Source: a virus (lineage: Duplodnaviria; Heunggongvirae; Uroviricota; Caudoviricetes). From it: a DNA stretch of 43,691 nt. The position numbers were made by a program, and so were the translations under genes. A model generated the notes under the pieces. The model ran no database searches and was not told the origin of the DNA. It saw only the letters and a program-made list of their open reading frames with translations. The stretch lies in IMG/VR virus record IMGVR_UViG_2645727945_000025, positions 1 to 43,691 of that record. The stretch is one strand, 5' to 3'. This document shows, one piece after another, positions 1 through 43,691 of this stretch (positions within the stretch are counted from its first letter, which is position 1; each line of letters starts with the position of its first letter).

Positions 1-1254
1 ATGCTGGAACAAATGGGCATTGCCGCGAAGCAAGCCTCGTATAAATTAGCGCAACTCTCCAGCCGCGAAAAAAATCGTGTGCTGGAAAAAATCGCCGATG
101 AACTGGAAGCACAAAGCGAAAGCATCCTCAACGCTAACGCACAGGATGTTGCAGACGCGCGTGCTAATGGCCTTAGCGAAGCGATGCTTGACCGTCTGGC
201 ACTGACGCCCGCACGGCTGACAGGCATTGCCGACGATGTGCGCCAGGTGTGCAATCTCGCCGATCCGGTGGGGCAGGTAATCGATGGCGGCGTACTGGAC
301 AGCGGCCTGCGTCTTGAGCGTCGTCGCGTACCGCTGGGAGTGATTGGCGTGATTTATGAAGCGCGCCCGAACGTGACGGTTGATGTTGCTTCCCTGTGCC
401 TGAAAACCGGTAACGCGGTGATCCTGCGCGGCGGCAAAGAAACCTGTCGCACTAACGCTGCAACGGTAGCGGTGATTCAGGACGCCCTGAAATCCTGCGG
501 CTTACCGGCGGGTGCCGTGCAGGCAATTGATAATCCTGACCGTGCGCTGGTCAGTGAAATGCTGCGTATGGATAAATACATCGACATGCTGATCCCGCGC
601 GGTGGGGCTGGTTTGCATAAACTGTGCCGCGAGCAGTCGACAATTCCGGTGATCACAGGCGGTATAGGCGTATGCCATATTTACGTTGATGAAAGCGCAG
701 AGATCGCTGAAGCCCTGAAAGTAATTGTCAACGCGAAAACTCAGCGTCCGAGCACGTGTAATACGGTAGAAACGTTGCTGGTGAATAAAAACATCGCCGA
801 TAGCTTCCTGCCCGCATTAAGCAAGCAAATGGCGGAAAGCAGCGTGACATTACACGCAGATGTAGCTGCGCTGGCGCAGTTGCAGGCAGGCCCCGCGAAG
901 GTGGTGGCTGTTAAAGCCGAAGAGTATGACGATGAGTTTCTGTCATTAGATTTGAACGTTAAAATCGTCAGCGATCTTGACGATGCCATCGCCCATATTC
1001 GTGAACACGGCACACAACACTCCGATGCGATCCTGACCCGCGATATGCGCAACGCCCAGCGTTTTGTTAACGAAGTGGATTCGTCCGCTGTTTACGTTAA
1101 CGCCTCTACGCGTTTTACCGATGGCGGCCAGTTTGGTCTGGGAGCGGAAGTGGCGGTAAGCACACAAAAACTTCACGCGCGTGGCCCGATGGGGCTGGAA
1201 GCACTGACCACTTACAAGTGGATCGGCATTGGTGATTACACCATTCGTGCGTAA
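1..1254 (+). CDS. proA: gamma-glutamyl phosphate reductase (complete, 417 aa)
   Basis: Full-length track ORF; translation recognisable as enterobacterial ProA; host gene upstream of thrW. Confidence 0.95.
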
Positions 1255-1368
1255 ATAAAACCGGGTGATGCAAAAGTAGCCATTTGATTCACAAGGCCAT
1301 TGACGCATCGCCCGGTTAGTTTTAACCTTGTCCACCGTGATTCACGTTCGTGAACATGTCCTTTCAGG

Positions 1369-1444
1369 GCCGATATAGCTCAGTTGGTAGAGCAGCGCAT
1401 TCGTAATGCGAAGGTCGTAGGTTCGACTCCTATTATCGGCACCA
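1369..1444 (+). tRNA. thrW: tRNA-Thr (anticodon CGU)
   Basis: 76-nt sequence GCCGATATAGCTCAGTTGGTAGAGCAGCGCATTCGTAATGCG...GGCACCA folds as a cloverleaf with CGT anticodon and encoded CCA; classic phage integration target. Confidence 0.9.
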
Positions 1445-1462
1445 TTTAAATCAATAAGTTAC
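1399..1462. repeat. attL core: 64-bp direct repeat (tRNA 3' half plus 18 bp), identical to 41138-41201
   Basis: Exact 64-bp identity between the two positions; flanking sequence diverges on both sides. Confidence 0.85.
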
Positions 1463-2619
1463 CTCACATTTAAGTAAATCACGTTCTCCTCTTGTGCCGT
1501 ATTTGTGCCATTGCGACTTATAATTGCATCGATTTTGCTCGCGTGCTCGGTGAGATGCCCGGCTGAAAGGTGGGCGTATCTTTGAACCATTTCGAGAGTT
1601 TCCCATCCTCCCATCTCTTTAAGTGCAAGAAGAGAGACTCCGGACTGAACCAGCCAGCTTGCCCAGGTGTGTCTCAGGTCATGGAATCGGAAGTTGCTAA
1701 TGCCTGCCCGCTTTAACGCTCCCTTCCATGCTTTGTTGCTATCGGTTCTCATCTTCCTTACCGCAGCTGTTTTTGTTCCGTCGCTTCGGTAGGCAGGTTT
1801 GGTGTGGACAAATACCCATCTCTTATGGAGCCCCTGCTGTTTTCTTAATATCTGGCATGCGGTTTCGTTAAGAGGAACTCCGATCGCATTGCCAGCTTTT
1901 GTTTCATCAGGGTGCATCCATGCCATTTTCTTATCCAGATCGACCTGTGACCACTCAAGGTCTGTAACGTTGGAACGGCGAAGGCCTGTCGTGATTGCAA
2001 ACATGACTACAGGGAAGAAATGAGGAGCAATTTCTGCAAACAGGCGCTTCGATTCCTCCTCTGTAAGCCATCTAATGCGTCCATTCTTAACGCGTGGTGT
2101 TGATATTTTGGGCGCCCTGTCAAGCCATCCCCATTCAACAGCCATATTGAGAATAGCGCGAAGTATTGCCAGATGCCGCGTCTTCGTTCCTTTGCTTGCC
2201 AGCTTTGGTTTATACTCCGGCACTGGCTTGCCAAGCCGCAAACACCTGTCCCGGCTCATTTCCCAGTTCAGGCGATGGCGGCGGTTTTCCATCCCGTCTA
2301 CCGCCTCCATTATTTTTTCTGTTGTTATGTCTGAGAGAATGGTTTCTCTGAAGTGCAACATCCAGAACGATATAATGCTCTTGTCATCATCAATGGACTT
2401 CTTATCCGATTTCTCACGAAGCCACCGTATGCAGGCTTCCTTGAATAGCTTTTTCGGTGATTCCCCGAGATTTTTTACTCTCCACGCTTCTGCTTTCAGA
2501 CGATCGTGAAGTTCTTGCGCTTGCCTTTTGTCCGATGTTTCAAGAGAGCGTCTAACTCTTGATCCATCTGGCGCGACGAAATCACAGTGCCACGTGCCAC
2601 CGCGTAGTTTGATTGACAT
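1459..2619 (-). CDS. int: Tyrosine integrase (P22/lambda family), 386 aa
   Basis: C-terminal catalytic motifs (HDLRHT...W, ...MVQRYAHL); stop codon lies inside the att core next to the tRNA. Confidence 0.95.
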   Translation of the reverse strand: MSIKLRGGTWHCDFVAPDGSRVRRSLETSDKRQAQELHDRLKAEAWRVKNLGESPKKLFKEACIRWLREKSDKKSIDDDKSIISFWMLHFRETILSDITTEKIMEAVDGMENRRHRLNWEMSRDRCLRLGKPVPEYKPKLASKGTKTRHLAILRAILNMAVEWGWLDRAPKISTPRVKNGRIRWLTEEESKRLFAEIAPHFFPVVMFAITTGLRRSNVTDLEWSQVDLDKKMAWMHPDETKAGNAIGVPLNETACQILRKQQGLHKRWVFVHTKPAYRSDGTKTAAVRKMRTDSNKAWKGALKRAGISNFRFHDLRHTWASWLVQSGVSLLALKEMGGWETLEMVQRYAHLSAGHLTEHASKIDAIISRNGTNTAQEENVIYLNVR

Positions 2620-2843
2620 GCTTTAACCTCCTGCACATCAACCGCATTCACCGCGCTATTGTGTCTTACAGACTTAAGCGCCGCAATGCAGTCTGACTTG
2701 CAAATGCGATATGGGCTTTTAGGTTTATCTGGATTTATCTTTGCGGCCTGAAGTCGTCCACTTCGTATCCACTGCGTGATAGTGCCTTTGTCTACCTTCA
2801 GATACGATGCTGCCTCTTCACGAGTGAAGATTTCTTCTTCCAC
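2496..2843 (-). CDS. xis: Excisionase-like HTH protein (probable GTG start)
   Basis: Overlaps int 5' end as in lambdoid phages; homologous in sequence to the xis of prophage 2 (42238-42588). Confidence 0.65.
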   Translation of the reverse strand: MEEEIFTREEAASYLKVDKGTITQWIRSGRLQAAKINPDKPKSPYRICKSDCIAALKSVRHNSAVNAVDVQEVKACQSNYAVARGTVISSRQMDQELDALLKHRTKGKRKNFTIV

Positions 2844-2930
2844 TTGGAATCTCCATTTATTGAGTTGGTATTATTGCGGTAGGTCTGGATATCTTGAGAA
2901 ATGAACAGGCCTCATCGAGTGTGAGGCGGG

Positions 2931-3275
2931 TTAGTCCTTGCGTAGCTCGCTGATTCTTCTGTAAGTCTCTGGTGCTTTGTTCCCGTACGTCTTCATTTCA
3001 GACTTCAACAGAGCAACGAGTGAATCCCATTCGTTGAGGATGCCTTTGAATGCCGGAACGCGCTTTGCAACCTTGTCGAATGAATCTCTGATTTCTGGAA
3101 TCTGCTCAACAAGTGCAACGCATCGCCGGAAATCTGCTGCGTCATGTGGAGCGCCGAAGTGATGACCATAGATATTCTTTTTCAGTCCACATGCGATTGA
3201 GGCAAGAGTTGCGCTACTGATGCCGACATCGCCAGTCGATTGCCATTTCAAAACCTTAATAGCCAAATCTGACAT
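2931..3275 (-). CDS. Hypothetical protein (114 aa from internal ATG with GGAG RBS)
   Basis: Track ORF 2931-3302; likely start at Met10; preceded on its own strand by an intrinsic terminator. Confidence 0.5.
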   Translation of the reverse strand: MSDLAIKVLKWQSTGDVGISSATLASIACGLKKNIYGHHFGAPHDAADFRRCVALVEQIPEIRDSFDKVAKRVPAFKGILNEWDSLVALLKSEMKTYGNKAPETYRRISELRKD

Positions 3276-3285
3276 TTCTTGTCTC

Positions 3286-3309
3286 CAATAAAAAACCGCC
3301 ATCAGGCGG
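3286..3309 (-). terminator. Intrinsic terminator within early-left operon (approx.)
   Basis: Minus-strand reading gives CCGCC-TGAT-GGCGG hairpin followed by TTTTTTATT. Confidence 0.5.
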
Positions 3310-3352
3310 ATTGGTGTTCTTTCAGTTCTTCAATTCGAATATTGGTTACGTC

Positions 3353-3652
3353 TTATTCGATACGCACTCCTGGTATTTCGCCTTTTGATATTGCTAAGTC
3401 ATAAATTTGCGCGGCACTATACCCATCTCGCATCCATGAATCTAAGGCGCGAACAGCCTCGCTACGCTTTTTATCTTCTCTCTCATTTTTGATATCAACG
3501 AGGACATCAACGCAATTAAGGCATATGTGGATTTTGTCCTTACATTCGATCATGGCGGCTTTACCATGATTTCCGCCACACAGTGAGCATAAATCTTCAG
3601 GGTCTGGCTGGTATTTCTGTAACGTTAGAGGGTTGAATGTTGAACAGGCCAT
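3353..3652 (-). CDS. Hypothetical Cys-rich (CxxC...CxxC) small protein
   Basis: Track ORF; start at Met5 with GGAGA RBS; two CxxC pairs suggest a zinc ribbon. Confidence 0.5.
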   Translation of the reverse strand: MACSTFNPLTLQKYQPDPEDLCSLCGGNHGKAAMIECKDKIHICLNCVDVLVDIKNEREDKKRSEAVRALDSWMRDGYSAAQIYDLAISKGEIPGVRIE

Positions 3653-3723
3653 AATCATCTCCATAAAACAAAACTCGCCGTAGCGAGTTCAGATAAAAGA
3701 AATCCCCGCGAGTGCGAGGATTG

Positions 3724-4008
3724 TTATTCAGTGCTGATATTTACCTTTATAGCGAACACCTTTACCGGTTTATCGCCGAAGTGCGGATGTGTGATTGTCT
3801 TGATTTCATATCCGTCATACGGGACGTCAATTCTGCGACTGAAGTCTTCGCGCTTCGGATATCCCTTTGTGATAATCAGGCGGTCATACTTACGGTTAAC
3901 GAGGCGCTTATTCCAGTAGTCATTACACAGGCGATACTCTTCCGTTTTCTCCCCGCGAATCATGGCATCGAAGTATTCACCTTTAACGGCAAGTTGCAGG
4001 TTAGCCAT
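3724..4008 (-). CDS. Hypothetical protein, ASCH/PUA-like by motif
   Basis: Track ORF; start at Met8 with GGAGG RBS and TAATG stop-start overlap with upstream gene. Confidence 0.5.
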   Translation of the reverse strand: MANLQLAVKGEYFDAMIRGEKTEEYRLCNDYWNKRLVNRKYDRLIITKGYPKREDFSRRIDVPYDGYEIKTITHPHFGDKPVKVFAIKVNISTE

Positions 4009-4268
4009 TACCGCACCTCCAGTCTCCATACCGCCTGACCAATCCGGCTGGCATAGGTATCTTTGGATACTGCTCCGTCTTTAGCCAGCTCCATAAGAAT
4101 TTTGCGCAAATCTGCCGAACGCCATTCTTCATCAGGAAATTCCTTCTCCATTGCCAACCGCAGATTCCAGGTTGCCATCCTGAATGGATATTTCCCGCCG
4201 AGAGCTTTATCTTGCAGGGCAGCCCGGGAACGCATCACCTGCAAAACCTTCTCTTTTACATCCATCAT
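4008..4268 (-). CDS. Hypothetical early protein (86 aa)
   Basis: Track ORF, translationally coupled to neighbours. Confidence 0.5.
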   Translation of the reverse strand: MMDVKEKVLQVMRSRAALQDKALGGKYPFRMATWNLRLAMEKEFPDEEWRSADLRKILMELAKDGAVSKDTYASRIGQAVWRLEVR

Positions 4269-4834
4269 TTCGCCTCCTGCGGCGGTTCTGGTAGAGGCAT
4301 CCAGTGAGTTGCTTGCTCAATACCATTACCCGGCTTAATCGTTACATCTCCGCGCCGAAAGGTGATTCCGGTATAGCGTGCGGAGCATATTAGCGGTTCA
4401 ACCAGAGAGCTATCGAAATTCACCGAAATAAGCACGTTCTGATTCTTTTCCGGCATTCGCTCACTACAGCTTATCCAACCATCCGGAGTTCCCGGAGTTG
4501 GTCCATCGAATTTGGGCATGTCAGGACCTTTTCTGATAGCTTTAGCCAGCTCCAGCGGGTCATCGTAAAGCCAGTCGCCAGTTTGTGGGTGATTTGCTTC
4601 TGCAAGCTGCGCAGCCCATTCAAGACCATCTTTTTGACCTTGAAGATAATCAAGTGGCAACTCTTCATGATTACTTGCAGGTTCGGCACTATCAGCTTCG
4701 CGCCGCTTCTGTAGCTCTGCTGCCATTGCTCTCACGACTTCAACTGGTGCCCTTGCAGCAAACTCTATGTTGGTGATCAGCTCATTAAGATATTGCTCGC
4801 TGGGATACTGTTTTTTATCGGTTATAGTGGTCAT
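4265..4834 (-). CDS. Hypothetical early protein with DUF551-like C-terminus (W.PLPEPP)
   Basis: Track ORF 4265-4876; start at Met15 with AGGAG RBS. Confidence 0.5.
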   Translation of the reverse strand: MTTITDKKQYPSEQYLNELITNIEFAARAPVEVVRAMAAELQKRREADSAEPASNHEELPLDYLQGQKDGLEWAAQLAEANHPQTGDWLYDDPLELAKAIRKGPDMPKFDGPTPGTPDGWISCSERMPEKNQNVLISVNFDSSLVEPLICSARYTGITFRRGDVTIKPGNGIEQATHWMPLPEPPQEAK

Positions 4835-4835
4835 A

Positions 4836-5231
4836 TCACTCTCCTTTTCCCTGAAGCATAGCGGCACGGCAGGCATTCCACCCCTTCACATAACCGAACG
4901 CCATCAACTGATCACTCATGGCGGGCAGCATTGTGTGGGTCGTACTGATTTCTTCCGGCACTACCGGCGCTGGCGGGGTGATGCGTCCAAGCAACTTATT
5001 TACCTCTTTCGCCATCGCGTCATATTTATCTAAATGGCGATTAGCTTCTAAGCAGACTCGGCGCATCTGATCTGAGTTAACTCGTTTAACTGGATCTGCT
5101 TCCAGCGATGCCAGCGCAATCCGTGCCAGTTCTTCCGCTTCTTCTGCTGGCAGTACAACGTTGCTACCAGGTCCGTATGTTTCGCGCCACTGCTTGATTG
5201 TCAGCAGTCGCTCTTTGGTAATAGTGATCAT
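4836..5231 (-). CDS. Hypothetical early protein (131 aa)
   Basis: Track ORF in operon context. Confidence 0.5.
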   Translation of the reverse strand: MITITKERLLTIKQWRETYGPGSNVVLPAEEAEELARIALASLEADPVKRVNSDQMRRVCLEANRHLDKYDAMAKEVNKLLGRITPPAPVVPEEISTTHTMLPAMSDQLMAFGYVKGWNACRAAMLQGKGE

Positions 5232-5743
5232 GCCGCGTTTCCTTCTTTCTTATTAACAATTACACCGTCATATATTTCATTAAGGTGCCCTCTCAACTCC
5301 ATGCGCCTTAATGCAGATAACATGTAATCGCATTCAACCTGCTTATTTCCAGTAAATGGCTTATCGTCAGGATTACCCCAACAGCAATTACCCTTGGGCC
5401 ACCCATGTACTTTCCGTACTCTTCCGTTAACAACGTGAAGTAATCCCCAGCCAGGTGGTAAATCCTCAACTGAAATAATTCCCGGCTCACTAATAAAGAA
5501 TCGCCAGTCGCCCATTCCAAGAGACGGATTTTTACGAAAACGCTTTTTTCTATCTGCCAACAAGTCAGCACGAGAACATTTCGCCTCTATCAGGCATGAT
5601 GCTGAATTTCTGAATCCCATAGCATCTGGCTGTTCTCCGGTACTGGTTACAGCTATAAAGCGGTCATGAAAACAAACCTTGAACCCGTTGCGCTTAAGGA
5701 ACTTGTACGCAATCTGACAGAGTTCGCGGTGTGTTAACGCCAT
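5228..5743 (-). CDS. Hypothetical protein with PD-(D/E)xK-like motif (PD...EAK), 171 aa
   Basis: Track ORF 5228-5815; start at Met25 with AGGAG RBS; near-identical paralog at 42890-43405 in prophage 2. Confidence 0.55.
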   Translation of the reverse strand: MALTHRELCQIAYKFLKRNGFKVCFHDRFIAVTSTGEQPDAMGFRNSASCLIEAKCSRADLLADRKKRFRKNPSLGMGDWRFFISEPGIISVEDLPPGWGLLHVVNGRVRKVHGWPKGNCCWGNPDDKPFTGNKQVECDYMLSALRRMELRGHLNEIYDGVIVNKKEGNAA

Positions 5744-5744
5744 A

Positions 5745-5933
5745 TCACTCTCCTTTAGTGCGCAAGTGGTTTTTCCAGCGGTTTTGCGCCGCGCTGGGCT
5801 TTTTGCAAAAACCACAATCCATCATCCCGTAATGTTTCATTAACCCCATCCGTCGGTTGCTGAGTCTCACCCACTGCCAGACGCCAGGAGCGTTTCTACG
5901 AACTAACAGAATCTTTGCTTTACGGTTTTTCAT
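5745..5933 (-). CDS. Hypothetical small basic protein (62 aa)
   Basis: Track ORF with GGAGA RBS; segment absent from the homologous position in prophage 2. Confidence 0.35.
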   Translation of the reverse strand: MKNRKAKILLVRRNAPGVWQWVRLSNRRMGLMKHYGMMDCGFCKKPSAAQNRWKNHLRTKGE

Positions 5934-6105
5934 CGCTTTGCTCTCCTGCGTCTCTTTGCTGCTCGTCGTGCCGCTGCAATACCGGTATGGCGGCGCTTTG
6001 GTGCCGGGATGATGTTGTCAGCCATCAGGACATACGGCTTTGCAATTAGCGCAGAAGCCCAAAAACGAGTCGGGTACGGTAACAAGCCGATACATGCCAC
6101 ACGCA

Positions 6106-6789
6106 TTACTCACCTCCTTTGATGCGAATGCCTGCGGCGCGGATTGCAGCGATGACTTCAGAAACTTTGTATGCCATTACCGTTTGGTAATCATCGTGAA
6201 AATCTGTTCGATGAAGCATGCTGCTACGTTCCGGGAGCGATATTTCCCGAGCATCCAGTTCCTTAACGCGTTCCTCCAGTTCGTAGACCCTGCATTGTTC
6301 TCTATCATCAATCAGATATACCCCAAGACATTCGCTTTCTACCCAACCGCCAAAATCATGATCGTAACGCTCACATGAAAACTCACCGTCACCGTCCTTT
6401 GTTGGAATGGTGTAACTATCTAATGGGCCACCATATGTCGGCACATTTCCCAATGTTGGATGCTCAATCCACATGAAAAATGCACGTCCGGTTATTGGGC
6501 AAATATCTGGCCGCCATTGGTTACGAACAGCCTTGGTTTCGGATAATTCTTCAGCGTGTTGTTTTACTTCCTCAAGCTCAACACGCAGCTTCCCTACCGT
6601 TAGCGCAATATCCTCGTTCTCCTGATCGCGGCTTTTGATGTATTGCAGGTTTCTTTCCCGTTCATCCAGCATTGCCAGCACAATCGATGGTGTTACCAGC
6701 TCATGGAAAAGGTCCGCGTCAAATCCCCAGTCGTCATGCATTGCCTGCTCTGCCGCCTCACGCAGTGCCTGATGGTCAATTTTGCTCAC
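6106..6789 (-). CDS. Hypothetical early protein (227 aa)
   Basis: Track ORF; 3' and 5' parts homologous to the partial gene at the window end (43408-43691). Confidence 0.55.
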   Translation of the reverse strand: MSKIDHQALREAAEQAMHDDWGFDADLFHELVTPSIVLAMLDERERNLQYIKSRDQENEDIALTVGKLRVELEEVKQHAEELSETKAVRNQWRPDICPITGRAFFMWIEHPTLGNVPTYGGPLDSYTIPTKDGDGEFSCERYDHDFGGWVESECLGVYLIDDREQCRVYELEERVKELDAREISLPERSSMLHRTDFHDDYQTVMAYKVSEVIAAIRAAGIRIKGGE

Positions 6790-7045
6790 TGGCTGCCTCC
6801 GCTTCCCACGTTTTCAAACTTTCACCACAGAACGGGCAAAAGCACATTGCAACGCCACGACCGATATATTTCCCCGAGTGAATTTGAGCAATATCTATGC
6901 ATGACTCGCCGGTGTTTATGTTCACACGCTCCGGGATAAATATGCCTTTACTCTTGAATGTTGGATTTCCATATTCGAGAGATTTTGCCAACGCCGCGCA
7001 CGGTTCTATCTTGTTGCCATTAATTTGGCATTTTGACTCACTCAC
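6776..7045 (-). CDS. Hypothetical Cys-rich protein (89 aa)
   Basis: Track ORF, overlaps neighbours in operon fashion. Confidence 0.45.
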   Translation of the reverse strand: MSESKCQINGNKIEPCAALAKSLEYGNPTFKSKGIFIPERVNINTGESCIDIAQIHSGKYIGRGVAMCFCPFCGESLKTWEAEAASEQN

Positions 7046-7473
7046 TGGTTGCCTCCTTTGCGAAGCTCAGCGGCGAAGGCTACTGCGTGATCATGATGTT
7101 CAAGTGTGTATGCGCACTCAGCAAACATCTCCACGCCCTGTGCCCGTACATCAGCCAGGAAAGCATCGGTGGCTGGGGTGTCTGATTGCAGAGACTTTGC
7201 GCGATAGTCATTCCACCCTCTTGCATACATGGGATTAACTTGCACTCCATCTTTTACACAATATGCCTGCCCTCCACGGTTGATAACCTTGATTTCGTCC
7301 ATAGCGCCAGACTTCATCCCCGCATTCTCCGCTGCCAGCGCCGCGCACTTGGCCTCCGCTTCAGCAAATTTACGCACCAGATATTCAGCGTTTGTTTCGT
7401 TAACCTTTAAATCTCGTGGGATGCATTTACCTTTCAGAAATCCATCCATCTCAATTAGTGACATTTGTTTCAT
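7042..7473 (-). CDS. Hypothetical early protein (143 aa from Met7)
   Basis: Track ORF 7042-7491; ATGA overlap with the upstream small ORF. Confidence 0.5.
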
Positions 7474-7634
7474 TTCTTCCAACTCCGCCACATTGCATTC
7501 AGATATTTGTTTTGATTCACTGATGGAAAAGAATTTCTCTTAAGCAATTCCTCTCTCGATGGCATTGGCTTTACGCGTTGGCGAATAATCATTTCTGCCG
7601 GAAGAATGCCGGGATTGTATGAAAGTCCTCTCAT
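7470..7634 (-). CDS. Possible small ORF (54 aa), translationally coupled
   Basis: ATG overlaps stop of 7631-7921 gene (ATGA) and its stop overlaps the next start; below track threshold. Confidence 0.25.
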
Positions 7635-7921
7635 GATTTACTCTCCATGAACTGGTCAACAGCCATGCTAAGTGATACACCTAAAGTCTCGATATGCTGC
7701 TGAATATCCTGTAGCGTCTGCGCCTGAGATAACAGGATTTCACGGTTGCATAACTCTTTAACCAGATGCTCAAACTTGCTGTAATAACCGATACGACTTA
7801 GTGTTTCTTTCCCTGCATTCTCGCCTTCTTTGATAATTCCTCTTTCATTAAGAATCAGGTCGTGTTTGGTTCCGGTAATAACGTATTTTCCGAGGTCGAT
7901 GTTTAGCTTCATTGTTTTCAT
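7631..7921 (-). CDS. Hypothetical early protein (96 aa)
   Basis: Track ORF 7631-8074; likely start at Met52 with GAGGA RBS just after the upstream stop. Confidence 0.5.
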
Positions 7922-7931
7922 TGTTAATTCC

Positions 7932-8228
7932 TCAGTCATTACTGATAGCGCCATAGCGTGAGCGGTAATTACGCAGGCGCGGGTCGATATATTCAGGGAA
8001 GTGGGTATATGTTGCTTTGCGGAACGGTCGGATTGATGTCTGGTAAATTCGCTCGCGTTCTTCTTTCTCTGCAAGCCATATACAATGGCGAAATTCCTTT
8101 TCCTCTTTCGTTTCCTGCGGTAGAGACATTATTCGATCGTAGTTTTTTCTGAATTTATCCAGCACTTCCGATACGGAATTGCCGGAACAGCGGCGTGGGT
8201 CATCCGCACCATACAGAGGCGCTGGCAT
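7932..8228 (-). CDS. Hypothetical early protein (98 aa)
   Basis: Track ORF. Confidence 0.45.
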   Translation of the reverse strand: MPAPLYGADDPRRCSGNSVSEVLDKFRKNYDRIMSLPQETKEEKEFRHCIWLAEKEERERIYQTSIRPFRKATYTHFPEYIDPRLRNYRSRYGAISND

Positions 8229-8251
8229 AATGGAATCCTTATGTTGCTACT

Positions 8252-8635
8252 TTAGAAGGGAATTGAATCGTCGTATTCAGGATGATTTTGATGATTGCTA
8301 CTTTGCTGCTGTTGGCTGTTTCCTGAAGTTGCAAATCCAATCTTTGCATTCAGTAATTCAAGAGTGATTGATTGACCATTTTGCCCCTGATAAACATCAA
8401 CCCTGATGTTTTCTCCGGTAATTTCTACAATGCCACCTTCAACAAGAACACTACGGTAGTAATCCGCTTGCGCTCCCGGCTTGGCAAATACAACGGCGCT
8501 GTAGTTTGTCCATTCTTTCTTTTTTGTCTGGCGATCGTAATACTGAACGCCAGCACGGATGTTGAATCCGATATTTTCCCCGGCCTGAAACTCTCTTGCG
8601 GGCTTGTTTAGTCTTACAGTAATCGAATGTGCCAT
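8252..8635 (-). CDS. Putative single-strand DNA-binding protein (127 aa) with acidic C-terminal tail ...EYDDSIPF
   Basis: Track ORF 8252-8725; start at Met31 overlapping erf stop; C-terminal DDxIPF tail is an SSB hallmark. Confidence 0.5.
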   Translation of the reverse strand: MAHSITVRLNKPAREFQAGENIGFNIRAGVQYYDRQTKKKEWTNYSAVVFAKPGAQADYYRSVLVEGGIVEITGENIRVDVYQGQNGQSITLELLNAKIGFATSGNSQQQQSSNHQNHPEYDDSIPF

Positions 8636-9240
8636 TAAGCAGCCGCTCCTTCTAATTCGTCTCGTCTGATGTTGTAAACGTCCTGCGCTTTGTGCTGCTC
8701 CGGTGTGCCTTCGAGCATCTTCCACGCTTTGGCGAACGCCTGTTTAAGCTCTTCCACGGTGTTTTTCTGCAATGCTGCGTCAGTGAATGCTTTTAGAACC
8801 TGTTCAGGTGTAGGTGATGGTTTTGATTGCTTTGCTGCTGCGTTCTGCTGATGTTTATGCTCGTCTGTATCTGCATCTTTCGCATCATCAATGCCGAATA
8901 AACCATTGAGGCAATACTTGCGTGCATAAGAGCTTGTAGCTCCCGTAACTTGTGCAGAATCCATTCCTTTCTTGCTTTCTTCCTCTCGTGCAAGAGCGGT
9001 TGCCGTATGACTGTTTTCGCCATCGGTAATAGTTGCCGTGGCTTTCACGTAATACCGATCACCAATCAACACAACTTCATCGCTGATTGATAAAAACAGG
9101 CCATTCAGTAACGGCTTAACGCCTTCAAGAATGTCTTCGCAGCTTCTGTATTTATATTTACCGAATGAGTTGTACTGATTCTTTGGCGCGTTCAGATTCT
9201 CCTGAATGGCTGCCAGCCTTGCATAAAATTCTTTGCTCAT
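8635..9240 (-). CDS. erf: ERF-family single-strand annealing recombinase
   Basis: Track ORF 8635-9270 (start at Met11); sequence recalled as close to P22 Erf (MSKEFYARLA...NQYNSFGKYKYRSCEDILEG). Confidence 0.7.
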   Translation of the reverse strand: MSKEFYARLAAIQENLNAPKNQYNSFGKYKYRSCEDILEGVKPLLNGLFLSISDEVVLIGDRYYVKATATITDGENSHTATALAREEESKKGMDSAQVTGATSSYARKYCLNGLFGIDDAKDADTDEHKHQQNAAAKQSKPSPTPEQVLKAFTDAALQKNTVEELKQAFAKAWKMLEGTPEQHKAQDVYNIRRDELEGAAA

Positions 9241-9250
9241 ATGATTGCTC

Positions 9251-9421
9251 TCAGAATGGACATGGCCCAAGGAAATAACGCTGATTTAATACTTCAGTCT
9301 TTGCCGCATTTAAAAATACGCGAACACCTTCACGATCTCCCTTCTGGCGATACATTAACGCCTGCTGCGTGTACATGCGTCTCTGTAACTTACTCTCCTT
9401 CACTGTGGTTGCAAGTGACAT
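9251..9421 (-). CDS. Small ORF (56 aa) in the kil/arf position
   Basis: ATG with strong AAGGAGATATTC RBS; below track size threshold. Confidence 0.35.
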   Translation of the reverse strand: MSLATTVKESKLQRRMYTQQALMYRQKGDREGVRVFLNAAKTEVLNQRYFLGPCPF

Positions 9422-9633
9422 GAATATCTCCTTCGTTACCGATTAATTCTTTCATCTGACGAATGAATTCTTCGTCTGACCAGTTATCTGTAAAGCTCAT
9501 TTCCTGCGATACCACGGAAGGTTGATAGCTGATTTCATCGCTTTATTTGCTTCAAGCCACATTTTGGAATCACCAATAAATCGGGCTATTACTGCTTTGT
9601 TTTGTGCAGCACGAAGCATCTGGTGATTGATGG

Positions 9634-9768
9634 CTATTTCATTGCGCATAACGCCTCCAGTTGTTTCTTTGCTGCTCTGATTAATTGTTTAACTCGGCGT
9701 GATAATTCAGATTCGTGCGGGTAGAAAGCGGACATGACGCCGCTACCCGCGAACTGAAAGTGCATCAT
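9634..9768 (-). CDS. cIII-like small protein (44 aa)
   Basis: Track ORF 9634-9873; AAGGAG RBS before internal Met36; position and sequence style match lambdoid cIII. Confidence 0.5.
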   Translation of the reverse strand: MMHFQFAGSGVMSAFYPHESELSRRVKQLIRAAKKQLEALCAMK

Positions 9769-9830
9769 GGGTAACTCCTTCTGTTTGATTGCATAACGAA
9801 AACGCCTCAATTGAAGCGTTATTGGTATGC

Positions 9831-9858
9831 ATATAAAAAGGCCCTCACACTGGAGGGC
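9831..9858 (-). terminator. Intrinsic terminator upstream of the cIII-like gene (approx.)
   Basis: Minus strand: GCCCTC-CAGTGT-GAGGGC hairpin followed by CTTTTTATAT. Confidence 0.4.
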
Positions 9859-9994
9859 AAAGAAGATTTCCAATAATCAGAACAAGTCGGCTCCTGTTTA
9901 GTTACGAGCGACATTGCTCCGTGTATTCACTCGTTGGAATGAATACACAGTGCAGTGTTTATTCTGTTGTTTATGCCAAAAATAAAGGCCACCA

Positions 9995-10195
9995 TCAGGC
10001 AGCCTTGTTATTCTGTTTACCAAGTTCTCTGGCAATCATTGCCGTAGTTCGTATTGCCCATTTATCGACATACTTCCCATCCTCCATTACAGGAAGCATT
10101 TCTTCAGGCTTAACCATGCATTCCGATTGCAGTTTGCATCCATTGCATCGCTTGAATTGTCCACACCATTGATTTTTATCAATAGTCGTAGTCAT
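9995..10195 (-). CDS. Hypothetical Cys-rich protein (66 aa)
   Basis: Track ORF; hairpin plus T-run on the minus strand follows its stop. Confidence 0.45.
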   Translation of the reverse strand: MTTTIDKNQWCGQFKRCNGCKLQSECMVKPEEMLPVMEDGKYVDKWAIRTTAMIARELGKQNNKAA

Positions 10196-10445
10196 AAGGA
10201 TAGTCCTGGTATTGCTCCATCACATCCTGCGGATGCTCTTCGAACTCTTCAAATTCTTCTTCCATATCTCACCTCAAATAAGTGGTTTGCTGCCTAATTT
10301 CATTTTCTGGCGACCAACACAAGCCACACCCATTTCACTGCGTGGCTTGCGGTAGTAAAGATTGTGCCTATCTTTTAACCACATCAGGCTCGGTGGTTCT
10401 CGTGTACCCCTACAGCGAGAAAAATAGTAAAATCCTCTCACCCCC

Positions 10446-10808
10446 TTATTTTGTCAGGGGGATATCTCCTTCAGTTCTGACCATTCGCCTTAATACTTTC
10501 CTTAAGTCGATGTAAAGTTGAAGGTCTCCATTTGCTGCGGCATCAGCCATTTTTTGCCTGACAAGCAGTAATGTTTCATACGGCTCAATAAGAATATCGT
10601 CATGAGTAATTAGGTGAAGCGTTGCCGCATCAACTATTCCTAGAGCTGCGCCAAGTATCAAAAATTCCCTGCTATTTTTGTCGCATGAGGAGATAAGCGT
10701 ATTTAGCGCATACCTAATATTCTTTATAGCTGTTGTTAATTCTGCAATTTCTTCTATGGCGTCTTCTCCAATGAGCTTTTCAAGCTCATATTTTTCTTCC
10801 TGACCCAT
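10446..10808 (-). CDS. Hypothetical AT-rich early gene (120 aa from Met24)
   Basis: Track ORF 10446-10877; GAGGT RBS before Met24; lower GC than neighbours. Confidence 0.45.
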   Translation of the reverse strand: MGQEEKYELEKLIGEDAIEEIAELTTAIKNIRYALNTLISSCDKNSREFLILGAALGIVDAATLHLITHDDILIEPYETLLLVRQKMADAAANGDLQLYIDLRKVLRRMVRTEGDIPLTK

Positions 10809-10810
10809 AA

Positions 10811-11083
10811 TTACCTCGCCGTCAGTTGTTTTGATTTCCGGTAGCCTGCCGCGTAAATGGCTACGTTTGGCAGGCAAATACTTCCACTGTATTCATCTGC
10901 CTTCTTGCAGCGAAGACTTCCGAGTGATGCTGCTTTATCTGCTCTGACGCAACCAGAGAGCTTTAGCGCAATCTTTCGCGCCAGTCGCTGTTCTTGCATT
11001 GCCTGTTCACGTTGAGCCTGTCTGCGTGCTCTGCGGTGATTTCTGGCGTTATCGTCAGCCAGATATGTAATGACTACTGTCAT
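10811..11083 (-). CDS. N: N-like transcription antiterminator (90 aa)
   Basis: Track ORF 10811-11155; start at Met25 with GGAGG RBS; arginine-rich N-terminus (NARNHRRARRQAQ) and C-terminus like P22 gp24; downstream of nutL. Confidence 0.7.
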   Translation of the reverse strand: MTVVITYLADDNARNHRRARRQAQREQAMQEQRLARKIALKLSGCVRADKAASLGSLRCKKADEYSGSICLPNVAIYAAGYRKSKQLTAR

Positions 11084-11123
11084 GTTGACCTCCGGGTAGG
11101 TGCACATCCTTGTGTGTCGATGA

Positions 11124-11243
11124 TTATTTGTTTTTGCGTTCCCACATCCAGTCATCTACTTCAGACCAGATAGTGAAACCGAAGCAGATGGCGAATGTGG
11201 TAACTAAACCACCGAGAATTGGGTTGGTCATGATGTCTAACAT
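11124..11243 (-). CDS. Possible 39-aa hydrophobic peptide between nutL and N
   Basis: ATG with GAGGAACAGAAA RBS; single predicted TM segment; below track threshold. Confidence 0.3.
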   Translation of the reverse strand: MLDIMTNPILGGLVTTFAICFGFTIWSEVDDWMWERKNK

Positions 11244-11414
11244 TTTCTGTTCCTCAGATGATTAGCTTTGGTGGTGTGGTAGGTGGGAGACCCATTTCGA
11301 CCCGCTTCGTCCGACTTCAATTCGGCAATAGTCCCGCAGGCCTCGCCGCTTTACGTGCGACATATTCCCGTCCATGAACCCTTCACCACACCCCAAAGCC
11401 AACTACTCTTTGGT

Positions 11415-11456
11415 TCCCGCATTTCGGCGGGACAATCCCATCAATGTTAAAGAGCC
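11415..11456 (-). promoter_or_regulatory. nutL (boxA-like plus boxB hairpin), approx.
   Basis: Minus-strand RNA contains GGCTCTTTA then UCCCGCCGAAAUGCGGGA, the same 18-nt boxB as nutR. Confidence 0.55.
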
Positions 11457-11503
11457 TGCCAATCTGTTCCGTTTGGCTACCAGCGTCCTGCTGATGGCTA
11501 AAG

Positions 11504-11588
11504 AATACTGTAGGTATTTTATTGTGTAAATACCCGAGGTATTTATTTTTGGTGAAATAATGATAAGCAAATGAATACAAAGGATATT
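11504..11588. promoter_or_regulatory. OL operators and PL promoter region (approx.)
   Basis: Three AATAC-N5-(G/A)TATT palindromes at about 11504-11518, 11529-11543, 11574-11588; minus-strand -35 TTTACA/-10 TATTCT overlap them. Confidence 0.5.
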
Positions 11589-11674
11589 TATTTTTTCGGT
11601 GTCTGCTTGTTCAGTGCTTTTTATGCGGGATATGTGAAGTGGATCCCGATAGCTATTGCTGCCGGGATTATGGG

Positions 11675-12043
11675 TTAGTCAGCGAAGGTTAAGACGAGAA
11701 TTACCTTAATGATGTCTGCTACAACAGACACGGCCATAGATAAACCAAAGACGATCCAAGCCATAGAGATGTCTTCACTACCATCGTATAGAGTTCCGTA
11801 ATCACTGGTGTAAGGCGTAAATGTCGCGCCTTGATACAATAGGTATAAGCTTGATCCATAGAGGATAAATGCAGATATCCCTTGTATTGCCATGATCACC
11901 AGAATCATGAAACGAGCTGATCTATGCGCCCAAGCCTGGCTTATTTTTTCTGATAGAGATTTCGCAATAAAAGCATGCGCTAAGCCGTAAATTGTTGAGA
12001 TTGCCAACATCCCCAAAAAGCTTGCTATAGCGGTTCCAACCAT
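11675..12043 (-). CDS. Predicted 3-TM membrane protein directly downstream of cI (rexB-like slot)
   Basis: Track ORF 11675-12064 abuts cI stop; ATG at 12043 with AAGGGG RBS or TTG at 12064; three hydrophobic helices. Confidence 0.55.
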   Translation of the reverse strand: MVGTAIASFLGMLAISTIYGLAHAFIAKSLSEKISQAWAHRSARFMILVIMAIQGISAFILYGSSLYLLYQGATFTPYTSDYGTLYDGSEDISMAWIVFGLSMAVSVVADIIKVILVLTFAD

Positions 12044-12060
12044 AATCGCCCCTTGCGTGA

Positions 12061-12777
12061 TCAAACCAGCCTTAGTTTTGTCTCAATTGCAACGCCTATA
12101 ATCTTGCAGTTTCCATTGATTGGCACGAGAGGCCATGCAGGATTAAGTCCCTTGAGGTATTTATTTCCGCCGTCGATTATCAGCTTCTTGAATGTTGCTT
12201 CGTTAGAGTCAGAAAGTTTTGCTATGACCAAGCTGCCGTTGATCGCCTCCCTTCCGGTATCGAAAAGAACGAATGTTCCCTCTGGAATGCTTAACCCAAC
12301 CGGTGCCGTCATTGAATCACCTTCCACTTTAAGCCAGAACGCATTACCTTGAATATGCGCGTCAGACTCAAGCCAAACATCTATGTCTTTAATGGTGTAT
12401 GGTTCGCATGCTTCACACCACGAGCCAGCCTGGATACTGCTTAACACCGGATACCTCTTTCCTGCTCTGTATTCCCCTGCATACCTTACGTTGGCATCGC
12501 TCTTAAGGCTTTCTGCCTGTTCTGCAACCTTGGCAGCAATTGACTGGCTAAAATCAGCAATTGAGACTTGCAACAATCGTGCAAAACCAGATGCAACCTC
12601 AACGTTTAGCGCGTTTCTGCCATTAAGATAATGCCCTACCGCTCCTTGGGTGATACCCAGTTCATCAGCGATTGAGTATTGGGTTATTCCCAATTCTTTC
12701 TTTTTTGACTCATACAAAGCCTTAAGACGCTTAGCGTCTTCGAGCTGTTCTGTCGTCAGTGATTTTTTATTTTCCAT
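12061..12777 (-). CDS. cI: CI repressor (HTH plus S24 LexA-like autocleavage domain), 238 aa
   Basis: Recalled similarity to lambda CI throughout (LTTEQLEDAKRLKALYE..., FWLKVEGDSMTAP..., C-terminal S24 domain). Confidence 0.9.
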   Translation of the reverse strand: MENKKSLTTEQLEDAKRLKALYESKKKELGITQYSIADELGITQGAVGHYLNGRNALNVEVASGFARLLQVSIADFSQSIAAKVAEQAESLKSDANVRYAGEYRAGKRYPVLSSIQAGSWCEACEPYTIKDIDVWLESDAHIQGNAFWLKVEGDSMTAPVGLSIPEGTFVLFDTGREAINGSLVIAKLSDSNEATFKKLIIDGGNKYLKGLNPAWPLVPINGNCKIIGVAIETKLRLV

Positions 12778-12877
12778 AGCTTAATTCTAATAGCTAAGGT
12801 ACTTAAACTAAAAATACCCTAAGTATTGATTGCTTTGAATACCTGTAGTATTCTTTGTTCATGGTTAATAACGGAGA
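12778..12877. promoter_or_regulatory. OR operators with divergent PRM and PR
   Basis: AATAC-N5-GTATT palindromes at 12813-12827 and 12837-12853; minus-strand TAGAAT 7 nt upstream of the cI ATG (leaderless-style PRM); plus-strand TTGATT...TATTCT before cro. Confidence 0.6.
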
Positions 12878-12883
12878 GTGCAT

Positions 12884-13078
12884 ATGATTCGAATGACACT
12901 TGCCGATTACGCCAAAATCCATGGACAGGCTAAAGCAGCCAGTGACTTTGGTGTAATCCAGTGCGCTATCAGCAAGGCCATTCTGGCAGGCCGTAACATC
13001 ATGGTTACGGTAAAGCCTGATGGCAGTGTGATTGGAGAGGAAGTTCGTCCTTTCCCAAGCAACAAGAAAAACAAATAG
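12884..13078 (+). CDS. cro: Cro repressor (64 aa)
   Basis: Recalled similarity to lambda Cro ([11 protein letters not shown]...FPSNKK); GGAGAG RBS. Confidence 0.85.
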
Positions 13079-13084
13079 TAACAC

Positions 13085-13128
13085 CGCTCTTTAACAGTCA
13101 TGGTCATCATTCCCGCCGAAATGCGGGA
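13085..13128 (+). promoter_or_regulatory. nutR (boxA CGCTCTTTA plus boxB hairpin)
   Basis: CGCTCTTTA at about 13085-13093; boxB TCCCGCCGAAATGCGGGA at about 13111-13128. Confidence 0.55.
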
Positions 13129-13186
13129 ATACAACGCGCATACGTTGATGCGCATAACTTCTTATTTGTTAAGGAAATACTTACAT

Positions 13187-13465
13187 ATGGAACTTACAAG
13201 TACTCGCAAGAAAGCGAATGCAATTACAAGCAACATCCTGAATCGAATTGCTGTACGTGGTCAGCGAAAGGTTGCTGATGCATTAGGGATCAATGAATCG
13301 CAAATTTCGCGATGGAAAGACAGCTTTATCCCAAAGATGGCCATGCTTCTGGCTGTACTGGAGTGGGGTGTTGAAGACGAGGAGTTGGCGGAACTGGCTA
13401 AGAAAGTAGCCAGAATGCTGACAAAAGAAAAAGCCCCGAAGAACGGCGAATTCTTCGAGGCCTGA
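13187..13465 (+). CDS. cII: CII transcriptional activator (92 aa)
   Basis: Recalled similarity to lambda CII (SQISRWK...MLLAVLEWGV); AAGGAAA RBS before the internal ATG of track ORF 13100-13465. Confidence 0.8.
   Translation: MELTSTRKKANAITSNILNRIAVRGQRKVADALGINESQISRWKDSFIPKMAMLLAVLEWGVEDEELAELAKKVARMLTKEKAPKNGEFFEA
13421..13460 (-). terminator. oop-like antisense terminator overlapping the cII 3' end (approx.)
   Basis: Minus strand: CC(T)CGAAGAA-TTCGCCG-TTCTTCG(G)GG hairpin followed by CTTTTTCTTTTG; CATAAT -10-like element about 65 nt upstream. Confidence 0.4.
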
Positions 13466-13499
13466 TGTAGAAAGACTGGATCAATCCACAGGAGTAATT

Positions 13500-14144
13500 A
13501 TGACATACGAAAATGACAAATTCCAGGTTCTGAAGAGCATGAAGGTGCCAGATGATTTTAAATCAAATGGCTTTGTTTATGTGCTTTCGAATGAGTGCAT
13601 GCCAGGAATTTATAAGATTGGGATGACTAAGCATTCACCAGAAGTTAGGGCTAAAGAAATTTCAGCCTCTACTGGCGTTCCTAAGCCATTTAAGGTGATA
13701 GCAGCCTTTCATTCAAATAATCCCGCATCAGATGAAAAACTCATTCATAAAGCCTTTGCAAAAGAGAGGCTTAGTGATAATCGAGAGTTTTTCAAGCTTG
13801 AAGATAATGATCTTTCTGAATCTCTAAATGAAATAAGGGCGCTGGTTGGCCCTGAAAGAAATGGCGAGACGGCAGAATACGCAATTTACGACTCATTCAT
13901 TTCTTTTCGCCATGAAAATGAGCTTGATCTTAATGAGGAGCTTATAGAGCAAGGTCTGGGTAGTGTAGTTGGTCATCTTCCTGCGGTGAAAAATTTCCTT
14001 ATTCGCGCCGGAATTGCTTACGCGAAGCAACTGATAAGCAAATATAACTCATCGATAGTTATTAATACAGATGGCAGTGTGGTGATGGTTAAGTCTCTTG
14101 AAGCCCAATGCTTTGATGCGGAGGTTGGAAATGAGCCTGGCTGA
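13500..14144 (+). CDS. T5orf172/GIY-YIG-superfamily domain protein (214 aa), moron between cII and O
   Basis: N-terminal motif GFVYVLSN...GIYKIGMT...R...F.V...E.LIHKAF...REFF; strong AGGAG RBS; AT-rich. Confidence 0.6.
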   Translation: MTYENDKFQVLKSMKVPDDFKSNGFVYVLSNECMPGIYKIGMTKHSPEVRAKEISASTGVPKPFKVIAAFHSNNPASDEKLIHKAFAKERLSDNREFFKLEDNDLSESLNEIRALVGPERNGETAEYAIYDSFISFRHENELDLNEELIEQGLGSVVGHLPAVKNFLIRAGIAYAKQLISKYNSSIVINTDGSVVMVKSLEAQCFDAEVGNEPG

Positions 14145-14973
14145 AGTATTTTACCTGCCGAAGAGTGAACCTGTTGAACAGGAGCGAAGAGTGGCTGATA
14201 TCGATGATGGTTACACCAGATTCGCTAACGAGCTGCTGGAAGCTATCGCAAGTGCCGATTTAACCGCTCGCCAGTTGAAAGTTATGCTGGCCTACGTCCG
14301 GAAAACATATGGATTCAATAAGAAAACAGATCGAATAGCCGATGAGCAAATTGCTCAGTTAACAGGACTGTCAAGGCAGAATGTTAACAAGGCTAAAAAA
14401 GAACTGATTTCAATGAATTGCCTGTTTATGGATGGAAATCAAATCGGTGTAAACAGTGAGGTATCTGCGTGGCAATTCAGCAAGTGTCTCCAAGTTAGCA
14501 ACTTTGTCTCGAAGTTAGAGACAAAAAATGTCTCCAAATTAGAGACACTCAATGTCTCGAAGTTAGAGACACACAAAAGACATTCTTTAAAGACAAAAGA
14601 AAATATTAATAACCCCCCTATATCCCCCAAAAAAGTTTCTCAGAAGTTCGACCCGCTAGAAACAGAGTTGCCTGATTGGTTATCAGCAGAAACATGGTTG
14701 TCGTGGGTTACCTATCGCAAGGAGATAGGTAAGTCGATCAAGTCTAAGCAAAGTGTCACTCAGGCTATCAACGTTCTAAGCAGAAGTCTGGAGAAGGGAT
14801 ATACACCTGAAGAAATTATAAACCAGAGCATCGCCAGTGGTTGGCAGGGGATTTTTGAGCCCAAGACTTCAAAGGGGAAATCTCAACCGAGGCCGCAGCA
14901 TCGAGCTATGCAGGAAAACTTTGCCACCAAAGATTACGGACAAACTGAAATGCCTTCATGGGCGCAGGAGTGA
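14131..14973 (+). CDS. O: Replication initiator O (lambda O-like N-terminus)
   Basis: N-terminal similarity to lambda O (DDGY.R..N.LLEA...ADLT.RQ.KV.LA..RKTYG.NK..DRI); ori iterons inside the gene; start at Met12 (alternative 14098). Confidence 0.8.
   Translation: MSLAEVFYLPKSEPVEQERRVADIDDGYTRFANELLEAIASADLTARQLKVMLAYVRKTYGFNKKTDRIADEQIAQLTGLSRQNVNKAKKELISMNCLFMDGNQIGVNSEVSAWQFSKCLQVSNFVSKLETKNVSKLETLNVSKLETHKRHSLKTKENINNPPISPKKVSQKFDPLETELPDWLSAETWLSWVTYRKEIGKSIKSKQSVTQAINVLSRSLEKGYTPEEIINQSIASGWQGIFEPKTSKGKSQPRPQHRAMQENFATKDYGQTEMPSWAQE
14484..14615. repeat. Origin of replication: four ~19-bp iterons (TGTCTC-N7-GAGACA) plus AT-rich tract
   Basis: Tandem copies at about 14484-14502, 14504-14523, 14528-14548, 14550-14572, then an A/T-rich stretch. 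Confidence 0.65.
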
Positions 14974-14975
14974 AC

Positions 14976-15821
14976 ATGACGCTGGATGAAAAGATCTTCC
15001 AACTGGAGAAAAAACTTGCAGAATTGAGTTCTCCGCCAATTGCTATCGAGCATACAGCTGTAGAAATTGGCACTGGCATCTGTGAAAAACATGGTGAGTT
15101 TGAGCAGCGTAACCGTTACTCGACTGGGCCAATTAAGTTTGCCTCAAGACCTAGCGAATGCCCGGAATGCATGAGAGATGAGCTTATTCGGCTACAGGCA
15201 GAGAAGATTAAAATCGACGAGGAATCACGTAAGCGCAATGTCGAGTTTCTGTTGAATAATCTTGATATTCCTGAACGATTCAAGGGTTGCACACTACAGA
15301 ACTACGAGCCAGTCAACGACGATGCAAAGAGAGTGCTCAGGGTGTGTCAGGCATACGCCAGCAAATGGCCTGAGAGGTTACAGAAAGGCGGTGGGCTGGT
15401 TATGTGTGGAAAGCCTGGTACTGGAAAGAATCATCTTGCACTGGCTATCGCCTGGCACGCAATTACGGAACATCAAAGCTCAGCTATTTTCACAACGGCG
15501 CTGAAAATTGCCAGAGAATATAAATCAACATGGTCGAAAAACTCCACCCGCACTGAGGATGAAGTGATCCGACAGTTCACTAAACCTGACCTGCTAATTA
15601 TCGATGAGGTTGGTGTGCAGTTTGGAAGCGAGGCGGAAAAGATGATCATGTTCGAAATCATCAACACCCGCTACGAGCGTATGAAGCCAACAATCCTGAT
15701 TAGCAACCAGAGCAAAGATGAACTGTCTGCATTCATTGGTGAGCGTGTTATTGACAGGATGAATGATGGCGGCGGATGCACCCTTGCGTTTACATGGGAT
15801 AGTTACAGGAGCAGATCGTGA
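14976..15821 (+). CDS. DnaC-like helicase loader (IstB-type AAA+ ATPase)
   Basis: Walker A GKPGTGKNHLA and Walker B LLIIDEVG; GGAG RBS; follows O. Confidence 0.8.
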   Translation: MTLDEKIFQLEKKLAELSSPPIAIEHTAVEIGTGICEKHGEFEQRNRYSTGPIKFASRPSECPECMRDELIRLQAEKIKIDEESRKRNVEFLLNNLDIPERFKGCTLQNYEPVNDDAKRVLRVCQAYASKWPERLQKGGGLVMCGKPGTGKNHLALAIAWHAITEHQSSAIFTTALKIAREYKSTWSKNSTRTEDEVIRQFTKPDLLIIDEVGVQFGSEAEKMIMFEIINTRYERMKPTILISNQSKDELSAFIGERVIDRMNDGGGCTLAFTWDSYRSRS

Positions 15822-16108
15822 CTGGAAAAGAAATCATCCTGGAATATCTGAAAACTCATGAACAATTCTCCCCACATGAATTAGCACTGATCACCGGAAT
15901 ACCAAATAACAGAATCGCTCAAGCAGCAAGGCATATGGTGAAACAAGGACATTTGAGTGTTGTTGAGCGTAAGTGGAAGACGGTTATTTATGCAAAACGC
16001 AAAGTGAAGAAGGAGCCAATTAAAAGAAATCCAGATGGTACGGGGTGGGGATGTGCAAATCCAATGACGGCGTTTATTAATAGGGCGCTTATGGAGGTAA
16101 GGCAATGA
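15818..16108 (+). CDS. Hypothetical small HTH-like protein (96 aa, GTG start)
   Basis: Track ORF; AGGAG RBS; GTGA overlap with the preceding stop. Confidence 0.45.
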   Translation: MTGKEIILEYLKTHEQFSPHELALITGIPNNRIAQAARHMVKQGHLSVVERKWKTVIYAKRKVKKEPIKRNPDGTGWGCANPMTAFINRALMEVRQ

Positions 16109-16133
16109 CCATCTACATCACTGAGCTAATAAC

Positions 16134-16164
16134 AGGCCTGCTGGTAATCGCAGGCCTTTTTATT
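16134..16164 (+). terminator. tR2-like intrinsic terminator preceding the nin region
   Basis: AGGCCTGC-TGGTAATC-GCAGGCCT hairpin followed by TTTTTATTT. Confidence 0.6.
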
Positions 16165-16181
16165 TGGGGGAGAGGGAAGTC

Positions 16182-16622
16182 ATGAAAAAACTAACCTTTG
16201 AAATTCGATCTCCAGCACATCAGCAAAACGCTATTCACGCAGTACAGCAAATTCTTCCAGACCCAACCAAACCAATCGTAGTAACCATTCAGGAACGCAA
16301 CCGCAGCTTAGACCAAAACCGAAAGCTTTGGGCTTGCCTTGGTGACGTCTCTCGTCAGGTTGAATGGCATGGTCGCTGGCTGGATGCAGAAAGTTGGAAG
16401 TGTGTGTTTACCGCAGCATTAAAGCAGCAGGACGTTGTTCCTAACCTTGCCGGGAATGGCTTTGTGGTAATAGGCCAGTCAACCAGCAGGATGCGTGTAA
16501 GCGAATTTGCGGAGCTATTAGAGCTTATACAGGCATTCGGTACAGAGCGTGGCGTTAAGTGGTCAGACGAAGCGCGACTGGCTCTCGAATGGAAAGCGCG
16601 ATGGGGAGATCGGGCAGCATGA
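16182..16622 (+). CDS. ninB: NinB recombination protein
   Basis: Recalled near-identity to lambda NinB (MKKLTFEIRSPAHQQNAIHAVQQILPDP...). Confidence 0.85.
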   Translation: MKKLTFEIRSPAHQQNAIHAVQQILPDPTKPIVVTIQERNRSLDQNRKLWACLGDVSRQVEWHGRWLDAESWKCVFTAALKQQDVVPNLAGNGFVVIGQSTSRMRVSEFAELLELIQAFGTERGVKWSDEARLALEWKARWGDRAA

Positions 16623-17146
16623 CTATCAAATCAAATACGCCAGCACACGACAAGGACTGCTGGCAAACGCCGCTTTGGCTTTTTGATGCACTGGATATTG
16701 AGTTTGGATTCTGGCTGGATTCGGCAGCGAGCGACAAAAATGCTCTGTGTGCTCACTGGCTAACTGAGGCCGACGACGCGCTCAATTCTGAGTGGGTAAG
16801 CCACGGTGCAATCTGGAATAACCCACCGTACAGCAATATCAGGCCGTGGGTGGAAAAAGCCGCTGAGCAGTGCATACAACAGCGACAGACGGTAGTTATG
16901 CTTGTGCCAGAGGATATGTCAGTCGGATGGTTCAGCAAGGCTCTGGAGAGTGTCGACGAAGTTCGCATTATCACTGATGGACGGATTAATTTTATCGAAC
17001 CATCGACAGGGTTGGAGAAGAAGGGAAACAGCAAAGGCTCCATGCTGCTGATTTGGCGACCGTTCATCAGTCCTCGACGGATGTTTACTACCGTATCCAA
17101 AGCGGCATTGATGGCGATCGGGCAGGGCGTCAGGAGGGCGGCATGA
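16619..17146 (+). CDS. DNA N6-adenine methyltransferase (phage Dam-like, orphan)
   Basis: NPPY catalytic motif (IWNNPPYS); ATGA overlap with ninB; no adjacent restriction gene. Confidence 0.8.
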
Positions 17147-17319
17147 GGCGACAGCGACGAAGTATCACCGACATCATCTGCGAAAACTGCAAATACCTTC
17201 CAACGAAACGCTCCAGAAATAAACGCAAGCAAATCCCAAAAGAATCTGACGTAAAAACCTTCAACTACACGGCTCACCTGTGGGATATCCGGTGGCTAAG
17301 ACATCGTGCGAGGAAATGA
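17143..17319 (+). CDS. ninE: NinE
   Basis: Recalled similarity to lambda NinE ([20 protein letters not shown]...). Confidence 0.7.
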
Positions 17320-17321
17320 CA

Positions 17322-17681
17322 ATGGATTATTCACAGTTAAGTGATTTTGAAATTAACGTGGCGGTATTCGAAGCCATTCATAACGGATCACCGGATTACA
17401 AAGAAGGTGAGAATGGCGATATGGTGTTTGTCTCATTTGAGGGAGACATTGTAAACGGATACGCAGTTGAAGTAGAAGTTGAGCGCGGATCCTTTAACCC
17501 ATGCGCAAACCCAGCAGACGCATGGCCGATTATTGAAAAATACAGGATTAGCATTATCAATCTCGATGAAGACGAGTGGGGTGCACGCGGTGTGGCCTAC
17601 TGTAAATCTAAGCGAGCTATACATGAAAATCCCCTCCGCGCCGCCATGATTGTCTTTCTCATGATGCAGAGAATCCAATAA
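17322..17681 (+). CDS. NinX-like (DUF2591) protein
   Basis: Track ORF 17280-17681, start at Met15; nin-region context. Confidence 0.6.
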   Translation: MDYSQLSDFEINVAVFEAIHNGSPDYKEGENGDMVFVSFEGDIVNGYAVEVEVERGSFNPCANPADAWPIIEKYRISIINLDEDEWGARGVAYCKSKRAIHENPLRAAMIVFLMMQRIQ

Positions 17682-17857
17682 TGCTTAGCCCATCCCAATC
17701 CATTCAATACCAGAAAGAAAGCGTCGAGCGGGCTTTAACGTGCGCTAATTGCGGTCAAAAGCTGCATGTGCTGGAAGTTCACGTGTGTGAGCACTGCTGC
17801 GCAGAACTGATGAGCGATCCGAATAGCTCAATGTACGAGGAAGAAGACGATGAGTGA
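17681..17857 (+). CDS. ninF: NinF (58 aa)
   Basis: ATG overlapping ninX stop; C-terminal ...CANCGQKLHVLEVHVCEHCCAELMSDPNSSM... recalled from lambda NinF; below track threshold. Confidence 0.55.
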   Translation: MLSPSQSIQYQKESVERALTCANCGQKLHVLEVHVCEHCCAELMSDPNSSMYEEEDDE

Positions 17858-18062
17858 TTACCTGAAATGGTATCTCTGCCACCGCTGGTTAATTAAGTTT
17901 GCTGTAAAAGACTGGATGACAGCGGATGCCAACAAGCTTAAGCAAAGAAAAGACTATTACTACGCCAGAATGAAGGAAAACTACTGCTCAATTCGCACTC
18001 GCATATTTATTAAAAAAGACCTTCAGTCAATTCTTCAATTGCGAGGGAAGGTAAATGGCTAA
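17850..18062 (+). CDS. Hypothetical nin-region protein (70 aa)
   Basis: Track ORF. Confidence 0.45.
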   Translation: MSDYLKWYLCHRWLIKFAVKDWMTADANKLKQRKDYYYARMKENYCSIRTRIFIKKDLQSILQLRGKVNG

Positions 18063-18345
18063 CCTACGCAAAGAAGCGCGCGGCAGAGAATGCCAGGTAC
18101 GTATTTACGGCGTATGCAATGGCAATCCTGAAACTACAGTTCTGGCACATTACCGGATGGCTGGAATTTGCGGAACGGGAATGAAACCTGACGACATGAT
18201 CGGCGCATGGGCTTGTAGCGCGTGTCACGATGAAATCGACCGACGCACCCATAACCTCGACAACAAAGACGCCAGACTTTACCACCTCGAAGGCGTGATC
18301 AGGACGCAGGCGATACTGCTGAAGGAGGGGAAGATTAAGTCATGA
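18055..18345 (+). CDS. ybcO: YbcO-like (DUF1364) Cys-rich protein
   Basis: Recalled similarity to DLP12 YbcO (RGRECQVRI.GVCNGNPET.VLAH...CSACHDEIDRRTH). Confidence 0.65.
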   Translation: MANLRKEARGRECQVRIYGVCNGNPETTVLAHYRMAGICGTGMKPDDMIGAWACSACHDEIDRRTHNLDNKDARLYHLEGVIRTQAILLKEGKIKS

Positions 18346-18704
18346 ACGAATATCAGTTTGTGCTTCCATACCCGCCGTCGGTGAACACCTACTGGCGAAG
18401 ACGGGGAAGCCAATACTACATCAGCGATAAAGGCCAGAAATACCGAAAAGACGTTCAGCAAATCATCCGCCAACTCAAGTTAGACATTTTCACCAAATCA
18501 CGACTACGAATCAAAATAATCGCAGACATTCCGGACTCACGTCGCCGCGATCTCGACAACATCCTTAAATGCTTGCTCGACTCCCTTATCCACGCCGGAT
18601 TTGCGGAAGACGACGAGCAATTCGATGACATTCGCGTAATTCGTGGTGTGAAAGTACCAGGCGGAAGGCTTGGAATAAAAATCACCGAACTGGAGAACGT
18701 ATGA
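18342..18704 (+). CDS. rusA: RusA Holliday-junction resolvase
   Basis: 120 aa; RusA motifs (PPS.N.Y, DIPD.RRRDLDN, GGRL.I.I.E). Confidence 0.85.
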   Translation: MNEYQFVLPYPPSVNTYWRRRGSQYYISDKGQKYRKDVQQIIRQLKLDIFTKSRLRIKIIADIPDSRRRDLDNILKCLLDSLIHAGFAEDDEQFDDIRVIRGVKVPGGRLGIKITELENV

Positions 18705-18889
18705 ACGCCACAATTCAAACGATACCAGAGCTTCTTATCCAGACACGAGGCAATCAGACCGAAGTGGCGAGGATGCTTTCCTGCGCAAGAGGAACAGTGC
18801 TCAAGTACAACCGAGACAGCAAAGGCGAGCGTCATGTAATAGTTAACGGCGTCCTGATGGTCAAACAGGGCAAGAGGGGAAGACGATGA
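18701..18889 (+). CDS. ninH: NinH-like protein
   Basis: Recalled similarity to lambda NinH (GNQTEVAR.L.C.RGTV.KY). Confidence 0.6.
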   Translation: MNATIQTIPELLIQTRGNQTEVARMLSCARGTVLKYNRDSKGERHVIVNGVLMVKQGKRGRR

Positions 18890-19404
18890 GCATAAGAGAA
18901 CTAAATCTCACCAAAGAGCAGCACGAGTGGCTGAATGGCTGGCTTGAACTGTGGGGCGCATGGGTTTATTCAGGTCGTCTGGAAAAGCGCATGAGCAGCG
19001 TAATAGCGAAGTTCATGGAGAGCGTAGAGCCGGGAAGAGTTATGACAAGGCCAATGTGCAATGATGATGATGGAATGTTGATTTCTCAGGTCGTCGATTC
19101 CGTCATGTACATTGACAAAAAAGCCTTTGGGATCCTCCTCAGCTACTACGCTCATGGTTCATCTAAGCGAGCAATTGCATCCTACTATCACGCGACTGCA
19201 AAGCCACGCAAGATGTGTGGACGTGGTGGCGAGGGATGGAGAAAACCTTCACTGGCAACCTGTAGAAACGAAATTGACGACATCCTGAAAGCGTCGTTAT
19301 TTGTTTTGTACCAACCAATGCAAAATGCTTTCAAAATGCGTAAACGTGTTGAGAAAGTTAAGCATGTTGCTGTTAAAAGCCTTGACATGCAATTAGCCAT
19401 TTAG
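18886..19404 (+). CDS. Q: Late-gene antiterminator Q (P22 gp23-type family)
   Basis: Motifs LELWGAW, RPMCNDDDGMLI, SYYAHG shared with P22-type Q; immediately upstream of PR' and the lysis genes. Confidence 0.75.
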   Translation: MSIRELNLTKEQHEWLNGWLELWGAWVYSGRLEKRMSSVIAKFMESVEPGRVMTRPMCNDDDGMLISQVVDSVMYIDKKAFGILLSYYAHGSSKRAIASYYHATAKPRKMCGRGGEGWRKPSLATCRNEIDDILKASLFVLYQPMQNAFKMRKRVEKVKHVAVKSLDMQLAI

Positions 19405-19411
19405 CCATAAT
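19382..19411 (+). promoter_or_regulatory. Candidate late promoter PR' (-35 TTGACA, -10 CATAAT)
   Basis: Consensus hexamers with 18-bp spacer at the 3' end of Q. Confidence 0.5.
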
Positions 19412-19420
19412 TAGCAGGTA

Positions 19421-19466
19421 AGCTGCCGTTAGTGACTCTTAAGTTGCAACGGTGGCTTTTTTATTT
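19421..19466 (+). terminator. Intrinsic terminator just after Q/PR' (approx.)
   Basis: AGCTGCCGTT...AACGGTGGCT imperfect hairpin followed by TTTTTTATTTG. Confidence 0.5.
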
Positions 19467-19703
19467 GCACAACAGGTAAGAGCATTCTCCCTTATGGGGC
19501 TTGGCTTAAATGCACCGAGTGCTCTTATCGTTGTGCTGAATTAAGCGAATGCCGGAAGCAGAACCGGATCACCAAATGCGTACAGGCGTCATCGCCGCCC
19601 AGCAACAGCACAACCTAAACTGAGCCGTAGCCACTGGCTATCCTGAATTCATCAGTGATAGTTACGCTGCGGCCTTCTACACATGATCTTCGTGAAAGCG
19701 GGT

Positions 19704-19740
19704 GGCAGGAGGTCGCGCTAACAACCTCCTGCCGTTTTGC
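19704..19740 (+). terminator. Second intrinsic terminator in the Q-S leader (tR'-like)
   Basis: GGCAGGAGGT-CGCGCTAACA-ACCTCCTGCC hairpin followed by GTTTTGC. Confidence 0.45.
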
Positions 19741-19858
19741 CCGTGCATATCGGTCACGAACAAATCTGATTACTAAACACAGTAGCCTGGATTTGTTCTA
19801 TCAGTAATCGACCTTATTCCTAATTAAATAGAGCAAATCCCCTTATTGGGGGTAAGAC

Positions 19859-20182
19859 ATGAAGATGCCAGAAAAACATGACCTGTTAGCCGCCATTCTC
19901 GCGGCAAAGGAACAAGGCATCGGGGCAATCCTTGCGTTTGCAATGGCGTACCTTCGCGGCAGATATAATGGCGGTGCGTTTACAAAAACAGTAATCGACG
20001 CAACGATGTGCGCCATTATCGCCTGGTTCATTCGTGACCTTCTCGACTTCGCCGGATTAAGTAGCAATCTCGCTTATATAACGAGCGTGTTCATCGGCTA
20101 CATCGGTACTGACTCGATTGGTTCGCTTATCAAACGCTTCGCTGCTAAAAAAGCCGGAGTAGAAGATGGTGGAAATCAATAA
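19859..20182 (+). CDS. S: Holin, lambda S type (dual-start MKMPEK), 107 aa
   Basis: Recalled near-identity to lambda S. Confidence 0.95.
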
Positions 20183-20642
20183 TCAACGTAAGGCGTTCCT
20201 CGATATGCTGGCGTGGTCGGAGGGAACTGATAACGGACGTCAGAAAACCAGAAATCATGGTTATGACGTCATTGTAGGCGGAGAGCTATTCACTGATTAC
20301 TCCGATCACCCTCGCAAACTTGTCACGCTAAACCCAAAACTCAAATCAACAGCAGCCGGACGTTACCAGCTTCTTTCCCGTTGGTGGGATGCCTATCGCA
20401 AGCAGCTCGGACTGAAAGACTTCTCTCCGAAAAGCCAGGACGCTGTGGCACTGCAACAGATTAAAGAGCGTGGCGCTTTACCGATGATTGATCGCGGTGA
20501 TATCCGTCAGGCTATCGACCGTTGCAGCAATATCTGGGCTTCACTGCCTGGCGCTGGTTATGGTCAGTTCGAGCATAAGGCTGACAGCCTGATTGCAAAA
20601 TTCAAAGAAGCGGGTGGAACGGTCAGAGAGATTGAGGTATGA
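20166..20642 (+). CDS. R: Endolysin, lambda R lytic transglycosylase, 158 aa
   Basis: Recalled near-identity to lambda R. Confidence 0.95.
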
Positions 20643-21076
20643 GCAGAGTAACCGCGATTATCTCCGCTCTGGTTATCTGCATCATCGTCTGTCTGTCATG
20701 GGCTGTTAATCATTACCGTGATAACGCCATGACCTACAAAGAGCAGCGCGATAAAGCCACATCCATCATCGCTGATATGCAGAAGCGTCAACGTGATGTA
20801 GCTGAACTCGATGCCAGATACACAAAGGAGCTTGCTGATGCTAACGCGACTATCGAAAGTCTCCGTGCTGATGTTTCTGCTGGGCGTAAGCGCCTGCAGG
20901 TCGCCGCCACCTGTGCAAAGTCAACGACCGGAGCCAGCGGCATGGGCGATGGAGAAAGCCCAAGACTTACAGCAGATGCTGAACTCAATTATTACCGTCT
21001 CCGAAGTGGAATCGACAGGATAACCGCGCAGGTTAACTACCTGCAGGAATACATCAGGACGCAATGCCTTCGATGA
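20639..21076 (+). CDS. Rz: i-spanin Rz
   Basis: N-terminal TM segment and coiled-coil periplasmic domain similar to lambda Rz. Confidence 0.85.
20838..21023 (+). CDS. Rz1: o-spanin Rz1 lipoprotein embedded in the +1 frame of Rz
   Basis: Signal peptide [20 protein letters not shown] with lipobox, proline-rich mature part; nested in Rz as in lambda. Confidence 0.6.
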
Positions 21077-21523
21077 TAGCGATAATTTTACTCATCATCC
21101 TTCACATCTGGCTCTGTAGACAGGGTGGTGATCACTTCTGGAGTGAATCCAGATTAAACATCTCATTGCTGATGCTTGATATTGAGCATCTGGCGCGCGG
21201 TAAGGGGCTGCGTTGAGATAAGAGCCAGTTCATTACAAAGCCTATCTACTGGTGGGCTTGATAATGAAACCGGAATTTATTCTGGGTAACCAGTTACGGC
21301 AGTACCGCGAAACAACCCAAGCCAGTAAGTGGGGAAATAACACTGGCAGCCACTGAAAGATGAACCTCCTGCCTTATGGCAAAAAAGATTCTTTGTGGTG
21401 GCGGACTGATGGAAAGACATCGGTTATTGCAGAGGCCATTCAATGAGTGGTCTCGACAATGGCTTATACCCTACACGGGATAACTTAACTGATATCCCTT
21501 TTAACGGATAAACGGAGCCAACA

Positions 21524-21766
21524 ATGGCAGAGATTATTCCCATGACTGAAGAACAGAAATTCAAGTTAGAAATTTACCGACTGCTATCTAAGAACAATTC
21601 AGCGGCAGAGGAAGCGTTTGCATTCATTGGTGCTGACCAGTTGAAACTGGAATTGTTCAAGTTGCACTACAACGATGGCGGTGCAAATCCAGACTTCACA
21701 TCTCGCACTATCGAAGCGGTGCGTAAATCGAAGGAAGCGTTAGACCTGTTCACTACCGGAGGGTAA
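21524..21766 (+). CDS. Hypothetical protein (80 aa)
   Basis: Track ORF. Confidence 0.45.
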   Translation: MAEIIPMTEEQKFKLEIYRLLSKNNSAAEEAFAFIGADQLKLELFKLHYNDGGANPDFTSRTIEAVRKSKEALDLFTTGG

Positions 21767-21769
21767 GAG

Positions 21770-22057
21770 ATGACTGAACAAGAAATGCCGAGATACCAGT
21801 GCCACAAAAAAGTTCGCGCCCTGAAGATTGGCTCTATAGAACATAAGCCAAACCCAGATCAGTCTGGTAAGACTGGCTCTTCTAGTTATGGGGCAATTAT
21901 TCATCCGGATGATAAGAAATACGCAGCATTTGATGTTAGCGCGGAATATATCTGTAAGCACCGACCAATGTCTGGAGGCTATTACGTTGTCTATGAGGAT
22001 GGATATGAATCATATTCTCCTGCTGAGGTATTTGAGTCTGGATATTCAAAATTATAG
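21770..22057 (+). CDS. Hypothetical protein (95 aa)
   Basis: Track ORF. Confidence 0.45.
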   Translation: MTEQEMPRYQCHKKVRALKIGSIEHKPNPDQSGKTGSSSYGAIIHPDDKKYAAFDVSAEYICKHRPMSGGYYVVYEDGYESYSPAEVFESGYSKL

Positions 22058-22066
22058 GAATCCTCT

Positions 22067-22246
22067 ATGACAAGCGTCGTTGATCTTGGTAAGGAGAAGA
22101 AATTCCCAATTACTCAAGAGCTATACGAGCGGCTGGAAAGCGTCATTCATGATTACGATGGTGAAATCAGTTTATGCGAGGCGATTGGCACACTCGAATT
22201 GCTGAAGCAGTCACTGATTGAAGGCGCGAAAGAGTCCTCAGCCTGA
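22067..22246 (+). CDS. Possible small protein (59 aa)
   Basis: ATG-initiated ORF just below track threshold. Confidence 0.3.
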   Translation: MTSVVDLGKEKKFPITQELYERLESVIHDYDGEISLCEAIGTLELLKQSLIEGAKESSA

Positions 22247-22269
22247 AATGACAATTAAGTGAGATAAAT

Positions 22270-22758
22270 ATGGCAGCACCAAAGGGCAACCGATTTTGGG
22301 AGGCCCGCAGTAGTCATGGGAGAAACCCTAAATTCGAATCGCCTGAGGCGCTGTGGGCTGCTTGTTGTGAATACTTCGAGTGGGCTGATGATAACCCACT
22401 ATGGGAGGGTAAGGTATTTTCATATCAGGGAGAAATAATTAAGGCTAATGTCCCTAAGATGCGAGCCATGACTATTTCAGGATTGTGTACCTTCCTTGAT
22501 ATCACCAGGCAAACGTGGGGAACCTTCCGGTCAATGGAAGGTTTTTCTGACGTCACATCACGAGCGGAAGACATCATCTACGACCAGAAATTCTCTGGCG
22601 CAGCCGCTGACCTTCTCAACGCTAACATAATCGCCCGCGATTTGGGCCTCAAAGAGCAGTCGCAAGTTGAAGACGTGACACCTGATAAGGGAGATCGCGA
22701 TAAGCGACGCTCTCGTATCAAGGAGCTTTTCAACCGTGGAACTGGACGCGATTCTTGA
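22270..22758 (+). CDS. Terminase small subunit (P22 gp3-like, 162 aa)
   Basis: Size and position immediately upstream of, and overlapping, the large terminase. Confidence 0.75.
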
Positions 22759-24235
22759 TAACCTGAGCGACGAAGAGCAAATCGAATTGCTCGAGCTACT
22801 CGAAGAAGAAGAGAACTACCGGAACACACACCTGCTATATGAATTTACGCCATACAGCAAACAGCGTGAGTTCATCGACGCCGGGCATGACTATCCAGAG
22901 CGCTGTTTTATGGCTGGTAACCAGCTTGGTAAGTCATTTACTGGTGCTGCTGAAGTCGCGTTTCACCTTACAGGGCGTTATCCGGGCACAAAAGGCTATC
23001 CTGCTGATGGTAAATATGGCGGTGAGTGGAAAGGTAAGCGTTTCTATGAGCCTGTTGTCTTCTGGATTGGCGGCGAGACAAACGAGACTGTAACCAAAAC
23101 GACTCAACGCATCCTGTGCGGTCGTATCGAAGAGAATGATGAGCCTGGCTACGGTTCCATACCGAAAGAAGACATCATTAGCTGGAAGAAGTCTCCTTTC
23201 TTTCCGAACCTTGTTGATCATCTTCTGGTTAAGCATCACACGGCTGATGGCGTTGAAGATGGCATTTCAATCTGCTACTTCAAACCATACTCGCAAGGCC
23301 GCGCTCGCTGGCAGGGTGACACAATCCACGGCGTGTGGTTTGACGAAGAGCCACCATACAGCATTTATGGCGAAGGTCTTACCCGTACCAACAAATACGG
23401 GCAATTCTCAATTCTGACGTTTACCCCGCTGATGGGGATGTCTGACGTTGTTACCAAGTTCCTGAAGAATCCCAGCAAGTCGCAGAAAGTGGTCAACATG
23501 ACCATCTATGACGCTGAGCACTACACCGACGAGCAGAAAGAGCAAATCATCGCATCATATCCTGAGCATGAGAGAGAGGCGCGTGCTCGCGGTATTCCTA
23601 CGATGGGTAGCGGGCGAATCTTCCAGATACCGGAAGAGACGATTAAGTGTCAGCCGTTTGAGTGCCCTGATCACTTCTACGTAATTGGCGGGATGGATTT
23701 CGGATGGGATCACCCGCAGGCGCAGGTTCAGCTTTGGTGGGATAAGGACGCAGACACAATCTACGTTTCACGCGTGTGGAAGGCGAAAGAAAAAACAGCC
23801 GTTCAGGCATGGGGAGCTGTTAAATCATGGGCGCATAAAGTGCCAACAGCATGGCCTCATGACGGAAACCAGCATGAGAAGGGCGGCGGTGAGCAGCTCA
23901 AAGGGCAGTATGCAGATGCTGGTTTTATGATGTTGCAGGAGCATGCGACATGGCCTGATGGCGGTAATGCTGTTGAGCCTGGCATCACTGAATTGCGAGA
24001 CATGATGCTTGATGGTCGCTTCAAAGTATTCAACACCTGTGAGCCATTCTTTGAGGAGTTTCGCCTCTATCACCGTGATGAAAACGGGAAGATCGTCAAG
24101 CTTAACGATGACGTTCTCTCCGCCGTTCGCTATGCATACATGATGCGCCGCTTCGCCAAAATGATGCGCGACATCAAAAAACCAAAAGAGAAAAAGATAC
24201 CAGCCCCAATCAGGCCCATCGCACGGAGAACTTAA
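22736..24235 (+). CDS. Terminase large subunit (P22 gp2-like, 499 aa)
   Basis: Recalled near-identity to P22 gp2. Confidence 0.95.
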
Positions 24236-26401
24236 ATGGCCGACGAAAACAGACTCAATTCCATTCTGTGTAAGTTTGACGCAGACTGGATGGCGAGCGA
24301 TGAAGCCAGAACCGAGGCGACAAATGACCTGTATTTTAGCCGAGTGTCGCAATGGGATGACTGGCTATCAAACTACACCACCCTGCAATATCGCGGACAA
24401 TTCGATGTTGTTCGCCCGGTGGTCAGGAAACTGGTCGCAGAGATGCGCCGGAACCCTATCGACGTTCTCTTCCGACCCAAAGACGGCGCTAATCATGATG
24501 CAGCCGATGTGTTGATGGGGATGTATCGTACTGATATGCGCCATAACACGGCAAAGATTGCCGTTAACGTTGGCGTTCGTGAGCAGATAGAGTCCGGCGT
24601 TGGTGCATGGCGTCTGGTCACACAGTACGAAGACAACGACCCAACAAGCAACAATCAGGTAATCAGACGCCTGCCAATTCATGAAGCCTGCTCACACGTC
24701 ATATGGGACGCCAACAGCAAGCAGATGGATAAGAGCGACGCTAAGCACTGCACGGTGATTAACGCCTTGTCGCGCAATGGCTGGAAAGAGTTCGCAGAGG
24801 ATTACGGTATTGATCCGGACACCTTGCCATCTTTCCAGAATCCGAACGATACATGGCTGTTTCCGTGGGTATCGAATGATGTCGTCTACGTCGCTGAGTA
24901 TTACGAGGTCGAAGAGAAGAAAGAGAAGGTCTTCATCTACCGCGACCCGCTGACAGGTGAGCCGGTCAGCTATTACCAGCAGGATATCAAAGACGTCATC
25001 GACGACCTGGCTAATCGTGGATTCATTAAGGTAGCAGAGCGTAAGGTCAAGCGTCGGCGTGTGTATAAGTCGATCATCACCTGCACGCAGATACTGAAAG
25101 ACCGCGAGAAGATAGCCGGAGAGCATATTCCAATCGTTCCAGTGTATGGCGAATGGTCATTCGCTGGTGACAAGGAGTGCTACGAAGGAGTGGTAAGGCT
25201 GACGAAAGACGGTCAGCGCCTTCGTAACATGATCATGTCGTTCAACGCCGATATCGTTGCTCGTTCACCGAAGAAGAAACCGACCTTCTTCCCTGAGCAA
25301 GTCGAAGGCTACGAATACATGTACGGTGGAAATGATGACTATCAGTACTATCTGCAGAACAGGACCGATGAAAACGGTAACGACCTGCCGATTGGTCCAA
25401 TCTCCTACATGGAAAACCCTGAAGTGCCGCAAGCCAACGCTTACATGCTTGAGGCTGCCACCAACGCAGTGAAAGAGGTGGCTAGTCTTGGCGTGGATGC
25501 GCAGGCGGCAAATGGTCAGGTCGCTTTCGATACCGTCAATCAACTGAACATGCGGGCAGACCTTGAGACATACGTGTTTCAGGATAACCTGGCTACCGCA
25601 ATGCGACGTGATGGCGAGATTTATGCCTCAATGGTCAACGATATTTATGACGTTCCTCGTCATGTAACGCTGACACTTGAAGATGGAAGCGAGAAAGACG
25701 TTCAACTCTATGCGCAAGTTGTCGATTACCAGTCCGGCAATGTGGTCACACTCAACGACATTCGTGGTCGATATGAGTGCTATACAGACGTTGGGCCATC
25801 CTTCCAGAGTATGAAGGAACAGAACCGCGCAGAGATTCAGGAGTTGCTCACCAAGGTTCCGCAAGGTACTCCAGAGTTCCAGATGCTGATGCTGCAATAC
25901 TTCACGCTGCTTGACGGTAAAGGCGTCGAGATGATGCGAGAGTACGCGAACAAGCAACTGGTAATGATGGGGCTGAAGAAACCAGAAACACCTGAAGAGA
26001 TGGAGATGGTGCAACAGGCACAACAACAGCCGCAGCAGCCATCAGCAGAGCAAATTCAGGCGCAGGGTATCCTTCTGCAAGGTCAGGCTGAATTGCTCAA
26101 GGCAGAGAACCAACAGGCGCAGATTCAGGTTGAAGCTGCCAAGGTTGAAGCTCAAAACCAACTCAACGCCGCGAAGATTGCAGAAATCTTCAACAATATG
26201 GATCTCGACAAGCAGGCAGAACTGCGTGAGTACCTCAAGCTCGTAGGTCAATTCCAGCAACAGCGCAGCAAAGATGCTCGTGCTAACGCTGAGCTGCTTC
26301 TTAAAGATGCAGACCAGACTCATTCACAACGCATGGATTTCGCGAATCTTATGCGTCAAGTTCAAATCCCCTCCGGCGGAGTAGCCGAGACACCTCAATA
26401 A
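24236..26401 (+). CDS. Portal protein (P22 gp1-like, 721 aa)
   Basis: Recalled high similarity to P22 portal, including the Gln-rich C-terminal barrel. Confidence 0.95.
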
Positions 26402-26414
26402 GAGAGAGTTAATC

Positions 26415-27326
26415 ATGGACCAAACCACCGACATTCAGGCTTCTGAAGAATTAACCCTGCCCGGCAATCATGCAGCGGCATCTGCTGATGGCTTAGTTGT
26501 CGATAATGCCAACGACAACGCAGGTCAGGAAGAAGGCTTCGAGATTGTCCTGAAAGACGATGAGAAACCAAAACAAGACCCGGCAACTAATGCTGAATTT
26601 GCCCGTCGCCGCATCGAACGCAAACGCCAGCGTGAGCTTGAGCAGCAGATGGAAGCGGTTAAGCGTGGAGAGTTGCCGGAGCACCTGCGGGTGAACCCTG
26701 AGTTACCAAAACAACCAGACCCTAACGATTATCTTTCCGAAGATGCACTGGCTAAGTACGACTATGACCAGAGCCGCGCACTGGCTGCCTTCCAGCAGGC
26801 AAACAGTGAATGGCAGATCAAGGCTATGGACGCACGAAGCCAGGCTGTCGCCGAGCAGGGTCGCAAAACTCAGGAGTTCACCCAGCAATCAGCGCAATAC
26901 GTCGAGGCAGCCCGTAAGCACTACGACGCAGCGGAAAAGCTCAATATCCCTGACTATCAGGAGAAAGAGGATGCATTCATGCAACTGGTGCCGCCAGCAG
27001 TCGGTGCCGACATCATGCGCCTCTTCCCGGAGAAATCCGCTGCTCTCATGTATCACCTTGGTGCTAATCCTGAGAAAACACGCCAGTTGCTGGCGATGGA
27101 CGGGCAATCCGCGCTGATTGAACTCACTCGACTGTCAGAACGTTTAACTCTCAAGCCTCGAGCCAAGCCTGTTTCAGAAGCCCCGTTACCTGATGAACCC
27201 ATTCAGGGACACGCTGTTGCTGCAAATATCTCTGCGATTGAAAAGCAGATGGAAGCGGCAGCAAACAAAGGGGATGTAGAGACATACCGCAAGCTCAAGG
27301 CGCAACTGAATAAAGGAATTCGATAA
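26415..27326 (+). CDS. Scaffolding protein (P22 gp8-like, 303 aa)
   Basis: Recalled high similarity to P22 gp8. Confidence 0.9.
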
Positions 27327-28621
27327 TGGCATTAAATGAAGGTCAACTGGTCACGTATGCTCTGGATGAAATCATCGAAACCGTCCAGAACCTGACGCCA
27401 ATGGCGTCTAAAGTGACAAAATACACCCCTCCGGCAGAATCCATGCAGCGTTCAAGCAACACCGTGTGGATGCCTGTTGAGCAGGAAGCGCCAACCCAGA
27501 CTGGCTGGGATTTAACTGGCAACGCAACCGGGATTCTGGAACTCTCCGTGAAATGCAACATGGGCGATCCGGATAACGATTTCTTCGAGCTTCGTGCAGA
27601 TGACCTGCGTGATGAGCGTTCTTACCGTCGCCGCATCCAGGCATCCGCCAAAAAACTGGCGAATAACATTGAGTCAGCGATTGCCAAACAGGCAACTGAA
27701 ATGGGCTCGCTTGTTGTTCACGATACCCGCGCAATTGGTCCATCTACTGGCCTGTCTGGCTGGGATTTTGTGTCTGATGCAGAGCGCCTGATGTTCTCCC
27801 GTGAGCTAAACCGCGATATGGGCATCAGTTACTTCCTGAACCCTGACGATTACCGCAAAGCAGGCCGCAACCTGGTAGATGGTGACATCTTTGGGCGCGT
27901 TCCTGAAGAAGCGTATCGCAACGGTACTATTCAGCGTCAGATTGCTGGCTTTGATGAAATTCTTCGCTCACCGAAACTTCCGGCAGTTACCAAGTCAACC
28001 GCTACTGGTGTAACTGTTTCTGGTGCGCAGAAGTTTAAGCCGCAGGCATACACCCTTGATACCGATGGTAACAAAGAGAACGTCGACAACCGTGTTGCAA
28101 CGGTGACCGTATCCTCCACCACCGGATTTAAGCGCGGCGACAAAATCAGCTTCACTGGTGTGAAATTCCTGTCTCAGATGGCGAAGAACGTGCTGACTGA
28201 TGACGCGACTTTCTCAATCACCCGTGTGATCGATGGTACTCACATCGAAATCACGCCGAAGCCGATTGCGCTTGATGACGCTTCACTGACAAAAGAAGAG
28301 AAGGCTTACGCTAACGTAAATACTTCTCTTGCTAATAACACTCCGGTAAACGTTCTGAACGTGGCAACAACCACCGCTAACGTGTTCTGGGCTGATGACT
28401 CAATCCGTCTGCTTTCTCAGCCGATCCCGGTAACCCATGAACTGTTTGCTGGCATGAAAACGTCTTCCTTCAGCATTCCAGGTATTGGTGTTAACGGCAT
28501 CTTCGCAACGCAGGGTGATATCAACACTCTGTCTGGTAAGTGCCGTATTGCTGTGTGGTATTCAGCATGTGCTGTACGACCAGAGGCAATTGGTGTTGGT
28601 CTGCCTAACCAGACCGCGTGA
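27326..28621 (+). CDS. Major coat protein (P22 gp5-like, 431 aa)
   Basis: Recalled high similarity to P22 coat protein. Confidence 0.95.
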
Positions 28622-28665
28622 TAACCAGAGGGAGCTTCGGCTCCCTTTTCTATCTGGAGACAAGC

Positions 28666-28933
<268 letters not shown>

Positions 28934-28956
<23 letters not shown>

Positions 28957-29434
28957 TTTAGTTCTTGCGGCATTACGTAAGCTCGGTGTGGCATCAAATG
29001 CCACGTTAACCGATGTCGAACCGCAGTCTATGGAAGACGGCGTCAACGACCTTGAAATGATGATGGCTGAATGGCTTGGCGGTGATGCGTCACCTGGTAT
29101 CAACGTTGGCTACATTTTTGCTGATGCAGATGTTGCTCCGGATCCGGGCGATGAGCACGGTTTATCAAATAACGCTATCAATGCCGTCATTTTCAACCTT
29201 GCCTGCCGAATTGCTCCAGATTATGCGCTGGAAGCGTCTGCAAAACTTATAACCACTGCCAGATACGGGAAAGAGCGACTCGTCAAACTGTCTGCAATGG
29301 ACAGGGCAAAAGCAGCTAAATGTAAGTCCGGTTATCCAAACCGTATGCCTGTTGGTAGTGGTAACCAGTTTGCGAAGTGGAATGGTTGGAATTACTTCCA
29401 CCGAAAGGAATCTTGCGATAACGGGAGCGAATAA
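28934..29434 (+). CDS. Tail adaptor / head completion protein (P22 gp4-like, 166 aa)
   Basis: Recalled similarity to P22 gp4; real start is internal Met44 of track ORF 28805-29434. Confidence 0.85.
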
Positions 29435-30852
29435 TGCCTATTCAGCAACTTCCGCTTATGAAAGGTGTCGGCAAAGACTTCCGAAACGCCGATTATATCG
29501 ACTATCTGCCAGTGAATATGTTGGCTACACCCAAAGAAATCCTCAACAGTAGCGGATATCTTCGCTCATTCCCGGGCATTGCCAAACGTTCTGATGTGAA
29601 CGGTGTATCTCGAGGCGTCGAGTACAACATGGCGCAGAGTGCTGTATATCGCGTGTGTGGGGGCAAGTTGTATAAGGGCGAAAGTGAAGTCGGCGATGTT
29701 GCCGGAAGTGGTCGTGTATCATTGGCTCATGGTAGGACATCACAGGCGGTTGGCGTTAACGGGCAACTGGTCGAGTATCGCTATGATGGCACGGTTAAAA
29801 CCGTCTCAAACTGGCCTACAGACAGCGGATTCACGCAGTATGAGTTAGGTTCGGTCCGTGACATTACGCGTTTACGTGGGCGTTATGCGTGGTCAAAAGA
29901 CGGTACTGATTCATGGTTTATCACTGACCTTGAAGACGAATCGCATCCTGACCGTTACAGCGCACAATATCGCGCAGAATCGCAGCCGGACGGTATCCTC
30001 GGCATCGGAACATGGCGAGACTTCATCGTCTGCTTTGGTTCATCGACTATTGAATATTTCTCCCTGACTGGCGCAACCACCGTTGGTGCTGCTTTGTATG
30101 TCGCGCAGCCATCGCTGATGGTGCAAAAAGGCATCGCCGGGACTTACTGCAAAACGCCGTTTGCTGATTCCTATGCGTTTATCAGCAATCCGGCAACAGG
30201 TGCGCCGTCTGTATACATCATCGGCTCCGGTCAGGTGTCACCAATCGCCAGCGCGAGCATTGAGAAAATACTACGCTCCTACACTGCTGATGAACTGGCT
30301 GATGGCGTGATGGAATCGTTGCGCTTTGATGCGCATGAGTTGCTGATTATCCATCTTCCGCGCCACGTACTCGTGTACGACGCATCTTCAAGCGCCAATG
30401 GTCCGCAATGGTGTGTACTGAAAACAGGCCTGTATGACGATGTGTACCGCGCTATCGACTTCATTTACGAAGGCAATCAAATAACGTGCGGCGATAAGCT
30501 GGAGTCCGTGACCGGGAAATTGCAATTCGACATCAGCAGCCAGTACGACAAGCAACAGGAACACCTGCTGTTTACTCCGTTGTTCAAAGCGGATAACGCC
30601 AGAGTGTTCGACCTTGAGGTTGAATCGTCAACTGGCGTTGCGCAGTATGCTGACCGCCTGTTCCTCTCTGCAACCACTGACGGCATAAATTACGGGCGTG
30701 AGCAGATGATTGAGCAGAATGAACCGTTCGTTTACGACAAACGCGTTTTGTGGAAGCGAGTAGGGCGCATCAGGAAAAATGTTGGCTTCAAATTGCGCGT
30801 TATCACGAAGTCTCCTGTCACTCTGTCTGGCGCTCAGATAAGGATTGAGTAA
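29434..30852 (+). CDS. Tail hub protein (P22 gp10-like, 472 aa)
   Basis: Size and synteny; recalled similarity to P22 gp10. Confidence 0.9.
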
Positions 30853-31700
30853 TGGCGGATTCGAATCTCAATGTGCCGGTAATCATTCAGGCCACACGGC
30901 TCGACACATCAGTCCTTCCACGCAATATCTTCTCGCAGTCGTATCTGCTTTACGTTATCGCACAGGGCACTGATGTTGGTAATGTGGCGAACAAGGCCAA
31001 CGAGGCCGGACAGGGCGCTTATGACGCACAAGTCAGGAACGATGAGCAGGATGTGATTCTCGCTGACCATGAGCAGCGAATTTCTGCTGCGGAAGCAACG
31101 CTTGTTAATCATGAGGAGCGAATCAGCCAGGCAGAATCAACTCTTCAGGAACATGAAACGCGAATCGCTCAGAATGAAAGCGATATTGCGTCTCTTGATA
31201 CCAGAGTTCAGTCGCTGGAGTCGCAGGTTTCAGACCATGAAACGCGCATCGATGCTCTGGAGTATGCCACTACTCGCAAGAAGTCGGAGGTTGTTTACTC
31301 TGGCGTATCTGTAACCATCCCAACAGCGCCGACCAACCTTGTTAGCCTGCTGAAAACGCTCACGCCGTCATCCGGCACGTTGGCACCATTCTTCGATACC
31401 GTTAACAACAAGATGGTTGTGTTCAACGAGAACAAAACCTTGTTCTTCAAGCTGTCGATCGTCGGGACGTGGCCCAGCGGAACCGCTAACAGATCAATGC
31501 AGCTAACCTTTTCCGGCTCTGTTCCTGACACACTGGTTAGCAGTCGTAATGCGGCGACAACAACCGACAACATTCTGTTAGCTACGTTCTTCAGCGTGGA
31601 TAAAGACGGCTTTCTTGCCACAAATGGCAGTACGTTAACCATTCAGTCAAATGGTGCGGCGTTTACTGCCACAACCATCAAAATCATTGCGGAGCAGTGA
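30852..31700 (+). CDS. Tail needle (gp26-like) with extended C-terminal domain, 282 aa
   Basis: N-terminal gp26-like segment and heptad coiled coil; C-terminal ~140 aa extra domain. Confidence 0.8.
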
Positions 31701-32179
31701 TGGAAATAAAGCTCATCGATAATCCGGTGAAGCTTGCAGAATTCCTCAACAACCCGGCAAACACGGGAAATATCGTAGACAGTGGAGATAAATACTACAT
31801 CAAGCCTGATGCGGTATATCTCGGCATCTACGAAGGATTAGTGCTGGCTGGAGTTCATGAAGTGCGTAACTTCTGGCATAGCGTTGTTGAATGCCATGCG
31901 GTGTATGACCCCGGATTCCGTGGAGAATATGCACTGCAAGGGCATCGATTATTCTGCAAATGGCTTCTCGAAAACTCACCATTCCTTAACAGCATCACCA
32001 TGGTTCCTGACACCACCAAATACGGACGGGCAATTATCCGTTTGCTTGGCGCTACCCGTGTTGGTCACCTTGATGATGCTTATACCAGCAATGGAAAGCC
32101 TGTAGGCATCACGATTTATCAGTTACCGCGCTCAAAATACGAGGAGCTAAAGAATGTTAATTTTCCAGATTGCCAATAA
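31697..32179 (+). CDS. P22 gp14-like virion accessory protein
   Basis: Synteny and size. Confidence 0.75.
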
Positions 32180-32807
32180 GCACCTCAGCAAAGCTGTGTA
32201 CTGCAAAGGCGGCAGTGATAGCGGAGCAAAAGAGCAGGCCCGCGCAACTGAAAAGGGCATCGAACTGCAGCGTGAAATGTGGCAGACGAACATGCAAAAC
32301 CTTGCACCGTTCACGCCACTCGCTCAGCAGTACGTATCACAGCTGCAGAATCTTTCCTCTCTTCAGGGGCAAGGTCAGGCGCTTAACCAGTATTACAACT
32401 CTCAGCAGTATAAAGACCTTGCAGGGCAGGCGCGTTACCAGAGTCTGGCAGCAGCAGAGGCAACGGGTGGATTAGGCTCTACAGCAACAGGAAACCAGTT
32501 AGCAGCAATCGCACCTACACTCGGTCAAAACTGGCTGTCAGGTCAGATGAACAACTACAACAATCTGGCAAATATCGGCCTTGGTGCTCTTACAGGTCAG
32601 GCAAACGCCGGACAGAACTACGCTAACAACGTCAGCCAACTGTATCAACAGCAGGCGGCAGCATCTGCGGCTAATGCGAATAAACCATCAGGATTTCAGA
32701 GCGCCTTGGGTGGAGCGGCAGCAGGTGCAGCTGCAGGTACTGCAATCATGCCTGGTTGGGGTACAGCAATTGGTGCTGGCGTCGGTCTTCTTGGTTCACT
32801 TTTTTAA
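32154..32807 (+). CDS. Ejection protein (P22 gp7-like)
   Basis: Gln/Asn/Ala-rich low-complexity protein with Gly-rich C-terminus, in synteny. Confidence 0.8.
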   Translation: MLIFQIANKHLSKAVYCKGGSDSGAKEQARATEKGIELQREMWQTNMQNLAPFTPLAQQYVSQLQNLSSLQGQGQALNQYYNSQQYKDLAGQARYQSLAAAEATGGLGSTATGNQLAAIAPTLGQNWLSGQMNNYNNLANIGLGALTGQANAGQNYANNVSQLYQQQAAASAANANKPSGFQSALGGAAAGAAAGTAIMPGWGTAIGAGVGLLGSLF

Positions 32808-32819
32808 TGGAGGTGTCTC

Positions 32820-34232
32820 TTGGCTACATGGCAACAGGCTGGTAATTCAGGCGCGCTTCTTGCCGGGTTAGGCGGCATGAACTCCAACGCTCCAAGAGCA
32901 AGTGATGCAGACGCCACGCTTGCATACATTAGACAGAATAACGAGATGGAGCGTTCAGGACGTAATAACGTTGGCTTGCAGGCTTTGCAGGGCATTTCAT
33001 CTGTCATGGATATGTATAAGCAGATGGATCAGCAGAAGCGACAGCAAGAGTTTCAGCAGGCTTATGCTGATGCATATACATCTGGTGACCGCGATGCAAT
33101 GCGAAAACTGGCATCACAGTATCCTGAGCAGTTTGACGCTGTAAGAAACGGCATGAAATTTGTCGATGAAGACCAGCGTTCCACTGTCGGTACACTGGCA
33201 GCAAGTGCCAGACTCGCAGCTTCATCTCCAGAAGCCATGATGTCATGGTTGCAGAACAACTCATCTGAGCTTACTCGTGCCGGAGTAGACCCTCTGGATG
33301 TGGCGAAAATGTATCAGCAAAATCCACAAGGTTTCACAGAGTTTGTTGATCACCTTGGGATGGCTGCTCTTGGTCCTATTGATTACTTCAATGTTCAGGA
33401 CAAGATGGCAGGTCGTGAGATTGACCGAGGCAGGCTGGCAGAGACAATCCGCAGCAATCAGGCTGGTGAAGCACTTCAGGCGAGAGGGCAAAACCTTTCC
33501 TATCAGTCAGCAATGACTGGGCACAATATCGCAGCACAACGCTTGGCTCTGGATCAGCAAGAGTTCGGGTTTAAGATGCAGCAAGCGCAGGAAAAGGCTC
33601 AGCAGTTGATTAGCGAAGCACCTAAGCTGTCAGTAAACATGGAAAAAGGCATCGAGACGGCTGTAAACAATGCCACAGCATCATCAAACTCAGCCAATTC
33701 TATGAGTGCGCTTGCTCAACAGTTCAGAGCAGAAAAACCAACGACAGGTTTGTTCGGTAACGCACAGAACATGTTCGCAAAACTTACCGGAAGTGATACG
33801 ACATTGCGTGATTTGCGCATTCGCCAAAATGCCCTTGTTAACAGTCAGGTTCTTAAATTCCTACCTCCCGGCCCAGCAACGGATAAAGACGTTGAGATCG
33901 TTCGACAGGGTGCGCCAACTGACATGGATAACCCTGAGACGGTCGCAAGATGGCTTGATGCAATGGCAAACCTTGAGCGACGAAACGCGCAGTTTAATGA
34001 GTTTAAAGCCGAGTGGATGAGCGCGAATGGCAACCCTGGACAATCGCGTAATGGCGGTCAGATATTGGGGTTGGATGTTAAAAAAGGTGAATCATTGGGG
34101 AGTGCCGTTAAGCGGTATATGTCAATGAATACTGACGCAGCTCCAGCACAAGATTCGACACCTTCAGGAGAACCACGGAATCAGGTTGGATCATATACCT
34201 CAAAATCAGGCATTCAATTTACGGTGGAATGA
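32820..34232 (+). CDS. Ejection protein (P22 gp20-like, TTG start)
   Basis: Synteny, size (470 aa), GGAGG RBS. Confidence 0.8.
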   Translation: MATWQQAGNSGALLAGLGGMNSNAPRASDADATLAYIRQNNEMERSGRNNVGLQALQGISSVMDMYKQMDQQKRQQEFQQAYADAYTSGDRDAMRKLASQYPEQFDAVRNGMKFVDEDQRSTVGTLAASARLAASSPEAMMSWLQNNSSELTRAGVDPLDVAKMYQQNPQGFTEFVDHLGMAALGPIDYFNVQDKMAGREIDRGRLAETIRSNQAGEALQARGQNLSYQSAMTGHNIAAQRLALDQQEFGFKMQQAQEKAQQLISEAPKLSVNMEKGIETAVNNATASSNSANSMSALAQQFRAEKPTTGLFGNAQNMFAKLTGSDTTLRDLRIRQNALVNSQVLKFLPPGPATDKDVEIVRQGAPTDMDNPETVARWLDAMANLERRNAQFNEFKAEWMSANGNPGQSRNGGQILGLDVKKGESLGSAVKRYMSMNTDAAPAQDSTPSGEPRNQVGSYTSKSGIQFTVE

Positions 34233-36235
34233 TGAAAGTAACTGCAAACGGTAAGACATTTACCTTTCCTGATGGTACGAGCACCGAAGATATTGGCACC
34301 GCCATTGATGAGTATTTTGCTGGACAGTCAGCGCCAACACAACAAGGTGTTCAGCAATCGCCAGCAGACAACTCACTTGCATCAGGATATGCACAGCTTG
34401 CCACTCAGCAGAAGGAAGGACTAGATCGCTCTGCTGAGCAAGGGGCTGTTTTAGGTGCTGCAATGCGCGATGCCGTTACCGGTGAAAGCCGAATGACACC
34501 AGAAATGGAGAGACTGCAAAATGTTGGGTCTGCTCCAGAGCTTAATAGCTTAAGCACTGATGCGCTGCGTGCTGGATTGGGGCAGCTATTTGGTTCCGAC
34601 GCTTCACAGGAGAAAATACTGCAAAGTATTGGCGGGAAAATCCGGAAGGATGAGAAGGGAAATTCCATAGTCACCCTTCCTTCAGGGGAATATGCACTTA
34701 ACAAGCCTGGTTTGTCACCGCAGGATATAACGTCATTCTTGGCAAATGCTCTTGCATTCACTCCAGCAGGTAGAGCTGCGTCTGTTGTAGGTGCAACACT
34801 AAAATCAGGCGCTACTGATTTAGCTTTACAGGGTGCCACTAAGATCGCTGGCGGTGAGAATGTTAATCCAGTTCAAACTGCAATTTCTGCTGGACTTGGT
34901 GGGGTACTGAAGGGTGTAGAAAACACCGCAAGCGCAGTGTCTCGCTCTGCTATGGGTAAGATTGCTCCTGAAAAACAAGCTCAGATTGACTTTGCCAAGC
35001 AGAACAACTTGCCACTGATGACAACAGATCTTGTGGAACCGGGAACAAATATTGGTAAGCAAGCACGAGCTATGGCTGAGCGAATCCCAATAGCCGGAAC
35101 AGGTGGGATAAGAAATGCACAGCAAAAGGCCAGGGAAGATTTAGTTAGAACATTTAGCGATAATGTTGGCGGAATATCTGACGCACAACTTTACCAATCA
35201 GCTACTCGTGGTCAGCAGCAATTTATTCAGGCTGCTGGCAAGAGGTACGACAGGATCATCAGTTTGATGGGGGATACTCCTGTTGACATCACTGGAACAG
35301 TGAAAGCAATTGATGAGCAGATTTCCAAGTTAACTCGCCCAGGAGTATCGCAAGACCGCTCAGCTGTTTCTGTCCTTCAACAGTTTAGAAATGACATCAC
35401 CAGCGGTCCAAATAACCTGCAATTAGCTAGAGAAAACCGCACAAACTTACGTAAGCGCTTTATGGCAGCACCTGACGAGGTCGATAGAGATACGCTGGAG
35501 AAAGCTGCGCAGTCTGTTTATAACGCATACACAACAGACATGAAAAAAGCGGTTGGCGCAAAACTAGGTGCGAAGGAAGCGCAAAACATGTCGCGTGTTG
35601 ATCGTTCTTGGGCAAAGTTCAACGACATGATGAGCAATACACGTGTCCAAAAAGCTATTCAGAGTGGTAAAACAACGCCAGAAGATGTCACTAAACTAGT
35701 ATTCAGCCAAAGCCCAGCGGAAAGGGCGCAACTTTATAGATTGCTTGATGATAGTGGGCGTCAAAATGCTAGAGCAGCACTTGTTCAGCGTGCAATGGAT
35801 AAGGCGACAAGCGATTCAGGAAAGCTTAGTGTTGAGAAGTTTATTAATGAAATGAAAAGGAATCGGAAGCAGGCTGAGACGTTCTTCAGAGGAGAGCATG
35901 GGAAACAGCTTGATGGGATAATGAAATATCTTGATTCCACTAGACAGGCAGCTACTGCTGCCGCAAGCCCACTGACAGGGCAAATGGTAGCTGGTCCAGC
36001 AGCGCTGATAACAGCTCTTGCGTCTGTTACAAATCCAATGTTTGCAAAAGTTGCGGCAGTTGGAGCTGGTATCGGTATGGCTGGCAGGGGCTATGAGTCA
36101 CGCGCGATGAGGAACGCATTACTAAAGTTAGCAAACACGCCAAAAGGAAGTACTGCTTATGATAGAGCGATCAGACGGGTATCTGAAACTCTTACACCTC
36201 TAATTCAGGCTTCAAGTGAGAAAGCCCAGCAGTAA
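34229..36235 (+). CDS. Ejection protein (P22 gp16-like, 668 aa)
   Basis: Synteny and size; last gene of the plus-strand virion operon. Confidence 0.8.
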   Translation: MMKVTANGKTFTFPDGTSTEDIGTAIDEYFAGQSAPTQQGVQQSPADNSLASGYAQLATQQKEGLDRSAEQGAVLGAAMRDAVTGESRMTPEMERLQNVGSAPELNSLSTDALRAGLGQLFGSDASQEKILQSIGGKIRKDEKGNSIVTLPSGEYALNKPGLSPQDITSFLANALAFTPAGRAASVVGATLKSGATDLALQGATKIAGGENVNPVQTAISAGLGGVLKGVENTASAVSRSAMGKIAPEKQAQIDFAKQNNLPLMTTDLVEPGTNIGKQARAMAERIPIAGTGGIRNAQQKAREDLVRTFSDNVGGISDAQLYQSATRGQQQFIQAAGKRYDRIISLMGDTPVDITGTVKAIDEQISKLTRPGVSQDRSAVSVLQQFRNDITSGPNNLQLARENRTNLRKRFMAAPDEVDRDTLEKAAQSVYNAYTTDMKKAVGAKLGAKEAQNMSRVDRSWAKFNDMMSNTRVQKAIQSGKTTPEDVTKLVFSQSPAERAQLYRLLDDSGRQNARAALVQRAMDKATSDSGKLSVEKFINEMKRNRKQAETFFRGEHGKQLDGIMKYLDSTRQAATAAASPLTGQMVAGPAALITALASVTNPMFAKVAAVGAGIGMAGRGYESRAMRNALLKLANTPKGSTAYDRAIRRVSETLTPLIQASSEKAQQ

Positions 36236-36243
36236 AAAGTTGG

Positions 36244-36588
36244 TTAGCGGTTGATGGTTGCTTTTTTCGGGTCATACCATCTCGGCCATTCTTTCAGGAA
36301 TGGGAATGAGTCAGGTGCGTGGTTCTTTTTGTACGATTTAAGCAGCCTTAACCGCTCAACCGCACACTCATAAACCTCTTGTTGCCCTGTAGTCATCTCG
36401 GTCCATGAAAGGTGATCCATTGATAAGACAACGTTTTCAGCTTCTTTTATGAGGGCGTTTTTATTTCTCACCGCAGCAGCATGGCTGACAGAGCAATCCT
36501 GCCATATTCTTAAAAGCCAAATAGCCAAGCAGATGAAAAAAATGGTAGATAGCGATATATACACACCAACCTCCTTAGTTTTGAGCAT
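36244..36588 (-). CDS. Single-pass membrane protein (114 aa), moron in the sieA slot
   Basis: Track ORF; N-terminal hydrophobic helix VGVYISLSTIFFICLAIWLL; AT-rich; opposite strand to the virion operon. Confidence 0.5.
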   Translation of the reverse strand: MLKTKEVGVYISLSTIFFICLAIWLLRIWQDCSVSHAAAVRNKNALIKEAENVVLSMDHLSWTEMTTGQQEVYECAVERLRLLKSYKKNHAPDSFPFLKEWPRWYDPKKATINR

Positions 36589-36617
36589 GACGAAATTAAC
36601 CAGCCATCAGGCTGGTA

Positions 36618-36800
36618 TTAGTCACATTCTATTTCTTTTGTCGAGGTCCATACATAAGGGTCTGAGCAAACAACCTCACCATTTATCATGACGTCATAGC
36701 CCATTAGATATGAGTTACCACCAACAATCTGAGCGGCTATGACGCTAATGCTGGCGGCGCAGGCTGCACCAAAAACGAAACCAATTAATATATTTTTCAT
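36618..36800 (-). CDS. Small secreted/periplasmic miniprotein (60 aa) with signal-peptide-like N-terminus
   Basis: Track ORF; [17 protein letters not shown] then a Cys-containing mature part. Confidence 0.4.
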
Positions 36801-36831
36801 TTTAATTCCAAATAGTTATAGGATGAAAGTT

Positions 36832-37017
36832 ATGACCATAGAAGAACGTCTGAACAACATTGAGTTGAACCAAACCCTGCTTGACCAGCGACTTTCAGAT
36901 CTTGAGCTTAAAGATCTAGATGCGCAAATATCAGAAGCAGAAGCCAAGCTCTCCAGCCTAAACCACCGCAAGAAGCAAATCCGCAACAGAATTACTCAGG
37001 GACGCGGAAGCTGTTGA
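36832..37017 (+). CDS. Possible coiled-coil miniprotein (61 aa), convergent with the mnt-operon ORF
   Basis: Internal ATG of track ORF 36739-37017 with AGGA RBS; low-complexity heptad-like sequence. Confidence 0.3.
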   Translation: MTIEERLNNIELNQTLLDQRLSDLELKDLDAQISEAEAKLSSLNHRKKQIRNRITQGRGSC

Positions 37018-37201
37018 GGTGGGATGCTAGGTCTCTATCGTTAAAATCAAGGCTGCTAATCATTTCATTGTAGATGGCGTTTTTATCTTCCATTGGCAGT
37101 CTTGAGTAAACCAGACACAGAGCATATTTCAGGGAGTTTAGCTCTTTCTCTAGCTCTTCCTTGCTTGACGTTTTTGACTTAATAAACTGTTTTTTATTCA
37201 T
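36992..37201 (-). CDS. Hypothetical 69-aa protein translationally coupled to mnt
   Basis: Start adjacent to the mnt stop with AAGGA RBS inside the mnt 3' end. Confidence 0.45.
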   Translation of the reverse strand: MNKKQFIKSKTSSKEELEKELNSLKYALCLVYSRLPMEDKNAIYNEMISSLDFNDRDLASHLNSFRVPE

Positions 37202-37434
37202 TTTGCATCCTTACCATACATGGTTTTCAGTGTTTCAAGTAGCGCATCCCTGAATTTGTCAGCCTCTTTCTGAGCAAATTCATTGCTATTAAGCGATCTA
37301 CCACAAACAGCATCTTCGATAATCTGTATTATTTCAGCATTCATGGAACGCTTGTTATGTTGCGCCCTGGCTTTAACCTTTGCCTTTAACTCTTTGGAAA
37401 TCCTGATATTTATTTGCGGCTCTTCGCGTGACAT
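37198..37434 (-). CDS. mnt: Mnt-like ribbon-helix-helix maintenance repressor
   Basis: N-terminal RHH sequence resembling P22 Mnt (..RISKELKAKVKARAQHNKRSMNAEIIQII.DA); divergent from arc. Confidence 0.75.
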   Translation of the reverse strand: MSREEPQINIRISKELKAKVKARAQHNKRSMNAEIIQIIEDAVCGRSLNSNEFAQKEADKFRDALLETLKTMYGKDAK

Positions 37435-37487
37435 ACCACCTCCATAGCATTTTGGTGATATTACTATTGCATCACTGCGATCACAAT

Positions 37488-37504
37488 GGTATAACGGTTA
37501 TACC
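37488..37504. promoter_or_regulatory. 17-bp perfect palindrome GGTATAACGGTTATACC in the mnt-arc intergenic region (candidate operator)
   Basis: Read directly; located between the divergent RHH repressor genes. Confidence 0.45.
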
Positions 37505-37522
37505 AAATTGATTGGAGGTAAT

Positions 37523-37696
37523 ATGATAGTCAAGTCAGACGCACCAAAGTACCCTTTGCGCATCCCATTAGAGGTTAAGTTAGCAATCGAGAAGTCAGCG
37601 AAAGAAAATGGTCGCTCAATAAATACCGAGATGGTAATGCGGTTAGTGGATAGTTTAAGGCGGGATAGTTCTAAAGGTAATCTAGCAAAAAGTTGA
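37523..37696 (+). CDS. arc: Arc-like ribbon-helix-helix repressor (57 aa)
   Basis: GGAGG RBS; RHH motif ...PLRIPLEVKLAIEKSAKENGRSINTEMVMRL; directly upstream of ant. Confidence 0.7.
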   Translation: MIVKSDAPKYPLRIPLEVKLAIEKSAKENGRSINTEMVMRLVDSLRRDSSKGNLAKS

Positions 37697-37726
37697 AGCC
37701 CCAACTGCTGTAACAGTCAGGGCTTC
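37695..37726 (-). terminator. sar-like antisense terminator in the arc-ant intergenic region (approx.)
   Basis: GAAGCCC/GGGCTTC stem; only on the minus strand is it followed by a T-run (AACTTTTTGC). Confidence 0.4.
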
Positions 37727-37758
37727 GGTATCAACAAAACTTACGAGGTATTATTGAT

Positions 37759-38649
37759 ATGTCAAGCTTAGCAAAGTCAACTGTAAATTGCACTAATAGC
37801 ATCATCATTTCTGACGTCAAGATTCATATGGATTCAGAGGGTCGTTACTCGCTTAATGACCTTCATGTAGCGTCTGGAAAGGAGGAAAAACATCAGCCAG
37901 CTTTCTTCATGCGTAGAAATGAAACTATTGAATTGATTAATGAAATTTTTAATTCTGCGGATATGCAGAATAAGAATCCCGTCCTTTCTAAGAAAGGTAG
38001 ATATGGTGGAACCTACGTGTGCAAGGAGCTTGTTTACTCCTACGCCATGTGGATTAGCGCAGCCTTTGCGCTGAAGGTTATCCGTGCATATGACGCAATG
38101 GTTACTACCACACAAGAGAGGAAGGCTATTGGCGGTAAAACTTCAGTAGCTGAACGCACACCGCTACGCGATGCAGTAAACATGTTGGTAGGAAAGAAAG
38201 GACTTCGCTATGACGATGCATACAATATGGTTCATCAGCGTTTTGGTATTGACAGCATTGATGAACTTTCAATTGAACAAATCCCGCTGGCCGTAGAGTA
38301 CATCCACAGGGTAGTGCTTGAAGGTGAATTCATCGGCAAACAAGAGAAGAAAACCAACGAGCTTTCTGCAAAAGAAGCAAACAGCCTTGTATGGCTATGG
38401 GATTATGCCAACCGCTCACAGGCATTATTCCGCGAACTGTATCCGGCGCTGAAACAAATTCAATCGAACTATTCCGGCAGATGTCATGACTGCGGTTATG
38501 AGTTCTCCCGTATTATCGATATAGCGAGAGACGTTTTAATCAATCACTCACGAGATGTTGATATCAATGAGCCAGACGGACCAACGAATCATTCCGCATG
38601 GATGAGACTTAAGAATAAAGAATTACCTCCTTCAGTACATAACTACTGA
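37759..38649 (+). CDS. ant: Antirepressor Ant (296 aa)
   Basis: Size and position after arc; KilA-N-like N-terminus. Confidence 0.85.
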
Positions 38650-38667
38650 CAGATAACCAACGCAACG

Positions 38668-38692
38668 ACCCAGCTTCGGCTGGGTTTTTTTA
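38668..38692 (+). terminator. Intrinsic terminator after ant
   Basis: ACCCAGC-TTCG-GCTGGGT hairpin followed by TTTTTTTAT. Confidence 0.6.
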
Positions 38693-38749
38693 TGCCCAAA
38701 ATTCACCGTAGCCATGCTGCGGCGATTCCTTGTATCTGGAGCAAATTAA

Positions 38750-40885
38750 ATGACAGACATTACAGCCAATGTGATCGTATCGATGCCTTCGCAACTCTTC
38801 ACTATGGCTCGTTCTTTTAAAGCCGTAGCCAATGGAAAAATTTATATCGGTAAAATTGACACTGACCCGGTAAATCCTGAAAACCAGATTCAGGTTTATG
38901 TGGAGAACGAAGACGGCTCTCACGTTCCTGTATCGCAGCCAATCATCATTAACGCTGCCGGATATCCTGTATATAACGGACAGATTGCCAAATTCGTAAC
39001 TGTGCAAGGCCATTCTATGGCTGTTTATGATGCATATGGGGCGCAGCAGTTCTATTTTCCTAATGTGCTGAAGTATGACCCTGATCAACTCAGGTCTGAA
39101 TTATCAGCTCAGGGTGGAGATAAGATTGTTGGTAGTTCGTATGGCGGAACCGTCTATACAGACTACAGTCCATCAGAATTCATTAAGTTTGCAGAATTCA
39201 CCGTCCCAACAAGTCTTTCAAACAATAGACAAGCCGTTAAATATATAGACGGATTTTGGTATGTATGGAATGGAACATTTCCATACAATACTGGAACGTC
39301 AAATCCTGGTAATAATGACACATGGAAATGCGTTGGACTTCTAAATGGTTTTTCGGTTAATGACGCTCAGAACTTTGGCTTCACAGGGGGTATGGACGAT
39401 GCACTTCCAGCGCTAAATGCGATGATTAGAAGCCCATTTTTTGAAATGTTTTTCCCTATTGGAAGTGAAATTAATATTTCGTCTGACTGGAATCTCCGTT
39501 CAAATTTATATATAAACTTTCACGGTTCAACAATCAACTGGATGGGTGCTGCTTTCTCAAGTTCTGATGTTGTGAATGGTAGCGAGATGGCTATTTTAAA
39601 TACGCCAAATTTTTCAGGTGGAACTACAGGGGCACTCGTAAACCTTCATCTGTCAAACTTAAATATTAAAGCAAATGATTACGCAATAGGCATAAGTGCA
39701 AGGAATATTACAAATTTCTCTATAGAGAATGTTTATGTAGAGAAAGCGCAACGTCAAGGAATTAATGTATCTAATTGCCAGAATGGATGTATTAATCAAA
39801 TAACTCTGAAAGATTGCTCTCCTTTATCTGATAAAGGATTTACTAGTTCACAGCTAGAGAGTTGGGGCGATGGATTGATTGTATGGTATGGAAGCACTAA
39901 CGTATCCATTGATAACATTAGAGTTGAATCAGGAAATAATTCACGAGGAGGTCGCTGCGGTATCTGTATCGATGGTTATGCTCCATCCGGAAAGCCAGAT
40001 TCACGCAATATTTCTGTAAATAACGCTTATGTTTACGGTTATGACAGGCCTATACATACCGAACTATGCGGTATTGTTACCGTAACTAACAGTGTTTTCG
40101 AATACAACTCAGGCTCTGACACGCATCACTTTTTGCAATGTGGTGTCGTCGTGTGGAATGTCCTTGAAACCACTACTTTTATCAACTGCACGTTTCGCAC
40201 AGATATGCGGTTTATGAAAAACTCAGGCGCTAAGGCGAAATTCATAAAATGTAATGTGTACAAAACATCAAGCACTGAGCCTATGTTTATAACAGGTACA
40301 GAGCAAACAGGTATAGTTAATTTTGATGACTGCTTACTTTCTCATGCCGGTGGTGAATGGGGGGCTTGGAACTGTTCATTAAGTTTTAATGGTTGCACGA
40401 TATCATCTGATTCTGCTGGATCTGTTATTAATTTTGGTAGCGAATCCATACCAAAAAATATCACTATTGTTAATTCACATCTGTTAAACACATCAATATC
40501 AGCACTGTTCGCACCTGGATTTACTGAAATTCATCTTTCTAATTCAACAATAAATGGAGATGTTAATTGCGGACCTTCTGCCAGACTTCGTGTAAATTCA
40601 TGCGATATATATGGAGTTGTTACATGCAATAGTGTAATGAGATACAACGGACAGAAACCAAATAAATTAATTTATTTGCAAAATGCAGACCAGCAATACA
40701 ATGGCATGTGGCTAGGAACGCGCCCACCACTAGGTGCTAGACCAGATGGATCTGGAGATTGGTTGAGGGGTGATATAGTTTTTAATCTCGACGCCATAGA
40801 GTCAACACCATTCCAATGGTATTGCGTAACCCCAGGATCGCCTGGAAGATGGGCTGTATCTGGAACTCTTGGCGCAGCTTCTTAA
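38750..40885 (+). CDS. Tailspike (P22 gp9-family head-binding N-terminus plus divergent receptor-binding domain), 711 aa
   Basis: N-terminal ~115 aa recalled as the conserved P22/HK620/Sf6 head-binding domain; remainder AT-rich with repetitive beta-strand-like segments. Confidence 0.9.
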
Positions 40886-41137
40886 ATTTAAATGAATAAC
40901 TATATTAGTTAATGGTCTTATCTCTGTCACAACCTCATGACACACAAAGCTTTGCACTGGATTGCAAGGCTTTGTGCTCTTCTATGCTGGGTGGCTACAT
41001 GTTTGAAGATCGTTGTGCCGTATTTGTGACATACACATGACAACATCATGCATCAACTTTCTGTTTGTGCCATCAACTATTGCTTGGTGAATGCGGTTAA
41101 TGCTTGCTAAAACAGATAGTTATGATTGGTGCTACAG

Positions 41138-41201
41138 ATTCGTAATGCGAAGGTCGTAGGTTCGACTCCTATTATCGGCACCATTTAAATCAATAAGTTA
41201 C
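41138..41201. repeat. attR of prophage 1 and attL of prophage 2: second 64-bp core copy with tRNA 3' fragment
   Basis: Identical to 1399-1462; the 5' tRNA half is not reconstituted here (no GCCGAT acceptor strand upstream). Confidence 0.85.
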
Positions 41202-42361
41202 ACATCATTAGTACCTTCCTTATTTTTTGACTGGGACAAATTTGGGACCGATGGGTTCAGAATCGAGTCTATTTGCCGTGCGTGTTCGGTAAGGTGATTA
41301 GGCGCGAGGTGAGCATATCGACGAACCATTTCGATAGACTCCCAGCCACCCATTTCCTGTAACACTGACAACGGGACTCCGGCTTGAACCAGCCAACTTG
41401 CCCAGGTGTGTCTCAAGTCGTGAAATCTGAAATCATCAATACCAGCTCGTCTCAGCGCCGCTTTCCAGGCTGTGTTTGCGTCATACCGCATCTTCCTTAC
41501 TGTTGGCGCTTTCGTTCCGTCTGGTTTGGTACAGCTTTCCTTGTACACAAATACCCAACGGTGATGATTCCCGATTTGTTTTTTCAAAACGCGACATGCA
41601 GTATCATTCAGCGCAACGCCGATTGCGCGGTTTGATTTACTCTCTTCCGGGTTTATCCATGCCACCCGGCGCTGCATATCTATTTGTTGCCATTCAAGGT
41701 TGATGATGTTCGAGCGTCTTAAACCTGTTGCCAGTGCAAATTCAACAACAGACTTTAATGGCTCCGGACATTCATCAATCAGCCTTTGTGCTTCATGGGG
41801 CTCCAGCCAGCGGATCCGTTTATTCTTTGGTTGAGGCACTTTAATAATTGGTGCCTTATCCAGCATTTTCCATTCACGCTCTGCGGCTCTTAGTAGGGCC
41901 TTTATAAATGAAAGATGCGTAGCCTTCGTTGCAACGGACGCTGGTTTTGGCGTGTATTCTGGAACAGGTTTCCCTTTTTTTCTGCATGCTTCTGCCCTGA
42001 GTTTCCAGTTTTCCTCATGACGCCGGTTCGTCATTTTCTGCATTGCTGAATAAATTTTTGATTCAGTAATGTCTCTTAGTTGCATTCCTGCGAAATGTTG
42101 AAGCCAGAATCCGATCCGGCTTTTGTCATCGTCCAGTGATTTTTTATGTGCTTTCTCTTCAAGCCACCTGACACACGCTTCCTCGAACGTTATATCAGGT
42201 ATTTCACCAAGTTTGCTGACCCGCCATGCTTCAGCCTTTAGCTTGTCATGGAGTTCTGTCGCCTGCCTTTTGTCCTTTGTTCCAAGAGACTGTTTAAATC
42301 TTTTACCGTTCGGCAATGTGAAACTGGCGTACCATATTTCACCTCTGCGGAAGAGTGACAT
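41198..42361 (-). CDS. int: Tyrosine integrase of prophage 2 (P22 Int-like, 387 aa)
   Basis: Recalled close similarity to P22 Int ([33 protein letters not shown]...); stop inside the att core. Confidence 0.95.
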
Positions 42362-42588
42362 TTTCTTTCCTCTGTTATGCCATCACCCGCGCTCACCTGG
42401 ACAGTATGCAGCGGAGACTGAAGAGCCGCAATGCAGGCTTGTCGTGTTGTGAGGTAAGGAGATTTATTCTTAGTGGGATCTTTGCGTGTTGCCTGAAGAC
42501 GCCCTGTGCGTATCCAGTTAATGGCAGTCGGTCTGGATATCTTGAGAAAATGACAGGCCTCATCGAGTGTGAGGCTGTATGGCTCCAT
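42238..42588 (-). CDS. xis: Excisionase of prophage 2 (116 aa)
   Basis: Internal Met29 of track ORF 42238-42672 with AGAGGTG RBS; overlaps int as in lambdoid phages. Confidence 0.65.
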
Positions 42589-42893
42589 TATTTCACCTCT
42601 TGCTGTGACATTGTTGAAAAATGGATACCAGCTCGTTGCTGCCAGATGATCCAACCGAGAGTCATATCCCATGCCATGTATTCGTTATCGCCGTTTTTTG
42701 CTCTCCGACGATCTACTAAGTCACCAAAACGCTTTTCCATGAATAATTCATAAGCTTCGCGTTCATCTGGTTCTACTTCCAGAGATAGGAGTGCGATTTC
42801 ATAAGCCCGGCGCTCAATATTGTCTCGAACGTCCAAGCTACCAATTCGCTCTCTGATTTCTTTAATTAGTTCTTTGTCGGTTAAAGTGGTCAT
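42588..42893 (-). CDS. Hypothetical early protein of prophage 2 (101 aa)
   Basis: Track ORF. Confidence 0.45.
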   Translation of the reverse strand: MTTLTDKELIKEIRERIGSLDVRDNIERRAYEIALLSLEVEPDEREAYELFMEKRFGDLVDRRRAKNGDNEYMAWDMTLGWIIWQQRAGIHFSTMSQQEVK

Positions 42894-43405
42894 GCTGCGT
42901 TTCCTTCTTTCTTATTAACAATTACACCGTCATATATTTCATTAAGGTGCCCTCTCAACTCCATGCGCCTTAATGCAGATAACATGTAATCGCATTCAAC
43001 CTGCTTATTCCCAGTAAATGGCTTATCGTCAGGATTACCCCAACAGCAATTACCCCTGGGCCATCCATGTACTTTCCGTACTCTTCCGTTAACAACGTGA
43101 AGTAATCCCCAGCCGGGAGGTAAATCCTCAACTGAAATAATTTCCGGCTCACTAATAAAGAATCGCCAGTCGCCCATGCCAAGTGAGGGATTTTTACGGA
43201 AACGCTTTTTTCTATCTGCCAACAAGTCAGCACGAGAACACTTCGCCTCTATCAGGCATGATGCTGAATTTCTGAATCCCATAGCATCTGGCTGTTCTCC
43301 GGTACTGGTTACAGCAACAAAGCGGTCATGAAAGCAAACCTTGAACCCGTTGCGCTTAAGGAACTTGTACGCAATCTGACAGAGTTCGTGGTGTGTTAAC
43401 GCCAT
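42890..43405 (-). CDS. Paralog of 5228-5743 (PD-(D/E)xK-like motif protein), 171 aa
   Basis: Near-identical protein and DNA to the prophage-1 copy; start at Met12 of track ORF. Confidence 0.55.
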   Translation of the reverse strand: MALTHHELCQIAYKFLKRNGFKVCFHDRFVAVTSTGEQPDAMGFRNSASCLIEAKCSRADLLADRKKRFRKNPSLGMGDWRFFISEPEIISVEDLPPGWGLLHVVNGRVRKVHGWPRGNCCWGNPDDKPFTGNKQVECDYMLSALRRMELRGHLNEIYDGVIVNKKEGNAA

Positions 43406-43407
43406 AT

Positions 43408-43691
43408 CACTCTCCTTTGATGCGAATGCCTGTTGCAATGCTGTTTATGATGCTGTCAGTGCATGGGGTAGAAAGCTGGGCATCTCCAGCAATTTTCATG
43501 ACCTCAACATCTGCATATCGAATACCGAGGTGTATCAGACCGGCTATGCCTGACTTAAGCCGAGCATTTTCCATAAATAGAACTTTTGCCCGCTGTTTTT
43601 CTGCTTCAAGCTCAACGCGCAGCTTCCCTACCGTTAGCGCAATATCCTCGTTCTCCTGATCGCGGCTTTTGATGTATTGCAGGTTTCTTTC
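43408..43691 (-). CDS. Partial CDS (3' end only; 5' end beyond window), homolog of 6106-6789
   Basis: Open frame to the window edge; C-terminus ...IRIKGE and last ~90 nt match 6570-6660. Confidence 0.35.

Follow-up and report, generated by a model that had tools for sequence, protein, structure and literature searches.

We have analysed a stretch of 43,691 nucleotides (here called the window) from an E. coli draft genome, where it reaches to within one base of the end of contig JHRO01000030.1, and observed that it carries 2 integrative elements in tandem at the tRNA gene thrW. The array is very probably heterotypic, with an intact-looking P22-like prophage (element 1) followed by a second prophage (element 2) that is most probably SfV-like, and with the linkage between the 2 known from the draft assembly. 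Element 1 extends from 1399 to 41201 (39.7 kb; 39,739 bp from core to core), and element 2 starts at the second att core, position 41138. Because the window stops at the contig end, element 2 is seen for just 2.5 kb, and most of it, including its immunity region and the third core, lies outside view. Positions of the features are given in Table 1.

Table 1. Features of the thrW array (window coordinates)
Feature	Position	Strand	Evidence
proA (3' part, glutamate-5-semialdehyde dehydrogenase)	1..1254	+	Identity to E. coli; RefSeq annotation proA
thrW, intact tRNA-Thr(CGT)	1369..1444	+	ARAGORN; Rfam tRNA 71.8 bits
att core copy 1, attL of element 1 (B-O-P'1)	1399..1462	.	Exact 64-nt repeat
int1, SfX/CP4-6-type tyrosine integrase, 386 aa	1459..2619	-	Pfam Phage_integrase; SfX, mEpX2, mEp043 int matches
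Candidate Int1 arm-type site TTGTGCCGTATTTGTGCCAT, P'1 arm	1492..1511	+	20-nt motif; putative function
xis1, excisionase, 115 aa	2496..2843	-	phrog_2907 full length, 1e-52; Pfam HTH_17
Early-left operon: ea genes, Ea22-like, SSB, Erf, N-like antiterminator	2931..11155	-	PHROG; Ead_Ea22
Shared segment 1 copy A (171-aa ea-region gene, 5228-5743)	5217..5762	-	phrog_9263/631, function unknown
Shared segment 2 copy A, inside Ea22-like gene 6106-6789	6560..6657	-	Pfam Ead_Ea22
Immunity region, element 1	11675..13465	.	phrog_4 repressor, CII-like; HTH_3 + Peptidase_S24
129-aa ORF, co-transcribed with repressor	11675..12064		
Lambda-CI-like repressor	12061..12777	-	phrog_4; HTH_3 + Peptidase_S24
cII-like	13100..13465	+	PHROG
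Replication, nin region, Q antiterminator, lysis genes	14098..21076	+	Profile matches, ORF sizes
P22-type virion module	22270..36235	+	Pfam; nt identity to E. coli P22-like phages
immI-like region: two Arc-family genes, sar, Ant	36244..38649	.	Pfam Arc x2, KilA-N + P22_AR_C; Rfam
sar antisense RNA	37691..37757	-	Rfam 67.4 bits (gathering score 43)
Ant antirepressor	37759..38649		KilA-N + P22_AR_C
Tailspike, 711 aa, last gene of element 1	38750..40885	+	Pfam Head_binding, 7e-67
P arm of element 1, SfX/HK542/mEpX2/mEp043/HK75 type	40939..41137	.	~95% identity to attP P arm
att core copy 2, hybrid P1-O-P'2 (attR of element 1 + attL of element 2)	41138..41201	.	Exact repeat, arm comparison
int2, SfV/SfII/SfIV-type (P22-family), 387 aa, intact	41198..42361	-	nt identity; Pfam Phage_integrase
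xis2, excisionase, 116-144 aa, start codon uncertain	42238..42672	-	HTH_17; excisionase annotation in SfIV, SfV
yfdT / SfV orf28 homologue, 101 aa	42588..42893	-	Sequence comparison
Shared segment 1 copy B (171-aa gene, 42890-43405)	42879..43424	-	Pairwise comparison
Ea22-like gene, truncated at contig end	43407..43691	-	Pfam Ead_Ea22; last 60 nt equal 6599-6658
Shared segment 2 copy B, inside truncated Ea22-like gene	43594..43691	-	

The att cores and the hybrid junction

The left flank of the array is bacterial, with ~98% identity to E. coli proA-thrW regions, and thrW lies directly downstream of proA. The 3' 46 nt of thrW form the left part of a 64-nt core, ATTCGTAATGCGAAGGTCGTAGGTTCGACTCCTATTATCGGCACCATTTAAATCAATAAGTTAC, which is present twice in the window, as an earlier sequence-only reading of this DNA had noted; the 2 copies are 100% identical and their identity ends exactly at both borders. 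The first 46 nt of this repeat are identical to the att core published for SfI, SfII, SfV, SfX and P22 at thrW (PMC3636060). As expected of a tandem array, the direct core copies bound element 1, the tRNA gene is restored at the proximal copy, and copy 2 holds the 46-nt tRNA fragment.

Both core copies are followed by a minus-strand integrase gene, whose stop codon lies within the last bases of the repeat, and then by an HTH_17 excisionase gene. The 2 integrases gave Pfam Phage_integrase matches of 9e-35 and 3e-48, and each element thus encodes a tyrosine recombinase catalytic domain (R...HxxR...Y) with an adjacent Xis. We observed an RYAHL motif and a 14-residue motif conserved in Int1 and Int2, which are otherwise, as had been claimed, diverged from each other (56% identity in protein, ~70% in DNA). 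The int1/xis1 sequence is 98.2% and 96.3% identical in nucleotides to SfX int/xis on the two sides of the IS2 in U82084, and the exact Int2 protein was found in 28,578 blocks of the public collection.

Comparison of the arms indicated that the middle junction has 2 sources. The 199 bp to the left of core copy 2 match, with ~95% identity, the P arm found in attP of the type-1 phages HK542, mEpX2, mEp043, HK75 and SfX, whereas the match to the type-2 phages SfII, SfV, SfIV and SfI begins only at 41138 and runs from the core rightwards. The P arm thus matches type-1 phages only, the P' arm and int match type-2 phages only, and the switch falls exactly at the core. By these sequence comparisons, the junction is a hybrid P-O-P' attP, the structure predicted for true tandem integration. 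A 20-nt motif, TTGTGCCGTATTTGTGCCAT, occurs in the window only in the P'1 arm and at 41013-41032 in the P1 arm (0 occurrences expected by chance), and is a candidate arm-type site for Int1; the P'2 arm has TGGGAC repeats. The tailspike gene is separated from core copy 2 by 252 bp only, and no gtr or oac genes lie beside the element 1 P arm.

Possibly, short reads were mis-threaded at the 64-bp repeat, such that one element resides at thrW and the other elsewhere or as a free circular or replicating form. The draft contig does end inside an exact repeat, a second public assembly of the element 1 phage is interrupted 30 nt inside the core, and free circles of thrW phages have been co-assembled with lysogens in complete genomes. 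However, the 64-bp repeat is shorter than ordinary read length and the contig spans it twice unbroken. Also, a free phage circle gives P1-O-P'1 and cannot give P1-O-P'2, and the predicted hybrid junction exists as a specific sequence in 31 finished, largely long-read genomes, which mis-threading would have to recreate. We therefore consider an assembly artefact highly improbable. The second core, the int/xis pair and the hybrid junction all support the earlier proposal that a second integrative element starts at 41138 in tandem at thrW.

Element 1 resembles the P22-like podoviruses

The virion genes of element 1 are arranged in the order gp3, gp2, gp1 (portal), gp8 (scaffold), gp5 (coat), gp4, gp10, gp26 (needle), gp14, gp7, gp20 and gp16. 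They were identified through matches to GP3_package, Terminase_6N/C, P22_portal, Phage-scaffold and P22_CoatProtein, and then, in order, to P22_Tail-4, Phage_stabilise, Phage_tail_NK, DUF2824, P22_gp7, Inj_translocase and Phage_P22_gp16. All of the expected ORFs are full length, the cluster is syntenic with that of P22 from gp3 through gp16 to the gp9 tailspike, and an immI region lies between gene 16 and the tailspike gene. The same gene order is found in the IME10, HZ41, Louie and HK620 group and in Salmonella P22, and element 1 further shares with these phages the thrW att core, a tailspike that has the head-binding domain of P22, and an immI region encoding sar RNA. In contrast to them, element 1 carries an SfX/mEpX2-type int/xis and a lambda-CI-like repressor, and lacks gtrABC.

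Its structural half is 95-97% identical in nucleotide sequence to IME10, Louie, HZ41 and APC_JM3.2, and 81% to P22, although no sequenced phage covers more than ~52% of either half (megablast). The exact tailspike protein was found in two public contigs only. The O-like replication gene contains iterons (24 nt x3) at 14505-14576 and is accompanied by a gene for a DnaC-like loader. On the basis of gene content, element 1 is a complete, apparently intact P22-like podovirus prophage with SfX-type int/xis. With regard to the possible heteroimmunity raised by the earlier reading, elements with the Int2-type module were seen to have three types of repressor, to none of which the element 1 repressor is more than 39% identical; in the analogous array of strain 1506, the 2 repressors share only the peptidase domain.

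Element 2 resembles the SfV group

The sequence-only reading had described element 2 as P22-like, too, and our comparisons did not agree with this. Over 1,756 bp, its core-int-xis-orf28/yfdT sequence is 98.0-98.6% identical to SfIV, SfV and SfII, as compared with 80.7% to P22, ST64T and L; the closest relatives of the visible part of element 2 are thus SfIV, SfV and SfII rather than P22-like phages. In SfV, SfII, SfIV and SfI this attP-int-xis-orf28 module is 98% identical and has an equal position relative to the core. SfV, SfII and SfI are documented myoviruses (PMC3636060).

We also inspected 13 other contexts in which Int2 is found. All 13 showed an SfV-like early region (with YfdP/Q/R, Phage_CP76, HTH_36, PerC and DUF968), and where structural genes were visible these specified an HK97-type head and a Mu-type tail, with no P22-type structural genes in any of the 13. 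Since the module is 98% identical to the SfV group and 13/13 contexts are SfV-like, the description of 2 P22-like prophages is probably wrong. From these proxies, which also serve to judge its morphotype, we take element 2 to be most probably a lambdoid prophage of the SfV-like kind, whether complete or decayed.

It could be argued that element 2 is nonetheless a Lederbergvirus-type podovirus prophage that has acquired an SfV-type int module. Int2 belongs to the P22 Int lineage (81% nucleotide identity to P22 int-xis), lambdoid modules reassort freely, ea-region modules are common to elements 1 and 2, and SfX is itself a podovirus that uses thrW (PMC3636060). Yet the int2 module is found at 97% identity or more only in the group of SfIV, VIT_AJPSC, SfV, SfII, phi458 and SfI, the chromosomal contexts noted above are SfV-type without exception, and the shared ea modules occur in all kinds of lambdoid prophage. 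We regard a podoviral element 2 as unlikely.

Similarity of element 2 to SfIV and SfV ends at 42893, where orf28 is followed instead by the 171-aa/Ea22 module, and element 2 is therefore a mosaic. The yfdT/orf28 homologue, the 171-aa ea-region gene and the Ea22-like gene also demonstrate that more than int and xis is present downstream of the second core, a point on which the earlier reading had said that its proposal could fail.

Arrays with the same junction in other genomes

The P1-O-int2 junction was found in 31 of 5,426 complete E. coli genomes, with 97-98.6% identity over 662 bp, and the 2 types occur in the reverse order in ~34 of the same 5,426. The tandem arrangement is very probably real, but ordinary: it has been made experimentally and occurs in ~1% of complete E. 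coli genomes. Members of the 31-genome group have the layout seen here, of proA, thrW, an int1-type prophage, the junction, int2, xis and yfdT. They differ from the present array in that the proximal prophages are mosaics with RecT rather than Erf, with a different terminase, or of non-P22 morphotypes, and in that yfdT is followed by yfdS/yfdR rather than by the 171-aa/Ea22 module; no complete genome was found to cover at least 80% of window positions 40000-43691. The upstream phage varies among the analogues. In strain 1506 (NZ_CP059288.1) it is a P22-like podovirus with tailspike, as here; VTB97584v (NZ_CP178707.1) has a tail-fibre phage in this place, and 2023CK-01482 (NZ_CP141749.1) has one of 47.9 kb that carries baseplate genes.

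These genomes bear on the condition of element 2, which might be a decayed remnant consisting of int-xis and a few early genes, that is, a cryptic island truncated by an IS or a deletion beside a live P22-like prophage. The distal, SfV-like element of strain 1506 breaks off at an IS5 after the lysis genes, and the third core is absent; the most distal element of 81EVA is a 483-bp int fragment with IS3; the distal prophage of VTB97584v has frameshifted genes; and thrW widely carries debris such as CP4-6 and GI-thrW. On the other hand, the window shows intact reading frames for int2, xis2, orf28 and the 171-aa gene, Int2 is residue-for-residue the common, functional-looking allele, and the elements with the int2 module in VTB97584v (third core 39 kb downstream) and TH9F11 are near-complete. 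Such a remnant seems possible, though we lean against it.

Formation and excision of the array

The closest known counterpart of this array is the S. flexneri lysogen of serotype 1d, in which the thrW site came to hold two prophages in tandem when SfI integrated at attL of resident SfX (Sun et al. 2011, BMC Microbiol 11:269, PMC3306764). Podovirus and myovirus lineages lie there, as they probably do in the present E. coli array, head-to-tail between proA-thrW and the downstream flank, with a 46-nt core, SfX-type and SfI/SfV-type integrases and an att site between the genomes (PMC3306764). The order is mirrored, however, in that SfI (type-2 int) is proximal and SfX distal, whereas here the P22-like element with SfX-type int is proximal and the one with SfV-type int distal.

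We propose that Int1 and Int2, despite being only 56% identical, both recombine within one core of 46-64 bp overlapping the 3' end of thrW. With a core common to both integrases, any copy that a resident prophage leaves can serve the next phage as its insertion site. Insertion of an attP (P-O-P') into attL or attR of the other phage would yield B-O-P'1 ... P1-O-P'2 ... (P2-O-B'), of which the first 2 sites match the sequence. By analogy with the SfX/SfI experiment, the P22-like, thrW-proximal phage was probably the second to arrive, and would have entered attL of the resident element; this order draws on that one experiment and on three analogues in which the distal elements are the more decayed.

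Since each prophage keeps its own P' and P arms, each Int/Xis pair should be able to excise its own element precisely, and probably without disturbing the neighbour. The analogous genome of 2023CK-01482 includes a circular record of 47,948 bp, which matches the proximal prophage with 100% identity and is closed through the core; the circle size equals the core-to-core distance in the chromosome, which thus indicates precise solo excision in that strain.

Tandem polylysogens of phage lambda are the classical case of a direct multi-prophage array at one att site, formed by Int-mediated insertion into a prophage att. They are homotypic and unstable, with identical genomes and full-length homology. 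In contrast, the array described here is heterotypic, with ~0.65 kb of scattered homology and two Int/arm systems on one core.

Segments shared by the 2 elements

Near-identical internal segments had been reported for the 2 elements, and we found these to be slightly larger than claimed. The copies of segment 1 (546 bp) are 96.2% identical, with 21 mismatches, no gaps and a longest exact run of 113 bp, and those of segment 2 (98 bp, cut by the window end) are 95.9% identical, with a longest exact run of 74 bp. The last 60 nt of the contig are an exact copy of 6599-6658. Chance cannot account for the core repeat and the shared segments. In the public collection, 9,926 blocks encode the identical 171-aa protein, and the prophages concerned have many different integrases; from this distribution, the shared segments are ubiquitous lambdoid "ea" mosaic modules, with no special tie between elements 1 and 2.

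The exact runs are long enough for the shared segments to serve as substrates for homologous recombination, as the earlier reading had suggested. Recombination between the 546-bp or 98-bp direct repeats could delete 37.7 kb, and would leave a hybrid prophage and a circle of the P22-like body with int2. A further, shorter similarity of 55 bp (89%) was observed between 2873-2927 and 42521-42575.

Organization of the thrW locus

We observed that the window opens on the proA-thrW locus, with about 98% identity to many E. coli chromosomes so annotated, and that a 64-nt sequence starting within the tRNA gene recurs exactly some 40 kb downstream, the match stopping sharply at both ends. The first 46 nt of this repeat are, letter for letter, the published att core of SfI, SfII, SfV, SfX and P22 (PMC3636060). 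Each copy (core 1 and core 2) is followed by a minus-strand tyrosine integrase gene and then by an HTH_17 excisionase gene, with the integrase stop codon lying within the final bases of the repeat. The 2 integrases are 56% identical (213/380), and both keep the catalytic motifs. The sequence-only reading had placed tandem elements with diverged integrases at this locus, and both points are borne out by the exact core in 2 copies, the int/xis pair after each, and the degree of integrase identity. The latter, together with the differing arms described below, also rules out a homotypic tandem, in which one phage would be present twice.

Features of the thrW array, by position in the window
Feature	Position	Strand	Description
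proA, 3' part	1-1254		
tRNA-Thr(CGT)	1369-1444		intact
core 1	1399-1462		64-bp att core
int1	1459-2619	minus	tyrosine integrase
20-nt motif, P'1 copy	1492-1511		candidate Int1 arm-type site
xis1	2496-2843	minus	HTH_17 excisionase
longer shared segment, element 1 copy	5217-5762		
shorter shared segment, element 1 copy	6560-6657		
copy of the last 60 nt of the window	6599-6658		in Ea22-like gene
129-aa ORF	11675-12064	minus	phrog_6534 (unknown function)
CI	12061-12777		element 1 repressor
214-aa gene	13500-14144	plus	T5orf172/MUG113 (GIY-YIG-related) domain
nin-region ORF	16559-17146	plus	match to methyltransferase models
small ORF	28618-28956	plus	between coat gene and gp4
microsatellite	28811-28886		(CAGAGC) x 12.7
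tailspike-core interval	40886-41137		252 bp
P1 arm	40939-41137		199 bp
20-nt motif, P1 copy	41013-41032		candidate Int1 arm-type site
shorter motif	41064-41073		
core 2	41138-41201		64-bp att core
core-int-xis-orf28	41138-42893		
int2	41198-42361	minus	tyrosine integrase
xis2	42238-42672	minus	HTH_17 excisionase
longer shared segment, element 2 copy	42879-43424		
shorter shared segment, element 2 copy	43594-43691		cut by window end
last 60 nt of the window	43632-43691		

The hybrid junction at core 2

Two phages integrating in turn at one core (O) would leave an internal site with the P arm of the upstream phage and the P' arm of the downstream one. The 199 bp to the left of core 2, together with the core, are about 95% identical to the attP P arm of type-1 phages (HK542, ECP1, HK75, mEp213, mEp043, mEpX2, HK446 and SfX), and matches to SfII, SfV, SfIV and SfI start exactly at 41138 and extend rightwards only. 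The P2 arm expected at the far end of element 2, beyond the window, would be SfIV-like (...GGTGGGACGTGTGAGCG...TTCTTATA). Judged by its arms, the core 2 junction has the P-O-P' structure predicted for tandem integration, which we take to prove the tandem logic. That the array is an artefact is a residual doubt, since the join over the 64-bp repeat comes from a draft assembly. Such an error is unlikely, however, because a free circle cannot yield the P1-O-P'2 join, and because the identical join was found in 31 finished genomes. A prophage caller should divide the region at core 2.

The window has just 2 copies (0 expected by chance) of a 20-nt motif, TTGTGCCGTATTTGTG(C/A)CAT. One lies 30 nt to the right of core 1 in P'1 and the other about 105 nt to the left of core 2 in P1, and we infer that both are candidate arm-type sites of the SfX/CP4-6-type Int1. 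A shorter TTTGTGCCAT was also seen in the P1 arm. Both copies sit within element 1's own arms. Each element thus keeps its own arm pair, which is what solo excision requires.

Element 1

The thrW-proximal prophage, element 1, measures 39,739 bp from core start to core start and holds a full lambdoid genome in prophage order. The int-xis pair is followed by an ea region that includes an Ea22-like gene, then by genes for SSB, Erf and an N-like antiterminator. The immunity genes encode a lambda-CI-like repressor (HTH_3 and Peptidase_S24) and a cII-like protein, and the replication genes an O-like initiator, with 24-nt iterons in three copies, and a DnaC-like loader; nin genes, Q and lysis genes come next. 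The virion cluster is in the canonical P22 order (gp3, gp2, P22 portal, scaffold, P22 coat, gp4, gp10, needle with knob, gp14, gp7, gp20, gp16), the immI region has 2 Arc-family genes, a sar antisense RNA and Ant, and the 711-aa tailspike carries a P22 head-binding domain. By this gene content, element 1 is a complete P22-like prophage.

In its structural half, element 1 matches IME10, Louie and HZ41, which are P22-like phages of E. coli, at 95-97% identity, and P22 itself at 81%. At best, a single phage record covers about half of element 1, which is therefore a new mosaic of known modules. Its int/xis pair differs in type from that of P22, being instead of the kind carried by Shigella phage SfX (96-98% identity); the same type is found in the siphoviruses mEpX2, mEp043 and HK542, in whose records the site is given as "type CP4-6". 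The interval from tailspike to att core is only 252 bp in element 1 and contains neither gtrABC nor oac, in contrast to P22, SfX and the Sf phages. The exact tailspike protein was found in one other contig only (Logan assembly, SRR21136873), which is 100% identical and breaks 30 nt into the core.

Element 2 and immunity

Only 2.5 kb of the distal prophage, element 2, are visible, as the window ends 1 base before the end of JHRO01000030.1 (75,064 bp, GCA_001265515.1), and a literature search for the source accession found no mention of it. Because element 1's Ea22-like gene contains an exact duplicate of the last 60 nt, the contig evidently broke in a repeat, and element 2 is thus not to be judged from the present assembly. 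The segment from the core through int, xis and orf28 is 98.6% identical to SfIV, 98.2% to SfV and 98.0% to SfII, and only 80.7% identical to P22, ST64T and L; SfV, SfII and SfI are myoviruses (PMC3636060). After orf28, element 2 diverges from SfV and carries instead a 171-aa gene and an Ea22-like gene, which are segments common to element 1.

The exact Int2 protein occurs in 28,578 collection blocks. In every Int2 context that we read (10 places for the exact protein, and the genomes TH9F11, VTB97584v and 1506), the early region was of SfV type (YfdP/Q/R, Phage_CP76, HTH_36 replication protein, PerC, Dam, RusA, KilA-N, DUF968), and where structural genes were visible they comprised a P27-type terminase, an HK97-type head and a Mu-type contractile tail. 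No sister strain with the same array was present among the places read for the exact Int2 and 171-aa proteins. These comparisons argue that element 2 is probably not P22-like: a P22-lineage integrase does not make a prophage P22-like. The sequence-only reading had described 2 P22-like prophages, a label that fits element 1 but probably not element 2; this aside, the feature is real and was accurately described. The residual doubt in this verdict lies in the remainder of element 2, be it complete, SfV-like or a stump. Were element 2 to carry gtr genes, the array would be relevant to O-antigen serotype and to which phage adsorbs first.

CI, the element 1 repressor, shows at most 36-39% identity, mostly in the peptidase domain only, to 3 repressor types of int2-bearing elements, and the 2 co-resident repressors of strain 1506 have only the C-terminal domain in common (41% over 124 aa). 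Given these differences, heteroimmunity is the expected state.

Frequency, excision and order of arrival

Junction probes of 0.66 kb were run against 5,426 complete E. coli genomes, and genomes matched with coverage of at least 80% were counted. The junction of the window, P1-O-int2, was found in 31 genomes and the reverse order, P2-O-int1, in 33 records / 34 genomes, some with only a distal remnant. Homotypic junctions were found in about 3 genomes for P2-O-int2 and, at high identity, in 2 chromosomes and 2 small circular records for P1-O-int1. The summed counts come to about 1% of complete E. coli genomes, a slight overstatement since the classes overlap (81EVA, ES9, G4/9). In 81EVA (NZ_CP138397.1 1387500-1437000), both junction types occur 39.6 kb apart in a thrW array of 3 elements: a full type-1 prophage, a full type-2 prophage and, most distally, a 483-bp type-1 int fragment interrupted by IS3.

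The proximal phages of the 31 arrays are not one clone. That of 1506 is another P22-like podovirus, distinguished by RecT and by its terminase; that of VTB97584v ends in tail-fibre assembly genes; and that of 2023CK-01482 is 47.9 kb long and has baseplate genes. A third core lies 39 kb downstream of the junction in VTB97584v; in 1506 it has been lost, and IS5 truncates the distal element. The chromosomal cores of 2023CK-01482 (NZ_CP141749.1 3851500-3901400) are exactly 47,948 bp apart, and "plasmid unnamed4" of this strain (NZ_CP141750.1, 47,948 bp) matches the proximal prophage at 100% identity, its circle being joined at the 64-bp core. On this match, the record is the product of precise solo excision from a thrW array, seen in a finished genome, and the plasmid label is wrong.

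A precedent comes from experiment. When Sun et al. (2011) used SfI to infect S. flexneri lysogenic for SfX, the newcomer inserted directly upstream of SfX, at the SfX attL, to give a tandem array at thrW, as seen by junction PCR and sequencing (PMC3306764). SfX is a podovirus with a type-1 integrase and SfI a myovirus with a type-2 integrase, so that the window, with the same 2 integration systems in the opposite order, is the mirror image of the published SfI-SfX array. By analogy, we infer that the thrW-proximal P22-like phage probably arrived second; the distal element is the more decayed one in the 3 analogues with visible decay. A tandem heterotypic array is thus an ordinary instance of an already known phenomenon, and its significance goes little beyond bookkeeping. 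The thrW locus is a landing pad common to at least 2 diverged integrase lineages; each resident therefore leaves fresh targets, and arrays accumulate.

Shared segments and recombination

Two segments had been reported as common to the 2 prophages, and both proved slightly larger than first described. The longer spans 546 bp at 96.2% identity, without gaps and with exact runs of up to 113 bp; the shorter, truncated by the end of the window, spans 98 bp at 95.9%, with exact runs of up to 74 bp. We found the exact 171-aa protein in 9,926 blocks. Its neighbours include at least 3 further integrase types, it lies at other chromosomal sites too, and the elements that carry it range from Stx-like and other lambdoid prophages to a plasmid-like contig. 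With this distribution, the 171-aa segment is best read as a common mosaic module that marks no special link between the 2 residents. Recent exchange between the co-resident prophages is ruled out: the copies differ at 21 of 546 positions, and the element 2 region (41138-43691) is closer to the unrelated genome TH9F11 (98.4%, in 2 pieces) than the shared segment is to its element 1 copy, so that there is no sign of exchange within the cell.

The suggestion that these repeats are substrates for recombination is supported by their direct orientation and by their exact runs, which by their length should be enough for RecA or Erf. If RecA or Erf mediated a crossover in the 546-bp pair, 37,662 bp would be lost and the two phages would trade integration modules. 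The 37.7-kb circle released would hold the whole P22-like body with an SfV-type int-xis and a hybrid attP (P1-O-P'2), and the chromosome would retain an element 2 body driven by an SfX-type int-xis. If true, this would be a concrete route for integrase exchange among thrW phages. No sequenced phage record contained the hybrid attP (P1 arm with int2), 0 records covering at least 80% of the probe, nor was a recombination product of the 546-bp repeats found among phage records. It seems very improbable to us that the array is an active workshop swapping integration modules.

Other genes of element 1

Several genes of element 1 deserve mention. The 214-aa gene, inserted between cII and O, has a PADLOC match (6e-29) to the candidate defence protein PDC-S57, limited to the N-terminal half of the latter, and, in this unusual position, may be a moron or defence gene. 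The 129-aa ORF, which had no match in Pfam or PADLOC, occupies the position of lambda rexAB and overlaps the stop of the CI gene by 4 nt; it is therefore presumably expressed in the prophage. The Pfam and PADLOC scans likewise assigned no function to the 171-aa protein, yfdT and several small ORFs. The nin-region ORF matches PADLOC orphan DNA methyltransferase models (1e-19) and, by this match, belongs with the anti-restriction or epigenetic cargo genes typical of phages. Finally, a perfect hexanucleotide microsatellite lies in the small ORF that separates the coat gene from gp4; it encodes (Glu-Pro)13 and is followed by a lysine-rich tail. The counterpart of this ORF in the P22-like prophage of 1506 is only 62 aa long, which suggests that the repeat expanded recently and in frame.

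Follow-up and report, generated by a model that had tools for sequence, protein, structure and literature searches.

A probable remnant of a P22-type excisionase gene at a mosaic joint upstream of the integration module of a thrW prophage

In a stretch of DNA of 43,691 nucleotides that carries two prophages (hereafter the window), the gap between orf114 and the working excisionase gene xis1 of prophage 1 holds a second, partial 5' end of a P22-type xis gene, which is additional to xis1. It is probable that this fragment represents the first 22 or so codons (perhaps 25) of such a gene, which are non-functional and were stranded when the integration module behind them was replaced.

The window starts with proA (1-1254) and the tRNA-Thr(CGU) gene thrW (1369-1444), which are followed by the integration module of prophage 1. 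In this module, the tyrosine integrase gene int1 (1459-2619, minus strand; Phage_integrase, E=9e-35) is overlapped by xis1 (2496-2843, minus strand), which has a GTG start, encodes a protein of 115 aa of the SfX / CP4-6 thrW type, and matches HTH_17 (E=1.4e-8) and the phrog_2907 excisionase family (E=1.2e-52); its counterpart carries an excisionase annotation in mEp213, HK542 and HK75. Beyond the gap lies orf114 (2931-3275, minus strand), a member of the HK022 gp32 / 434 ORF114 family (phrog_1229). At the far end of the window, the P22-like tailspike gene of prophage 1 (38750-40885) is followed by prophage 2, with its int (41198-42361), the intact P22-type excisionase gene xis2 (42238-42588, minus strand) and a YfdT-like ORF (42588-42893). 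A 64-nt att repeat, made up of the 3' part of thrW and 18 nt more, is identical at 1399-1462 and 41138-41201, and because prophage 1 lies between the two copies and the left end of prophage 2 starts after the second, two different prophages share this tRNA-Thr site in tandem. The two integrases are distinct and the excisionases are of one family, in that xis1 and xis2 (a protein of 116 aa, likewise with HTH_17 and phrog_2907 matches) are both full-length phrog_2907 excisionases with 43% amino acid identity, in which the HTH_17 domain covers residues 6-51 and 6-36, respectively.

Several further features of the two prophages were observed. Direct repeats common to their early left regions are found at 5217-5516 and 42879-43178 (300 nt at 96%) and at 6549-6657 and 43583-43691 (109 nt at 92%), and deletions or exchanges between the prophages could take place at these repeats. 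An Rfam match to sar RNA (37691-37757, minus strand; 67.4 bits), an antisense RNA that belongs to the immI region of P22, is consistent with a prophage 1 that has P22-like late and immI regions and a non-P22 integration module. Prophage 1 also contains a perfect run of CAGAGC hexanucleotide repeats (28799-28906), in which 36-nt copies recur at a spacing of 12 nt. A search of complete E. coli genomes did not recover the junction that joins prophage 2 to the tailspike end, as matches there begin only past the latter (query position 240).

The 46-mer by which the fragment was recognised occurs exactly at 2882-2927 and, with three mismatches (43/46), at 42530-42575 within xis2; the mismatches (TGT TCA TTT versus TGT CAT TTT) leave the frame unaffected, and the repeat pair extends to 55 nt at 89% identity (2873-2927 versus 42521-42575). 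Measured from start to start, the in-register repeat of the two xis genes has a spacing of 39745, the int and att repeats have one of 39739, and the relic pair has one of 39648, which puts it 97 bp out of register with the collinear homology between xis1 and xis2. A global MAFFT alignment of 2600-2960 with 42340-42680 paired xis2 with xis1 in register, so that the relic came to lie opposite unrelated sequence; it showed the displacement of the relic in this way and is unsuited to mapping it. The identity of the relic pair is 93%, as opposed to about 60% for the in-register segments of xis1 and xis2. Because of this displacement from the register, the 46-mer is a second, partial xis 5' end. The preliminary description had read it as the relic of a second excisionase 5' end, near-identical to the part of the prophage 2 xis that encodes the N-terminal HTH segment, outside the current xis ORF and followed in frame by a stop, and it is borne out in each of these respects; the similarity is an isolated fragment, rather than a part of longer collinear homology.

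As delimited here, the relic occupies 2876-2927 on the minus strand and corresponds to codons 5-22 of P22-type xis, with its counterpart in xis2 at 42524-42575. It is identical at 52/52 positions to an intact xis gene of 116 aa on an IMG/VR contig (L101), at 50/52 to P22 xis and at 47/52 to xis2, and because it is both identical to and in frame with the intact gene, its origin is coding. The site as a whole is an 87-bp gap that runs from the orf114 stop (2931-2933) to the GTG start of xis1 (2843). On its upstream side, a CCC spacer (2928-2930, minus strand) remains from the xis start region after deletion, and on its downstream side lies the leader of xis1 itself (2844-2862, minus strand), with the ribosome-binding site GGAG at 2851-2854. 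In the frame of xis, 22 xis-derived codons, without a start codon, are followed by a TAA (2857-2859) that belongs to this leader. Between relic and leader, the segment AATAATACCAACT (2863-2875, minus strand) resembles P22 xis ..CACCAACT.. after a 5-nt indel and is a possible continuation of the relic, although its membership is uncertain, and the homology to P22-type xis therefore ends either at 2876 or at 2863, where the affinity of the sequence changes. A start codon with a ribosome-binding site and an ORF of ~116 codons covering the HTH domain, as in a functional P22-type excisionase gene, are both absent from the relic: the orf114 TAA is followed by CCC and then by xis codon 5, and the ATG GAA TCA CAC A of intact xis genes is deleted.

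The two edges of the fragment have different origins. Intact P22-type xis genes start as ..TAA CC ATG GAA TCA CAC A/GC CTC ACA.., and in carriers of the relic the sequence between the orf114 stop and GCCTCA is CTATGGAATCACACA (complete), CCATGAAATAACACC (ATG kept, with a nonsense codon), CCACA, CCC (the window) or C. These spacers form a nested deletion series, and the 5' edge of the relic is the original start of the gene beside orf114, without a recombination joint, leaving the 3' edge as the one joint. In two contigs (L039 and L068), an intact gene occupies this position: the orf114 3' end is followed by TAA CT ATG and then by a full-length P22-type xis, and this order is presumed to be the ancestral arrangement. 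The earlier reading of the stretch as a recombination scar thus stands with regard to the replacement of an int-xis module at the 3' end; it does not extend to the 5' end, which is better described as an eroded gene start.

The same arrangement is found in many phages. The whole gap together with xis1 recurs in mEp213, mEp043, HK542, HK75, HK446, mEpX2 and ECP1, and in the free phage mEp213 the relic is identical to that of the window. The fragment and orf114 recur at 93-98% in HK022, 434 and many Stx phages, the fragment itself recurs at 96% in HK97, and lambda is without relic and without orf114. Since the fragment is present in the lambda-like siphoviruses HK022, HK97, 434, mEp213, HK542 and HK75 and in Stx phages, the exchange, which the preliminary description placed between P22-like phages, is confined neither to such phages nor to the two prophages of the window. 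In every non-P22 carrier viewed, the 3' end of orf114 (encoding ..KAPETYRRISELRKD and the stop) is directly before the fragment, including HK97, HK542, HK75 and ECP1, where merely ~45 nt of orf114 are left. Among the IMG/VR matches listed, the orf114 3' end is followed by the fragment in 127/127 instances (74 distinct sequences), and when relatives were surveyed for the joint of the window, 70/70 listed modules of the xis1 type were found to carry the fragment with the same joint, with the leader conserved in all; the lists comprised at most 120 stretches each and two of these scans were anchored on exact patterns, so that the proportions are biased and the counts are indicative. In complete E. 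coli genomes, 997/5426 match part of 2800-3000 of the window, a segment that spans the joint, and 96 match at least 80% of it.

Because all 70 listed xis1 modules share this joint, the scar of the xis1 lineage, as judged from these comparisons, appears to go back to one event, which is old and has been inherited with the module. An Enterobacter asburiae module of the xis1 type (L282), whose relic has a 6-nt deletion inside, suggests that the joint is older than the Escherichia/Enterobacter split of the module. In L282 the relic runs ..CCCACC-AACTG, followed by a divergent leader before the GTG, and ACCAACT is also present in the window at 2863-2869; these matches are short, and they suggest that the joint may truly lie after ACCAACT (window 2863), with the E. 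coli version having undergone the 5-nt indel. Two metagenome-assembled genomes have unexpected labels, namely one labelled Segatella copri (L275), which contains the orf114-relic-xis1 unit, and one labelled Bacillota (L281), which contains an intact P22-type xis; both are probably mis-binned enterobacterial phage sequence.

The following order of events would account for the fragment. An ancestral lambdoid phage would have carried orf114 directly before a P22-type xis and int, and the leader of an incoming xis-int module (SfX / CP4-6 thrW type) would have become attached to that xis by illegitimate recombination at about codon 22-25, with the result that the old xis 5' end was left isolated behind the orf114 stop and ahead of the newly acquired ribosome-binding site. 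Small deletions would then have removed the start codon of the fragment, substitutions and indels would have accumulated in it at a roughly neutral rate, and it would have been passed on ever since as a constant component of this module. Being common to intact P22-type xis genes and other relic carriers, it may offer ~50 bp of crossover homology to phage recombinases, and this shared homology would explain why several upstream genes and several int-xis modules are found at the fragment.

On its 3' side, the fragment has been joined to integration modules of several kinds, for which joint positions are given here in P22 Xis codon numbering and a slash marks the joint. In the window and other xis1-type modules, the joint to the xis1 leader (joint A) lies after codon 22, perhaps 25 (..CCTACCGC/AATAATACCAACT..). 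In HK022, HK97 and 434, the joint lies after codon 21 (joint B; ..CCTACC/ATCGCCGCATCAATGCGGCTTTTT) and is followed by a terminator, pI and a lambda-type xis, and IMG/VR contigs show a second joint after the same hairpin, leading to a different module (joint B'). In Stx phages and mEp234, a terminator and an AlpA-type xis follow at about codons 13-16, a position not defined to the nucleotide (joint C). Two joints after codon 18 (..AAGATATCC/), both in IMG/VR contigs, lead to a terminator and then a lambda-like xis (joint D) and to an unrelated module (joint E), respectively, and two further modules are reached after codon 15 (joint F; ..GCATTTCTCA/) in an IMG/VR contig, similarly in Enterobacter (L272), and after codon 13 (joint G; ..GGCCTGTGCG/) in an IMG/VR contig, similarly in Enterobacter (L277). 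There are thus at least seven joints, all of which lie within codons 13-25 of a gene of 116 codons.

Certain readings around these joints were dropped. The xis1 joint was at first taken to be at the same nucleotide as the lambda-type joint (..CCTACC/), and the E. asburiae module and ACCAACT suggest that it lies ~13 nt further on; near-coincident joints are expected anyway with about 7 joints in about 30 nt. Lambda was discarded as the right-side reference for joint B, as it has a different terminator hairpin and no relic, and joint B is not placed to the nucleotide. In HK022 (L001) and some others, the relic frame passes without a stop across the terminator hairpin and continues into that of the lambda-type xis (..SRPTIAASMRLFLACNCGDFA-MYLTLQEW..); a chimeric relic-Xis protein was rejected as probably a coincidence, there being no start codon and other alleles being off frame by 1 nt.

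If breakage were uniform and independent, the chance that 7 joints fall within the first 26/116 codons would be (26/116)^7 = 3e-5. Relics longer than about 26 xis codons were not found among the carriers surveyed, and because none exceeds about 26/116 codons, they are all without a complete HTH_17 domain. Such clustering is not predicted by simple random breakage, and could result from serial replacement confined to the gap, from trimming constrained by packaging, or from selection against fragments that hold the whole HTH. Joint B' is an example of serial replacement confined to the non-coding gap.

Exchange also appears to have taken place inside the fragment. At least five upstream contexts of the relic or xis (orf114, YfdT-like, U3, U4 and others) and at least seven downstream modules have been found, so that a conserved patch lies between alternative, non-homologous modules on both sides, and within about 70 nt nearly every combination of spacer type, T-insertion allele and joint type is represented. 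In the U3 context, the polymorphisms of the relics resemble those of intact xis alleles behind the same U3 gene. The simplest reading of this reassortment of markers would be homologous exchange that recurred within a patch of ~50-70 nt or at its borders, with recurrent mutation as a formal alternative. Relaxed recombination at short homology by phage Rad52-like recombinases has been shown experimentally for lambdoid mosaics (PMC3945230), and exchange inside the patch is consistent with it.

These observations raise the question of whether the fragment has been kept as a useful recombination linker, or whether its length has been set by selection against longer Xis fragments that are capable of binding DNA. 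The diversity of genes and modules that flank the fragment, the free reassortment of its markers the constant lack of a complete HTH_17 and the low probability of the joint clustering under uniform breakage would all fit such selection. However, the use of the patch for crossovers requires no selection for that use and does not show it, nested short relics are also produced by gap-confined serial replacement (which joint B' supports) or by trimming under packaging pressure, the independence of the joints is not established, and the diversity of the relic is near neutral, so that selection of either kind is considered unlikely. The related idea that the first ~25 codons of P22-type xis constitute a hub for the exchange of integration cassettes, with the joints clustered by selection or by a mechanistic hotspot rather than by random breakage and subsequent trimming, is also considered unlikely and is put forward tentatively. 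Replacement of the integration module, leaving a functionless 5' end behind, is retained as the preferred reading.

With regard to a present-day role, the one structural feature of the relic is a hairpin with a 6-bp stem, GCCTCA-N7-TGAGGC (2909-2927), which has four GC pairs, is followed by CTGTTCATTT, and passes a lax terminator scan. Of four stem substitutions in carriers, three keep G-U pairing and one breaks the closing pair. These features, together with the presence of the relic in all listed xis1 modules, would suit a working cis element, that is, a terminator or RNA hairpin after orf114 or a part of the regulatory leader of xis1. As opposed to this, the relic folds no better than expected (z = -0.31, with 66/200 shuffles folding as well or better), and in three IMG/VR contigs a 14-nt deletion between 3-nt direct repeats (GCC[TCACACTCGATGAG]GCC) removes the hairpin; on these two grounds the functional RNA or terminator was rejected as the main explanation. 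Furthermore, the pairing arises from coding sequence, namely the Xis codons for S-L and E-A, and intact genes have the same stem; in carriers of the lambda and AlpA types, the relic is directly followed by a far stronger terminator hairpin. No sigma-70-like promoter was found in 2400-3400, no CII-type TTGC-N6-TTGC site was seen by eye in the gap sequence, and a search of the whole window with Rfam at gathering score gave no match at the relic locus. A cis-acting function of the stretch is thus very unlikely.

The pattern of variation points in the same direction as the stranded-fragment reading. Over 50 nt, and with indel alleles left out, the relic has a pairwise diversity of 0.046; for the adjoining orf114 the values are 0.0185 (codon position 1), 0.013 (position 2) and 0.070 (position 3), which places the relic slightly under the third codon positions, on the basis of 50 sites. 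Across carriers, the lesions of the relic comprise the nested deletions at its 5' side, an insertion of 1 nt that many alleles share, a nonsense version (ATG AAA TAA) and the 14-nt deletion, that is, inactivating lesions combined with roughly neutral evolution, as in a gene remnant. Because of these diversity values and the frameshifting insertion in many alleles, the variation fits a relic that drifts close to neutrally, and the relic is probably without function at present. Its presence in every listed xis1 module and after every listed orf114 3' end could alternatively reflect constraint.

A separate observation concerns the upstream border of orf114. The ORF finder called this gene at 2931-3302 (123 aa), homologues in 434, HK022 and mEp213 have 114 aa, and the nine extra codons overlap a terminator hairpin; the start is likely to be the ATG at 3275, behind a GGAG. 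The hairpin, CCGCCTGATGGCGG followed by T6 (3296-3309, minus strand), lies just upstream of the orf114 start and is the same as the lambda terminator before xis (tL3). Because this CCGCCTGATGGCGG hairpin precedes orf114, orf114 and the relic are bracketed by two terminators in lambda-type carriers, resembling a 'moron'-like inserted unit.

A recent origin of the fragment within this genome, with the tandem thrW prophages as partners in recombination or gene conversion, is highly improbable. The two prophages do lie side by side at one att site and share the 300-nt (96%) and 109-nt (92%) repeats described above; however, the relic differs from xis2 at 5/52 positions and from the intact L101 allele at 0/52, so that prophage 2 is not the donor, and it is identical in mEp213; the same joint is present in the seven independently isolated phages listed above (mEp213 to ECP1) as well as in the 70/70 listed modules. 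Least of all can the similarity be attributed to chance, or to the collinear homology of xis1 and xis2, homologues though these are at 43% amino acid identity, as a second match to the 46-mer was obtained in 0/100 dinucleotide-preserving shuffles and the pair is 97 bp out of register at 93% versus about 60% identity, which leaves this explanation a negligible probability.

The kind of feature described here, a gene remnant at a mosaic joint, is well known in lambdoid phages. Gene remnants at novel joints of mosaic lambdoid genomes were reportedly described for HK97 and HK022 by Juhala et al. in 2000, and the relic of the window is like these in that it is short and represents only part of a gene of which other phages have intact copies, is situated in a non-coding gap at the border of two modules of different ancestry, and bears inactivating lesions. 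It is unlike the usual remnants in being unusually widespread (part of 2800-3000 is matched in 997/5426 complete E. coli genomes) and in forming the left edge for at least seven int-xis modules. When compared with P22-type xis itself (phrog_2907, HTH_17), the relic has 96-100% nucleotide identity to codons 5-22, the same orientation and a position just upstream of an int-xis module, but it comprises only ~52-65/351 nt, lacks a start codon, meets a stop after 22 codons and is too short to encode the HTH domain, and the working excisionase xis1, which starts 33 bp past the relic, is a different allele with 43% identity.

Linker or boundary sequences between modules are said to be part of the modular theory of Susskind and Botstein. 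Traces of homology at mosaic borders were described by De Paepe et al. 2014 (PMC3945230). The relic is like both in being a short patch of high identity between unrelated flanks with crossovers inside, and unlike the Susskind-Botstein linker in that it originated as a decayed coding fragment and not as a dedicated site. A further comparison is with the tL3 region of lambda and the t'-I region of 434, as in HK022, HK97 and 434 the relic directly precedes that terminator, and it has a small hairpin; its hairpin is unlike lambda tL3 in that it is weak, no clean T-run comes after it and some alleles do without it, and lambda has no relic. The relic behaves like a linker that need not be maintained as one; the promoter reading finds no support in the sequence and the terminator reading is not convincing. 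No annotation of the relic was found in the phage records examined, including those of 434 (M60848) and HK022 (X51962), and a literature search, whose reach ended short of the older 434, HK022 and HK97 papers, found no published description of it.

For annotation, the segment 2863-2930 is to be treated as an xis pseudogene fragment, rather than as a regulatory element or a small ORF, and it would be the wrong evidence for recent recombination between the two tandem prophages. It serves instead as a clean, datable marker, which indicates that the SfX-type thrW module of E. coli phages was derived from one replacement of a P22-type xis, and that HK022, HK97, 434, the mEp phages and the Stx phages inherited the unit of orf114 and fragment before they acquired their present integration modules. 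The layered joints, in which the relic is followed by a retained terminator hairpin and then by a new module, provide a small worked case of serial cassette replacement, and if the clustering of the joints is non-random, it would bear on the extent to which the boundaries of phage mosaics are set by mechanism as opposed to selection.

Follow-up and report, generated by a model that had tools for sequence, protein, structure and literature searches.

The window, i.e., the whole stretch of 43,691 nucleotides that was analysed, carries two prophages arranged in tandem next to a tRNA-Thr gene (1369–1444). The integrase gene of prophage 1 (1459–2619, minus strand) is followed by about 39 kb of open reading frames (ORFs) that we read, from the sizes and order of the genes, as a P22-like prophage, and a second integrase gene (41198–42361, minus strand) is the first gene of prophage 2, which begins there and extends past the end of the window. 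Comparison of the window with itself by blastn returned a perfect repeat of 64 bp (1399–1462 and 41138–41201) that marks a duplicated attachment site. The two tandem prophages share this tRNA-Thr attachment site, the repeat taking in the 3′ portion of the tRNA gene and extending as far as each integrase gene, and their integrases are weakly alike (about 77% over 128 bp).

The nuclease, small-ORF and Ea22-like genes considered here lie on the minus strand throughout, in one co-oriented run that ends at xis and int and that, judged by its position, we read as the early-left operon. Prophage 1 presents an Ead/Ea22-like gene (6106–6789, minus strand; PF13935, E = 1.5e-19) upstream of a cassette of two small ORFs, then the gene of a 171-aa protein (5228–5743, minus strand), predicted below to be an MmcB-like PD-(D/E)xK nuclease, and downstream of it a 131-aa gene (4836–5231, minus strand); the nuclease gene thus stands after the Ea22-like gene and before DUF551, xis and int. 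The gene of the DUF551 protein is found farther down the same operon (4265–4876, minus strand; PF04448, E = 5.8e-22), as is a 101-aa ORF (3724–4029, minus strand) whose position is equivalent to that of a gene annotated “ASCH domain-containing protein” in RM12581. Prophage 2 presents the 3′ part of an Ead/Ea22-like gene that leaves the window (43407–43691, minus strand), a second copy of the nuclease gene (42890–43405, minus strand) and a downstream gene of 101 aa (42588–42893, minus strand). By PHROG comparison, the resemblance between the 131-aa and 101-aa downstream genes is confined to N-terminal family similarity. The original prediction was right about the ORF and its second copy, and is to be corrected in that it left the strand unstated, all of these genes being on the minus strand.

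The 171-aa protein contains the stretch ...GEQPDAMGF...LIEAKCSRADLLAD... and is, as had been claimed, near-identical in prophage 2, where blastn and alignment place the second copy. The block of homology between the prophages (42882–43418 against 5219–5756) is 96.7% identical over 538 bp in the comparison of the window with itself, and its limits lie a few bases past the nuclease stop codon and 13 bases upstream of the start codon. Within the gene, the copies differ at 16 nucleotides; of the 15 codons affected, 11 change synonymously and 4 non-synonymously (R6H, I30V, G88E and K117R), a pattern of purifying selection between them.

The segment 5744–6105 of prophage 1 is without counterpart in prophage 2. 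It holds two small ORFs, present in prophage 1 only, that code for basic proteins: one of 62 aa (5745–5933, minus strand; pI 11.6), which belongs to a family of the form “MKNRKAK...SAAQNRWKNHLRTKGE”, and one of 58 aa (5930–6106, minus strand; pI 12.0), which ends in an arginine-rich C-terminal tail. A Shine-Dalgarno sequence stands 7–9 bases ahead of the ATG of each, the stops and starts overlap or abut (TAATG, ATGA, TGAtATG), and each ORF corresponds over its full length to a separate PHROG family of unknown function (phrog_1380, 62/62, and phrog_13831, 58/58, respectively). The prophage-1-only segment of about 362 bp with its 62-aa basic ORF had been recognized beforehand; the 58-aa ORF had been overlooked, and the segment had been credited with a single ORF. 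A non-coding explanation of the segment was rejected, given that no Rfam family, promoter-like site or terminator-like site was found within it; a scan of 5000–6900 returned a single promoter-like match (5198–5225, plus strand), outside the segment, which is fewer than expected by chance. Composition gave no sign of a foreign origin, as the GC profile shows no discontinuity at the segment.

The boundaries of the segment coincide with two short linkers that combine a ribosome-binding site, a stop codon and a start codon. On the one side, the linker AAAGGAGGTGAGTAATG (6104–6120, minus strand) brings together a Shine-Dalgarno sequence, the stop of the Ea22-like gene and the start of the 58-aa ORF. 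On the other side, inspection of the sequence at 5741–5756 (minus strand) identified the linker AAAGGAGAGTGATATG, where a Shine-Dalgarno sequence is joined by the codons that end the 62-aa ORF and open the nuclease gene. Together they form a near-identical direct repeat, AAAGGAG..TGA.ATG. Prophage 2 has a single linker, AAAGGAGAGTGATATG (43403–43418, minus strand; blastn and alignment), whose left flank matches the end of the Ea22-like gene of prophage 1 and whose right flank matches the nuclease gene; the last 26 bp of the prophage 2 Ea22-like gene (43407–43432) match 6110–6134, and 43594–43691 match 6560–6657. This gene ends ...ATCAAAGGAGAGTGAtATG, right at the nuclease start, and its TGA precedes the nuclease ATG by one base (43405–43403), which confirms the TGA/ATG abutment described earlier. 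One linker with matching flanks in prophage 2 therefore points to the gain or loss of 364 bp, counted between the repeated AAAGGAG linkers (6120 and 5756), by way of short direct repeats, and the linker of prophage 2 can be taken as either the undisrupted state or the product of recombination. What was gained or lost, via recombination between Shine-Dalgarno/stop/start linkers, would thus be a cassette of two genes for tiny, very basic proteins.

A survey of other genomes found at least four structural alleles at the cassette site. The abutting junction of the Ea22-like and nuclease genes occurs in 131 of 5,426 complete E. coli genomes (coverage of at least 80% required), and the junction of the 62-aa ORF with the nuclease gene in 258 of the same 5,426, many of these on plasmids of about 95–118 kb. 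Because both forms are this common in complete genomes, the indel is not a sequencing gap. The suggestion that it marks a mosaic boundary holds as well, since homology between the prophages begins and ends exactly at gene junctions and the site has several structural alleles; the difference of about 362 bp is an ordinary lambdoid mosaic indel at gene boundaries, of textbook type. In 933W, both small ORFs follow the Ea22-like gene L0069, the 58-aa ORF carrying an in-frame deletion of 21 bp; homology then stops at ...GAGTGATATGGC, and the same linker as at 5741–5756 precedes a different gene. In TL-2011b, the first small ORF is followed by an extra “MKNRKAK” ORF, a divergent 63-aa paralogue and a nuclease gene that is 100% identical, and in Stx2a phages a small ORF of 54% identity stands beside an insertion sequence and before the nuclease gene.

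Several further observations were made around these alleles. Mini-ORFs of the “MKNRKAK” type (5745–5933, minus strand, in the window; P0440 and P0445; L003 3135–3499) stand two in tandem in TL-2011b. In the Stx2a phage Stx2_15436 (L004 2957–4113), an IS3-family element with two transposase ORFs has inserted just ahead of the small ORF found before the nuclease gene. In a close prophage of E. coli O145:H28 RM12581 (L001 5112–5290), the nuclease gene carries the annotation of a frameshifted pseudogene and is cut off before the DUF551 gene, and an IS3-family element interrupts an anti-RecBCD gene a few kb upstream. The block formed by Ea22, the small ORFs and the nuclease gene is found at 98–99% identity on many E. 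coli plasmids of ~93–119 kb, and it also matches the phage records P1 and RCS47 (115 kb) (H3–H15, H16–H21 and H149–H156). The cassette therefore moves between lambdoid prophages and such replicons, and the plasmids that bear it are probably P1-like phage-plasmids.

The variation within the 62-aa family bears on what the small ORFs do. Homologues at 45–98% identity form 61 clusters and are confined to Escherichia and Salmonella; the first seven and the last ~16 residues are invariant or nearly so, and the middle is hypervariable. The conserved ends of paralogues are identical in DNA too, despite unrelated middles, and two database variants keep both ends and translate the middle from another frame of the same DNA. 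This pattern suggests that the ends may be kept as linkers for recombination and translational coupling as much as for the peptide. A match of the 62-aa ORF to zf-C2H2_jaz (E = 0.09) was rejected: the candidate ligand H34 is a tyrosine in 933W, and the middle is not conserved. It could be argued instead that the nuclease is functionally paired with the 62-aa ORF, which might for instance act as a small basic regulator or inhibitor, in which case the indel would alter the behaviour of the nuclease rather than reflect neutral mosaicism. The version of 54% identity that adjoins the nuclease gene on its upstream side in Stx2a phages and TL-2011b is in keeping with such a pair, as are phrog_9263, which merges both sequences in one profile of 230 positions, and the single base between stop and start, which suggests translational coupling. 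However, the nuclease occurs without the small ORF in prophage 2 and in 131 complete genomes, 933W has the small ORFs without the nuclease, and what is conserved in the small ORF is its termini alone, at the DNA level, around a hypervariable middle that some database entries translate from a different frame. We consider a functional pair quite improbable and retain the reading of a cassette exchanged through its linkers.

Scans of the 171-aa protein against Pfam, NCBIfam and PADLOC gave no match at lenient thresholds (E ≤ 0.1 for Pfam and PADLOC), and its PHROG families are of unknown function, apart from a weak match to a “DNA repair protein” family. A search of the PDB with the single sequence returned lectin and oxidoreductase matches that were rejected as chance. 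A word-indexed search retrieved 325 relatives, all labelled hypothetical, and an exhaustive profile search (E ≤ 1e-3) extended the family to at least 3,260 clusters at 50% identity. Among 60 members, the sub-threshold Pfam matches were all to PD-(D/E)xK families, namely Hjc (33/60), MmcB-like (17/60) and AHJR-like (8/60). Distant homologues in phages of Acinetobacter, Vibrio, Shigella and Salmonella are annotated “adenylosuccinate synthase” (L007 3507–4166; L008 3429–4217; H66 and H67); they have no such Pfam match, so this looks like a propagated misannotation. Fusions also occur, i.e., a protein of 428 aa in which a TniB-like ATPase domain precedes the nuclease domain (P0133, L011 6001–7287), and others (P0091, P0103, P0009 and P0217) that join an Ea22-like N-terminus to the nuclease or the nuclease to DUF551. 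The Ea22 and DUF551 fusions are probably products of deletion at the mosaic junctions described above.

Across 60 aligned sequences with identities as low as 33%, D40, D60, G78 and R81 are invariant, and H5, E37, P39, E53, K55, S57, F61, D64, K67, R70, W99, G100, E137, R146 and R147 are conserved in at least 90%; E53 and K55 are invariant in alignment A2 and at least 90% conserved in alignment A3. The predicted catalytic residues are D40, E53 and K55, with E37, S57, R58, D60 and D64 conserved alongside. A first AlphaFold2 (AF2) model, built on a shallow alignment of close relatives, was poor (pLDDT 69) and gave way to one built on a deeper alignment (pLDDT 93.9, pTM 0.87) that has the alpha-beta-beta-beta-alpha-beta topology of the restriction-endonuclease-like core. 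In this model D40 lies just before beta2, at whose start the family-conserved catalytic aspartate belongs, and E53-x-K55 lies at the end of beta3, as expected for PD-(D/E)xK.

Profile comparisons point to a specific branch of this superfamily. With hhalign, the phage family aligned with an alignment of MmcB proteins at 98.2% probability (E = 3.5e-14). The family profile, compared with PDB sequences, matched 3DNX (E = 1.1e-4) with D40, E53-x-K55 and the S-R-x-D-F-x-x-D motif aligned, and the 3DNX sequence is itself a clear member of PF06319, “DNA repair protein MmcB-like” (E = 1e-31), in agreement with a published catalogue that lists DUF1052, COG5321 and 3dnx together (PMC3424549). Foldseek against viral models (BFVD) returned several matches named “MmcB-like DNA repair protein.” Homology to MmcB is thus found both by profile-profile and by structure comparison, with a shared ExK-SRxDFxxD motif. 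The window protein gave no match to PF06319 at E ≤ 0.1, and 17 of 60 relatives gave matches (best E = 2.9e-4) below its gathering threshold of 22 bits. The phage proteins fall below threshold for every Pfam and NCBIfam model and so constitute an uncurated phage sister family of MmcB. The PD-(D/E)xK proposal, which the conserved D and ExK residues already favoured, is therefore supported and sharpened, since structure and profile comparisons agree. More remotely, the profile matched PDB sequences of the archaeal resolvase Hjc with motifs aligned (E = 0.16); matches to the Hjc model PF01870 were all below its gathering score of 21.1 bits (best E = 1.3e-4). The phage family would accordingly be a distant homologue of MmcB/DUF1052, with archaeal Hjc-type Holliday-junction resolvases as still more remote relatives.

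The assignment of the 171-aa protein by fold and homology to the MmcB-related PD-(D/E)xK nucleases is very probably correct. Its catalytic activity, which we infer from the conserved motif, is probable. Catalysis has been lost in some PD-(D/E)xK-fold proteins, and the phage protein could in principle be another that keeps the nuclease fold as a non-catalytic DNA-binding or regulatory protein; the helix-1 acidic residue of Hjc is indeed not conserved in the family. Set against this, D40, E53 and K55 are invariant or nearly so in a very divergent family, which would not be expected of an inactivated fold, and the extended MmcB motif is retained, so that we regard a loss of catalysis as very improbable. 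On the preferred reading, the product is a small DNA endonuclease, probably dependent on Mg2+, that belongs to the PD-(D/E)xK (restriction-endonuclease-like) superfamily.

The neighbourhoods of homologues were inspected in six annotated phage records, in six metagenomic or genomic look-ups and among 274 ORFs from 70 IMG/VR loci, and no constant partner was found; a fixed partner gene was rejected in favour of a loose tie to replication, nin, methylase and ea genes. The homologues of virulent phages are about 205 aa long. In Vibrio phage C2 the homologue lies between two helicase genes and a primase gene, in Det7 directly before a T4 gp61-like primase gene, and in Acinetobacter HFM1 between a helicase gene, which comes first, and a VRR-NUC gene; one prophage homologue follows lambda-P-like and VRR-NUC genes, and Vibrio phage Kuja has a D12 methyltransferase gene that overlaps the homologue at its start. 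The neighbours were uninformative in three other phages and several metagenomic contigs. Within two genes of the homologues in the 70 IMG/VR loci, the annotatable neighbours comprise DnaB, SF2/SNF2 helicases, NinB, NinG, SSB, YbcO, seven DNA methyltransferases, Ea22, DUF551, excisionase and integrase, and most neighbours have no Pfam match. Since these neighbourhoods are heterogeneous and mostly unannotated, the context gives only a general signal of phage DNA metabolism.

Within that setting, the nuclease would most likely cut branched or damaged DNA arising in phage replication and recombination, and in our reading it is a free-standing accessory enzyme of phage DNA metabolism. A structure-specific role in repair or recombination is put forward tentatively, and the substrate, whether branched DNA, crosslinks or other, is extrapolated from distant relatives. 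The main rival is a restriction-like or exclusion role, in which the nuclease would be a weapon of the early-left region, i.e., a restriction-like, superinfection-exclusion, host-DNA-degrading or anti-defence accessory. Its location in the variable, mosaic “ea” accessory region, where it is swapped as a discrete cassette, would suit such a role, and some homologues directly follow DNA methyltransferase genes (the overlap in Kuja; 7 of 137 upstream neighbours in the IMG/VR loci). However, no cognate methyltransferase gene adjoins either copy in the window, where the neighbours are Ea22-like, small-ORF and DUF551-related genes; neither the nuclease nor the two small ORFs nor three longer homologues matched a defence model of PADLOC-DB 2.0 (E ≤ 0.1); the nearest homologous family is a repair nuclease and not a restriction enzyme; and homologues stand within the replication modules of virulent phages. 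A weapon of this kind is unlikely, and a role in repair or recombination is preferred. An anti-RecBCD function, for which the original prediction had proposed a test, found no support, the anti-RecBCD genes of a related prophage being separate and several kb upstream. A literature search found no experiment on a member of the phage family.

A wider reading would see in this uncurated family of at least 3,260 clusters, spread over temperate and virulent phages, a general phage nuclease for structure-specific or crosslink repair at replication forks, i.e., a phage counterpart of MmcB, perhaps modulated by the “MKNRKAK” mini-ORFs in lambdoid phages; this is a rather improbable generalization. Taken as a whole, a phage MmcB-related DNA endonuclease next to a cassette indel produced by recombination between linkers is the best explanation of the locus and a likely one. 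It provides an MmcB-like PD-(D/E)xK annotation for a gene that thousands of phage and prophage records from E. coli, Salmonella, Klebsiella and Vibrio, Shiga-toxin phages and P1-like phage-plasmids among them, list as “hypothetical protein” or, in error, as “adenylosuccinate synthase,” and defines predicted catalytic residues for mutagenesis. It also records, base by base, how cassettes are exchanged in lambdoid phages at short ribosome-binding-site/stop/start linkers. The annotation is useful and the example of mosaic exchange a clean one; the biology is ordinary, with no new kind of system.

Among known proteins, MmcB (PF06319, COG5321; 3DNX is SPO1766 of Ruegeria pomeroyi) is the closest likeness. 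Like MmcB, the phage family has the D...ExK-S-R-x-D-F-x-x-D arrangement, and the MmcB proteins are of similar size (about 150–170 aa). Identity between the two groups is only about 25%, and the phage family has features of its own in E37, the GMGDWRF loop, WGLL and a C-terminal helix with E137 and RR146-147. MmcB genes are chromosomal, mostly alpha-proteobacterial and SOS-regulated, whereas the phage family occurs in phages and prophages of Enterobacterales, Vibrio, Acinetobacter and others. The MmcB of Caulobacter is described as a PD-(D/E)XK endonuclease under SOS control that guards the cell against mitomycin C and cisplatin, with a proposed part in interstrand-crosslink repair (PMC9578287), and DUF1052 was earlier tied to archaeal junction resolvases (PMC1189080). 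Archaeal Hjc (PF01870) and AHJR-like nucleases have the same superfamily core and PD...ExK spacing as the phage family, but the catalytic glutamate in helix 1 of Hjc is not conserved there, position 7 being variable and H5 conserved instead. Enzymes of the Hjc and MmcB types are usually active as dimers. As for the junctions, homology blocks bounded by gene boundaries are likewise found in the lambdoid early-left “ea” region of P22-like and Stx phages, where short Shine-Dalgarno/stop/start linkers surround exchangeable cassettes just as they do here, and the same cassettes recur in 933W, TL-2011b, Stx2a phages and P1-like phage-plasmids. Measured against known lambdoid mosaic junctions, those of the window have nothing unusual about them, and what they contribute is documentation at base resolution.

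Follow-up and report, generated by a model that had tools for sequence, protein, structure and literature searches.

A diverged OB-fold protein with an SSB-like C-terminal tip, encoded beside erf in a P22-like Escherichia coli prophage, is a probable SSB of the phage recombination module

The window, i.e. the whole stretch of DNA that was analyzed (43,691 nt), is a P22-like E. coli prophage. Its landmarks outside of the region under study are as follows.

1–1254: host gene of the aldehyde dehydrogenase family
1459–2619, minus strand: integrase
12061–12777, minus strand: cI-like repressor
14098–14973: O replication protein
14958–15821: DnaC-like loader
16164–16622, plus strand: NinB/Orf (PF05772, E-value = 1e-54)
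38750–40885: tailspike with a P22-type head-binding domain
41198–42361, minus strand: second tyrosine integrase, 387 aa (PF00589, E-value = 3e-48)

The second integrase gene is located directly past the tailspike gene and is present besides the integrase gene at 1459–2619. This extra integrase suggests that a second integrated element abuts the prophage.

The leftward early operon is on the minus strand and includes ral, cIII, kil, two small open reading frames, erf, an open reading frame of 127 amino acids and abc2. The erf gene and the 127 aa open reading frame are therein part of the recombination module of the early-left (PL) operon. The features of this region are listed below.

7470–7634: DUF2737-like gene
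~7631–7921, minus strand: extra open reading frame of ~96 aa, matching phrog_154 “replication initiation protein” (E-value = 9.5e-33)
7932–8228, minus strand: abc2, 98 aa, modifier (anti-RecBCD) of host RecBCD and third gene of the module, assigned by its similarity to P22 Abc2
8252–8635, minus strand: divergent SSB gene of the HK022/HK97 gp40 family (“SSB-1b”), 127 aa plus stop codon, assigned from HK022 gp40, phrog_44 and the AlphaFold2 model
8255–8278, minus strand: C-terminal tip EYDDSIPF, counterpart of E. coli SSB DFDDDIPF
8279–8320, minus strand: short disordered linker rich in Q, S and N, aa positions 106–119 (pLDDT below 50 from residue 107)
8321–8635, minus strand: predicted OB-fold ssDNA-binding core, aa positions 1–105, with Y32, W42, F50 and Y82 (AlphaFold2, hhalign and conservation)
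8633–8637, minus strand: TAATG, overlap of the erf stop codon and the SSB start codon with one base in common
8646–8651, minus strand: AAGGAG, Shine-Dalgarno-like, inside the 3′ end of erf and 10 nt before the ATG (read off the sequence)
8635–8779, minus strand: “HK-type” C-terminal domain of Erf, approximately the last 48 aa, a block without DNA homology to P22
8635–9240, minus strand: erf, single-strand annealing protein of the Erf family, 201 aa (PF04404, phrog_155, P22 Erf)
9251–9421, minus strand: small open reading frame of 56 aa upstream of erf, matching phrog_1723 “recombinase”
9390–9515, minus strand: small open reading frame of 41 aa upstream of erf, matching phrog_2123 “recombinase”

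The Erf sequence matches Pfam PF04404 at 151.6 bits, which is above the gathering cut-off of 25 (E-value = 2e-44), and phrog_155 with an E-value of 1.6e-57. Its identity to P22 Erf is 75%. A sequence search of the PDB gave no solved structure related to Erf. The Abc2 sequence is 93% identical to P22 Abc2 and matches phrog_656 (E-value = 7.8e-57). The function of P22 Abc2 is modification of RecBCD (PMC5928155).

The two small open reading frames upstream of erf overlap each other and occupy the position of P22 arf. At such lengths (56 and 41 aa), the name “recombinase” was probably carried over to both by annotation and does not reflect a function that was tested. The ~96 aa open reading frame is flanked by abc2 and the DUF2737-like gene. 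Of the best-matching phages, HK446 is the only one with coverage here, and a related open reading frame is present at positions 5294–5566 of another locus (L104). The label “replication initiation protein” looks doubtful for a protein as short as ~96 aa.

The first-pass annotation had described an open reading frame of 127 aa that lies downstream of erf, overlaps its stop codon and ends in EYDDSIPF, and this description is correct. The ATG (8635–8633) and the TAA of erf (8637–8635) have one base in common, and the overlap is the type of arrangement that would couple translation of the 127 aa protein to that of erf. A one-base overlap or a direct abutment is also found in HK022 and in loci L086 and L104/L110.

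The C-terminal sequence of the 127 aa protein is ...SGNSQQQQSSNHQNHPEYDDSIPF, the tail of which reads NHPEYDDSIPF. The protein is 100% identical to HK022 gp40, and its counterpart in HK97 is also gp40; gp35 of HK633 is annotated as “similar to Gp40 HK97”. It is referred to as gp40 below. In the HK022 record, annotated by the Hendrix lab, it is described as “hypothetical protein; likely analog of P22 Abc1”. Of 5426 complete E. coli genomes, 579 (~11%) have the gene, in up to four copies each. In these genomes the PGAP label is always “hypothetical protein”, next to an “ERF family protein”, and GenBank and RefSeq still give the name as hypothetical protein.

Curated sequence models do not recognize gp40. 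A Pfam scan of the protein gave no match, including none to PF00436 or DUF669, and in an NCBIfam scan its score with TIGR00621 is 16.4 bits, i.e. below the cut-off of 53.95. Only 7 of 48 gp40 relatives match PF00436, all weakly, the best with an E-value of 0.0038. Both the protein and the family profile were searched against PDB sequences, with marginal SSB matches as the only result (E-values of 0.042 and 0.64). A profile search of 1.84 billion proteins gave 215 relatives as representatives of 50%-identity clusters. Since there are only 215 matches, the family is separate from the canonical SSBs at the sensitivity of HMMER, and by sequence it is a small family that stands apart.

A match to an SSB profile is nevertheless found among the PHROGs. 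Residues 2–127 of gp40 match positions 89–228 of phrog_44 (“single strand DNA binding protein”) with an E-value of 1.8e-28, and E. coli SSB matches positions 82–228 of the same profile (E-value = 9e-60), a region that gp40 also matches. The E. coli SSB sequence used in the PHROG and hhalign comparisons is supported by its phrog_44 match.

An AlphaFold2 model of gp40 was built on a 48-sequence alignment and has a mean pLDDT of 84 and a pTM of 0.71. Residues 1–105 are modeled as a beta-barrel of the OB type with one helix, and pLDDT is mostly above 90 over residues 1–100. The predicted strands are at positions 3–8, 14–18, 21–34, 39–51, 69–74, 76–84, 87–95 and 98–103, and the helix is at 55–63. 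Residues 107–127 are predicted to be disordered, with pLDDT below 50. The best 50 Foldseek matches of the model in the PDB are all bacterial SSB, PriB or mitochondrial SSB, with E-values down to 3e-5, TM scores of 0.4–0.55 and identities of 7%–19%. Matches among the viral models of BFVD are, where named, nearly all SSBs. For the SSBs themselves the identity in the PDB alignments is 10%–19%, and together with the Pfam and TIGR00621 results this bears out the earlier remark that the sequence does not look like E. coli SSB.

The four residues of E. coli SSB that stack on ssDNA are W40, W54, F60 and W88. Alignment of the gp40 family profile with E. coli SSB by hhalign gives a probability of 88% over residues 32–94, and pairs Y32, W42, F50 and Y82 of gp40 with these four residues. 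The aromatic residues are conserved in the gp40 family: position 32 is Y in 47/48 sequences, position 42 is W in 47/48, position 50 is F in all 48, and position 82 is Y or F in all 48. An HHpred-type check for an OB fold had been proposed in the first-pass annotation. Since AlphaFold2, Foldseek and hhalign all give an OB/SSB fold, the outcome is positive, and gp40 is predicted to have a core of the SSB/PriB type.

The C-terminal tip EYDDSIPF of gp40 compares closely with DFDDDIPF of E. coli SSB. An ending of the form [IVLMP]-P-[FY] is found in 80 of 107 full-length close relatives of gp40; the final eight residues of these 80 include 2.2 acidic ones on average, and in 72 an aromatic residue is found 4–8 positions from the end. 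At the level of 50%-identity representatives, x-P-[FYW] is the ending of 64 of 120 full-length sequences, and IPF followed by one residue is found in a further ten or so. By comparison, the segment between barrel and tip, which is rich in Q, N, P and G, varies freely in length and sequence across the family. The tip is clearly under selection, and the suggestion that the tail is an SSB-like acidic tip is upheld by a P-aromatic ending kept in more relatives than chance would give. The architecture of gp40 as modeled, i.e. an OB core followed by a disordered linker and a docking tip, is that of the bacterial SSBs.

A subgroup from marine sources (L091 2455–3513; P0091, P0097, P0106 and P0117) has long tails that are rich in Q and finish with NF-x-QPQR, without the IPF. 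The genes of this subgroup are still found directly after ERF and a gene for a PolB-exo-like exonuclease.

The fold by itself would also be consistent with an OB-fold protein without ssDNA-binding activity, i.e. a PriB-like protein or an adaptor that binds proteins, with the terminal IPF being incidental. PriB structures do score near the SSBs in the Foldseek comparison, and the curated SSB models (Pfam and TIGR00621) are unmatched. However PriB has neither a disordered linker nor an acidic tip, while in gp40 the tip is kept throughout the family and the stacking aromatics are conserved as well. This explanation is therefore highly improbable. On the basis of the fold, the stacking residues, the tip and the substitution by a canonical SSB described below, gp40 very probably binds ssDNA; a homotetramer or dimer, as in bacterial-type SSBs, would be its putative state.

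The order erf–gp40–abc2 is found in all 80 close IMG/VR loci, two of which have an erf that is interrupted or cut at the contig end. These loci were found with the gp40 family alignment and cover only sequences that are 98%–100% identical; the more distant contexts come from contigs and annotated phage records. Relatives of 50%–62% identity in a Vibrio phage and in metagenome contigs have an Erf gene directly upstream. Vibrio phage 1.213.O has an exonuclease gene followed by ERF and a 50% identical gp40 relative, and two metagenomic phage contigs have an ERF gene ahead of the gp40 relative. In a Leminorella grimontii prophage (L086 2138–3417) a Sak4-like AAA_24 gene comes first, and its stop overlaps the start of a gp40-like SSB gene. 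The Leminorella protein is 51% identical to gp40 and ends in DFDDDIPF. Because of this overlap with a Sak4-like gene, the SSB-1b family is seen to pair with RecA-like as well as with Rad52-like annealing proteins. Altogether an Erf or Sak4-like neighbor is present in 5 of 7 more distant contexts, and no recombinase was found near the gp40 relative in the other two, those of a 28% identical Vibrio phage relative and of P0099.

The latter two contexts would fit a general replication SSB, i.e. an extra SSB for theta or rolling-circle replication of the phage that has no specific link to Erf. The fold and tip are of the type found in replicative SSBs, and such a tip could be a binding site for Pol III chi or PriA. 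However gp40 is in the PL recombination module, away from the O and DnaC-like genes (14098–15821), it is translationally coupled to erf, as far as can be judged from the overlap, and the genes of its relatives adjoin Erf or Sak4-like genes in the five contexts given above. A general replicative role is thus quite improbable. The conserved context across phages is the strongest functional evidence for the role of gp40, and taken with the coupling it makes it likely that gp40 works with Erf in the recombination module.

DNA homology to P22 is present at positions 8780–9240 (79% identity) and 7918–8231 (88.5% identity) but is absent over 8232–8779, as compared with positions 26927–27398 of the P22 locus (L003). 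The mosaic break falls inside erf at about codon 154. Because P22 homology is missing over 8232–8779, the C-terminal domain of Erf and the gene downstream of it represent an exchanged block. The first-pass annotation had placed the 127 aa open reading frame where P22 has its abc genes. This is correct with respect to abc1, which is replaced, but not with respect to abc2, which is still downstream at 7932–8228 and, as noted, highly similar to that of P22.

Relatives of P22 Erf were searched and the gene that follows erf was classified. After an HK-type Erf C-terminal domain, the next gene is gp40 in 70 loci and a PF00436 SSB in seven, and the P22-type domain is followed by Abc1 in all three loci in which it occurs. 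The SSBs in the seven loci are canonical, with chain lengths of 153–157 aa and a PF00436 E-value of 1e-40; one has the tip MDFDDDIPF and the others have close variants. The gene after the canonical SSB is an exonuclease or another open reading frame, and an Abc2-like gene follows. Since either protein follows the HK-type domain, a single slot is filled alternatively by gp40 or by a canonical SSB.

The slot of gp40 directly upstream of abc2 is that of P22 abc1, which is in keeping with the “likely analog of P22 Abc1” in the HK022 record and would suit a quite different function. Here gp40 would be a decoy or hub mimic whose host-like tip titrates or redirects the enzymes that interact with SSB (ExoI, RecJ, RecQ, RecO, PriA and Pol III chi); it would protect phage ssDNA ends and substitute functionally for Abc1 beside Abc2, and coating of ssDNA would be secondary. 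The near identity of the tip to that of host SSB and the unusually short linker also favor a decoy. The invariant aromatic and basic residues at the DNA-binding positions of SSB however point to selection for DNA binding, and a canonical SSB replaces gp40 in the identical slot. In addition Abc1 is unrelated to gp40 and helix-turn-helix-like, and the function of Abc1 is itself unknown (PMC12315714). The decoy function is accordingly considered unlikely.

The HK-type Erf C-terminal domain has been seen only before SSBs that bear a tip, of the gp40 or canonical type, among the loci examined. Further, the Erf of the Vibrio phage that is paired with a gp40-like SSB has the C-terminal motif LKAAFGDAWKKL...VYDLR, which is closer to the HK type than to that of P22. 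These observations suggest that the Erf C-terminal domain is functionally connected with the phage SSB, but they carry little weight; the loci are closely related and the co-occurrence could equally be plain linkage. A more specific proposal is that the two are a co-inherited recognition pair, in which the tip loads Erf selectively on ssDNA coated with phage SSB and also competes with host SSB for partners. If this were true, gp40 would be both a loader of Erf and a functional replacement of Abc1. The proposal is speculative and its chances are small.

The reading that best accommodates the observations is that gp40 is a highly diverged OB-fold SSB of the bacterial type, which probably serves as the dedicated SSB of the prophage recombination module and has a tip for loading of Erf or host partners. 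It would be made from the PL operon, with its translation coupled to that of erf. Single strands exposed by Abc2-modified RecBCD at the ends of phage DNA, or at replication forks, would be coated by gp40, and its disordered tail would end in a replica of the docking tip found on host SSB (aromatic-D-D-x-I-P-F). By means of this tip Erf, and probably also SSB-binding proteins of the host, could load onto the SSB-coated ssDNA, and the loaded Erf would then anneal complementary strands. There is about an even chance that Erf, host partners of SSB or both are brought to coated ssDNA by the tip; for Erf this is by analogy with the Sak4/SSB pair of HK620 and with RecT/SSB. The original proposal of a phage SSB that recruits partners for Erf-mediated recombination thus gains in silico support from the fold, the aromatic residues, the tip and the gene context.

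The prophage also encodes NinB/Orf (16164–16622), one more candidate for interaction with the gp40 tip. NinB/Orf is a recombination mediator that acts on SSB-coated ssDNA (PMC4118853).

With respect to annotation, many lambdoid phages have gp40, as do ~11% of complete E. coli genomes, and the labels “hypothetical protein” and “Abc1 analog” can be replaced by recombination-module SSB. Annealing proteins require an SSB tail that is compatible with them. For recombineering, Erf and gp40 are a compact natural pair that could be tried where Erf alone performs poorly. The slot itself, with three unrelated or barely related types of SSB and the non-SSB Abc1, is a natural experiment on what annealing proteins need from an SSB.

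Recombination modules of 325 lambdoid phages have been surveyed (PMC12315714, Genome Research 2025). In that work the structure of HK97 gp40 predicted by AF3 is found to resemble bacterial SSBs and the protein is named “SSB-1b”. One functional type of Rec module consists of an anti-RecBCD protein, an SSB and an annealing protein with no nuclease; HK75 is its prototype and it is found in 27 phages (PMC12315714). The HK97/HK022 SSB-1b is the same protein as that described here, in the same erf–gp40–abc2 module, which is of the HK75-prototype functional type. Because HK97 gp40 has been given this name, gp40 is already known as a predicted SSB. The published assignment is made from the AF3 fold only, and there is no difference in the gp40 sequence. 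Neither the C-terminal tip nor the stacking aromatics are mentioned in the main text of PMC12315714, nor is the alternation with canonical SSB after one type of Erf C-terminal domain, and within the literature searched the terms “SSB-1b”, “HK97 gp40” and “HK022 gp40” are used by that paper alone. The additions made here are incremental, i.e. the host-like conserved tip, the aromatic residues at SSB stacking positions, the pairing in distant phages with recombinases of both the Erf and the Sak4 type, the alternation of gp40 with canonical SSB after one type of Erf C-terminal domain and the mosaic break in erf.

P22 Abc1 is like gp40 in position only: its gene is flanked by erf and abc2 and overlaps the stop codon of the former. 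The Abc1 sequence matches helix-turn-helix and transcription-regulator PHROGs and displays no OB-fold signal and no IPF tip. Homology between the two was rejected, as BLASTP gave no alignment at E-values up to 100. An identity as PriB was also rejected; the fold is similar, but gp40 has the linker and the conserved IPF tip and is encoded in a phage recombination module.

The canonical SSBs (PF00436), i.e. E. coli SSB and the “SSB-1” of ES18/Sf6, are like gp40 in having an OB fold, four stacking aromatics, a disordered linker and the ending aromatic-D-D-x-I-P-F. In ES18/epsilon34-like modules a canonical SSB occupies the slot that gp40 fills. The two differ in that their identity is ~10%–19%, gp40 falls below the Pfam and TIGRFAM cut-offs, and its chain length is 127 aa with a linker of ~14 aa, compared with 153–178 aa for the canonical proteins.

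The SSB of phage HK620 (HkaK, DUF669, “SSB-2”) is encoded in the slot that corresponds to that of gp40, with the annealing-protein gene on one side and abc2 on the other. This protein, too, was at first mislabeled as Abc1. It has an acidic tip of the PPF type (NDYPPF), which is comparable to the acidic IPF tip of gp40. Homology of the two proteins was nevertheless rejected (hhalign probability of 0.4%, phrog_743 as opposed to phrog_44, and no DUF669 match for gp40). Deletion of the last six residues of HK620 SSB reduces Sak4 recombineering tenfold and abolishes binding of Sak4 to SSB-coated ssDNA (PMC5928155). Similarly, RecT proteins recognize the last seven residues of SSB (bioRxiv 10.1101/2020.04.14.041095). 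HkaK has been tested biochemically, whereas gp40 is known here from its sequence and predicted fold. The current understanding is unchanged by the present analysis. The mechanism proposed for gp40 is one already shown for HK620; the partner is the RecA-like Sak4 in the case of HK620 SSB, and would be Erf in the case of gp40.

Follow-up and report, generated by a model that had tools for sequence, protein, structure and literature searches.

The question raised by this locus is what a lambdoid phage carries between its N and cIII genes, and whether any of it is new. The window analyzed here, the whole 43,691-nucleotide stretch of the IMG/VR record IMGVR_UViG_2645727945_000025, had been described beforehand from its letters alone as holding, at this point, two AT-rich accessory ORFs and a structured leader. 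Both ORFs lie on the minus strand exactly where they had been placed, at 10446-10808 (120 aa from the ATG) and 9995-10195 (66 aa), and the proposed slot, the N-to-cIII accessory slot of the lambdoid pL operon with its anti-restriction and exclusion-type cargo, is borne out. The AT-richness is real but only moderate (G+C of 39.9% for the longer ORF and 41.8% for the shorter one, against 47.2% for the whole window). We consider it likely, taking the explanation as a whole and including the guess about the 120-aa product offered below, that the interval belongs to the leftward (pL) early operon of a mosaic lambdoid phage and forms its N-proximal part, on the minus strand. In the order of minus-strand transcription, an N gene of the HK620/H-19B type is followed by hkaQ, a 180-nt untranslated stretch, orf28, ral and an intrinsic terminator:

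10811-11083, minus strand: N antiterminator of the HK620/H-19B type, with the 'type B' C-terminus CLPNVAIYAAGYRKSKQLTAR (Pfam N_peptide, E 1e-14; phrog_271)
10813-10819, minus strand: Shine-Dalgarno sequence of hkaQ, GCGAGGT, embedded in the last N codons and the N stop codon
10446-10808, minus strand: hkaQ, encoding a 120-aa acidic (pI 4.8) helical protein (phrog_7374, annotated as function unknown; identity to HK620 HkaQ)
10179-10265, minus strand: orf28, a 28-aa very acidic peptide with a good Shine-Dalgarno sequence, GAGGTGA (phrog_16060, E 7e-19)
9995-10195, minus strand: ral, restriction-alleviation protein Ral (Pfam PF11058, phrog_1055, identity to lambda Ral)
9985-10006, minus strand: first canonical intrinsic terminator on the leftward transcript, overlapping the ral stop codon (consensus scan; -13.9 kcal/mol, z -3.3), at the same site as in lambda

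The distal end of this series is familiar. The 66-aa cysteine-rich product, which had been called unrecognizable, is Ral itself: it is identical to lambda Ral at 65 of 66 residues and matches both PF11058 (E 6.3e-48; 160.7 bits, the cut-off being 25; all 66 residues covered) and phrog_1055 (E 6.7e-49), and its gene occupies the expected place in the pL operon between N and cIII, with orf28 just ahead. By stimulating the host enzyme's methylase activity, Ral allows unmodified phage DNA to evade type I (EcoKI-type) restriction. Lambda ral is a conditionally essential gene, required when the host has an active type I system (PMC10695390). The acidic peptide ORF suspected upstream also exists, though with 28 rather than 27 codons, and it is lambda orf28 (28 of 28 residues identical), whose 3' end overlaps the start of ral by 17 nt. 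Neither orf28 nor HkaQ matched any family of the PADLOC-DB v2 defense-system models at E <= 1. A consensus scan of the minus strand from 11600 to 10007 for a tL1-equivalent intrinsic terminator, that is, a G+C-rich stem followed by a U-tract, found none, a result to be read with the fact that in lambda, too, the scan reports nothing terminator-like from N to the post-ral hairpin, the interval in which tL1 has been reported.

The untranslated stretch between hkaQ and orf28, judged by comparison with related phages, is a two-part recombination scar, made up of the promoter of a sieB slot and the leftover 3' fragment of a second N gene. Its elements, together with one that lies on the opposite strand within hkaQ, are:

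10274-10359, minus strand: what remains, at its 3' end, of a lambda/21-type ('type A') N gene, encoding NLYYRKPRSEMGVACVGRQKMKLGSKPLI*, with hairpin 1 inside it
10441-10461, minus strand: CCCCCU/AGGGGG hairpin across the hkaQ stop codon, also present in HK620
10403-10440, plus strand: orphaned sieB-slot promoter PsieB (-35 TGTACC at 10403-10408; -10 TAAAAT at 10428-10433; predicted start A10440)
10434-10446, no strand: junction at which the sieB-slot gene (hkaP in HK620) was lost, marked by the imperfect 11-13-nt repeat CCTCT(T)(C)ACCCC
10771-10797, plus strand: weak terminator-like hairpin and T-run inside hkaQ, on the strand opposite to it (consensus scan; -8.7 kcal/mol)

The N remnant lies in an ORF at 10274-10441; 84 bp of sequence, 10262-10345, fall inside intact N genes of phage 21, Sf101 and HK544, and 24 of its last 27 residues match the C-terminus of phage 21 N. 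PGAP annotates the same fragment in the E. coli prophage L004 as a truncated 'regulator'. This origin bears directly on the structured leader of the preliminary description, which is not a dedicated regulatory leader: it consists of the sieB promoter region (96.8% identical to that of P22) and the N remnant that carries hairpin 1. Of the two stable hairpins that had been proposed there, the first is indeed strong (10313-10354 on the minus-strand RNA; -21.3 kcal/mol, z -3.0, with 0 of 200 shuffles as stable), while the second resolves into two overlapping and weaker options, one at 10412-10444 (10 pairs, four of them G-U; -10.7 kcal/mol, z -2.8, 2 of 200 shuffles) and the other the hairpin across the hkaQ stop codon. 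The latter marks the 3' boundary of the hkaQ module and forms one side of the deletion junction. The stability of hairpin 1 and the untranslated state of the leader might suggest a functional RNA element of the pL transcript, such as a processing site, a stabilizer or a tL1 substitute controlling orf28-ral, and a single substitution unique to the window does make its stem perfect. Nevertheless, the sequence of the hairpin derives from type A N genes, of whose coding 3' end it was a part, its stem is mismatched and without covariation in all five relatives that span it, whether as intact genes or as a remnant (-14.6 to -16.8 kcal/mol), and lambda has lost most of it. Furthermore, no U-tract follows any leader hairpin, the covariance models of Rfam 15 applied to 9000-12500 gave no match at E <= 1, and the remainder of the leader is explained as opposite-strand promoter DNA, so that we regard such an RNA function as decidedly improbable. 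The 275-nt leader folds as a whole only modestly better than its shuffles (z -2.0, 6 of 200). Rho-dependent termination within it was also considered and rejected, as the RNA is G-rich rather than C-rich and therefore a poor Rho entry site.

The other half of the scar is recognizable by its promoter block, a 63-nt segment identical at 96.8% of positions to P22 and at 98.4% to lambda, within the counterpart of which the P22 record BK000583 annotates both the sieB promoter and the start of the sieB RNA. In the window the two hexamers are separated by a 19-nt spacer, and the -10 element reads TAAAAT where P22 has TAAACT. No gene of the SieB family (PF14163) is found among the plus-strand ORFs of 10196-10810, whereas the same Pfam model does match slot genes of relatives. 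The junction becomes apparent when the window is set against the two sequences flanking hkaP in HK620, and the same junction lacking hkaP is present in the E. coli prophages L004 and L005. The slot gene, which is hkaP in HK620 and sieB in lambda and P22, has been lost by a microhomology deletion between the short repeats. We infer from sequence identity that the orphan promoter is probably active in the lysogen and would give rise to a transcript antisense to hkaQ, entering the gene at its 3' end; it is a matter of speculation whether the terminator-like hairpin at 10771-10797 could be the end of this transcript.

What is left is the 120-aa ORF, which the preliminary description could not recognize. 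It turns out to be a published and named gene, hkaQ of phage HK620 (AAK28865; 97.5% identity between the proteins), with a full-length match to phrog_7374 (E 4.5e-78, residues 1-120 of 120); on the other hand, it does remain the case that no function emerges from sequence or fold searches. There were no matches to HkaQ in Pfam, NCBIfam or PADLOC, a sequence search of the PDB retrieved no solved relative, and a profile HMM run against 1.84 billion representatives recovered only members of the HkaQ family and repeat-protein noise. The literature searched holds no discussion of its function; one paper names hkaQ, using the hkaP/hkaQ intergenic region only as an insertion site. Yet hkaQ is a real and selected gene, because dN/dS is 0.14 at a dS of 1.7 in comparison with a 64%-identical homolog, which indicates purifying selection, and because its ribosome-binding site is conserved. 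The family is tiny and restricted to enterobacterial lambdoid prophages, with hkaQ present in about 72 of 5426 complete E. coli genomes and in 7 of 50,697 phage records. Its proteins share an invariant core, AI.NIR..L ... A..IVDA.TLHL..H.D.L.EP, which alignments also show in the window protein, and vary in their C-terminal tails, encoded beyond the stop-codon hairpin.

The most constant feature of hkaQ is its position directly after N in every lineage in which the upstream gene is on the contig, namely HK620 and the O26 prophages, E. coli L004 and L005, the Logan metagenomes L008-L010, Symbiopectobacterium purcellii, the P0032 lineage and Yersinia pekkanenii; this count leaves out L007, in which the gene caller skipped N, and P0033, whose contig is cut just upstream. 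The N gene of the window is near-identical to that of HK620, and only 2 nt separate its stop codon from the ATG of hkaQ, a spacing found also in Yersinia; the context GCGAGGT(A/G)A(A/T)(T/A)TATG is common to the E. coli, Logan-metagenome and Symbiopectobacterium homologs. This 2-nt gap, with the Shine-Dalgarno sequence lying inside the type B codons of N, implies coupled and proportional synthesis of N and HkaQ. It is conceivable from this arrangement that HkaQ assists the N antitermination module, specifically alongside N proteins with a type B C-terminus, acting on the activity or stability of N or on a component of host transcription (Rho, NusA or RNA polymerase, for instance), the more so as hkaQ and the C-terminal 25 or so residues of type B stay associated between Escherichia and Yersinia, in N proteins whose N-terminal parts are wholly different. 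However, the plaque-forming phage HK140 has the same type of N as the window and no hkaQ, the gene occurs in only those seven phage records, and the S. purcellii homolog follows, after a 37-nt gap, an N with a lambda/21-like C-terminus. Nor does the NCBI label 'antitermination N domain protein' lend support to this role, since neither the 120-aa nor the 148-aa form of HkaQ has an N-related Pfam match at E <= 1 in a Pfam-A scan that took in N-protein models (e.g. PF25694 N_peptide). Accordingly, we hold an N-accessory function to be improbable. The long database forms of HkaQ are upstream start calls, whose extra residues come from continuing the hkaQ frame into the 3' end of N, itself in another frame. 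Relative to N, hkaQ is read in the -1 frame, which stays open upstream over 28 codons or more, a length for which the chance expectation is about 1 in 4; a programmed -1 frameshift producing an N-HkaQ fusion was rejected, as no slippery heptamer of the X XXY YYZ type was seen in the overlap when the sequence was read by hand.

At its other end hkaQ directly faces, in five of six lineages, a convergent gene of the sieB slot, the 3' ends often overlapping, the partner being SieB in the P0032, P0033 and Yersinia lineages (8-nt overlap) and in S. purcellii, HkaP in HK620, and a GhoS-family gene in another lineage (18-nt overlap). By analogy with Esc/sas, which act against P22 SieB, HkaQ might be a self-immunity (escape) factor against the convergent exclusion gene: the prophage would express that gene from PsieB, and an incoming or induced phage would make HkaQ first, from pL, and so evade its own system. 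Self-protection against SieB has its precedent in P22 (PMC12197685, PMC7067206). Set against this, the slot partner belongs to three unrelated protein families or is absent altogether (as in the window, L004 and L005), members of the HkaP family are widespread among phages of Pseudomonas and Klebsiella in which HkaQ is absent, and both lambda and P22 possess sieB without any HkaQ. As the sieB slot is generic to lambdoid phages, the adjacency may reflect position only, and we think an escape function of this kind unlikely. A two-gene toxin-antitoxin or defense pair of HkaQ and HkaP was rejected for related reasons: HkaP (phrog_1244) is common in those same phages without HkaQ, while HkaQ co-occurs with SieB, with the GhoS-like gene, or stands alone.

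AlphaFold2 predicts for HkaQ an all-helical model of four helices with moderate confidence (pLDDT 73-74, pTM 0.45-0.49), in which the most conserved motif of the family lies in a low-confidence loop. We also considered a small membrane protein anchored by residues 49-67, for example an early injection blocker or a modulator of FtsH/HflKC, for which the Kyte-Doolittle 19-residue mean of 2.03 for FLILGAALGIVDAATLHLI (1.99 in the 64%-identical homolog) and a GxxxG-like motif within it could be cited. But the segment has an invariant Asp at its center and also contains a His and a Thr, short-form homologs score only 1.55 on the same scale, a hand estimate on the Hessa biological scale gives about +2.8 kcal/mol, which would make insertion unfavorable, and the model makes this segment the core helix of the bundle and is most confident there (pLDDT 84-89); a membrane role is hence very improbable. 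A metal-binding or HD-type enzyme, suggested by the motif HLITHDD, was rejected for want of Pfam support and on the spacing of the two histidines in this motif, which are one helical turn apart, unlike those of HD domains.

Our best guess, which we put forward as tentative, is that HkaQ is an immediate-early protein that binds and neutralizes a defense or exclusion protein of the host or of a resident prophage. Its synthesis, alongside that of N, would begin as soon as infection or induction sets in, and the invariant ATLHLIxHDDxLxEP segment, disordered in the model, may provide the binding surface. Ral, Gam and Abc2, which are encoded further down the same operon, bind and neutralize host defense proteins. 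The patchy, accessory distribution of hkaQ, its low G+C content and the acidity of its product (pI 4.8) point in this direction, as do neighbors that are counter-defense genes, ral here and abc2 in HK620 and HK629. The immediate-early part of the argument is made from the consensus scan, which detects no canonical intrinsic terminator from pL as far as the end of ral, although a stop of a non-canonical or Rho-dependent kind may lie within that span. A larger proposal, which we consider rather doubtful when all its parts are taken jointly, is that HkaQ founds a new family of immediate-early proteins for counter-defense or anti-exclusion, made along with N ahead of any need for antitermination and acting by means of ATLHLIxHDDxLxEP, and that an antisense RNA of about 350 nt from the orphan sieB promoter would also silence hkaQ and N in the lysogen.

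Most of the interval is thus already known, consisting of textbook lambda genes and recombination scars, and opens no new question. As a record of reshuffling it preserves short-repeat deletions at both junctions and a promoter left facing a neighboring gene, and the duplicated 3' end of N is still present, in further-deleted form, in lambda itself. HkaQ is conserved, selected and uncharacterized, and holds the only accessory position in lambdoid phages that is expressed as early as N; it is therefore a cheap candidate for anti-defense or anti-exclusion screens.

Among known systems the closest counterpart of the proximal part is HK620, together with HK629, HK630 and the O26 Stx1 prophages, whose HkaQ proteins are 97.5-98.3% identical to that of the window. 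In HK620, as here, the same N gene ends 2 nt ahead of hkaQ and a hairpin spans the hkaQ stop codon; HK620 differs in having a convergent hkaP between hkaQ and the sieB-type promoter and no ral, whereas here hkaP is deleted and a lambda-type orf28-ral follows. The orphan promoter retains the -35 element, the 19-nt spacing and the orientation, opposite to pL, of PsieB of P22 and lambda. Unlike in those phages, no sieB, esc or other ORF lies downstream of it, so that it reads straight into the antisense strand of hkaQ, and the second ACCCCTACAG repeat, at the transcription start, has been truncated by the deletion. The distal part is that of lambda in the overlap of orf28 with the start of ral, in the pL position between N and cIII and in the terminator across the ral stop codon, with no substantial difference other than that ral here lies downstream of hkaQ and the scar and in lambda downstream of sieB. 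Finally, orf28 directly adjoins an N 3' end, which is exactly the arrangement of phage 21, with its order N-orf28-ral, and of Sf101 and HK544, but only the last 28 or so codons of that N are left here as a non-functional fragment, and the working N is another gene, of the HK620 type, further upstream.

The window comes from an Escherichia phage or prophage that is lambdoid and mosaic; the best phage-collection record covers 41% of its first 25 kb, and no close full-length relative was found in that collection. Its early-left operon lies on the minus strand and its immunity region matches that of HK620. The relevant features are:

9634-9768, cIII (Pfam cIII, E 1.5e-29)
9995-10195, minus strand, ral, 66-aa ORF
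10179-10265, minus strand, orf28, acidic peptide ORF
10446-10808, minus strand, hkaQ, 120-aa ORF
10811-11083, N (Pfam N_peptide, E 1e-14)
12061-12777, cI, 717 bp, HK620-like immunity region
12878-13078, cro, divergent from cI, HK620-like immunity region
plus strand, orphaned sieB-type promoter placed by alignment to P22: -35 TGTACC 10403-10408, -10 TAAAAT 10428-10433, predicted start A10440

As N and cIII flank them, the ORFs and the leader (the untranslated scar between hkaQ and orf28) occupy the N-to-cIII interval, where the preliminary description had placed them. The 120-aa and 66-aa ORFs were found at the coordinates it gave, and its remark on AT-richness agrees with a GC content of 39.9% and 41.8%, respectively, vs 47.2% for the window. 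The acidic peptide ORF is likewise present, with 28 codons rather than the 27 residues suggested. The resulting gene order is N-hkaQ-scar-orf28-ral-terminator, with a close N-hkaQ junction.

There are other ORFs nearby. In the rex slot, flanked by cI and pL, one of them (11675-12064, minus strand) encodes a multi-pass hydrophobic product of 129 aa, or 122 aa if counted from the likely start; it matches phrog_6534 (E 2e-78, function unannotated), is the counterpart of HK620 hkaS and is a candidate exclusion gene expressed by the prophage. Between pL/nutL and N lies a 39-aa hydrophobic ORF (MLDIMTNPILGGLVTTFAICFGFTIWSEVDDWMWERKNK; 11124-11243, minus strand; phrog_7482, E 8e-25, function unannotated), likened by position to HK140_048 of HK140 and lacking a counterpart in the HK620 annotation. 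The space separating cII from the replication genes contains an inserted gene for a 214-aa T5orf172/MUG113-domain protein (13500-14144, plus strand; Pfam E 2e-15 and 4e-16).

The earlier statement that neither ORF product is recognizable fails for the 66-aa ORF, which is Ral: it shows a full-length Pfam Ral match (E 6.3e-48), matches phrog_1055 and is identical to lambda Ral at 65/66 positions. Similarly, the 28-aa product is identical to that of lambda orf28 (28/28) and matches phrog_16060. The window from ~9840 to ~10430 aligns with lambda 33.9-34.45 kb, one indel excepted, and a canonical terminator (9985-10006) overlaps the ral stop codon as in lambda. Ral relieves type I restriction through enhanced modification. 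A CRISPRi study confirmed that lambda ral becomes important when the host has an active type I system (PMC10695390).

By contrast with its neighbors, HkaQ has no match in Pfam, NCBIfam or PADLOC; it matches phrog_7374 (function unannotated) end to end, and HK620 hkaQ is a named ORF annotated 'unknown'. In tblastn searches it was recovered in only 7 phage records (HK620, HK629, HK630, one Stx1a phage; 97.5-98.3% identity), it is present in ~72 of 5426 complete E. coli genomes, and the exact protein of the window is WP_052923882.1. Comparison with a 64%-identical homologue yields dN/dS 0.14 at dS 1.7; the ATG lies 2 nt past the N stop codon, and the Shine-Dalgarno element GCGAGGT is embedded in the final N codons and kept in distant homologues. 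On this sequence evidence hkaQ is a genuine gene. NCBI names it 'antitermination N domain protein' (e.g. WP_447312262.1, in an E. coli prophage, L004:2077-2439). This label provides no lead, because domain searches detected no N-related domain in HkaQ and the longer forms in the databases result from start calls placed upstream, which read through the N 3' end in another frame; the label probably stems from such gene models, which overlap the N 3' end out of frame.

The HkaQ family is tiny, with 5 clusters among 5.8 billion proteins. When 1.84 billion representatives were searched exhaustively with a profile, one true relative (P0008) emerged along with repeat-protein noise, and a second profile search with a genome scan added short forms of ~92 aa (P0032, P0033, Yersinia pekkanenii), which lack the long form's final two helices. 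The invariant core reads AI.NIR..L followed by A..IVDA.TLHL..H.D.L.EP. Wherever the contig includes the upstream gene, hkaQ is the first gene after N in lambdoid prophages. N proteins show two types of C-terminus, type A ending in ...WYSKP..G.TC.GRQKIK...PLI (lambda, phage 21) and type B in ...CLPNVAIYAAGYRKSKQLTAR (HK620, H-19B-like). The combination of type B N, 2-nt junction and hkaQ was found from Escherichia to Yersinia, and in Symbiopectobacterium purcellii the homologue lies 37 nt after a type A-like N. This constant position next to N could suggest that HkaQ modulates N or host transcription, but we consider this unlikely; HK140 has a type B N without hkaQ, and therefore type B N does not require HkaQ.

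Downstream of hkaQ, the 'sieB slot' is usually filled by a convergent gene: SieB in S. purcellii and in some relatives with an 8-nt overlap, a GhoS-family gene (29.3 bits vs a cut-off of 21), or HkaP in HK620. An improbable reading of this arrangement is that HkaQ is a self-immunity factor for the slot gene; HkaP belongs to a broad family (phrog_1244) found in Pseudomonas and Klebsiella phages without HkaQ. In the metagenomic prophage carrying the 64%-identical homologue (L008:1713-1997, minus strand; 2114-2251 and 2652-2948, plus strand), an ORF for a 45-aa hydrophobic peptide comes after the GhoS-family slot gene; for a 98-aa gene, pre-computed tables list a second N-type antiterminator model, PF26859, which a Pfam scan at E <= 0.01 did not reproduce.

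The leader itself is a composite recombination scar. An 84-bp segment (10262-10345) falls within N genes that are intact in phage 21, Sf101, HK544 and many more, and translation of the minus-strand frame that ends at 10274 gives ...NLYYRKPRSEMGVACVGRQKMKLGSKPLI*, its final 27 residues matching the phage 21 N C-terminus at 24/27 positions; in another E. coli prophage, PGAP labels this fragment a truncated 'regulator'. Hence, the ancestral order was that of phage 21, N(type A)-orf28-ral, and a block comprising a type B N end, hkaQ and a sieB-slot cassette ended up upstream of the last ~28 codons of the type A N. Lambda has the same remnant (...NLYYRNP; L003:1374-1394, i.e. lambda 34373-34393) between orf28 and the sieB promoter, shorter than that of the window (10274-10359) by a deletion of ~51-61 bp between GCAAGCCAC and GCAAACCAC repeats. 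Hence, the sieB cassette seems to sit within a duplicated N 3' end.

Of the two hairpins of the proposed structured leader, one is strong and the second dissolves into two weaker, overlapping options. Hairpin 1 (10313-10354, minus-strand RNA) folds at -21.3 kcal/mol (z -3.0; 0/200 shuffles as stable). The second could be 10412-10444 (-10.7 kcal/mol, four G-U pairs) or a CCCCCU/AGGGGG stem at 10441-10461 spanning the stop codon of the 120-aa ORF; the whole leader, at z -2.0, is only marginal against shuffles. There was no Rfam match at E <= 1, sequence reading and a terminator consensus scan found no U-tract after any leader hairpin, and the RNA is G-rich, not C-rich. Hairpin 1 is built from the remnant codons K-P-R-S-E-M-G-V-A-C. 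All five relatives spanning the whole stem (the intact N genes of phage 21, PA28 and PDP110P1, an O26 prophage remnant, and Sf101) have GTGACTT as the 3' arm, and the four of them that were folded give mismatched stems (-14.6 to -16.8 kcal/mol); among the stem-spanning sequences compared, GTGGCTT occurs only in the window (63-nt segment, -23.1 kcal/mol). One substitution and no covariation do not amount to evidence for a selected RNA structure, and hairpin 1 is a by-product of the N remnant.

The rest of the scar reflects loss of the slot gene. In HK620 hkaP separates hkaQ from a block that lambda shares; the window lacks hkaP, and the junction falls in an imperfect 11-13-nt repeat (CCTCTTACCCC left of hkaP, CCTCTTCACCCCC right of it, CCTCTCACCCCC in the window). 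Two other E. coli prophages have this junction too. The shared block (10360-10425) shows 96.8% identity to P22 and 98.4% to lambda; the curated record of P22 labels it as the sieB promoter and places the sieB RNA start 7 nt past the -10 hexamer. The 19-nt spacer is as in P22. With hkaP gone, this promoter now faces the hkaQ 3' end. No ORF of more than 6 codons was read downstream, and at 10771-10797 the plus strand has a terminator-like hairpin, weak and with a T-run; we infer that the promoter would make an antisense RNA of ~350 nt to hkaQ in lysogens. A 28-nt core 100% conserved even in S. purcellii, with a nearby 35-nt stretch 94% conserved in Logan-metagenome prophages, fits a functional promoter. 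A direct repeat, ACCCCTACAG, flanks the sieB promoter in lambda, P22, HK620 and S. purcellii, one copy overlapping the -35 and the other at the RNA start (window 10405-10414 and 10440-10446, the second copy truncated by the deletion; L003:1438-1480; L018:1346-1390; L011:5870-5935), and could be a putative regulator binding site.

By analogy with established lambda biology, pL would fire upon infection or induction, with N and hkaQ translated first. The consensus scan detected no canonical terminator up to the ral 3' end, and orf28-ral expression may thus not depend on antitermination either, in line with the phage 21 layout, though the same scan finds nothing terminator-like between lambda N and the post-ral hairpin, where tL1 is reported. 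Ral would then protect unmodified DNA, progeny or incoming, against type I restriction. As for HkaQ, we tentatively predict a small soluble protein that binds and neutralizes a defence or exclusion factor of the host or of a prophage. The grounds are that hkaQ would be expressed as early as possible, that it is a patchily distributed accessory gene of low GC, that the protein is acidic and helical with a conserved motif probably ordered by a partner, and that its neighbors act in counter-defence. A membrane protein is very unlikely; the remaining probability falls to some other role or to no current function.

The contiguous arrangement of type B N, hkaQ, no slot gene, N remnant and orf28-ral was not found in the phage collection or among the complete E. 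coli genomes. Indels at recombination junctions are all that sets this combination apart from known prophages, and each of its elements has a counterpart of at least 96% identity in the published annotated genomes of lambda, phage 21, HK620 and P22.

Follow-up and report, generated by a model that had tools for sequence, protein, structure and literature searches.

Probable nutL and nutR sites of the HK620 type, with one boxB hairpin common to both, in the early region of a lambdoid phage

The two 18-nt hairpins that delimit positions 11415-13128 of the window (the whole stretch of DNA analysed, 43,691 bp) very probably belong to nutL and nutR of an HK620-type lambdoid early-antitermination module, an identification which a sequence-only reading had proposed and which is upheld by the position and orientation of the elements, their boxA-boxB architecture, the N gene just downstream of nutL, and the co-occurrence of this boxB with one arginine-rich motif in N. 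The HK620-type nut/N module as such is ordinary, widespread and already annotated, and is not new: about 9% of E. coli genomes carry identical nut sites, 527 nutL places having been located in these genomes, and the discovery value is small, this being a regulatory site of textbook type, annotated in a phage genome in 2001 and very common in E. coli prophages. Annotation pipelines leave the nut sites unmarked (“none” in every E. coli record listed).

Anatomy and setting of the two sites

The 18-mer UCCCGCCGAAAUGCGGGA is present in two copies, one on each strand, and each is sense-oriented on its own early transcript, the two transcripts being divergent. When the whole window is searched for TCCCGCCGAAATGCGGGA with 3 mismatches permitted there are still exactly two matches, the chance expectation for the 18-mer being 0.02, and at least two matches appearing in 0 of 100 shuffles. 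The RNA folds into a 6-bp stem with the 6-nt loop CGAAAU (−9.7 kcal/mol, z = −2.9); as in other boxBs, this is a small hairpin whose loop is purine-rich and GNRA-like, and it is the same in nutL and nutR. Thus the exact duplication noted from the sequence, the fold suggested as a check on it, and all the coordinates first given are correct. In nutR the stem lengthens to 8 bp (AUUCCCGC/GCGGGAAU, 13109-13130).

The boxA core GCTCTTTAACA likewise has exactly two occurrences in the window, 11455-11445 (−) and 13086-13096 (+), and both lie shortly before a boxB of the same strand, with a spacer of 12 nt in nutL and 14 nt in nutR; the boxA-like elements described earlier correspond to a GCUCUUUAACA boxA before each hairpin. 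On the RNA strand this is a motif of the CGCUCUUA or rrn-like GCUCUUUAACA kind, and P22, HK629 and lambda have the same or similar ones. The placement is also that of nut sites: PL lies about 40 nt upstream of the nutL boxA, cro stops 6 nt short of the nutR boxA, cII starts at 13187, and PL/OL, PR/OR, cro, cI and cII follow the lambda order (Table 1). From boxB to the ATG of N the distance is 331 nt, as against the roughly 330 nt first estimated.

Table 1. Features of the early region, in window coordinates
Feature	Position	Strand	Basis
Three intrinsic-terminator-like hairpins, PL transcript downstream of N	10006-9985, 9858-9841, 9820-9801	−	terminator scan
Remnant of an ancestral phi21/lambda-like N C-terminus, ..YYRKPRSEMGVACVGRQKMKLGSKPLI	10277-10366	−	tblastn
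N antitermination protein, 90 aa	10811-11083	−	Pfam PF25694 N_peptide, E = 1e-14; phrog_271; 96% identical to HK620 N
39-aa single-pass membrane peptide gene, MLDIMTNPILGGLVTTFAICFGFTIWSEVDDWMWERKNK, RBS GAGGAAcagaaaAUG, between nutL and N	11124-11243	−	phrog_7482, E = 8e-25
N-leader segment, ~96% identical to 933W-type N leader, missing from HK620	11259-11398	−	alignment
Hairpin CCAAAG..CUUUGG and boxC-like stretch CUUUGGGGUGUGGUG, 3′ of nutL boxB	11384-11413	−	sequence comparison
nutL boxB hairpin UCCCGC-CGAAAU-GCGGGA	11415-11432	−	fold; invariant in 71 nutL copies
nutL boxA GGCUCUUUAACA	11445-11456	−	inside HK620's annotated nutL; invariant in 71 related loci (core = anchor)
PL early leftward promoter TTTACA-17-TATTCT	11502-11530	−	promoter scan; coincides with HK620 pL/OL1 annotation
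cro	12884-13078	+	Pfam Cro, E = 4e-26; HK620 annotation
nutR boxA CGCUCUUUAACA	13085-13096	+	inside HK620's annotated nutR
nutR boxB hairpin, same 18-mer as nutL	13111-13128	+	invariant in 69 nutR copies
Second hairpin GCGCAU-ACGUUG-AUGCGC, then U-rich tail; candidate tR1-region structure	13136-13153	+	fold

The region is 98.6% identical to phage HK620, and a comparison with the nut sites of related phages, which had been recommended, finds that the HK620 record (AF335538; Clark et al., 2001) already labels the same sequences nutL and nutR, each as putative. Through boxA, spacer and boxB the two phages agree at every position of nutL (42/42) and at all but one spacer base of nutR (gtcatggtcAtcat vs gtcatggtcCtcat), which makes these nut sites of the HK620 type, and the orders PL-nutL-N and PR-cro-nutR-cII are shared. 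The HK620 annotations were transferred via the 98.8% alignment, a window coordinate being the coordinate in locus L001 plus 9423. The two phages differ in the distance from N to nutL (286 bp in the window, 62 bp in HK620), the window's insert consisting of a 933W-like leader segment and the 39-aa phrog_7482 gene; in residue 16 of N, within the arginine-rich motif, which is His here and Arg in HK620; and in the hkaP/tL1 segment, present in HK620 and missing from the window.

Being inverted repeats of 18 bp, with arms TCCCGC/GCGGGA that form a perfect DNA palindrome about a 6-bp centre, the elements might be supposed to act on DNA, as operator-like sites for a dimeric protein. However, the annotation of the HK620 homologue puts the real operators, OL1-3 and OR1-3, at other places; the centre, CGAAAT, is asymmetric and, like the boxA upstream, sense-oriented on both divergent transcripts; nut sites of lambda, P22 and the phi21 type are arranged in the same way; and the element switches class along with the RNA-binding N-terminus of N, as described in the next section, all of which makes a DNA-level site barely credible.

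The boxB shows no variation among 71 nutL and 69 nutR copies, in which the nutR spacer and flanks do vary; the nutL copies were picked by N protein and anchored on boxA only, with the GCUCUUUAACA core as anchor. The nut block adjoins at least four different cro 3′ ends, at nut-to-nut distances of ~1154, 1231, 1696 and 1740 bp. By itself the invariance of boxB is weak structural evidence, because the copies come from close relatives (in most related loci N identity is 93% or more) and so offer no compensatory changes. A permissive Rfam scan of 9500-15000 gave chance-level matches only, and none at the nut sites.

N and the natural exchange of its arginine-rich motif

The protein first described as N-like proves to be a member of the Pfam N_peptide family. 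Its gene has the ribosome-binding site GGAGG, its arginine-rich motif spans residues ~12-28 (NARNHRRARRQAQREQA), and its C-terminus, CLPNVAIYAAGYRKSKQLTAR, is of the H-19B/P22 type. The motif stands in register (A-x-x-R-R-x-x-R-R) with those of the lambda, P22, phi21-type and 933W N proteins, the alignment being NAKTRRHERR in P22, AQTRRRERR in lambda and NARNRRRARR in the HK620 type. A PDB sequence search with N returned no relative, and NCBIfam gave no name to N nor to the 39-aa peptide. With tblastn, residues 1-64 of a 99-aa N relative fall on the N gene and residues 70-99 on the remnant listed in Table 1, at 83% identity.

Across ~180 related loci, the HK620-type boxB always accompanies the N-terminal motif NARNRRRARR, in at least five N bodies. 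In a forward survey, where loci were chosen by the N C-terminus, the HK620-type motif went with the HK620-type boxB in both nut sites wherever these were detectable, and phi21-type motifs with CUAACC boxBs; in the reverse survey, which counted only nutL copies with enough downstream sequence, the N downstream of 111 out of 111 copies with the HK620-type boxB had the same motif core, on at least five bodies (86/87, 90, 91, 99/100 and 101 aa). The N of HK629, as an example of the phi21-type proteins that share the body of the window's N, is identical to it from residue 34 on, but its N-terminus is of the phi21 type, as are the boxBs of both HK629 nut sites; the mEpX2 protein carries the window's first 30 residues on a different body, and there the boxB is of the HK620 type. 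The boxB class thus co-varies with the arginine-rich motif rather than with the remainder of the protein, and such strict co-occurrence argues for the cognate N specificity that had been predicted. These natural domain swaps document a fourth N/boxB pairing beside those of lambda, P22 and phi21, which could serve as an orthogonal RNA-peptide tether.

The joint inheritance of N, nutL and nutR is in part plain linkage, since immunity swaps occur between the two nut sites. This linkage is broken only by HK629, mEpX2 and the multi-body cases. Mixed phi21-/HK620-type pairs of motif and boxB were absent from the loci examined.

The same surveys bear on a further reading, in which the hairpins would act on the early transcripts in a way unrelated to N, by terminating or attenuating transcription or by affecting RNA processing or stability. 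Their stability, GC-rich sequence and place in leader or intercistronic RNA would suit such roles, as would the second hairpin with its U-rich tail after the nutR boxB; nevertheless, neither boxB is followed by a U-tract or was called by the terminator scan, RNase III needs a longer stem than 6 bp, and an identical 18-mer, found in two otherwise unrelated contexts at 12-14 nt past boxA and co-varying with the N motif, would not be expected of a generic stability element, so that this reading appears very improbable. It was dropped together with the DNA-operator reading, on account of the absent U-tract, the sense orientation and the co-variation.

The boxB loop among the known classes

We favour reading the loop as a GAAA (GNRA) tetraloop with a C.U mismatch on its flanks, in analogy with C-UAAC-C in phi21 and C-GACAA-C in P22 nutR. 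In phi21 the boxB is a solved CUAACC hexaloop (PDB 1NYB; Cilley and Williamson, 2003, as reported in PMC12550061). Both hairpins are 18 nt long, with 6 bp in the stem and 6 nt in the loop, and both have a GNRA-like core of four nucleotides held in a pyrimidine-pyrimidine pair (C-UAAC-C there, C-GAAA-U here); a GCUCUUUAACA boxA and homologous spacers are also shared. In contrast, the loop core (UAAC vs GAAA), the stem sequence and the arginine-rich motif (TAKSRYKARRAELIAERR in phi21, NARNRRRARRQAQREQA here) all differ, so that with its CGAAAU loop and its own motif the window's boxB shares the architecture of the phi21 hexaloop but not its sequence class.

The nutR boxB of P22, CCGC-C-GACAA-C-GCGG, has the same CCGC/GCGG stem, the loop start C-GA and pyrimidine flanks; the P22 boxA, CGCUCUUUA, is as in HK620-type nut sites, and the C-terminus of gp24 is also of the type ...AAG(Y/H)RKSKQ(L/I)TAR. 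The core of that loop is a GACAA pentaloop with the C extruded in the solved complex (PDB 1A4T, according to PMC12550061). Here there are four nucleotides, GAAA, with no fifth base, and a U stands in place of the C of the 3′ flank.

Lambda is alike in general mechanism, in the order of its genes, in the motif core (TRRRERR, vs NRRRARR here) and in having a boxC-like CUUUGGGGUGUG 3′ of nutL, and differs in its boxA (CGCUCUUA, vs the rrn-like CUCUUUAACA here) and in its GAAAA/GAAGA pentaloop. The lambda boxB has a 5-bp stem and a pentaloop whose fourth base is extruded, with Trp18 of N stacking on the loop; the residue aligned with Trp18 is Ala28 here. With its 4-nt GAAA core between C and U, the window's hairpin has no 5-nt loop and does not belong to the lambda/P22 pentaloop type. 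That the 6-nt loop is unusual therefore holds with respect to the pentaloops of lambda and P22 nutL, from which it differs, but not beyond them, given the phi21 hexaloop and the same stem and pyrimidine flanks in P22 nutR. The comparison first made covered the lambda and P22-nutL pentaloops only.

The resemblance to P22 nutR (ACCGC-C-GACAA-C-GCGGU vs CCGC-C-GAAA-U-GCGG here) raises a different question, namely whether these are genuine nut sites without a class of their own, HK620-type N and P22 N (or lambda N) recognising each other's boxBs. The shared CCGC/GCGG stem and C-GA..A loop, and the three motifs aligned in register with A-x-x-RR-x-x-RR in common, give grounds for this; yet no natural mixed pair was seen, the 111 HK620-type nutL copies all going with the HK620-type motif, and the loci with a P22-type N (P22, 933W, L085 and L086) have GACAA boxBs. 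Selection for matched pairs would lead to this, but so could linkage. We consider cross-recognition unlikely, at perhaps one chance in a few.

A bolder proposal, to which we give somewhat less than even credence, is that the HK620-type motif and boxB constitute a fourth, functionally orthogonal N-boxB class, whose RNA would be a minimal fold: a true GAAA tetraloop, C.U-closed, from which no base is extruded. NusA engagement in lambda is linked to the loop base that is extruded; lacking such a base, the HK620-type class might assemble its antitermination complex with different host-factor needs. If true, it would provide a new orthogonal peptide-RNA tethering pair. In the accessible literature we found no experimental work on the HK620-type N/boxB pair and no structural or genetic characterisation of the class, the HK620 annotation itself being “putative,” and the boxB sequence matched nothing verbatim.

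The early transcripts and the N leader

In the mechanism that the HK620-type module would imply, by homology with the systems of lambda, P22 and phi21, the PL and PR transcripts would each present a single-stranded boxA, (G/C)GCUCUUUAACA, as a NusB/NusE site, and past it, after the spacer, the hairpin UCCCGC-C-GAAA-U-GCGGGA; the N-terminal arginine-rich helix of N (NARN(R/H)RRARRQAQREQA) would bind boxB, and the rest of N, with NusA and NusG, would ride with RNA polymerase so as to permit read-through of downstream terminators, presumably the hairpins left of N and, on the right, the tR1 region and beyond. Terminator-like hairpins do lie downstream on both transcripts. The three past N are likely antitermination targets, those at 9858-9841 and 9820-9801 corresponding to HK620 tL2A and tL2B. 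On the right, the HK620 annotation places tR1 directly after nutR, where the second hairpin lies; its natural variants (GCGCAUCAGUUGGUGCGU) keep the pairing by G.U pairs, which are workable only on the rightward RNA.

The hairpin 3′ of the nutL boxB, with its CUUUGGGGUGUGGUG stretch, may be boxC, judging from what is known of lambda. The same CCAAAG..CUUUGG element follows boxB in the nutL of lambda and of 933W, and P22 and L085 carry CCAAAC..GUUUGG there, a compensatory change. A structure sequestering boxA in nutL (GCUCUUU paired with AAAGAGU), of a kind reportedly described for H-19B, appeared in one MFE, but was gone from the longer fold (z ~0) and was rejected.

The possible 39-aa hydrophobic ORF noticed between nutL and N turns out to be a real conserved gene for a single-pass membrane peptide (phrog_7482), present in 31 of 5,426 E. 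coli genomes and annotated in none. It recurs at the same position, with conservative substitutions, in the HK620-type loci L019 and L034 and in the P22-type N loci L085 and L086; when leader inserts of 194-561 nt in related loci were checked for coding, it was the only ORF with a convincing RBS and recurrence. The N leader is a hot spot for small insertions, among them this membrane-peptide gene, which would be expressed ahead of N.

Nut sites of the window

The boxB 18-mer TCCCGCCGAAATGCGGGA has exactly two matches in the whole window with up to three mismatches allowed (0.02 expected by chance; none of 100 shuffles held two), and the boxA core GCTCTTTAACA likewise has just two copies, each on the strand of its neighbouring boxB and preceding it by 12 or 14 nt, so that the identical hairpins preceded by boxA-like elements described in the sequence-only reading are borne out. 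RNA folding, which was proposed as a check, closes a 6-nt loop with a stem of 6 bp (−9.7 kcal/mol, z = −2.9); in nutR the stem lengthens to 8 bp. Across a 2.7-kb region the window has 98.6% identity to phage HK620, and this region is also close to HK630, HK140, mEpX2 and several Stx phages; outside it the window is that of a P22-like podovirus. The comparison with related phages, likewise proposed, leads to the same boxA-spacer-boxB blocks in HK620 (AF335538), labelled there "nutL; putative N-utilization leftward" and "nutR; putative N-utilization rightward"; the sites were thus already known as putative, and the HK620-type nutL is present in 497 of 5,426 complete E. coli genomes. The layout was obtained by transferring the HK620 annotation, and Pfam confirms Cro, CII and the S24/HTH repressor and places N, at the position first proposed for it, in PF25694 (E = 1e-14).

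Coordinates of the nut sites and neighbouring features in the window
Feature	Position	Strand	Remarks
Terminator-like hairpin 3′ of N	9820-9801	-	member of HK620 tL2A/tL2B pair
Terminator-like hairpin 3′ of N	9858-9841	-	member of HK620 tL2A/tL2B pair
Terminator-like hairpin 3′ of N	10006-9985	-	
N C-terminal remnant	10277-10366	-	downstream of hkaQ-like ORF
Segment named with the remnant for the N chimera	10446-10895		proposed chimera
N	11083-10811	-	90 aa
N codon 16	11036-11038	-	His
39-aa ORF	11124-11243	-	GAGGAA ribosome-binding site
nutL boxB	11415-11432	-	TCCCGCCGAAATGCGGGA
nutL boxA core	11455-11445	-	GCTCTTTAACA
PL/OL	~11495-11566		HK620 transfer
PL promoter	11530-11502		TTTACA-17-TATTCT, promoter scan
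hkaS-like ORF	11675-12043	-	122 aa, strongly hydrophobic, between cI and PL/OL; slot of rexAB in lambda; phrog_6534
cI	12061-12777		HK620 transfer
PR/OR	~12788-12861		HK620 transfer
cro	12884-13078		HK620 transfer; Pfam Cro
nutR boxA core	13086-13096	+	GCTCTTTAACA
nutR boxB	13111-13128	+	TCCCGCCGAAATGCGGGA
Second hairpin	13136-13153	+	candidate tR1-region structure
cII Shine-Dalgarno region	13166-13175	+	UGUUAAGGA; pairs with 13087-13096
cII	13187-13465		HK620 transfer; Pfam CII
214-aa ORF	13500-14144	+	T5orf172/MUG113 (GIY-YIG-like) domain; insertion separating cII from replication gene O; slot of hkaW in HK620, whose similarity stops at 13505

On the 3′ side of the nutL boxB, a hairpin CCAAAG..CUUUGG is followed by GGGGUGUGGUG, a boxC-like element; lambda (CAAAGCAGAAGGCUUUGGGGUGUGUG) and 933W have matching sequence there. 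P22 and the E. coli prophage L085 have CCAAAC..GUUUGG, a compensatory change. Directly after nutR there is a second hairpin, GCGCAU-ACGUUG-AUGCGC with a U-rich tail, in whose natural variants (GCGCAUCAGUUGGUGCGU) the stem is preserved by G.U pairs, which are possible in the rightward RNA only. In an RNAfold structure (MFE −28.2 kcal/mol, z = −3.5), boxB and the second hairpin lie inside a pairing between the nutR boxA and the Shine-Dalgarno region of cII, a pairing that could reflect a coincidental boxA-SD complementarity.

Co-inheritance of N and boxB

N and boxB are inherited together. Three lines of evidence, namely domain swaps, a forward survey and a reverse survey, agree in indicating that the HK620-type boxB (loop CGAAAU) would be specific to its N (arginine-rich motif NARNRRRARR), as the cognate specificity initially supposed would require. 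From residue 34 onward the N of HK629 equals that of the window, but its N-terminus is of phi21 type (KGTAKSRYKARRAELIAERR), and both HK629 nut sites carry phi21-type boxBs (CUCAACCUAACCGUUGAG and UCACCUCUAACAGGGUGA); the N of mEpX2 shares the first 30 residues and has a different body, and both nut sites have the HK620-type boxB. In the forward survey (80 viral-contig loci fetched via the conserved N C-terminus) the HK620-type motif was accompanied by the HK620-type boxB in every locus where a boxA-anchored hairpin could be found, and phi21-type N-termini by CUAACC boxBs. The reverse survey yielded 118 nutL copies through the pattern boxA-N13-boxB, and all 111 with enough downstream sequence were followed by an N with the HK620-type motif core (NARNRRRARR in most, TAKNRRRERR in one divergent copy), there being at least five N bodies behind this nutL, including 99-aa forms ending ...RSEMGVTCVGRQKMKLGSKPLI, 90-aa forms ending ...CLPNVAIYAAGYRKSKQLTAR, 101-aa and 86/87-aa forms, and a single 91-aa form. 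GACAA boxBs accompany P22-type N genes in P22, 933W and the E. coli prophages L085 and L086.

When the N protein alone was used to pick loci and boxA alone to anchor them, none of the 18 boxB positions varied in 71 nutL and 69 nutR copies, the same copies varying at five nutR spacer positions, in the downstream hairpin loop and in the outer flanks. The nutR block adjoins four or more different cro 3′ ends, the loci form classes with ~1154, 1231, 1696 and 1740 bp from nutL to nutR, and nut-to-nut immunity swaps leave the linkage with N unbroken. The boxB stems show no compensatory changes because the copies are closely related; for this reason, and because that linkage is kept, the swaps inside N are the strongest evidence of specificity.

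The N-antitermination systems of lambda, P22 and phi21 are the established model for the boxA/boxB/N/Nus mechanism. By homology with them, NusB/NusE would bind boxA in the nascent PL and PR transcripts and the arginine-rich helix of N would bind boxB, and N with NusA and NusG would turn RNA polymerase terminator-resistant. What the analysis establishes is the anatomy, the family membership and the co-inheritance. It is very probable that nutL and nutR are functional nut sites for the window N; the feature was correctly described at first and is an ordinary one. No experimental or structural study of the HK620-type N/boxB pair was found in the accessible literature; the pair may form a fourth orthogonal specificity class, in which N would read a tetraloop boxB lacking an extruded base.

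The boxB loop and the arginine-rich motif

The loop had been considered unusual; its six nucleotides are retained in the fold, but it is less unusual than supposed, having counterparts in phi21 and P22. The phi21 boxB has a solved CUAACC hexaloop (PDB 1NYB), in which a non-canonical C-C pair flanks the GNRA-like fold of the UAAC core (PMC12550061). The P22 nutR boxB, taken from the P22 genome (ACCGC-C-GACAA-C-GCGGU), shares the CCGC/GCGG stem and the pyrimidine flanks with CCGC-C-GAAA-U-GCGG of the window, but has one loop base more. By analogy with these two, the most fitting reading of the loop is a canonical GAAA tetraloop with a flanking C.U mismatch, which would be the design of phi21 and P22 nutR without an extruded base.

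Across all classes the arginine-rich motifs can be aligned in register (HK620 type NARNRRRARR, lambda AQTRRRERR, P22 NAKTRRHERR, phi21 type TAKSRYKARR), and Ala28 of the window N is aligned with lambda Trp18. The window N has His16 inside the motif (NARN-H-RRARR), aligned with Arg6 of lambda N; this residue is Arg in ~180 other copies and Ser in one.

The N gene and its leader

In 99-aa relatives of N, residues 1-64 align to the window N gene and residues 70-99 (..YYRKPRSEMGV.CVGRQK.KLGSKPLI) to the remnant, by which alignment N would be a chimera: an ancestral phi21/lambda-like N appears to have received an insertion, a module of ~525 bp that contains an alternative H-19B/P22-type C-terminus and hkaQ (phrog_7374).

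The distance of ~330 nt first reported from nutL to N is correct, and the nutL-N gap is 286 bp compared with 62 bp in HK620. Within it, 11259-11398 shares ~96% identity with the N leader found in 933W-type phages, and 11084-11270, which has no match in the phage collection searched, is found in 31 of the 5,426 E. coli genomes, annotated in none. This last segment encodes the 39-aa hydrophobic peptide noticed earlier, never called by PGAP in those genomes. Since the peptide matches phrog_7482 (E = 8e-25) and since ~85% identical copies, encoding MLEIITNPILGGAIITFAIGIGFTIWSEVDDWMWERKNK, occupy the same nutL-to-N slot beside a P22-type N, the ORF is taken to be a real gene for a small (single-pass) membrane protein, which would travel as a cassette into N leaders. 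The N leader is an insertion hot spot, because its length from boxB to the N start codon is anywhere between 107 and 561 nt in related loci (L005-L167) that are otherwise near-identical. The N leader of L085 (E. coli AR_0058) contains a tRNA-like gene, at 1969-2050 (-) of that locus, called tRNA-Pro tgg by ARAGORN and tRNA-OTHER by PGAP.

Follow-up and report, generated by a model that had tools for sequence, protein, structure and literature searches.

The repressor gene cI in a 43,691-bp stretch of DNA (hereafter the window) is flanked on both sides by copies of a short palindrome, AATAC-N5-GTATT, and the locus raises the questions of whether these are the operators of a lambda-type switch, which immunity type they belong to, and where the outermost operators lie. 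An earlier note on this DNA had described five such palindromes, three to the left of cI and two to the right, and we recover the same five with coordinates that agree to within one base. Four are exact (11504-11518, 11529-11543, 12813-12827, and 12838-12852), and the fifth, at 11574-11588 (AATACAAAGGATATT), is the single one-mismatch site in the window. The earlier note had found only two clear sites on the right and had supposed that a third, if present, would be degenerate; such a site is located at 12789-12803 (AATAGCTAAGGTACT), with two mismatches, and constitutes the core of OR3. The full operator form is a 17-bp pseudo-palindrome, R-AATAC-Y-N3-R-GTATT-Y, and the elements of the region are as follows.

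11502-11530, minus strand: PL, TTTACA-17-TATTCT, predicted by promoter scan; pL is annotated in HK620
11503-11519: OL1, 17-bp GAATACTGTAGGTATTT, exact motif, same as HK620 OL1, overlaps the PL -10
11528-11544: OL2, AAATACCCGAGGTATTT, exact motif, last 3 bases start the PL -35
11570-11597, minus strand: conserved A/T-rich block, cI-sense strand AAAAAATAAATATCCTTTGTATTCAT, contains the probable OL3
11573-11589: probable OL3, GAATACAAAGGATATTT, one mismatch, 45 bp from OL2; the third left site of the earlier note
11675-12043, minus strand: hkaS-like ORF of 122 aa, from the ORF list; HK620 hkaS, phrog_6534
12061-12777, minus strand: cI, 238 aa, Pfam HTH_3 and Peptidase_S24, matches lambda repressor 3bdn
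12784-12812, minus strand: predicted PRM, -35 TTTAGT (12812 to 12807), -10 TAGAAT (12789 to 12784), 6 nt from the -10 to the cI ATG at 12777
12788-12804: OR3, TAATAGCTAAGGTACTT, degenerate with one deviation per half-site; OR3 is annotated in HK620
12812-12828: OR2, AAATACCCTAAGTATTG, exact motif, last 3 bases start the PR -35
12826-12854, plus strand: predicted PR, TTGATT (12826-12831)-17-TATTCT (12849-12854); pR is annotated in HK620
12837-12853: OR1, GAATACCTGTAGTATTC, exact motif, same as HK620 OR1, overlaps the PR -10
12884-13078, plus strand: cro, 64 aa, Pfam Cro PF09048 (3.6e-26), lambda Cro fold family

The palindromes are concentrated beside cI

Intergenic regions are A/T-rich, and palindromes of this composition could be chance products of such DNA, or could be sites for a factor that is neither CI nor Cro. 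The exact motif is expected 0.02 times in shuffled sequences and none of 100 shuffles reaches four copies, such that the exact sites are in 200-fold excess, and beyond those flanking cI there is no exact AATAC-N5-GTATT elsewhere in the 43,691-bp window. For the one-mismatch site, an analytic estimate using local composition gives about 0.008 expected sites in the 130-bp spacer that holds 11574-11588. A chance origin would fit the two-mismatch matches across the window, for which 20 are found and 16.7 expected. Because two-mismatch sites are not rare, support for 12789-12803 comes from its position and from its conservation in relatives, in which a site with zero to two mismatches occurs at the place of OR3. 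Additional operators within hkaS (11833 and 11874) or near nutR (13128) were considered and rejected, these being two-mismatch matches of the kind found at chance level.

The layout of operators and promoters corresponds to that of lambda

We compared the lambda immunity region with this region of the window. The gene order is that of lambda, with cI divergent from cro, as a lambda-type switch requires, and an accessory gene between cI and OL; cro is followed here by cII. The hkaS-like ORF downstream of cI (for which Pfam gives no match) is in the position of rexAB in lambda. In both, each operator spans 17 bp around a central base pair. The centres of OR3, OR2 and OR1 are 24 and 25 bp apart; measured from the cI ATG they lie at 19, 43, and 68 bp, compared with 19, 42, and 66 bp in lambda, whereas the OL-to-OR distance is 1.28 kb here and 2.36 kb in lambda.

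The relationships between operators and promoters are likewise shared. The OR sites overlap PR and PRM, and a second cluster, OL, lies across cI, where the exact OL1 and OL2 sites overlap PL, which reads from 11530 to 11502 and shares 3 and 5 bases with the OL2 and OL1 17-mers respectively. In lambda and here alike, the PRM -10 takes its opening TA from the edge of OR3, the PR -35 (TTGATT here, TTGACT in lambda) opens with the TTG at the OR2 edge, and OR1 and OL1 overlap the -10 elements of PR and PL. The overlap with the -35 and -10 elements of PL and PR that had been proposed for the palindromes is thus located at both promoters. PR matches the consensus at 8 of 12 positions, which is under the threshold of the promoter scan, and the scan detected PL only; the PR assignment is therefore made from its position, the HK620 annotation, and the lambda-like overlaps.

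PRM is similarly close to that of lambda, with TAGAAT followed by 6 nt before the ATG compared with TAGATT and 6 nt in lambda, an identical spacing. In 37 of 40 distinct relatives with less than 90% identity, a TA...T hexamer lies 5-7 nt before the ATG, and a Shine-Dalgarno-like sequence is seen in only 4 of the same 40, with none between PRM and cI here. The shared spacing and this conservation favor the suggestion that PRM is lambda-like and of the leaderless type, with a transcript start that is predicted from the sequence, and support a cI message that would be leaderless, as in lambda.

CI and Cro recognition helices differ from those of lambda

The repressor combines an N-terminal helix-turn-helix with a LexA-like S24 self-cleavage domain at its C-terminus, and it can be aligned from end to end with lambda repressor 3bdn (E 3e-52). 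The alignment pairs IQAGSW here with VQAGMF of 3bdn at the Ala-Gly cleavage site and EGDSMTAP with EGNSMTAP at the serine, and TFKKLI, which contains the lysine, is present in both. Cro matches lambda Cro 1cop (E 5e-19). Overall identity to lambda is 43% for CI and 61% for Cro, and the recognition helices of both are changed. Helix 3 of CI reads QGAVGHYLN here and QSGVGALFN in lambda, with the changes (lambda numbering) Ser45 to Gly, Gly46 to Ala, and Ala49 to His, and the Cro helix reads QCAISKAI here and QSAINKAI in lambda, with Ser to Cys at H2 and Asn to Ser at H5. These CI and Cro positions face base pairs 3-5 in lambda co-crystal structures.

On the DNA side, the half-site consensus is R-A-A-T-A-C-Y-T here and T-A-T-C-A-C-C-G in lambda. 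The alignment agrees with the statement in the earlier note that the half-site departs from the lambda consensus, and it places the differences at positions 1, 3, 4, and 8, with A2, A5, C6, and C7 in common. The difference in specificity lies mainly at positions 3 and 4, which are A-T here and T-C in lambda, and the matching helix changes in CI and Cro may well be the protein side of this difference. The combination by which imm lambda would be recognized, the half-site T-A-T-C-A-C-C-G-C together with the lambda CI and Cro helices, is not found here.

An 'evolutionary code' for Cro recognition was reportedly put forward by Hall, Lefevre and Cordes in 2005 and by Hall et al. in 2011. The code relates Gln at H1 to A+2, Ala at H3 to A+5, and Lys at H6 to C+6, and is silent on positions 3 and 4, those that separate the operators here from lambda (PMC6649833). 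The Cro encoded here has Gln at H1, Ala at H3, and Lys at H6, and G-A-A-T-A-C in the 17-bp frame agrees with all three predictions. This match at A+2, A+5, and C+6 fixes the register of the 17-bp frame.

The motif tracks the CI recognition helix in relatives

A motif scan of related phages had been suggested as a check on the operator assignment, and for this we collected 160 loci encoding CI relatives, drawn from IMG/VR and from a set of genomes with one per species. Of 76 distinct loci with the helix QG[AG]V[GA]HY, 75 have at least two sites upstream of cI, compared with 1 of 55 without it, these comparison loci having a different CI N-terminal domain; the counts use distinct sequences that are nonetheless related, and the nominal Fisher p of 1e-34 overstates their independence. 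In the helix-bearing loci the motif lies roughly 75, 50, and 26 bp upstream of the cI ATG. The helix and motif occur together in Escherichia, Lelliottia, Siccibacter, Enterobacter, Tatumella, Lonsdalea, Serratia, Pantoea, Providencia, Proteus, Yersinia, Pectobacterium, Scandinavium, and Kluyvera, and also in Microbulbifer, at 44% identity. Where only the C-terminal protease domain of CI is shared, the sites are absent. Among the relatives the half-sites are kept while the central spacer bases vary freely, and position 7 is a pyrimidine, giving a half-site of AATACY. Because the helices of CI and Cro are conserved together in the Enterobacterales, co-occurrence alone cannot distinguish CI binding from Cro binding.

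The association of the motif with the CI helix across genera, its absence where the N-terminal domain has been swapped, the 200-fold excess of exact sites that lie only beside cI, and a geometry that can be superimposed on that of lambda together make chance palindromes, or sites for an unrelated factor, extremely improbable. The same observations support the reading that the palindromes would serve CI and Cro as operators in a lambda-type switch. About 40 divergent natural switches that share the half-site, and that vary in their spacers and OL layouts, are available as material for studying specificity and the evolution of the Cro fold.

The Microbulbifer locus encodes a different kind of Cro, which is YdaS-like, and for which AATACCCCAGGTATT is a candidate operator.

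The region matches the immunity module of HK620

The genome of coliphage HK620 was reportedly described by Clark et al. in 2001 (J Mol Biol 311:657). The segment from 11381 to 13300 has about 98.8% nucleotide identity with HK620, and the HK620 record (GenBank AF335538) annotates nutL, pL, OL1, OL2, OL3, tIMM, hkaS, cI, OR3, OR2, pR, OR1, cro, and nutR. The HK620 annotations of OL1, OL2, OR3, OR2, and OR1 correspond to sites of the earlier note plus OR3, widened to 17 bp, and there are no differences from HK620 in the half-sites of any of these five operators. Two substitutions fall in central spacers, and these are the sole differences from HK620 in the operators: the central base of OL2 at 11536 is G (0 of 63 other copies), and the OR2 spacer base at 12821 is A (3 of 65). 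The PL, PR, and PRM region is the same in HK620, as is the whole of Cro, and CI has one change, A66T.

The same immunity module is present in HK630, HK140, mEpX2, HZ41, phi296, phi367, and some Stx2c phages, and in 146 of 5426 complete E. coli genomes (about 2.7%). To the left of 11381 the window diverges from HK620, and the remainder is a mosaic of other lambdoid phages. We conclude that this is very probably a mosaic lambdoid E. coli prophage whose immunity module is of the imm HK620 type, with the palindromes as the operators shared by CI and Cro. The repressor, Cro, and the half-sites are all as in HK620, which is the combination by which imm HK620 is recognized. The assignment predicts which phages the prophage would exclude and otherwise has little import beyond annotation.

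The evidence for this reading comprises the sites, their statistics and geometry, the identity to HK620, and the co-occurrence with the CI helix, and from these we infer binding.

The proposal that the palindromes define a distinct immunity specificity is correct insofar as the specificity is distinct from that of lambda, but the immunity type is already on record as HK620, with its operators and promoters public in the HK620 record since 2001. The HK620 operator annotations are themselves predictions, and a search of the accessible literature found no experimental work on operators of the HK620, HK630, or mEpX2 type.

The probable third left operator and the A/T-rich block

The sites found here and the annotation of HK620 disagree at OL3, which the record places at window coordinates 11550-11566 (TGGTGAAATAATGATAA), about 22 bp from OL2, with 11574-11588 falling within the annotated tIMM. 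A weight matrix was built from exact sites in relatives; its ten core positions are circular, and what it adds is limited to positions 1, 7-11, and 17 and to the ranking of sites. By this matrix 11573-11589 ranks 5th of 43675 and 11550-11566 ranks 15738th of 43675. That 11550-11566 is the true OL3 has in its favor the GenBank annotation itself, a spacing that resembles the 20 bp between OL2 and OL3 in lambda, and the existence of relatives with a third site 21 bp from OL2. However, only 3 of its 10 half-site positions match, four of its positions are variable among 63 near-identical copies, 4 of which have lost 1 bp there, and the alignment of the class with 45-bp spacing shows no conservation of it. 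We consider it very unlikely to be the operator. Among the 63 copies, 11573-11589 has one spacer change in a single copy.

The OL1-OL2 spacing is 25 bp (24 bp in two loci) in all relatives with a located OL pair. A third site is found at exactly 45 bp from OL2, as here and compared with 20 bp in lambda, in eight divergent lineages, and a perfect 45-bp third site is present in Kluyvera (L107), whose CI is 54% identical; elsewhere the third left site lies 30 bp or 21 bp from OL2, or is absent.

The site lies in a 28-bp A/T-rich block in which AAAATAAATA is invariant across nine divergent loci. The block is present also in relatives with the third operator elsewhere, and its parts AAAAATAAAT and TCAT are conserved in all OL layouts, even where the block is not operator-like. 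Because the left half of the site belongs to a block that is conserved otherwise, only the right half, GTATT, is independent evidence for an operator.

These observations give some weight to the view that 11574-11588 is not an operator but an A/T element with a different function, for example ending the cI-hkaS transcript (tIMM), acting on PL as a distal UP-like element, or binding a host factor, and that OL has just two functional operators. The HK620 record annotates a terminator across this stretch, AAAAATAAAT and TCAT are kept where the third operator is 21 or 30 bp from OL2, some relatives lack a third site, and lambda also has an A/T run just past OL3. Against this, the right half is an exact GTATT with the correct N5 spacing and flanks as in OL1 and OR1, and the right-half mismatches in nine lineages of the 45-bp class are 0, 2, 1, 1, 0, 2, 2, 2, and 0, compared with about 3.4 expected. 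As to transcript termination, no intrinsic terminator was detected at the annotated tIMM by scan, and the hairpin, whose stem would comprise 4-5 A-U pairs, does not appear when the cI-hkaS 3' region is folded as RNA to its minimum energy. An operator and a second role for the same DNA are also not mutually exclusive. An A/T element in place of an operator has a lesser though appreciable chance of being correct.

On balance we favor 11574-11588 as OL3 from the pattern of matches and conservation, and the third left palindrome, with its one mismatch, is better supported than the OL3 annotated in HK620. A broader proposition, that OL3 of HK620-type phages is 11573-11589, that the OL3 and tIMM features of HK620 are misplaced, and that the third left operator is mobile (at 21, 30, or 45 bp, or absent) while the A/T block is fixed, is one for which we regard the chances as evenly balanced. 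If true, loop-mediated control of PRM either works with widely differing OL arrangements or can be done without, the conserved A/T block would have a function of its own, at PL or where the cI operon ends, and the OL3 and tIMM features of the HK620 reference record would need correction.

A candidate IHF site in the OL2-OL3 gap (TATCATTATTTCA) was rejected, being a poor match to the IHF consensus and not conserved in relatives. The part of the conserved block at 11587-11597 is AAAAAATAAAT.

A model for the switch

We infer the steps of the switch by analogy with lambda, including binding, cooperativity, activation, looping, and the start of the transcript. In a lysogen, CI dimers would bind cooperatively to OR1 and OR2 so as to block PR, and CI bound at OL1 and OL2 would block PL. 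CI at OR2, centred at -43, may also stimulate a weak PRM of the leaderless type, although this activation is the least secure step because the positive-control residue of lambda CI, Glu34, is replaced by Tyr in CI here. The weaker OR3, which overlaps the PRM -10, could act with the third left site in a loop-dependent shut-off of PRM at high concentrations of CI. Self-cleavage of CI stimulated by RecA would release repression, and Cro expressed from PR would then bind to the same operators and turn off PRM.

Spacer variants and the left operator region

At two operators flanking cI, the window carries an uncommon base in the centre of the spacer. That of OL2 is G (11536), which is present in none of the 63 other copies and is absent from the closest E. 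coli genome, and that of OR2 is A (12821), which is rare (3 of 65 copies). Both are positions that are free to vary among relatives.

The record of coliphage HK620 (GenBank AF335538), which has the same immunity type, includes two features that fall in the left operator region, beside an A/T-rich block recognized by its sequence conservation:

11550-11566, OL3 as annotated in HK620
11563-11593, tIMM as annotated in HK620
11570-11597, A/T-rich block of 28 bp, cI-sense strand AAAAAATAAAT...TCAT

The annotated OL3 is polymorphic and shows no resemblance to the operator motif, and the hairpin annotated as tIMM is the AT-rich palindrome that appears to be the real OL3. Both annotations in the HK620 record are probably misplaced.

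The A/T-rich block lies about 45-50 bp from OL2 and is retained across all of the OL layouts of the AATAC-N5-GTATT operator family, being found, besides the window, at six loci encoding CI relatives (L087, L092, L094, L071, L077 and L068). Across these layouts it is better conserved than a third operator, and it could possibly represent a distal UP-like element for PL, a transcript end, or a relic of an ancestral OL3.

Flanking genes and the left edge of the module

11675-12043, minus strand, hkaS-like ORF between cI and OL, encoding a hydrophobic protein of 122 aa
10811-11155, minus strand, N-like antiterminator ORF

The hkaS-like ORF occupies the position held by rexAB in lambda and is presumably transcribed together with cI in a lysogen. 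It has no Pfam family, belongs to a PHROG family without known function (phrog_6534), and can be regarded as a candidate gene for exclusion or defence.

Identity to HK620 ends at 11381, immediately to the left of nutL, and the N-like ORF, which lies farther in that direction, belongs by its sequence to another (P22/21-like) type. The prophage is therefore a mosaic carrying the imm HK620 module.

Related operators and the proteins that may read them

A neighbouring specificity, one base apart from the HK620 type, is seen at L100, L101, L103, L104, L109 and L111, where CI relatives with a different N-terminal domain (helix ITKGAVSHWLN) have TATAC-N5-GTAT[TC] palindromes upstream.

Three Microbulbifer loci (L141, L143 and L144) share with the HK620 type both the CI recognition helix and the AATAC-N5-GTATT operators in the cI-cro intergenic region, and the divergent gene at the cro position encodes not a lambda-type Cro but a YdaS/P22-Cro-like protein (PF15943, 6.6e-20). 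One operator type may be read by two different Cro folds. In Proteus (L095 and L096) the Cro is of lambda type with Gln at helix position H6 (QTAISQAL), whereas the operators retain C at +6, an apparent exception to the published Cro code in which Lys pairs with C and Gln with G (PMC6649833).

Follow-up and report, generated by a model that had tools for sequence, protein, structure and literature searches.

The interval between the repressor gene cI and the antiterminator gene N is a documented hotspot of lysogen-expressed accessory genes, which include rexAB, stk of 933W, hex of 434 and bstA of BTP1 (PMC3564112, PMC8585504). In the stretch of viral DNA analysed here (43,691 nucleotides, hereafter the window), this slot is occupied by one open reading frame for a small hydrophobic protein, which raises the question of what a lone membrane protein does behind a phage repressor. 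The original prediction had proposed a RexB-like candidate for exclusion or abortive infection and had described the genes of the slot as typically serving defence or exclusion. The hotspot as such is well documented, yet the restriction to defence is too narrow, since Hex of 434, encoded on the PRM transcript in the repressor slot, also stabilises lysogeny, namely by preventing RecA-stimulated cleavage of the repressor (PMC3564112). Likewise, the occurrence of one gene without a partner, which had been regarded as unusual, is shared with hex, stk and bstA, all of them single genes.

The gene and its immunity module

The coding sequence extends over 11675..12043 on the minus strand and comprises 122 codons and a stop; a longer version, 11675..12064, would result from opening at a TTG codon. 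As foreseen, it ends ahead of the left operators, its stop codon at 11675..11677 preceding OL2, OL1 and a PL-like promoter. By sequence, the open reading frame is the gene hkaS from the immunity module of phage HK620, where the same gene sits in the same slot between cI and OL. The product shares 95.9% protein identity with HkaS of HK620 (AAK28867.1), corresponding to five amino-acid differences, and residues 1-122 of its 122 residues match PHROG phrog_6534 over the full length (E 1.7e-78), which is the only significant PHROG match and bears the label 'unknown function'. In the HK620 record (AF335538, 2001), hkaS is already annotated with the product 'unknown'. Hence, hkaS is not new as an observation, having been in GenBank since 2001, and no paper naming it by gene name or accession was found in the literature searched.

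Over the surrounding region, 11400..12900, the window agrees at 98.9-99.1% identity with the immunity regions of HK620, HK630, mEpX2, HK140, HF4s, HZ41, phi296/phi367, 611R6 and two Stx2c phages. When the window is compared by local blastn with the loci of HK620, HK630, phi296, Stx2c, 611R6 and HK140, an immunity module is delimited at 11381..13505, which comprises nutL, PL/OL, hkaS, cI, OR, cro, nutR and cII, is 97.6-98.8% identical among the hkaS-carrying phages compared (98.8% with respect to HK620) and constitutes the only DNA common to all of these carriers. Its flanks are mosaic, and so, with respect to HK620, are the window's early-left and replication genes. The layout mirrors the lambda order N - PL/OL - rexB - rexA - cI - OR - cro, so that hkaS indeed takes the place held in lambda by rexA and rexB. 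The N gene is located left of OL/PL at 10811..11083, while the cI gene covers 12061..12777 on the minus strand. The repressor combines HTH_3 and Peptidase_S24 domains, is annotated in AF335538 and is 99.6% identical to HK620 cI, which that record likens to the repressors of 434 and L. The operators OR3, OR2 and OR1 (12788..12853), transferred from the HK620 record and scored with a position weight matrix (PWM), are followed by cro (12878..13078) and by cII, both on the plus strand.

Start codon and transcription

Translation of hkaS might open at either of two codons, both of which had been pointed out by the original prediction and both of which are present. The cI gene ends with CTG GTT TGA, and an in-frame TTG of hkaS (12062..12064, minus strand) overlaps the cI stop within GTTTGA. 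The ATG at 12043 is separated by 17 nt from the cI stop, no other gene lying between cI and hkaS, and is preceded at a distance of 5 nt by the Shine-Dalgarno sequence AAGGGG (12049..12054, minus strand), as read from the sequence. In the homologous loci from Salmonella (L003) and of Hafnia type (L009) an in-frame stop separates the cI stop from the ATG, by which the TTG start is rejected; the ATG, together with an SD-like purine run 5-7 nt upstream, is kept in all five loci compared. Therefore, the ATG at 12043 is taken as the start of hkaS, and the TTG is probably unused. The spacer between cI and hkaS measures 17-20 nt and is maintained in four diverged lineages. Three rare database variants (P0005, P0008 and P0009) open at the TTG overlapping the cI stop and are out of frame for about 30 residues until they rejoin, whereby helix 1 is lost; decay of the gene or errors of sequencing may account for them.

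Upstream of cI, a -10-like TAGAAT is present at 12789..12784 on the minus strand, 6 nt before the cI ATG. From this sequence we infer a promoter PRM, absent from the HK620 annotation, which would yield a near-leaderless, lambda-like cI mRNA. A consensus scan detected no promoter-like site between cI and hkaS and no terminator-like site anywhere on the scanned minus strand, PL being its sole promoter-like match. Co-transcription of hkaS with cI from PRM is thus strongly suggested by the arrangement of the DNA, and hkaS would accordingly be made constitutively in lysogens.

The region between hkaS and PL

RNA folding predicts a stem-loop (AUCCCGG...CCGGGAU) without a U-tract at 11643..11668 on the minus strand, 7 nt after the hkaS stop. 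Since a hairpin folds in the same place behind hkaS in four diverged lineages, with differing sequences, the stem-loop may mark the 3' end of the cI-hkaS mRNA or stabilise this transcript. The annotators of HK620 placed 'tIMM; termination of cI transcript' after hkaS, followed by OL3 to OL1, pL, nutL and N. The element corresponding to 'tIMM' (11563..11593, minus strand) holds an operator-like 17-mer, AAATATCCTTTGTATTC, at 11589..11573, which is strongly conserved across four loci with diverged flanks and ranks sixth among all matches in the window to the PWM built from five accepted operators. The OL3 annotated in HK620 (11550..11566) does not rank within the top 20 operator matches of the window. 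To judge from the sequence, the annotated 'tIMM' may instead be the third left operator, or both. OL2 (11528..11544) and OL1 (11503..11519) are identified by the HK620 annotation and the PWM, and PL (TTTACA, 17 nt spacer, TATTCT; 11530..11502, minus strand) by the HK620 annotation and the promoter scan.

A strongly hydrophobic open reading frame of 35 codons at 11571..11678 on the plus strand, antisense to the 3' end of hkaS, is probably no gene: its ATG lies inside the operator-like element, and it is shortened to 10-12 codons in the Salmonella (L003) and Hafnia-type (L009) loci. A search of both strands of 10700..13300 against Rfam returned nothing meaningful.

Predicted anatomy of HkaS

The three strongly hydrophobic helices noticed beforehand are borne out by hydropathy and modelling alike. 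Kyte-Doolittle means over 19 residues peak three times (1.7, 2.15 and 2.28), and an AlphaFold2 model computed from a six-sequence alignment (pLDDT 90.7, pTM 0.77) comprises helices at residues 2-29, 31-38, 41-74 and 89-121 as well as a short beta-hairpin at 78-86. HkaS is accordingly predicted to be an inner-membrane protein with three long transmembrane helices. Loop 1 contains four Lys/Arg residues; loop 2 contains none and carries four Asp/Glu residues instead, from which the positive-inside rule predicts an N-out (periplasm)/C-in (cytoplasm) topology. The topology check called for by the original prediction was thereby carried out by hydropathy, loop charge and model, and it yielded three transmembrane segments.

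In this topology the predicted cytoplasmic loop, KSLSEKISQAWAHRSAR, consists of 17 residues and is basic and amphipathic, and only about 19 residues of HkaS in all would face the cytoplasm. The predicted periplasmic loop is longer (22 residues), acidic, rich in tyrosine and glycine, conserved, and forms the beta-hairpin. Conservation is unevenly distributed along the protein. Helix 1 is the least conserved part (29% of positions invariant across four lineages), and what is conserved of it forms one small-residue face. The cytoplasmic loop (KIxQxWxHxxARF) ranks among the best-conserved segments with 58% invariant positions, and both the hairpin motif YLLYQGATF...Y.S.YG..Y.G and the C-terminal DIxKxILVLTFAD are well conserved across four lineages. 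Moreover, the invariant pair Asp110/Lys113 is located inside helix 3 and is thus predicted to be intramembrane; Gln54 is invariant as well. A likeness of the cytoplasmic loop to the amphipathic helix of lambda cIII, an inhibitor of FtsH, was seen by eye and discarded, as 690 of 2000 shuffled sequences scored as well.

Comparison with known proteins

Apart from its own family, HkaS resembles nothing in the collections searched. In agreement with the absence of an enzymatic motif noted at the outset, neither Pfam nor NCBIfam contains a family for HkaS (the best Pfam match, TssN at E 0.048, is below the cutoff), and the defence models of PADLOC-DB v2 include no family matching at E<=1. T4 Imm, SieB and holin families (Pfam/PHROGs, E<=1) did not match, nor did a profile search of PDB sequences. 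The structure search that had been suggested was run with Foldseek against BFVD and the PDB and retrieved nothing at E<0.3 for the HkaS model. Similarity to a housekeeping membrane protein family, which would have spoken against a phage-related role, was not encountered: an exhaustive profile search through 1.84 billion representatives (50% level) returned the HkaS family alone, in the form of one full-length representative. Its two other matches, a 44-aa fragment and a repetitive 5949-aa protein regarded as spurious, were set aside. A word-index search retrieved 11 HkaS clusters at 90% identity, all of them close relatives.

Direct comparison with the proteins closest in position or anatomy was likewise negative. 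The probability assigned by hhalign was 0.3% for RexB, which also lacks a Pfam match to HkaS at E<=1, 0.25% for SieA of P22 and 0.07% for gp38 of Sf6; the Smith-Waterman score with 434 sHex was reached by 1515 of 2000 shuffles. With lambda RexB (PF15968), HkaS shares the slot between cI and OL, by position, and the character of a small polytopic inner-membrane protein. RexB, however, has four transmembrane helices, so that HkaS differs in having three as well as in its length (122 versus 144 aa) and in the absence of a RexA partner. 'RexB-like' is therefore unsupported, and so is 'channel-like', the other attribute originally given to HkaS. Homologues of RexA, RexB, SieA and HkaP are absent from the window (RexA tblastn E>4), which leaves hkaS as the sole candidate membrane exclusion gene identified there, and no partner gene is conserved with hkaS in the shared module at 11381..13505.

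Evolution and distribution of hkaS

Homologues of hkaS occur in Salmonella P22-like prophages (L003-L006, 60% identity), in Hafnia-type metagenome contigs (L008-L010, 81%) and in a further contig (L011, 54%). The diverged homologues are always located directly 3' of a cI gene of 238-240 codons and ahead of N. All encode 122 aa and align without gaps down to 54% identity, and an alignment of nine sequences has 47 invariant positions. Relative to the Hafnia-type homologues, hkaS displays a dN/dS of 0.15-0.20 at a dS of about 0.65, by which it is shown, at the level of sequence, to be a genuine protein-coding gene under purifying selection. In comparison with one and the same Hafnia-type locus, hkaS yields dS 0.63, dN 0.10 and dN/dS 0.16, and cI yields dS 0.73, dN 0.022 and dN/dS 0.03; the similar dS of the two genes indicates a common history. 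In keeping with this, the identities of the two proteins to those of the window drop in parallel, from 99.6% (cI) and 95.9% (HkaS) in HK620 to 95.8% and 81.1% in the Hafnia-type locus L009, 86.1% and 59.8% in the Salmonella locus L003, and 83.9% and 54.1% in L011. A foreign, 'moron'-like composition is ruled out as well, the GC and GC3 contents of hkaS (42.3% and 42.3%) matching those of cI (45.3% and 43.5%). Taken together, parallel divergence, gapless homologues and cI-like GC content point to hkaS as an old resident of the module rather than a recent insertion, one that has diverged in step with one cI lineage in E. coli, Hafnia and Salmonella alike.

The linkage of the two genes is complete. 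Among 5426 complete E. coli genomes, hkaS and its cI are each present in 146 (2.7%, from many sources), and hkaS is joined to its cI at 147 of 147 places, never apart from it. Correspondingly, 16 records of the phage collection contain this cI at >=99% identity and 16 contain hkaS, with linkage in 16/16. The carriers span P22-like, lambda-like and Stx-type phages, and hkaS is found only in phage immunity modules. Complete linkage, along with an open reading frame that is intact at saturated dS, argues for retention under selection. At 90% clustering, HkaS comprises 525 distinct sequences versus 310 for the twice-longer cI. The common E. coli alleles differ by conservative changes in the transmembrane helices only (L10F, I51M, S93T/M94V); their loops are invariant, and arms-race variation in the periplasmic loop is absent among them.

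Relatives of this cI outside the HK620-type lineage are accompanied by other cargo, namely the Hex-like gp38 in Sf6. In Enterobacter phage BHUENT3 (L017, 3170..3886), a repressor 65% identical overall to the cI of the window, and most alike in the C-terminal domain, precedes a slot with two open reading frames unrelated to hkaS: one encodes a zinc-ribbon-like protein of 127 aa, the other a coiled-coil protein of 109 aa whose C-terminal part contains a transmembrane segment and which has a weak XhlA-like match.

Possible functions of HkaS

The gene hkaS is a reasonable candidate for a part in the defence of lysogens against other phages and a sound subject for experiment. The reading that we tentatively rank first, at well below even probability, is that HkaS may be a stand-alone inner-membrane superinfection-exclusion protein. 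The gene would be read with cI from PRM, its product would be present constitutively in the lysogen and would act alone in the inner membrane, where the periplasmic hairpin and the helix bundle would block the incoming genome-delivery conduit as it engages or crosses the cytoplasmic membrane. Heteroimmune phages would hence still adsorb, their DNA would stay outside and the cell would survive. SieA of P22, Imm of T4 and gp15 of HK97 act at that genome-entry step, and entry-blocking exclusion is typically brought about by stand-alone, small polytopic membrane proteins of prophages. This ranking follows from the lack of a partner, the nearly total embedding in the membrane, the conserved periplasmic hairpin, an anatomy like that of SieA and the small cytoplasmic portion, which would leave little surface for perceiving an intracellular cue of infection and thus favours action at the envelope. 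Precedents of anti-phage genes in the slot (PMC3564112, PMC8585504) favour it, too, as do the operon-like arrangement with cI and the retention of an intact hkaS. SieA of P22 is an inner-membrane protein with three predicted transmembrane domains and works without any other phage protein (PMC10461980). HkaS is similarly prophage-encoded and without a partner, and three transmembrane segments are predicted for it, the anatomical likeness thus holding by prediction only; SieA differs in its length (162-164 aa), its location beside gene 16 in the immI region, its own promoter and in not lying behind a repressor. Stk of 933W and BstA of BTP1 resemble HkaS as products of a single gene behind the repressor, are lysogen-expressed and protect against other phages (PMC3564112, PMC8585504), but Stk, a kinase, and BstA, found at phage DNA replication sites, are cytoplasmic, act by abortive infection and are not homologous to the membrane protein HkaS.

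Several observations weaken exclusion at entry. HkaS has no similarity in sequence or fold to known exclusion or defence proteins; its strict vertical co-inheritance with one cI and its cI-like GC content are unlike the swappable cargo of defence hotspots, and the invariant loops of the E. coli alleles lack the signature of an arms race. The strict co-inheritance could reflect a functional coupling to the repressor. Furthermore, the virion types of the carriers differ (P22-like, lambda-like and Stx-like), so that the target of exclusion is not guessable.

The presence of hkaS in the rexB slot could alternatively be taken to mean that HkaS idles in the membrane in the manner of RexB or of a holin and, on a phage cue, oligomerises, collapses the membrane potential and brings about the death or arrest of the cell before phage progeny arise. 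A small polytopic protein in which the invariant Asp110/Lys113 and Gln54 could line a conduction path would be suited to such abortive infection. Class I holins such as lambda S105 have about 100-120 aa and three transmembrane helices in N-out/C-in orientation, which HkaS resembles in size and in its predicted topology; HkaS nevertheless lacks their charged C-terminal tail, matches no holin family and resides in an immunity operon instead of a lysis cassette. In addition, the negligible hhalign probability against RexB, three helices in place of four, the lack of a RexA-like sensor in the window and of a conserved partner in the module, the few cytoplasmic residues for sensing, and the want of an evident self-immunity element that would spare the phage's own lytic growth render abortive infection unlikely. 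About as unlikely, and equally grounded in the slot, is a modulation of the lysogeny switch, in which HkaS would take a Hex-like role and tune spontaneous or SOS induction, for example through RecA-stimulated cleavage of cI, through the stability of cI or cII at the membrane or by linking the state of the envelope to induction. Hex, the single gene product encoded directly after the 434 repressor, offers the precedent: it reduces spontaneous induction about 30-fold and is specific to the 434 and P22 repressors (PMC3564112). That hkaS is never parted from its cI and co-diverges with it at similar dS and GC content, and that the cytoplasmic loop is so highly invariant, would fit such a role. Yet HkaS has no similarity to Hex or Sf6 gp38, which likewise is the product of a lone gene directly behind the repressor, and work on the active fragment of Hex treated it as a non-membrane protein acting on repressor cleavage in vitro, whereas HkaS is almost wholly transmembrane. 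It would thus lie nearly entirely in or beyond the membrane, away from the cytoplasmic, DNA-bound cI and RecA, and the linkage may merely reflect a 17-nt spacer without room for recombination.

A more far-reaching version of such a coupling, rated as improbable, views HkaS as an integral third component of the immunity system, that is, a membrane-anchored partner of cI which would couple the state of the envelope or an incoming infection to repressor stability and prophage induction; this would explain why hkaS has never been parted from its cI in E. coli, Hafnia and Salmonella while all other flanks are mosaic. Lysogenic conversion unrelated to phages carries a similarly small probability. 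HkaS would then alter the envelope physiology of the host, for instance stress tolerance or the activity of a transporter or protease, to the benefit of the lysogen, in accordance with the likely constitutive co-expression with cI, the purifying selection, the occurrence in many E. coli genomes of diverse sources and the absence of any defence-family signal; the confinement of hkaS to phage immunity modules and the failure to find a related housekeeping membrane family among the 1.84 billion representatives argue against it. Finally, the lack of a known domain, the very small family and the few N-terminally frameshifted database variants might suggest a non-functional open reading frame persisting merely by its place between cI and OL. 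This is highly improbable, since the low dN/dS at a dS of about 0.65 effectively refutes it, and the conservation of length, start codon and SD sequence down to 54% identity, the 47 invariant positions and the confident model speak against it as well.

The HK620-type immunity module is carried by P22-like, lambda-like and Shiga-toxin phages and is found in 2.7% of the complete E. coli genomes; its second gene, hkaS, is therefore presumably expressed in many lysogens, pathogens included. If superinfection exclusion by an entry block holds true, HkaS would establish a new sequence family of exclusion proteins that act alone in the inner membrane, and this would matter for phage therapy and for the way Stx phages spread; if induction is tuned instead, a membrane input would be added to the lambda-type genetic switch. 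HkaS is small, the Asp110/Lys113 pair and the periplasmic hairpin are obvious targets for mutation, and the genetic systems concerned are well developed.

Further features of the window

Several features around the module deserve mention in their own right. The place of the small hkaW gene of HK620, between cII and the O-like replication gene, is taken in the window by an open reading frame at 13500..14144 on the plus strand. Its product of 214 aa contains a T5orf172/MUG113 domain (Pfam E 2e-15 and 4e-16) and matches the PADLOC candidate defence models PDC-S57 (6e-29) and PD-Lambda-1. On the other side, HK620 and HK630 lack a segment of some 290 bp, at 11094..11381, which in the window lies between the start of N (11083) and nutL. 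Within it, an open reading frame at 11124..11243 (minus strand) is preceded by the ribosome-binding site GAGGA and encodes a single-TM protein of 39 aa that matches phrog_7482 (E 8e-25, PHROG label 'unknown function'); transcription from PL would reach this gene first. The late region of the window, 20000..43691, matches P22-like phages of the Lederbergvirus type.
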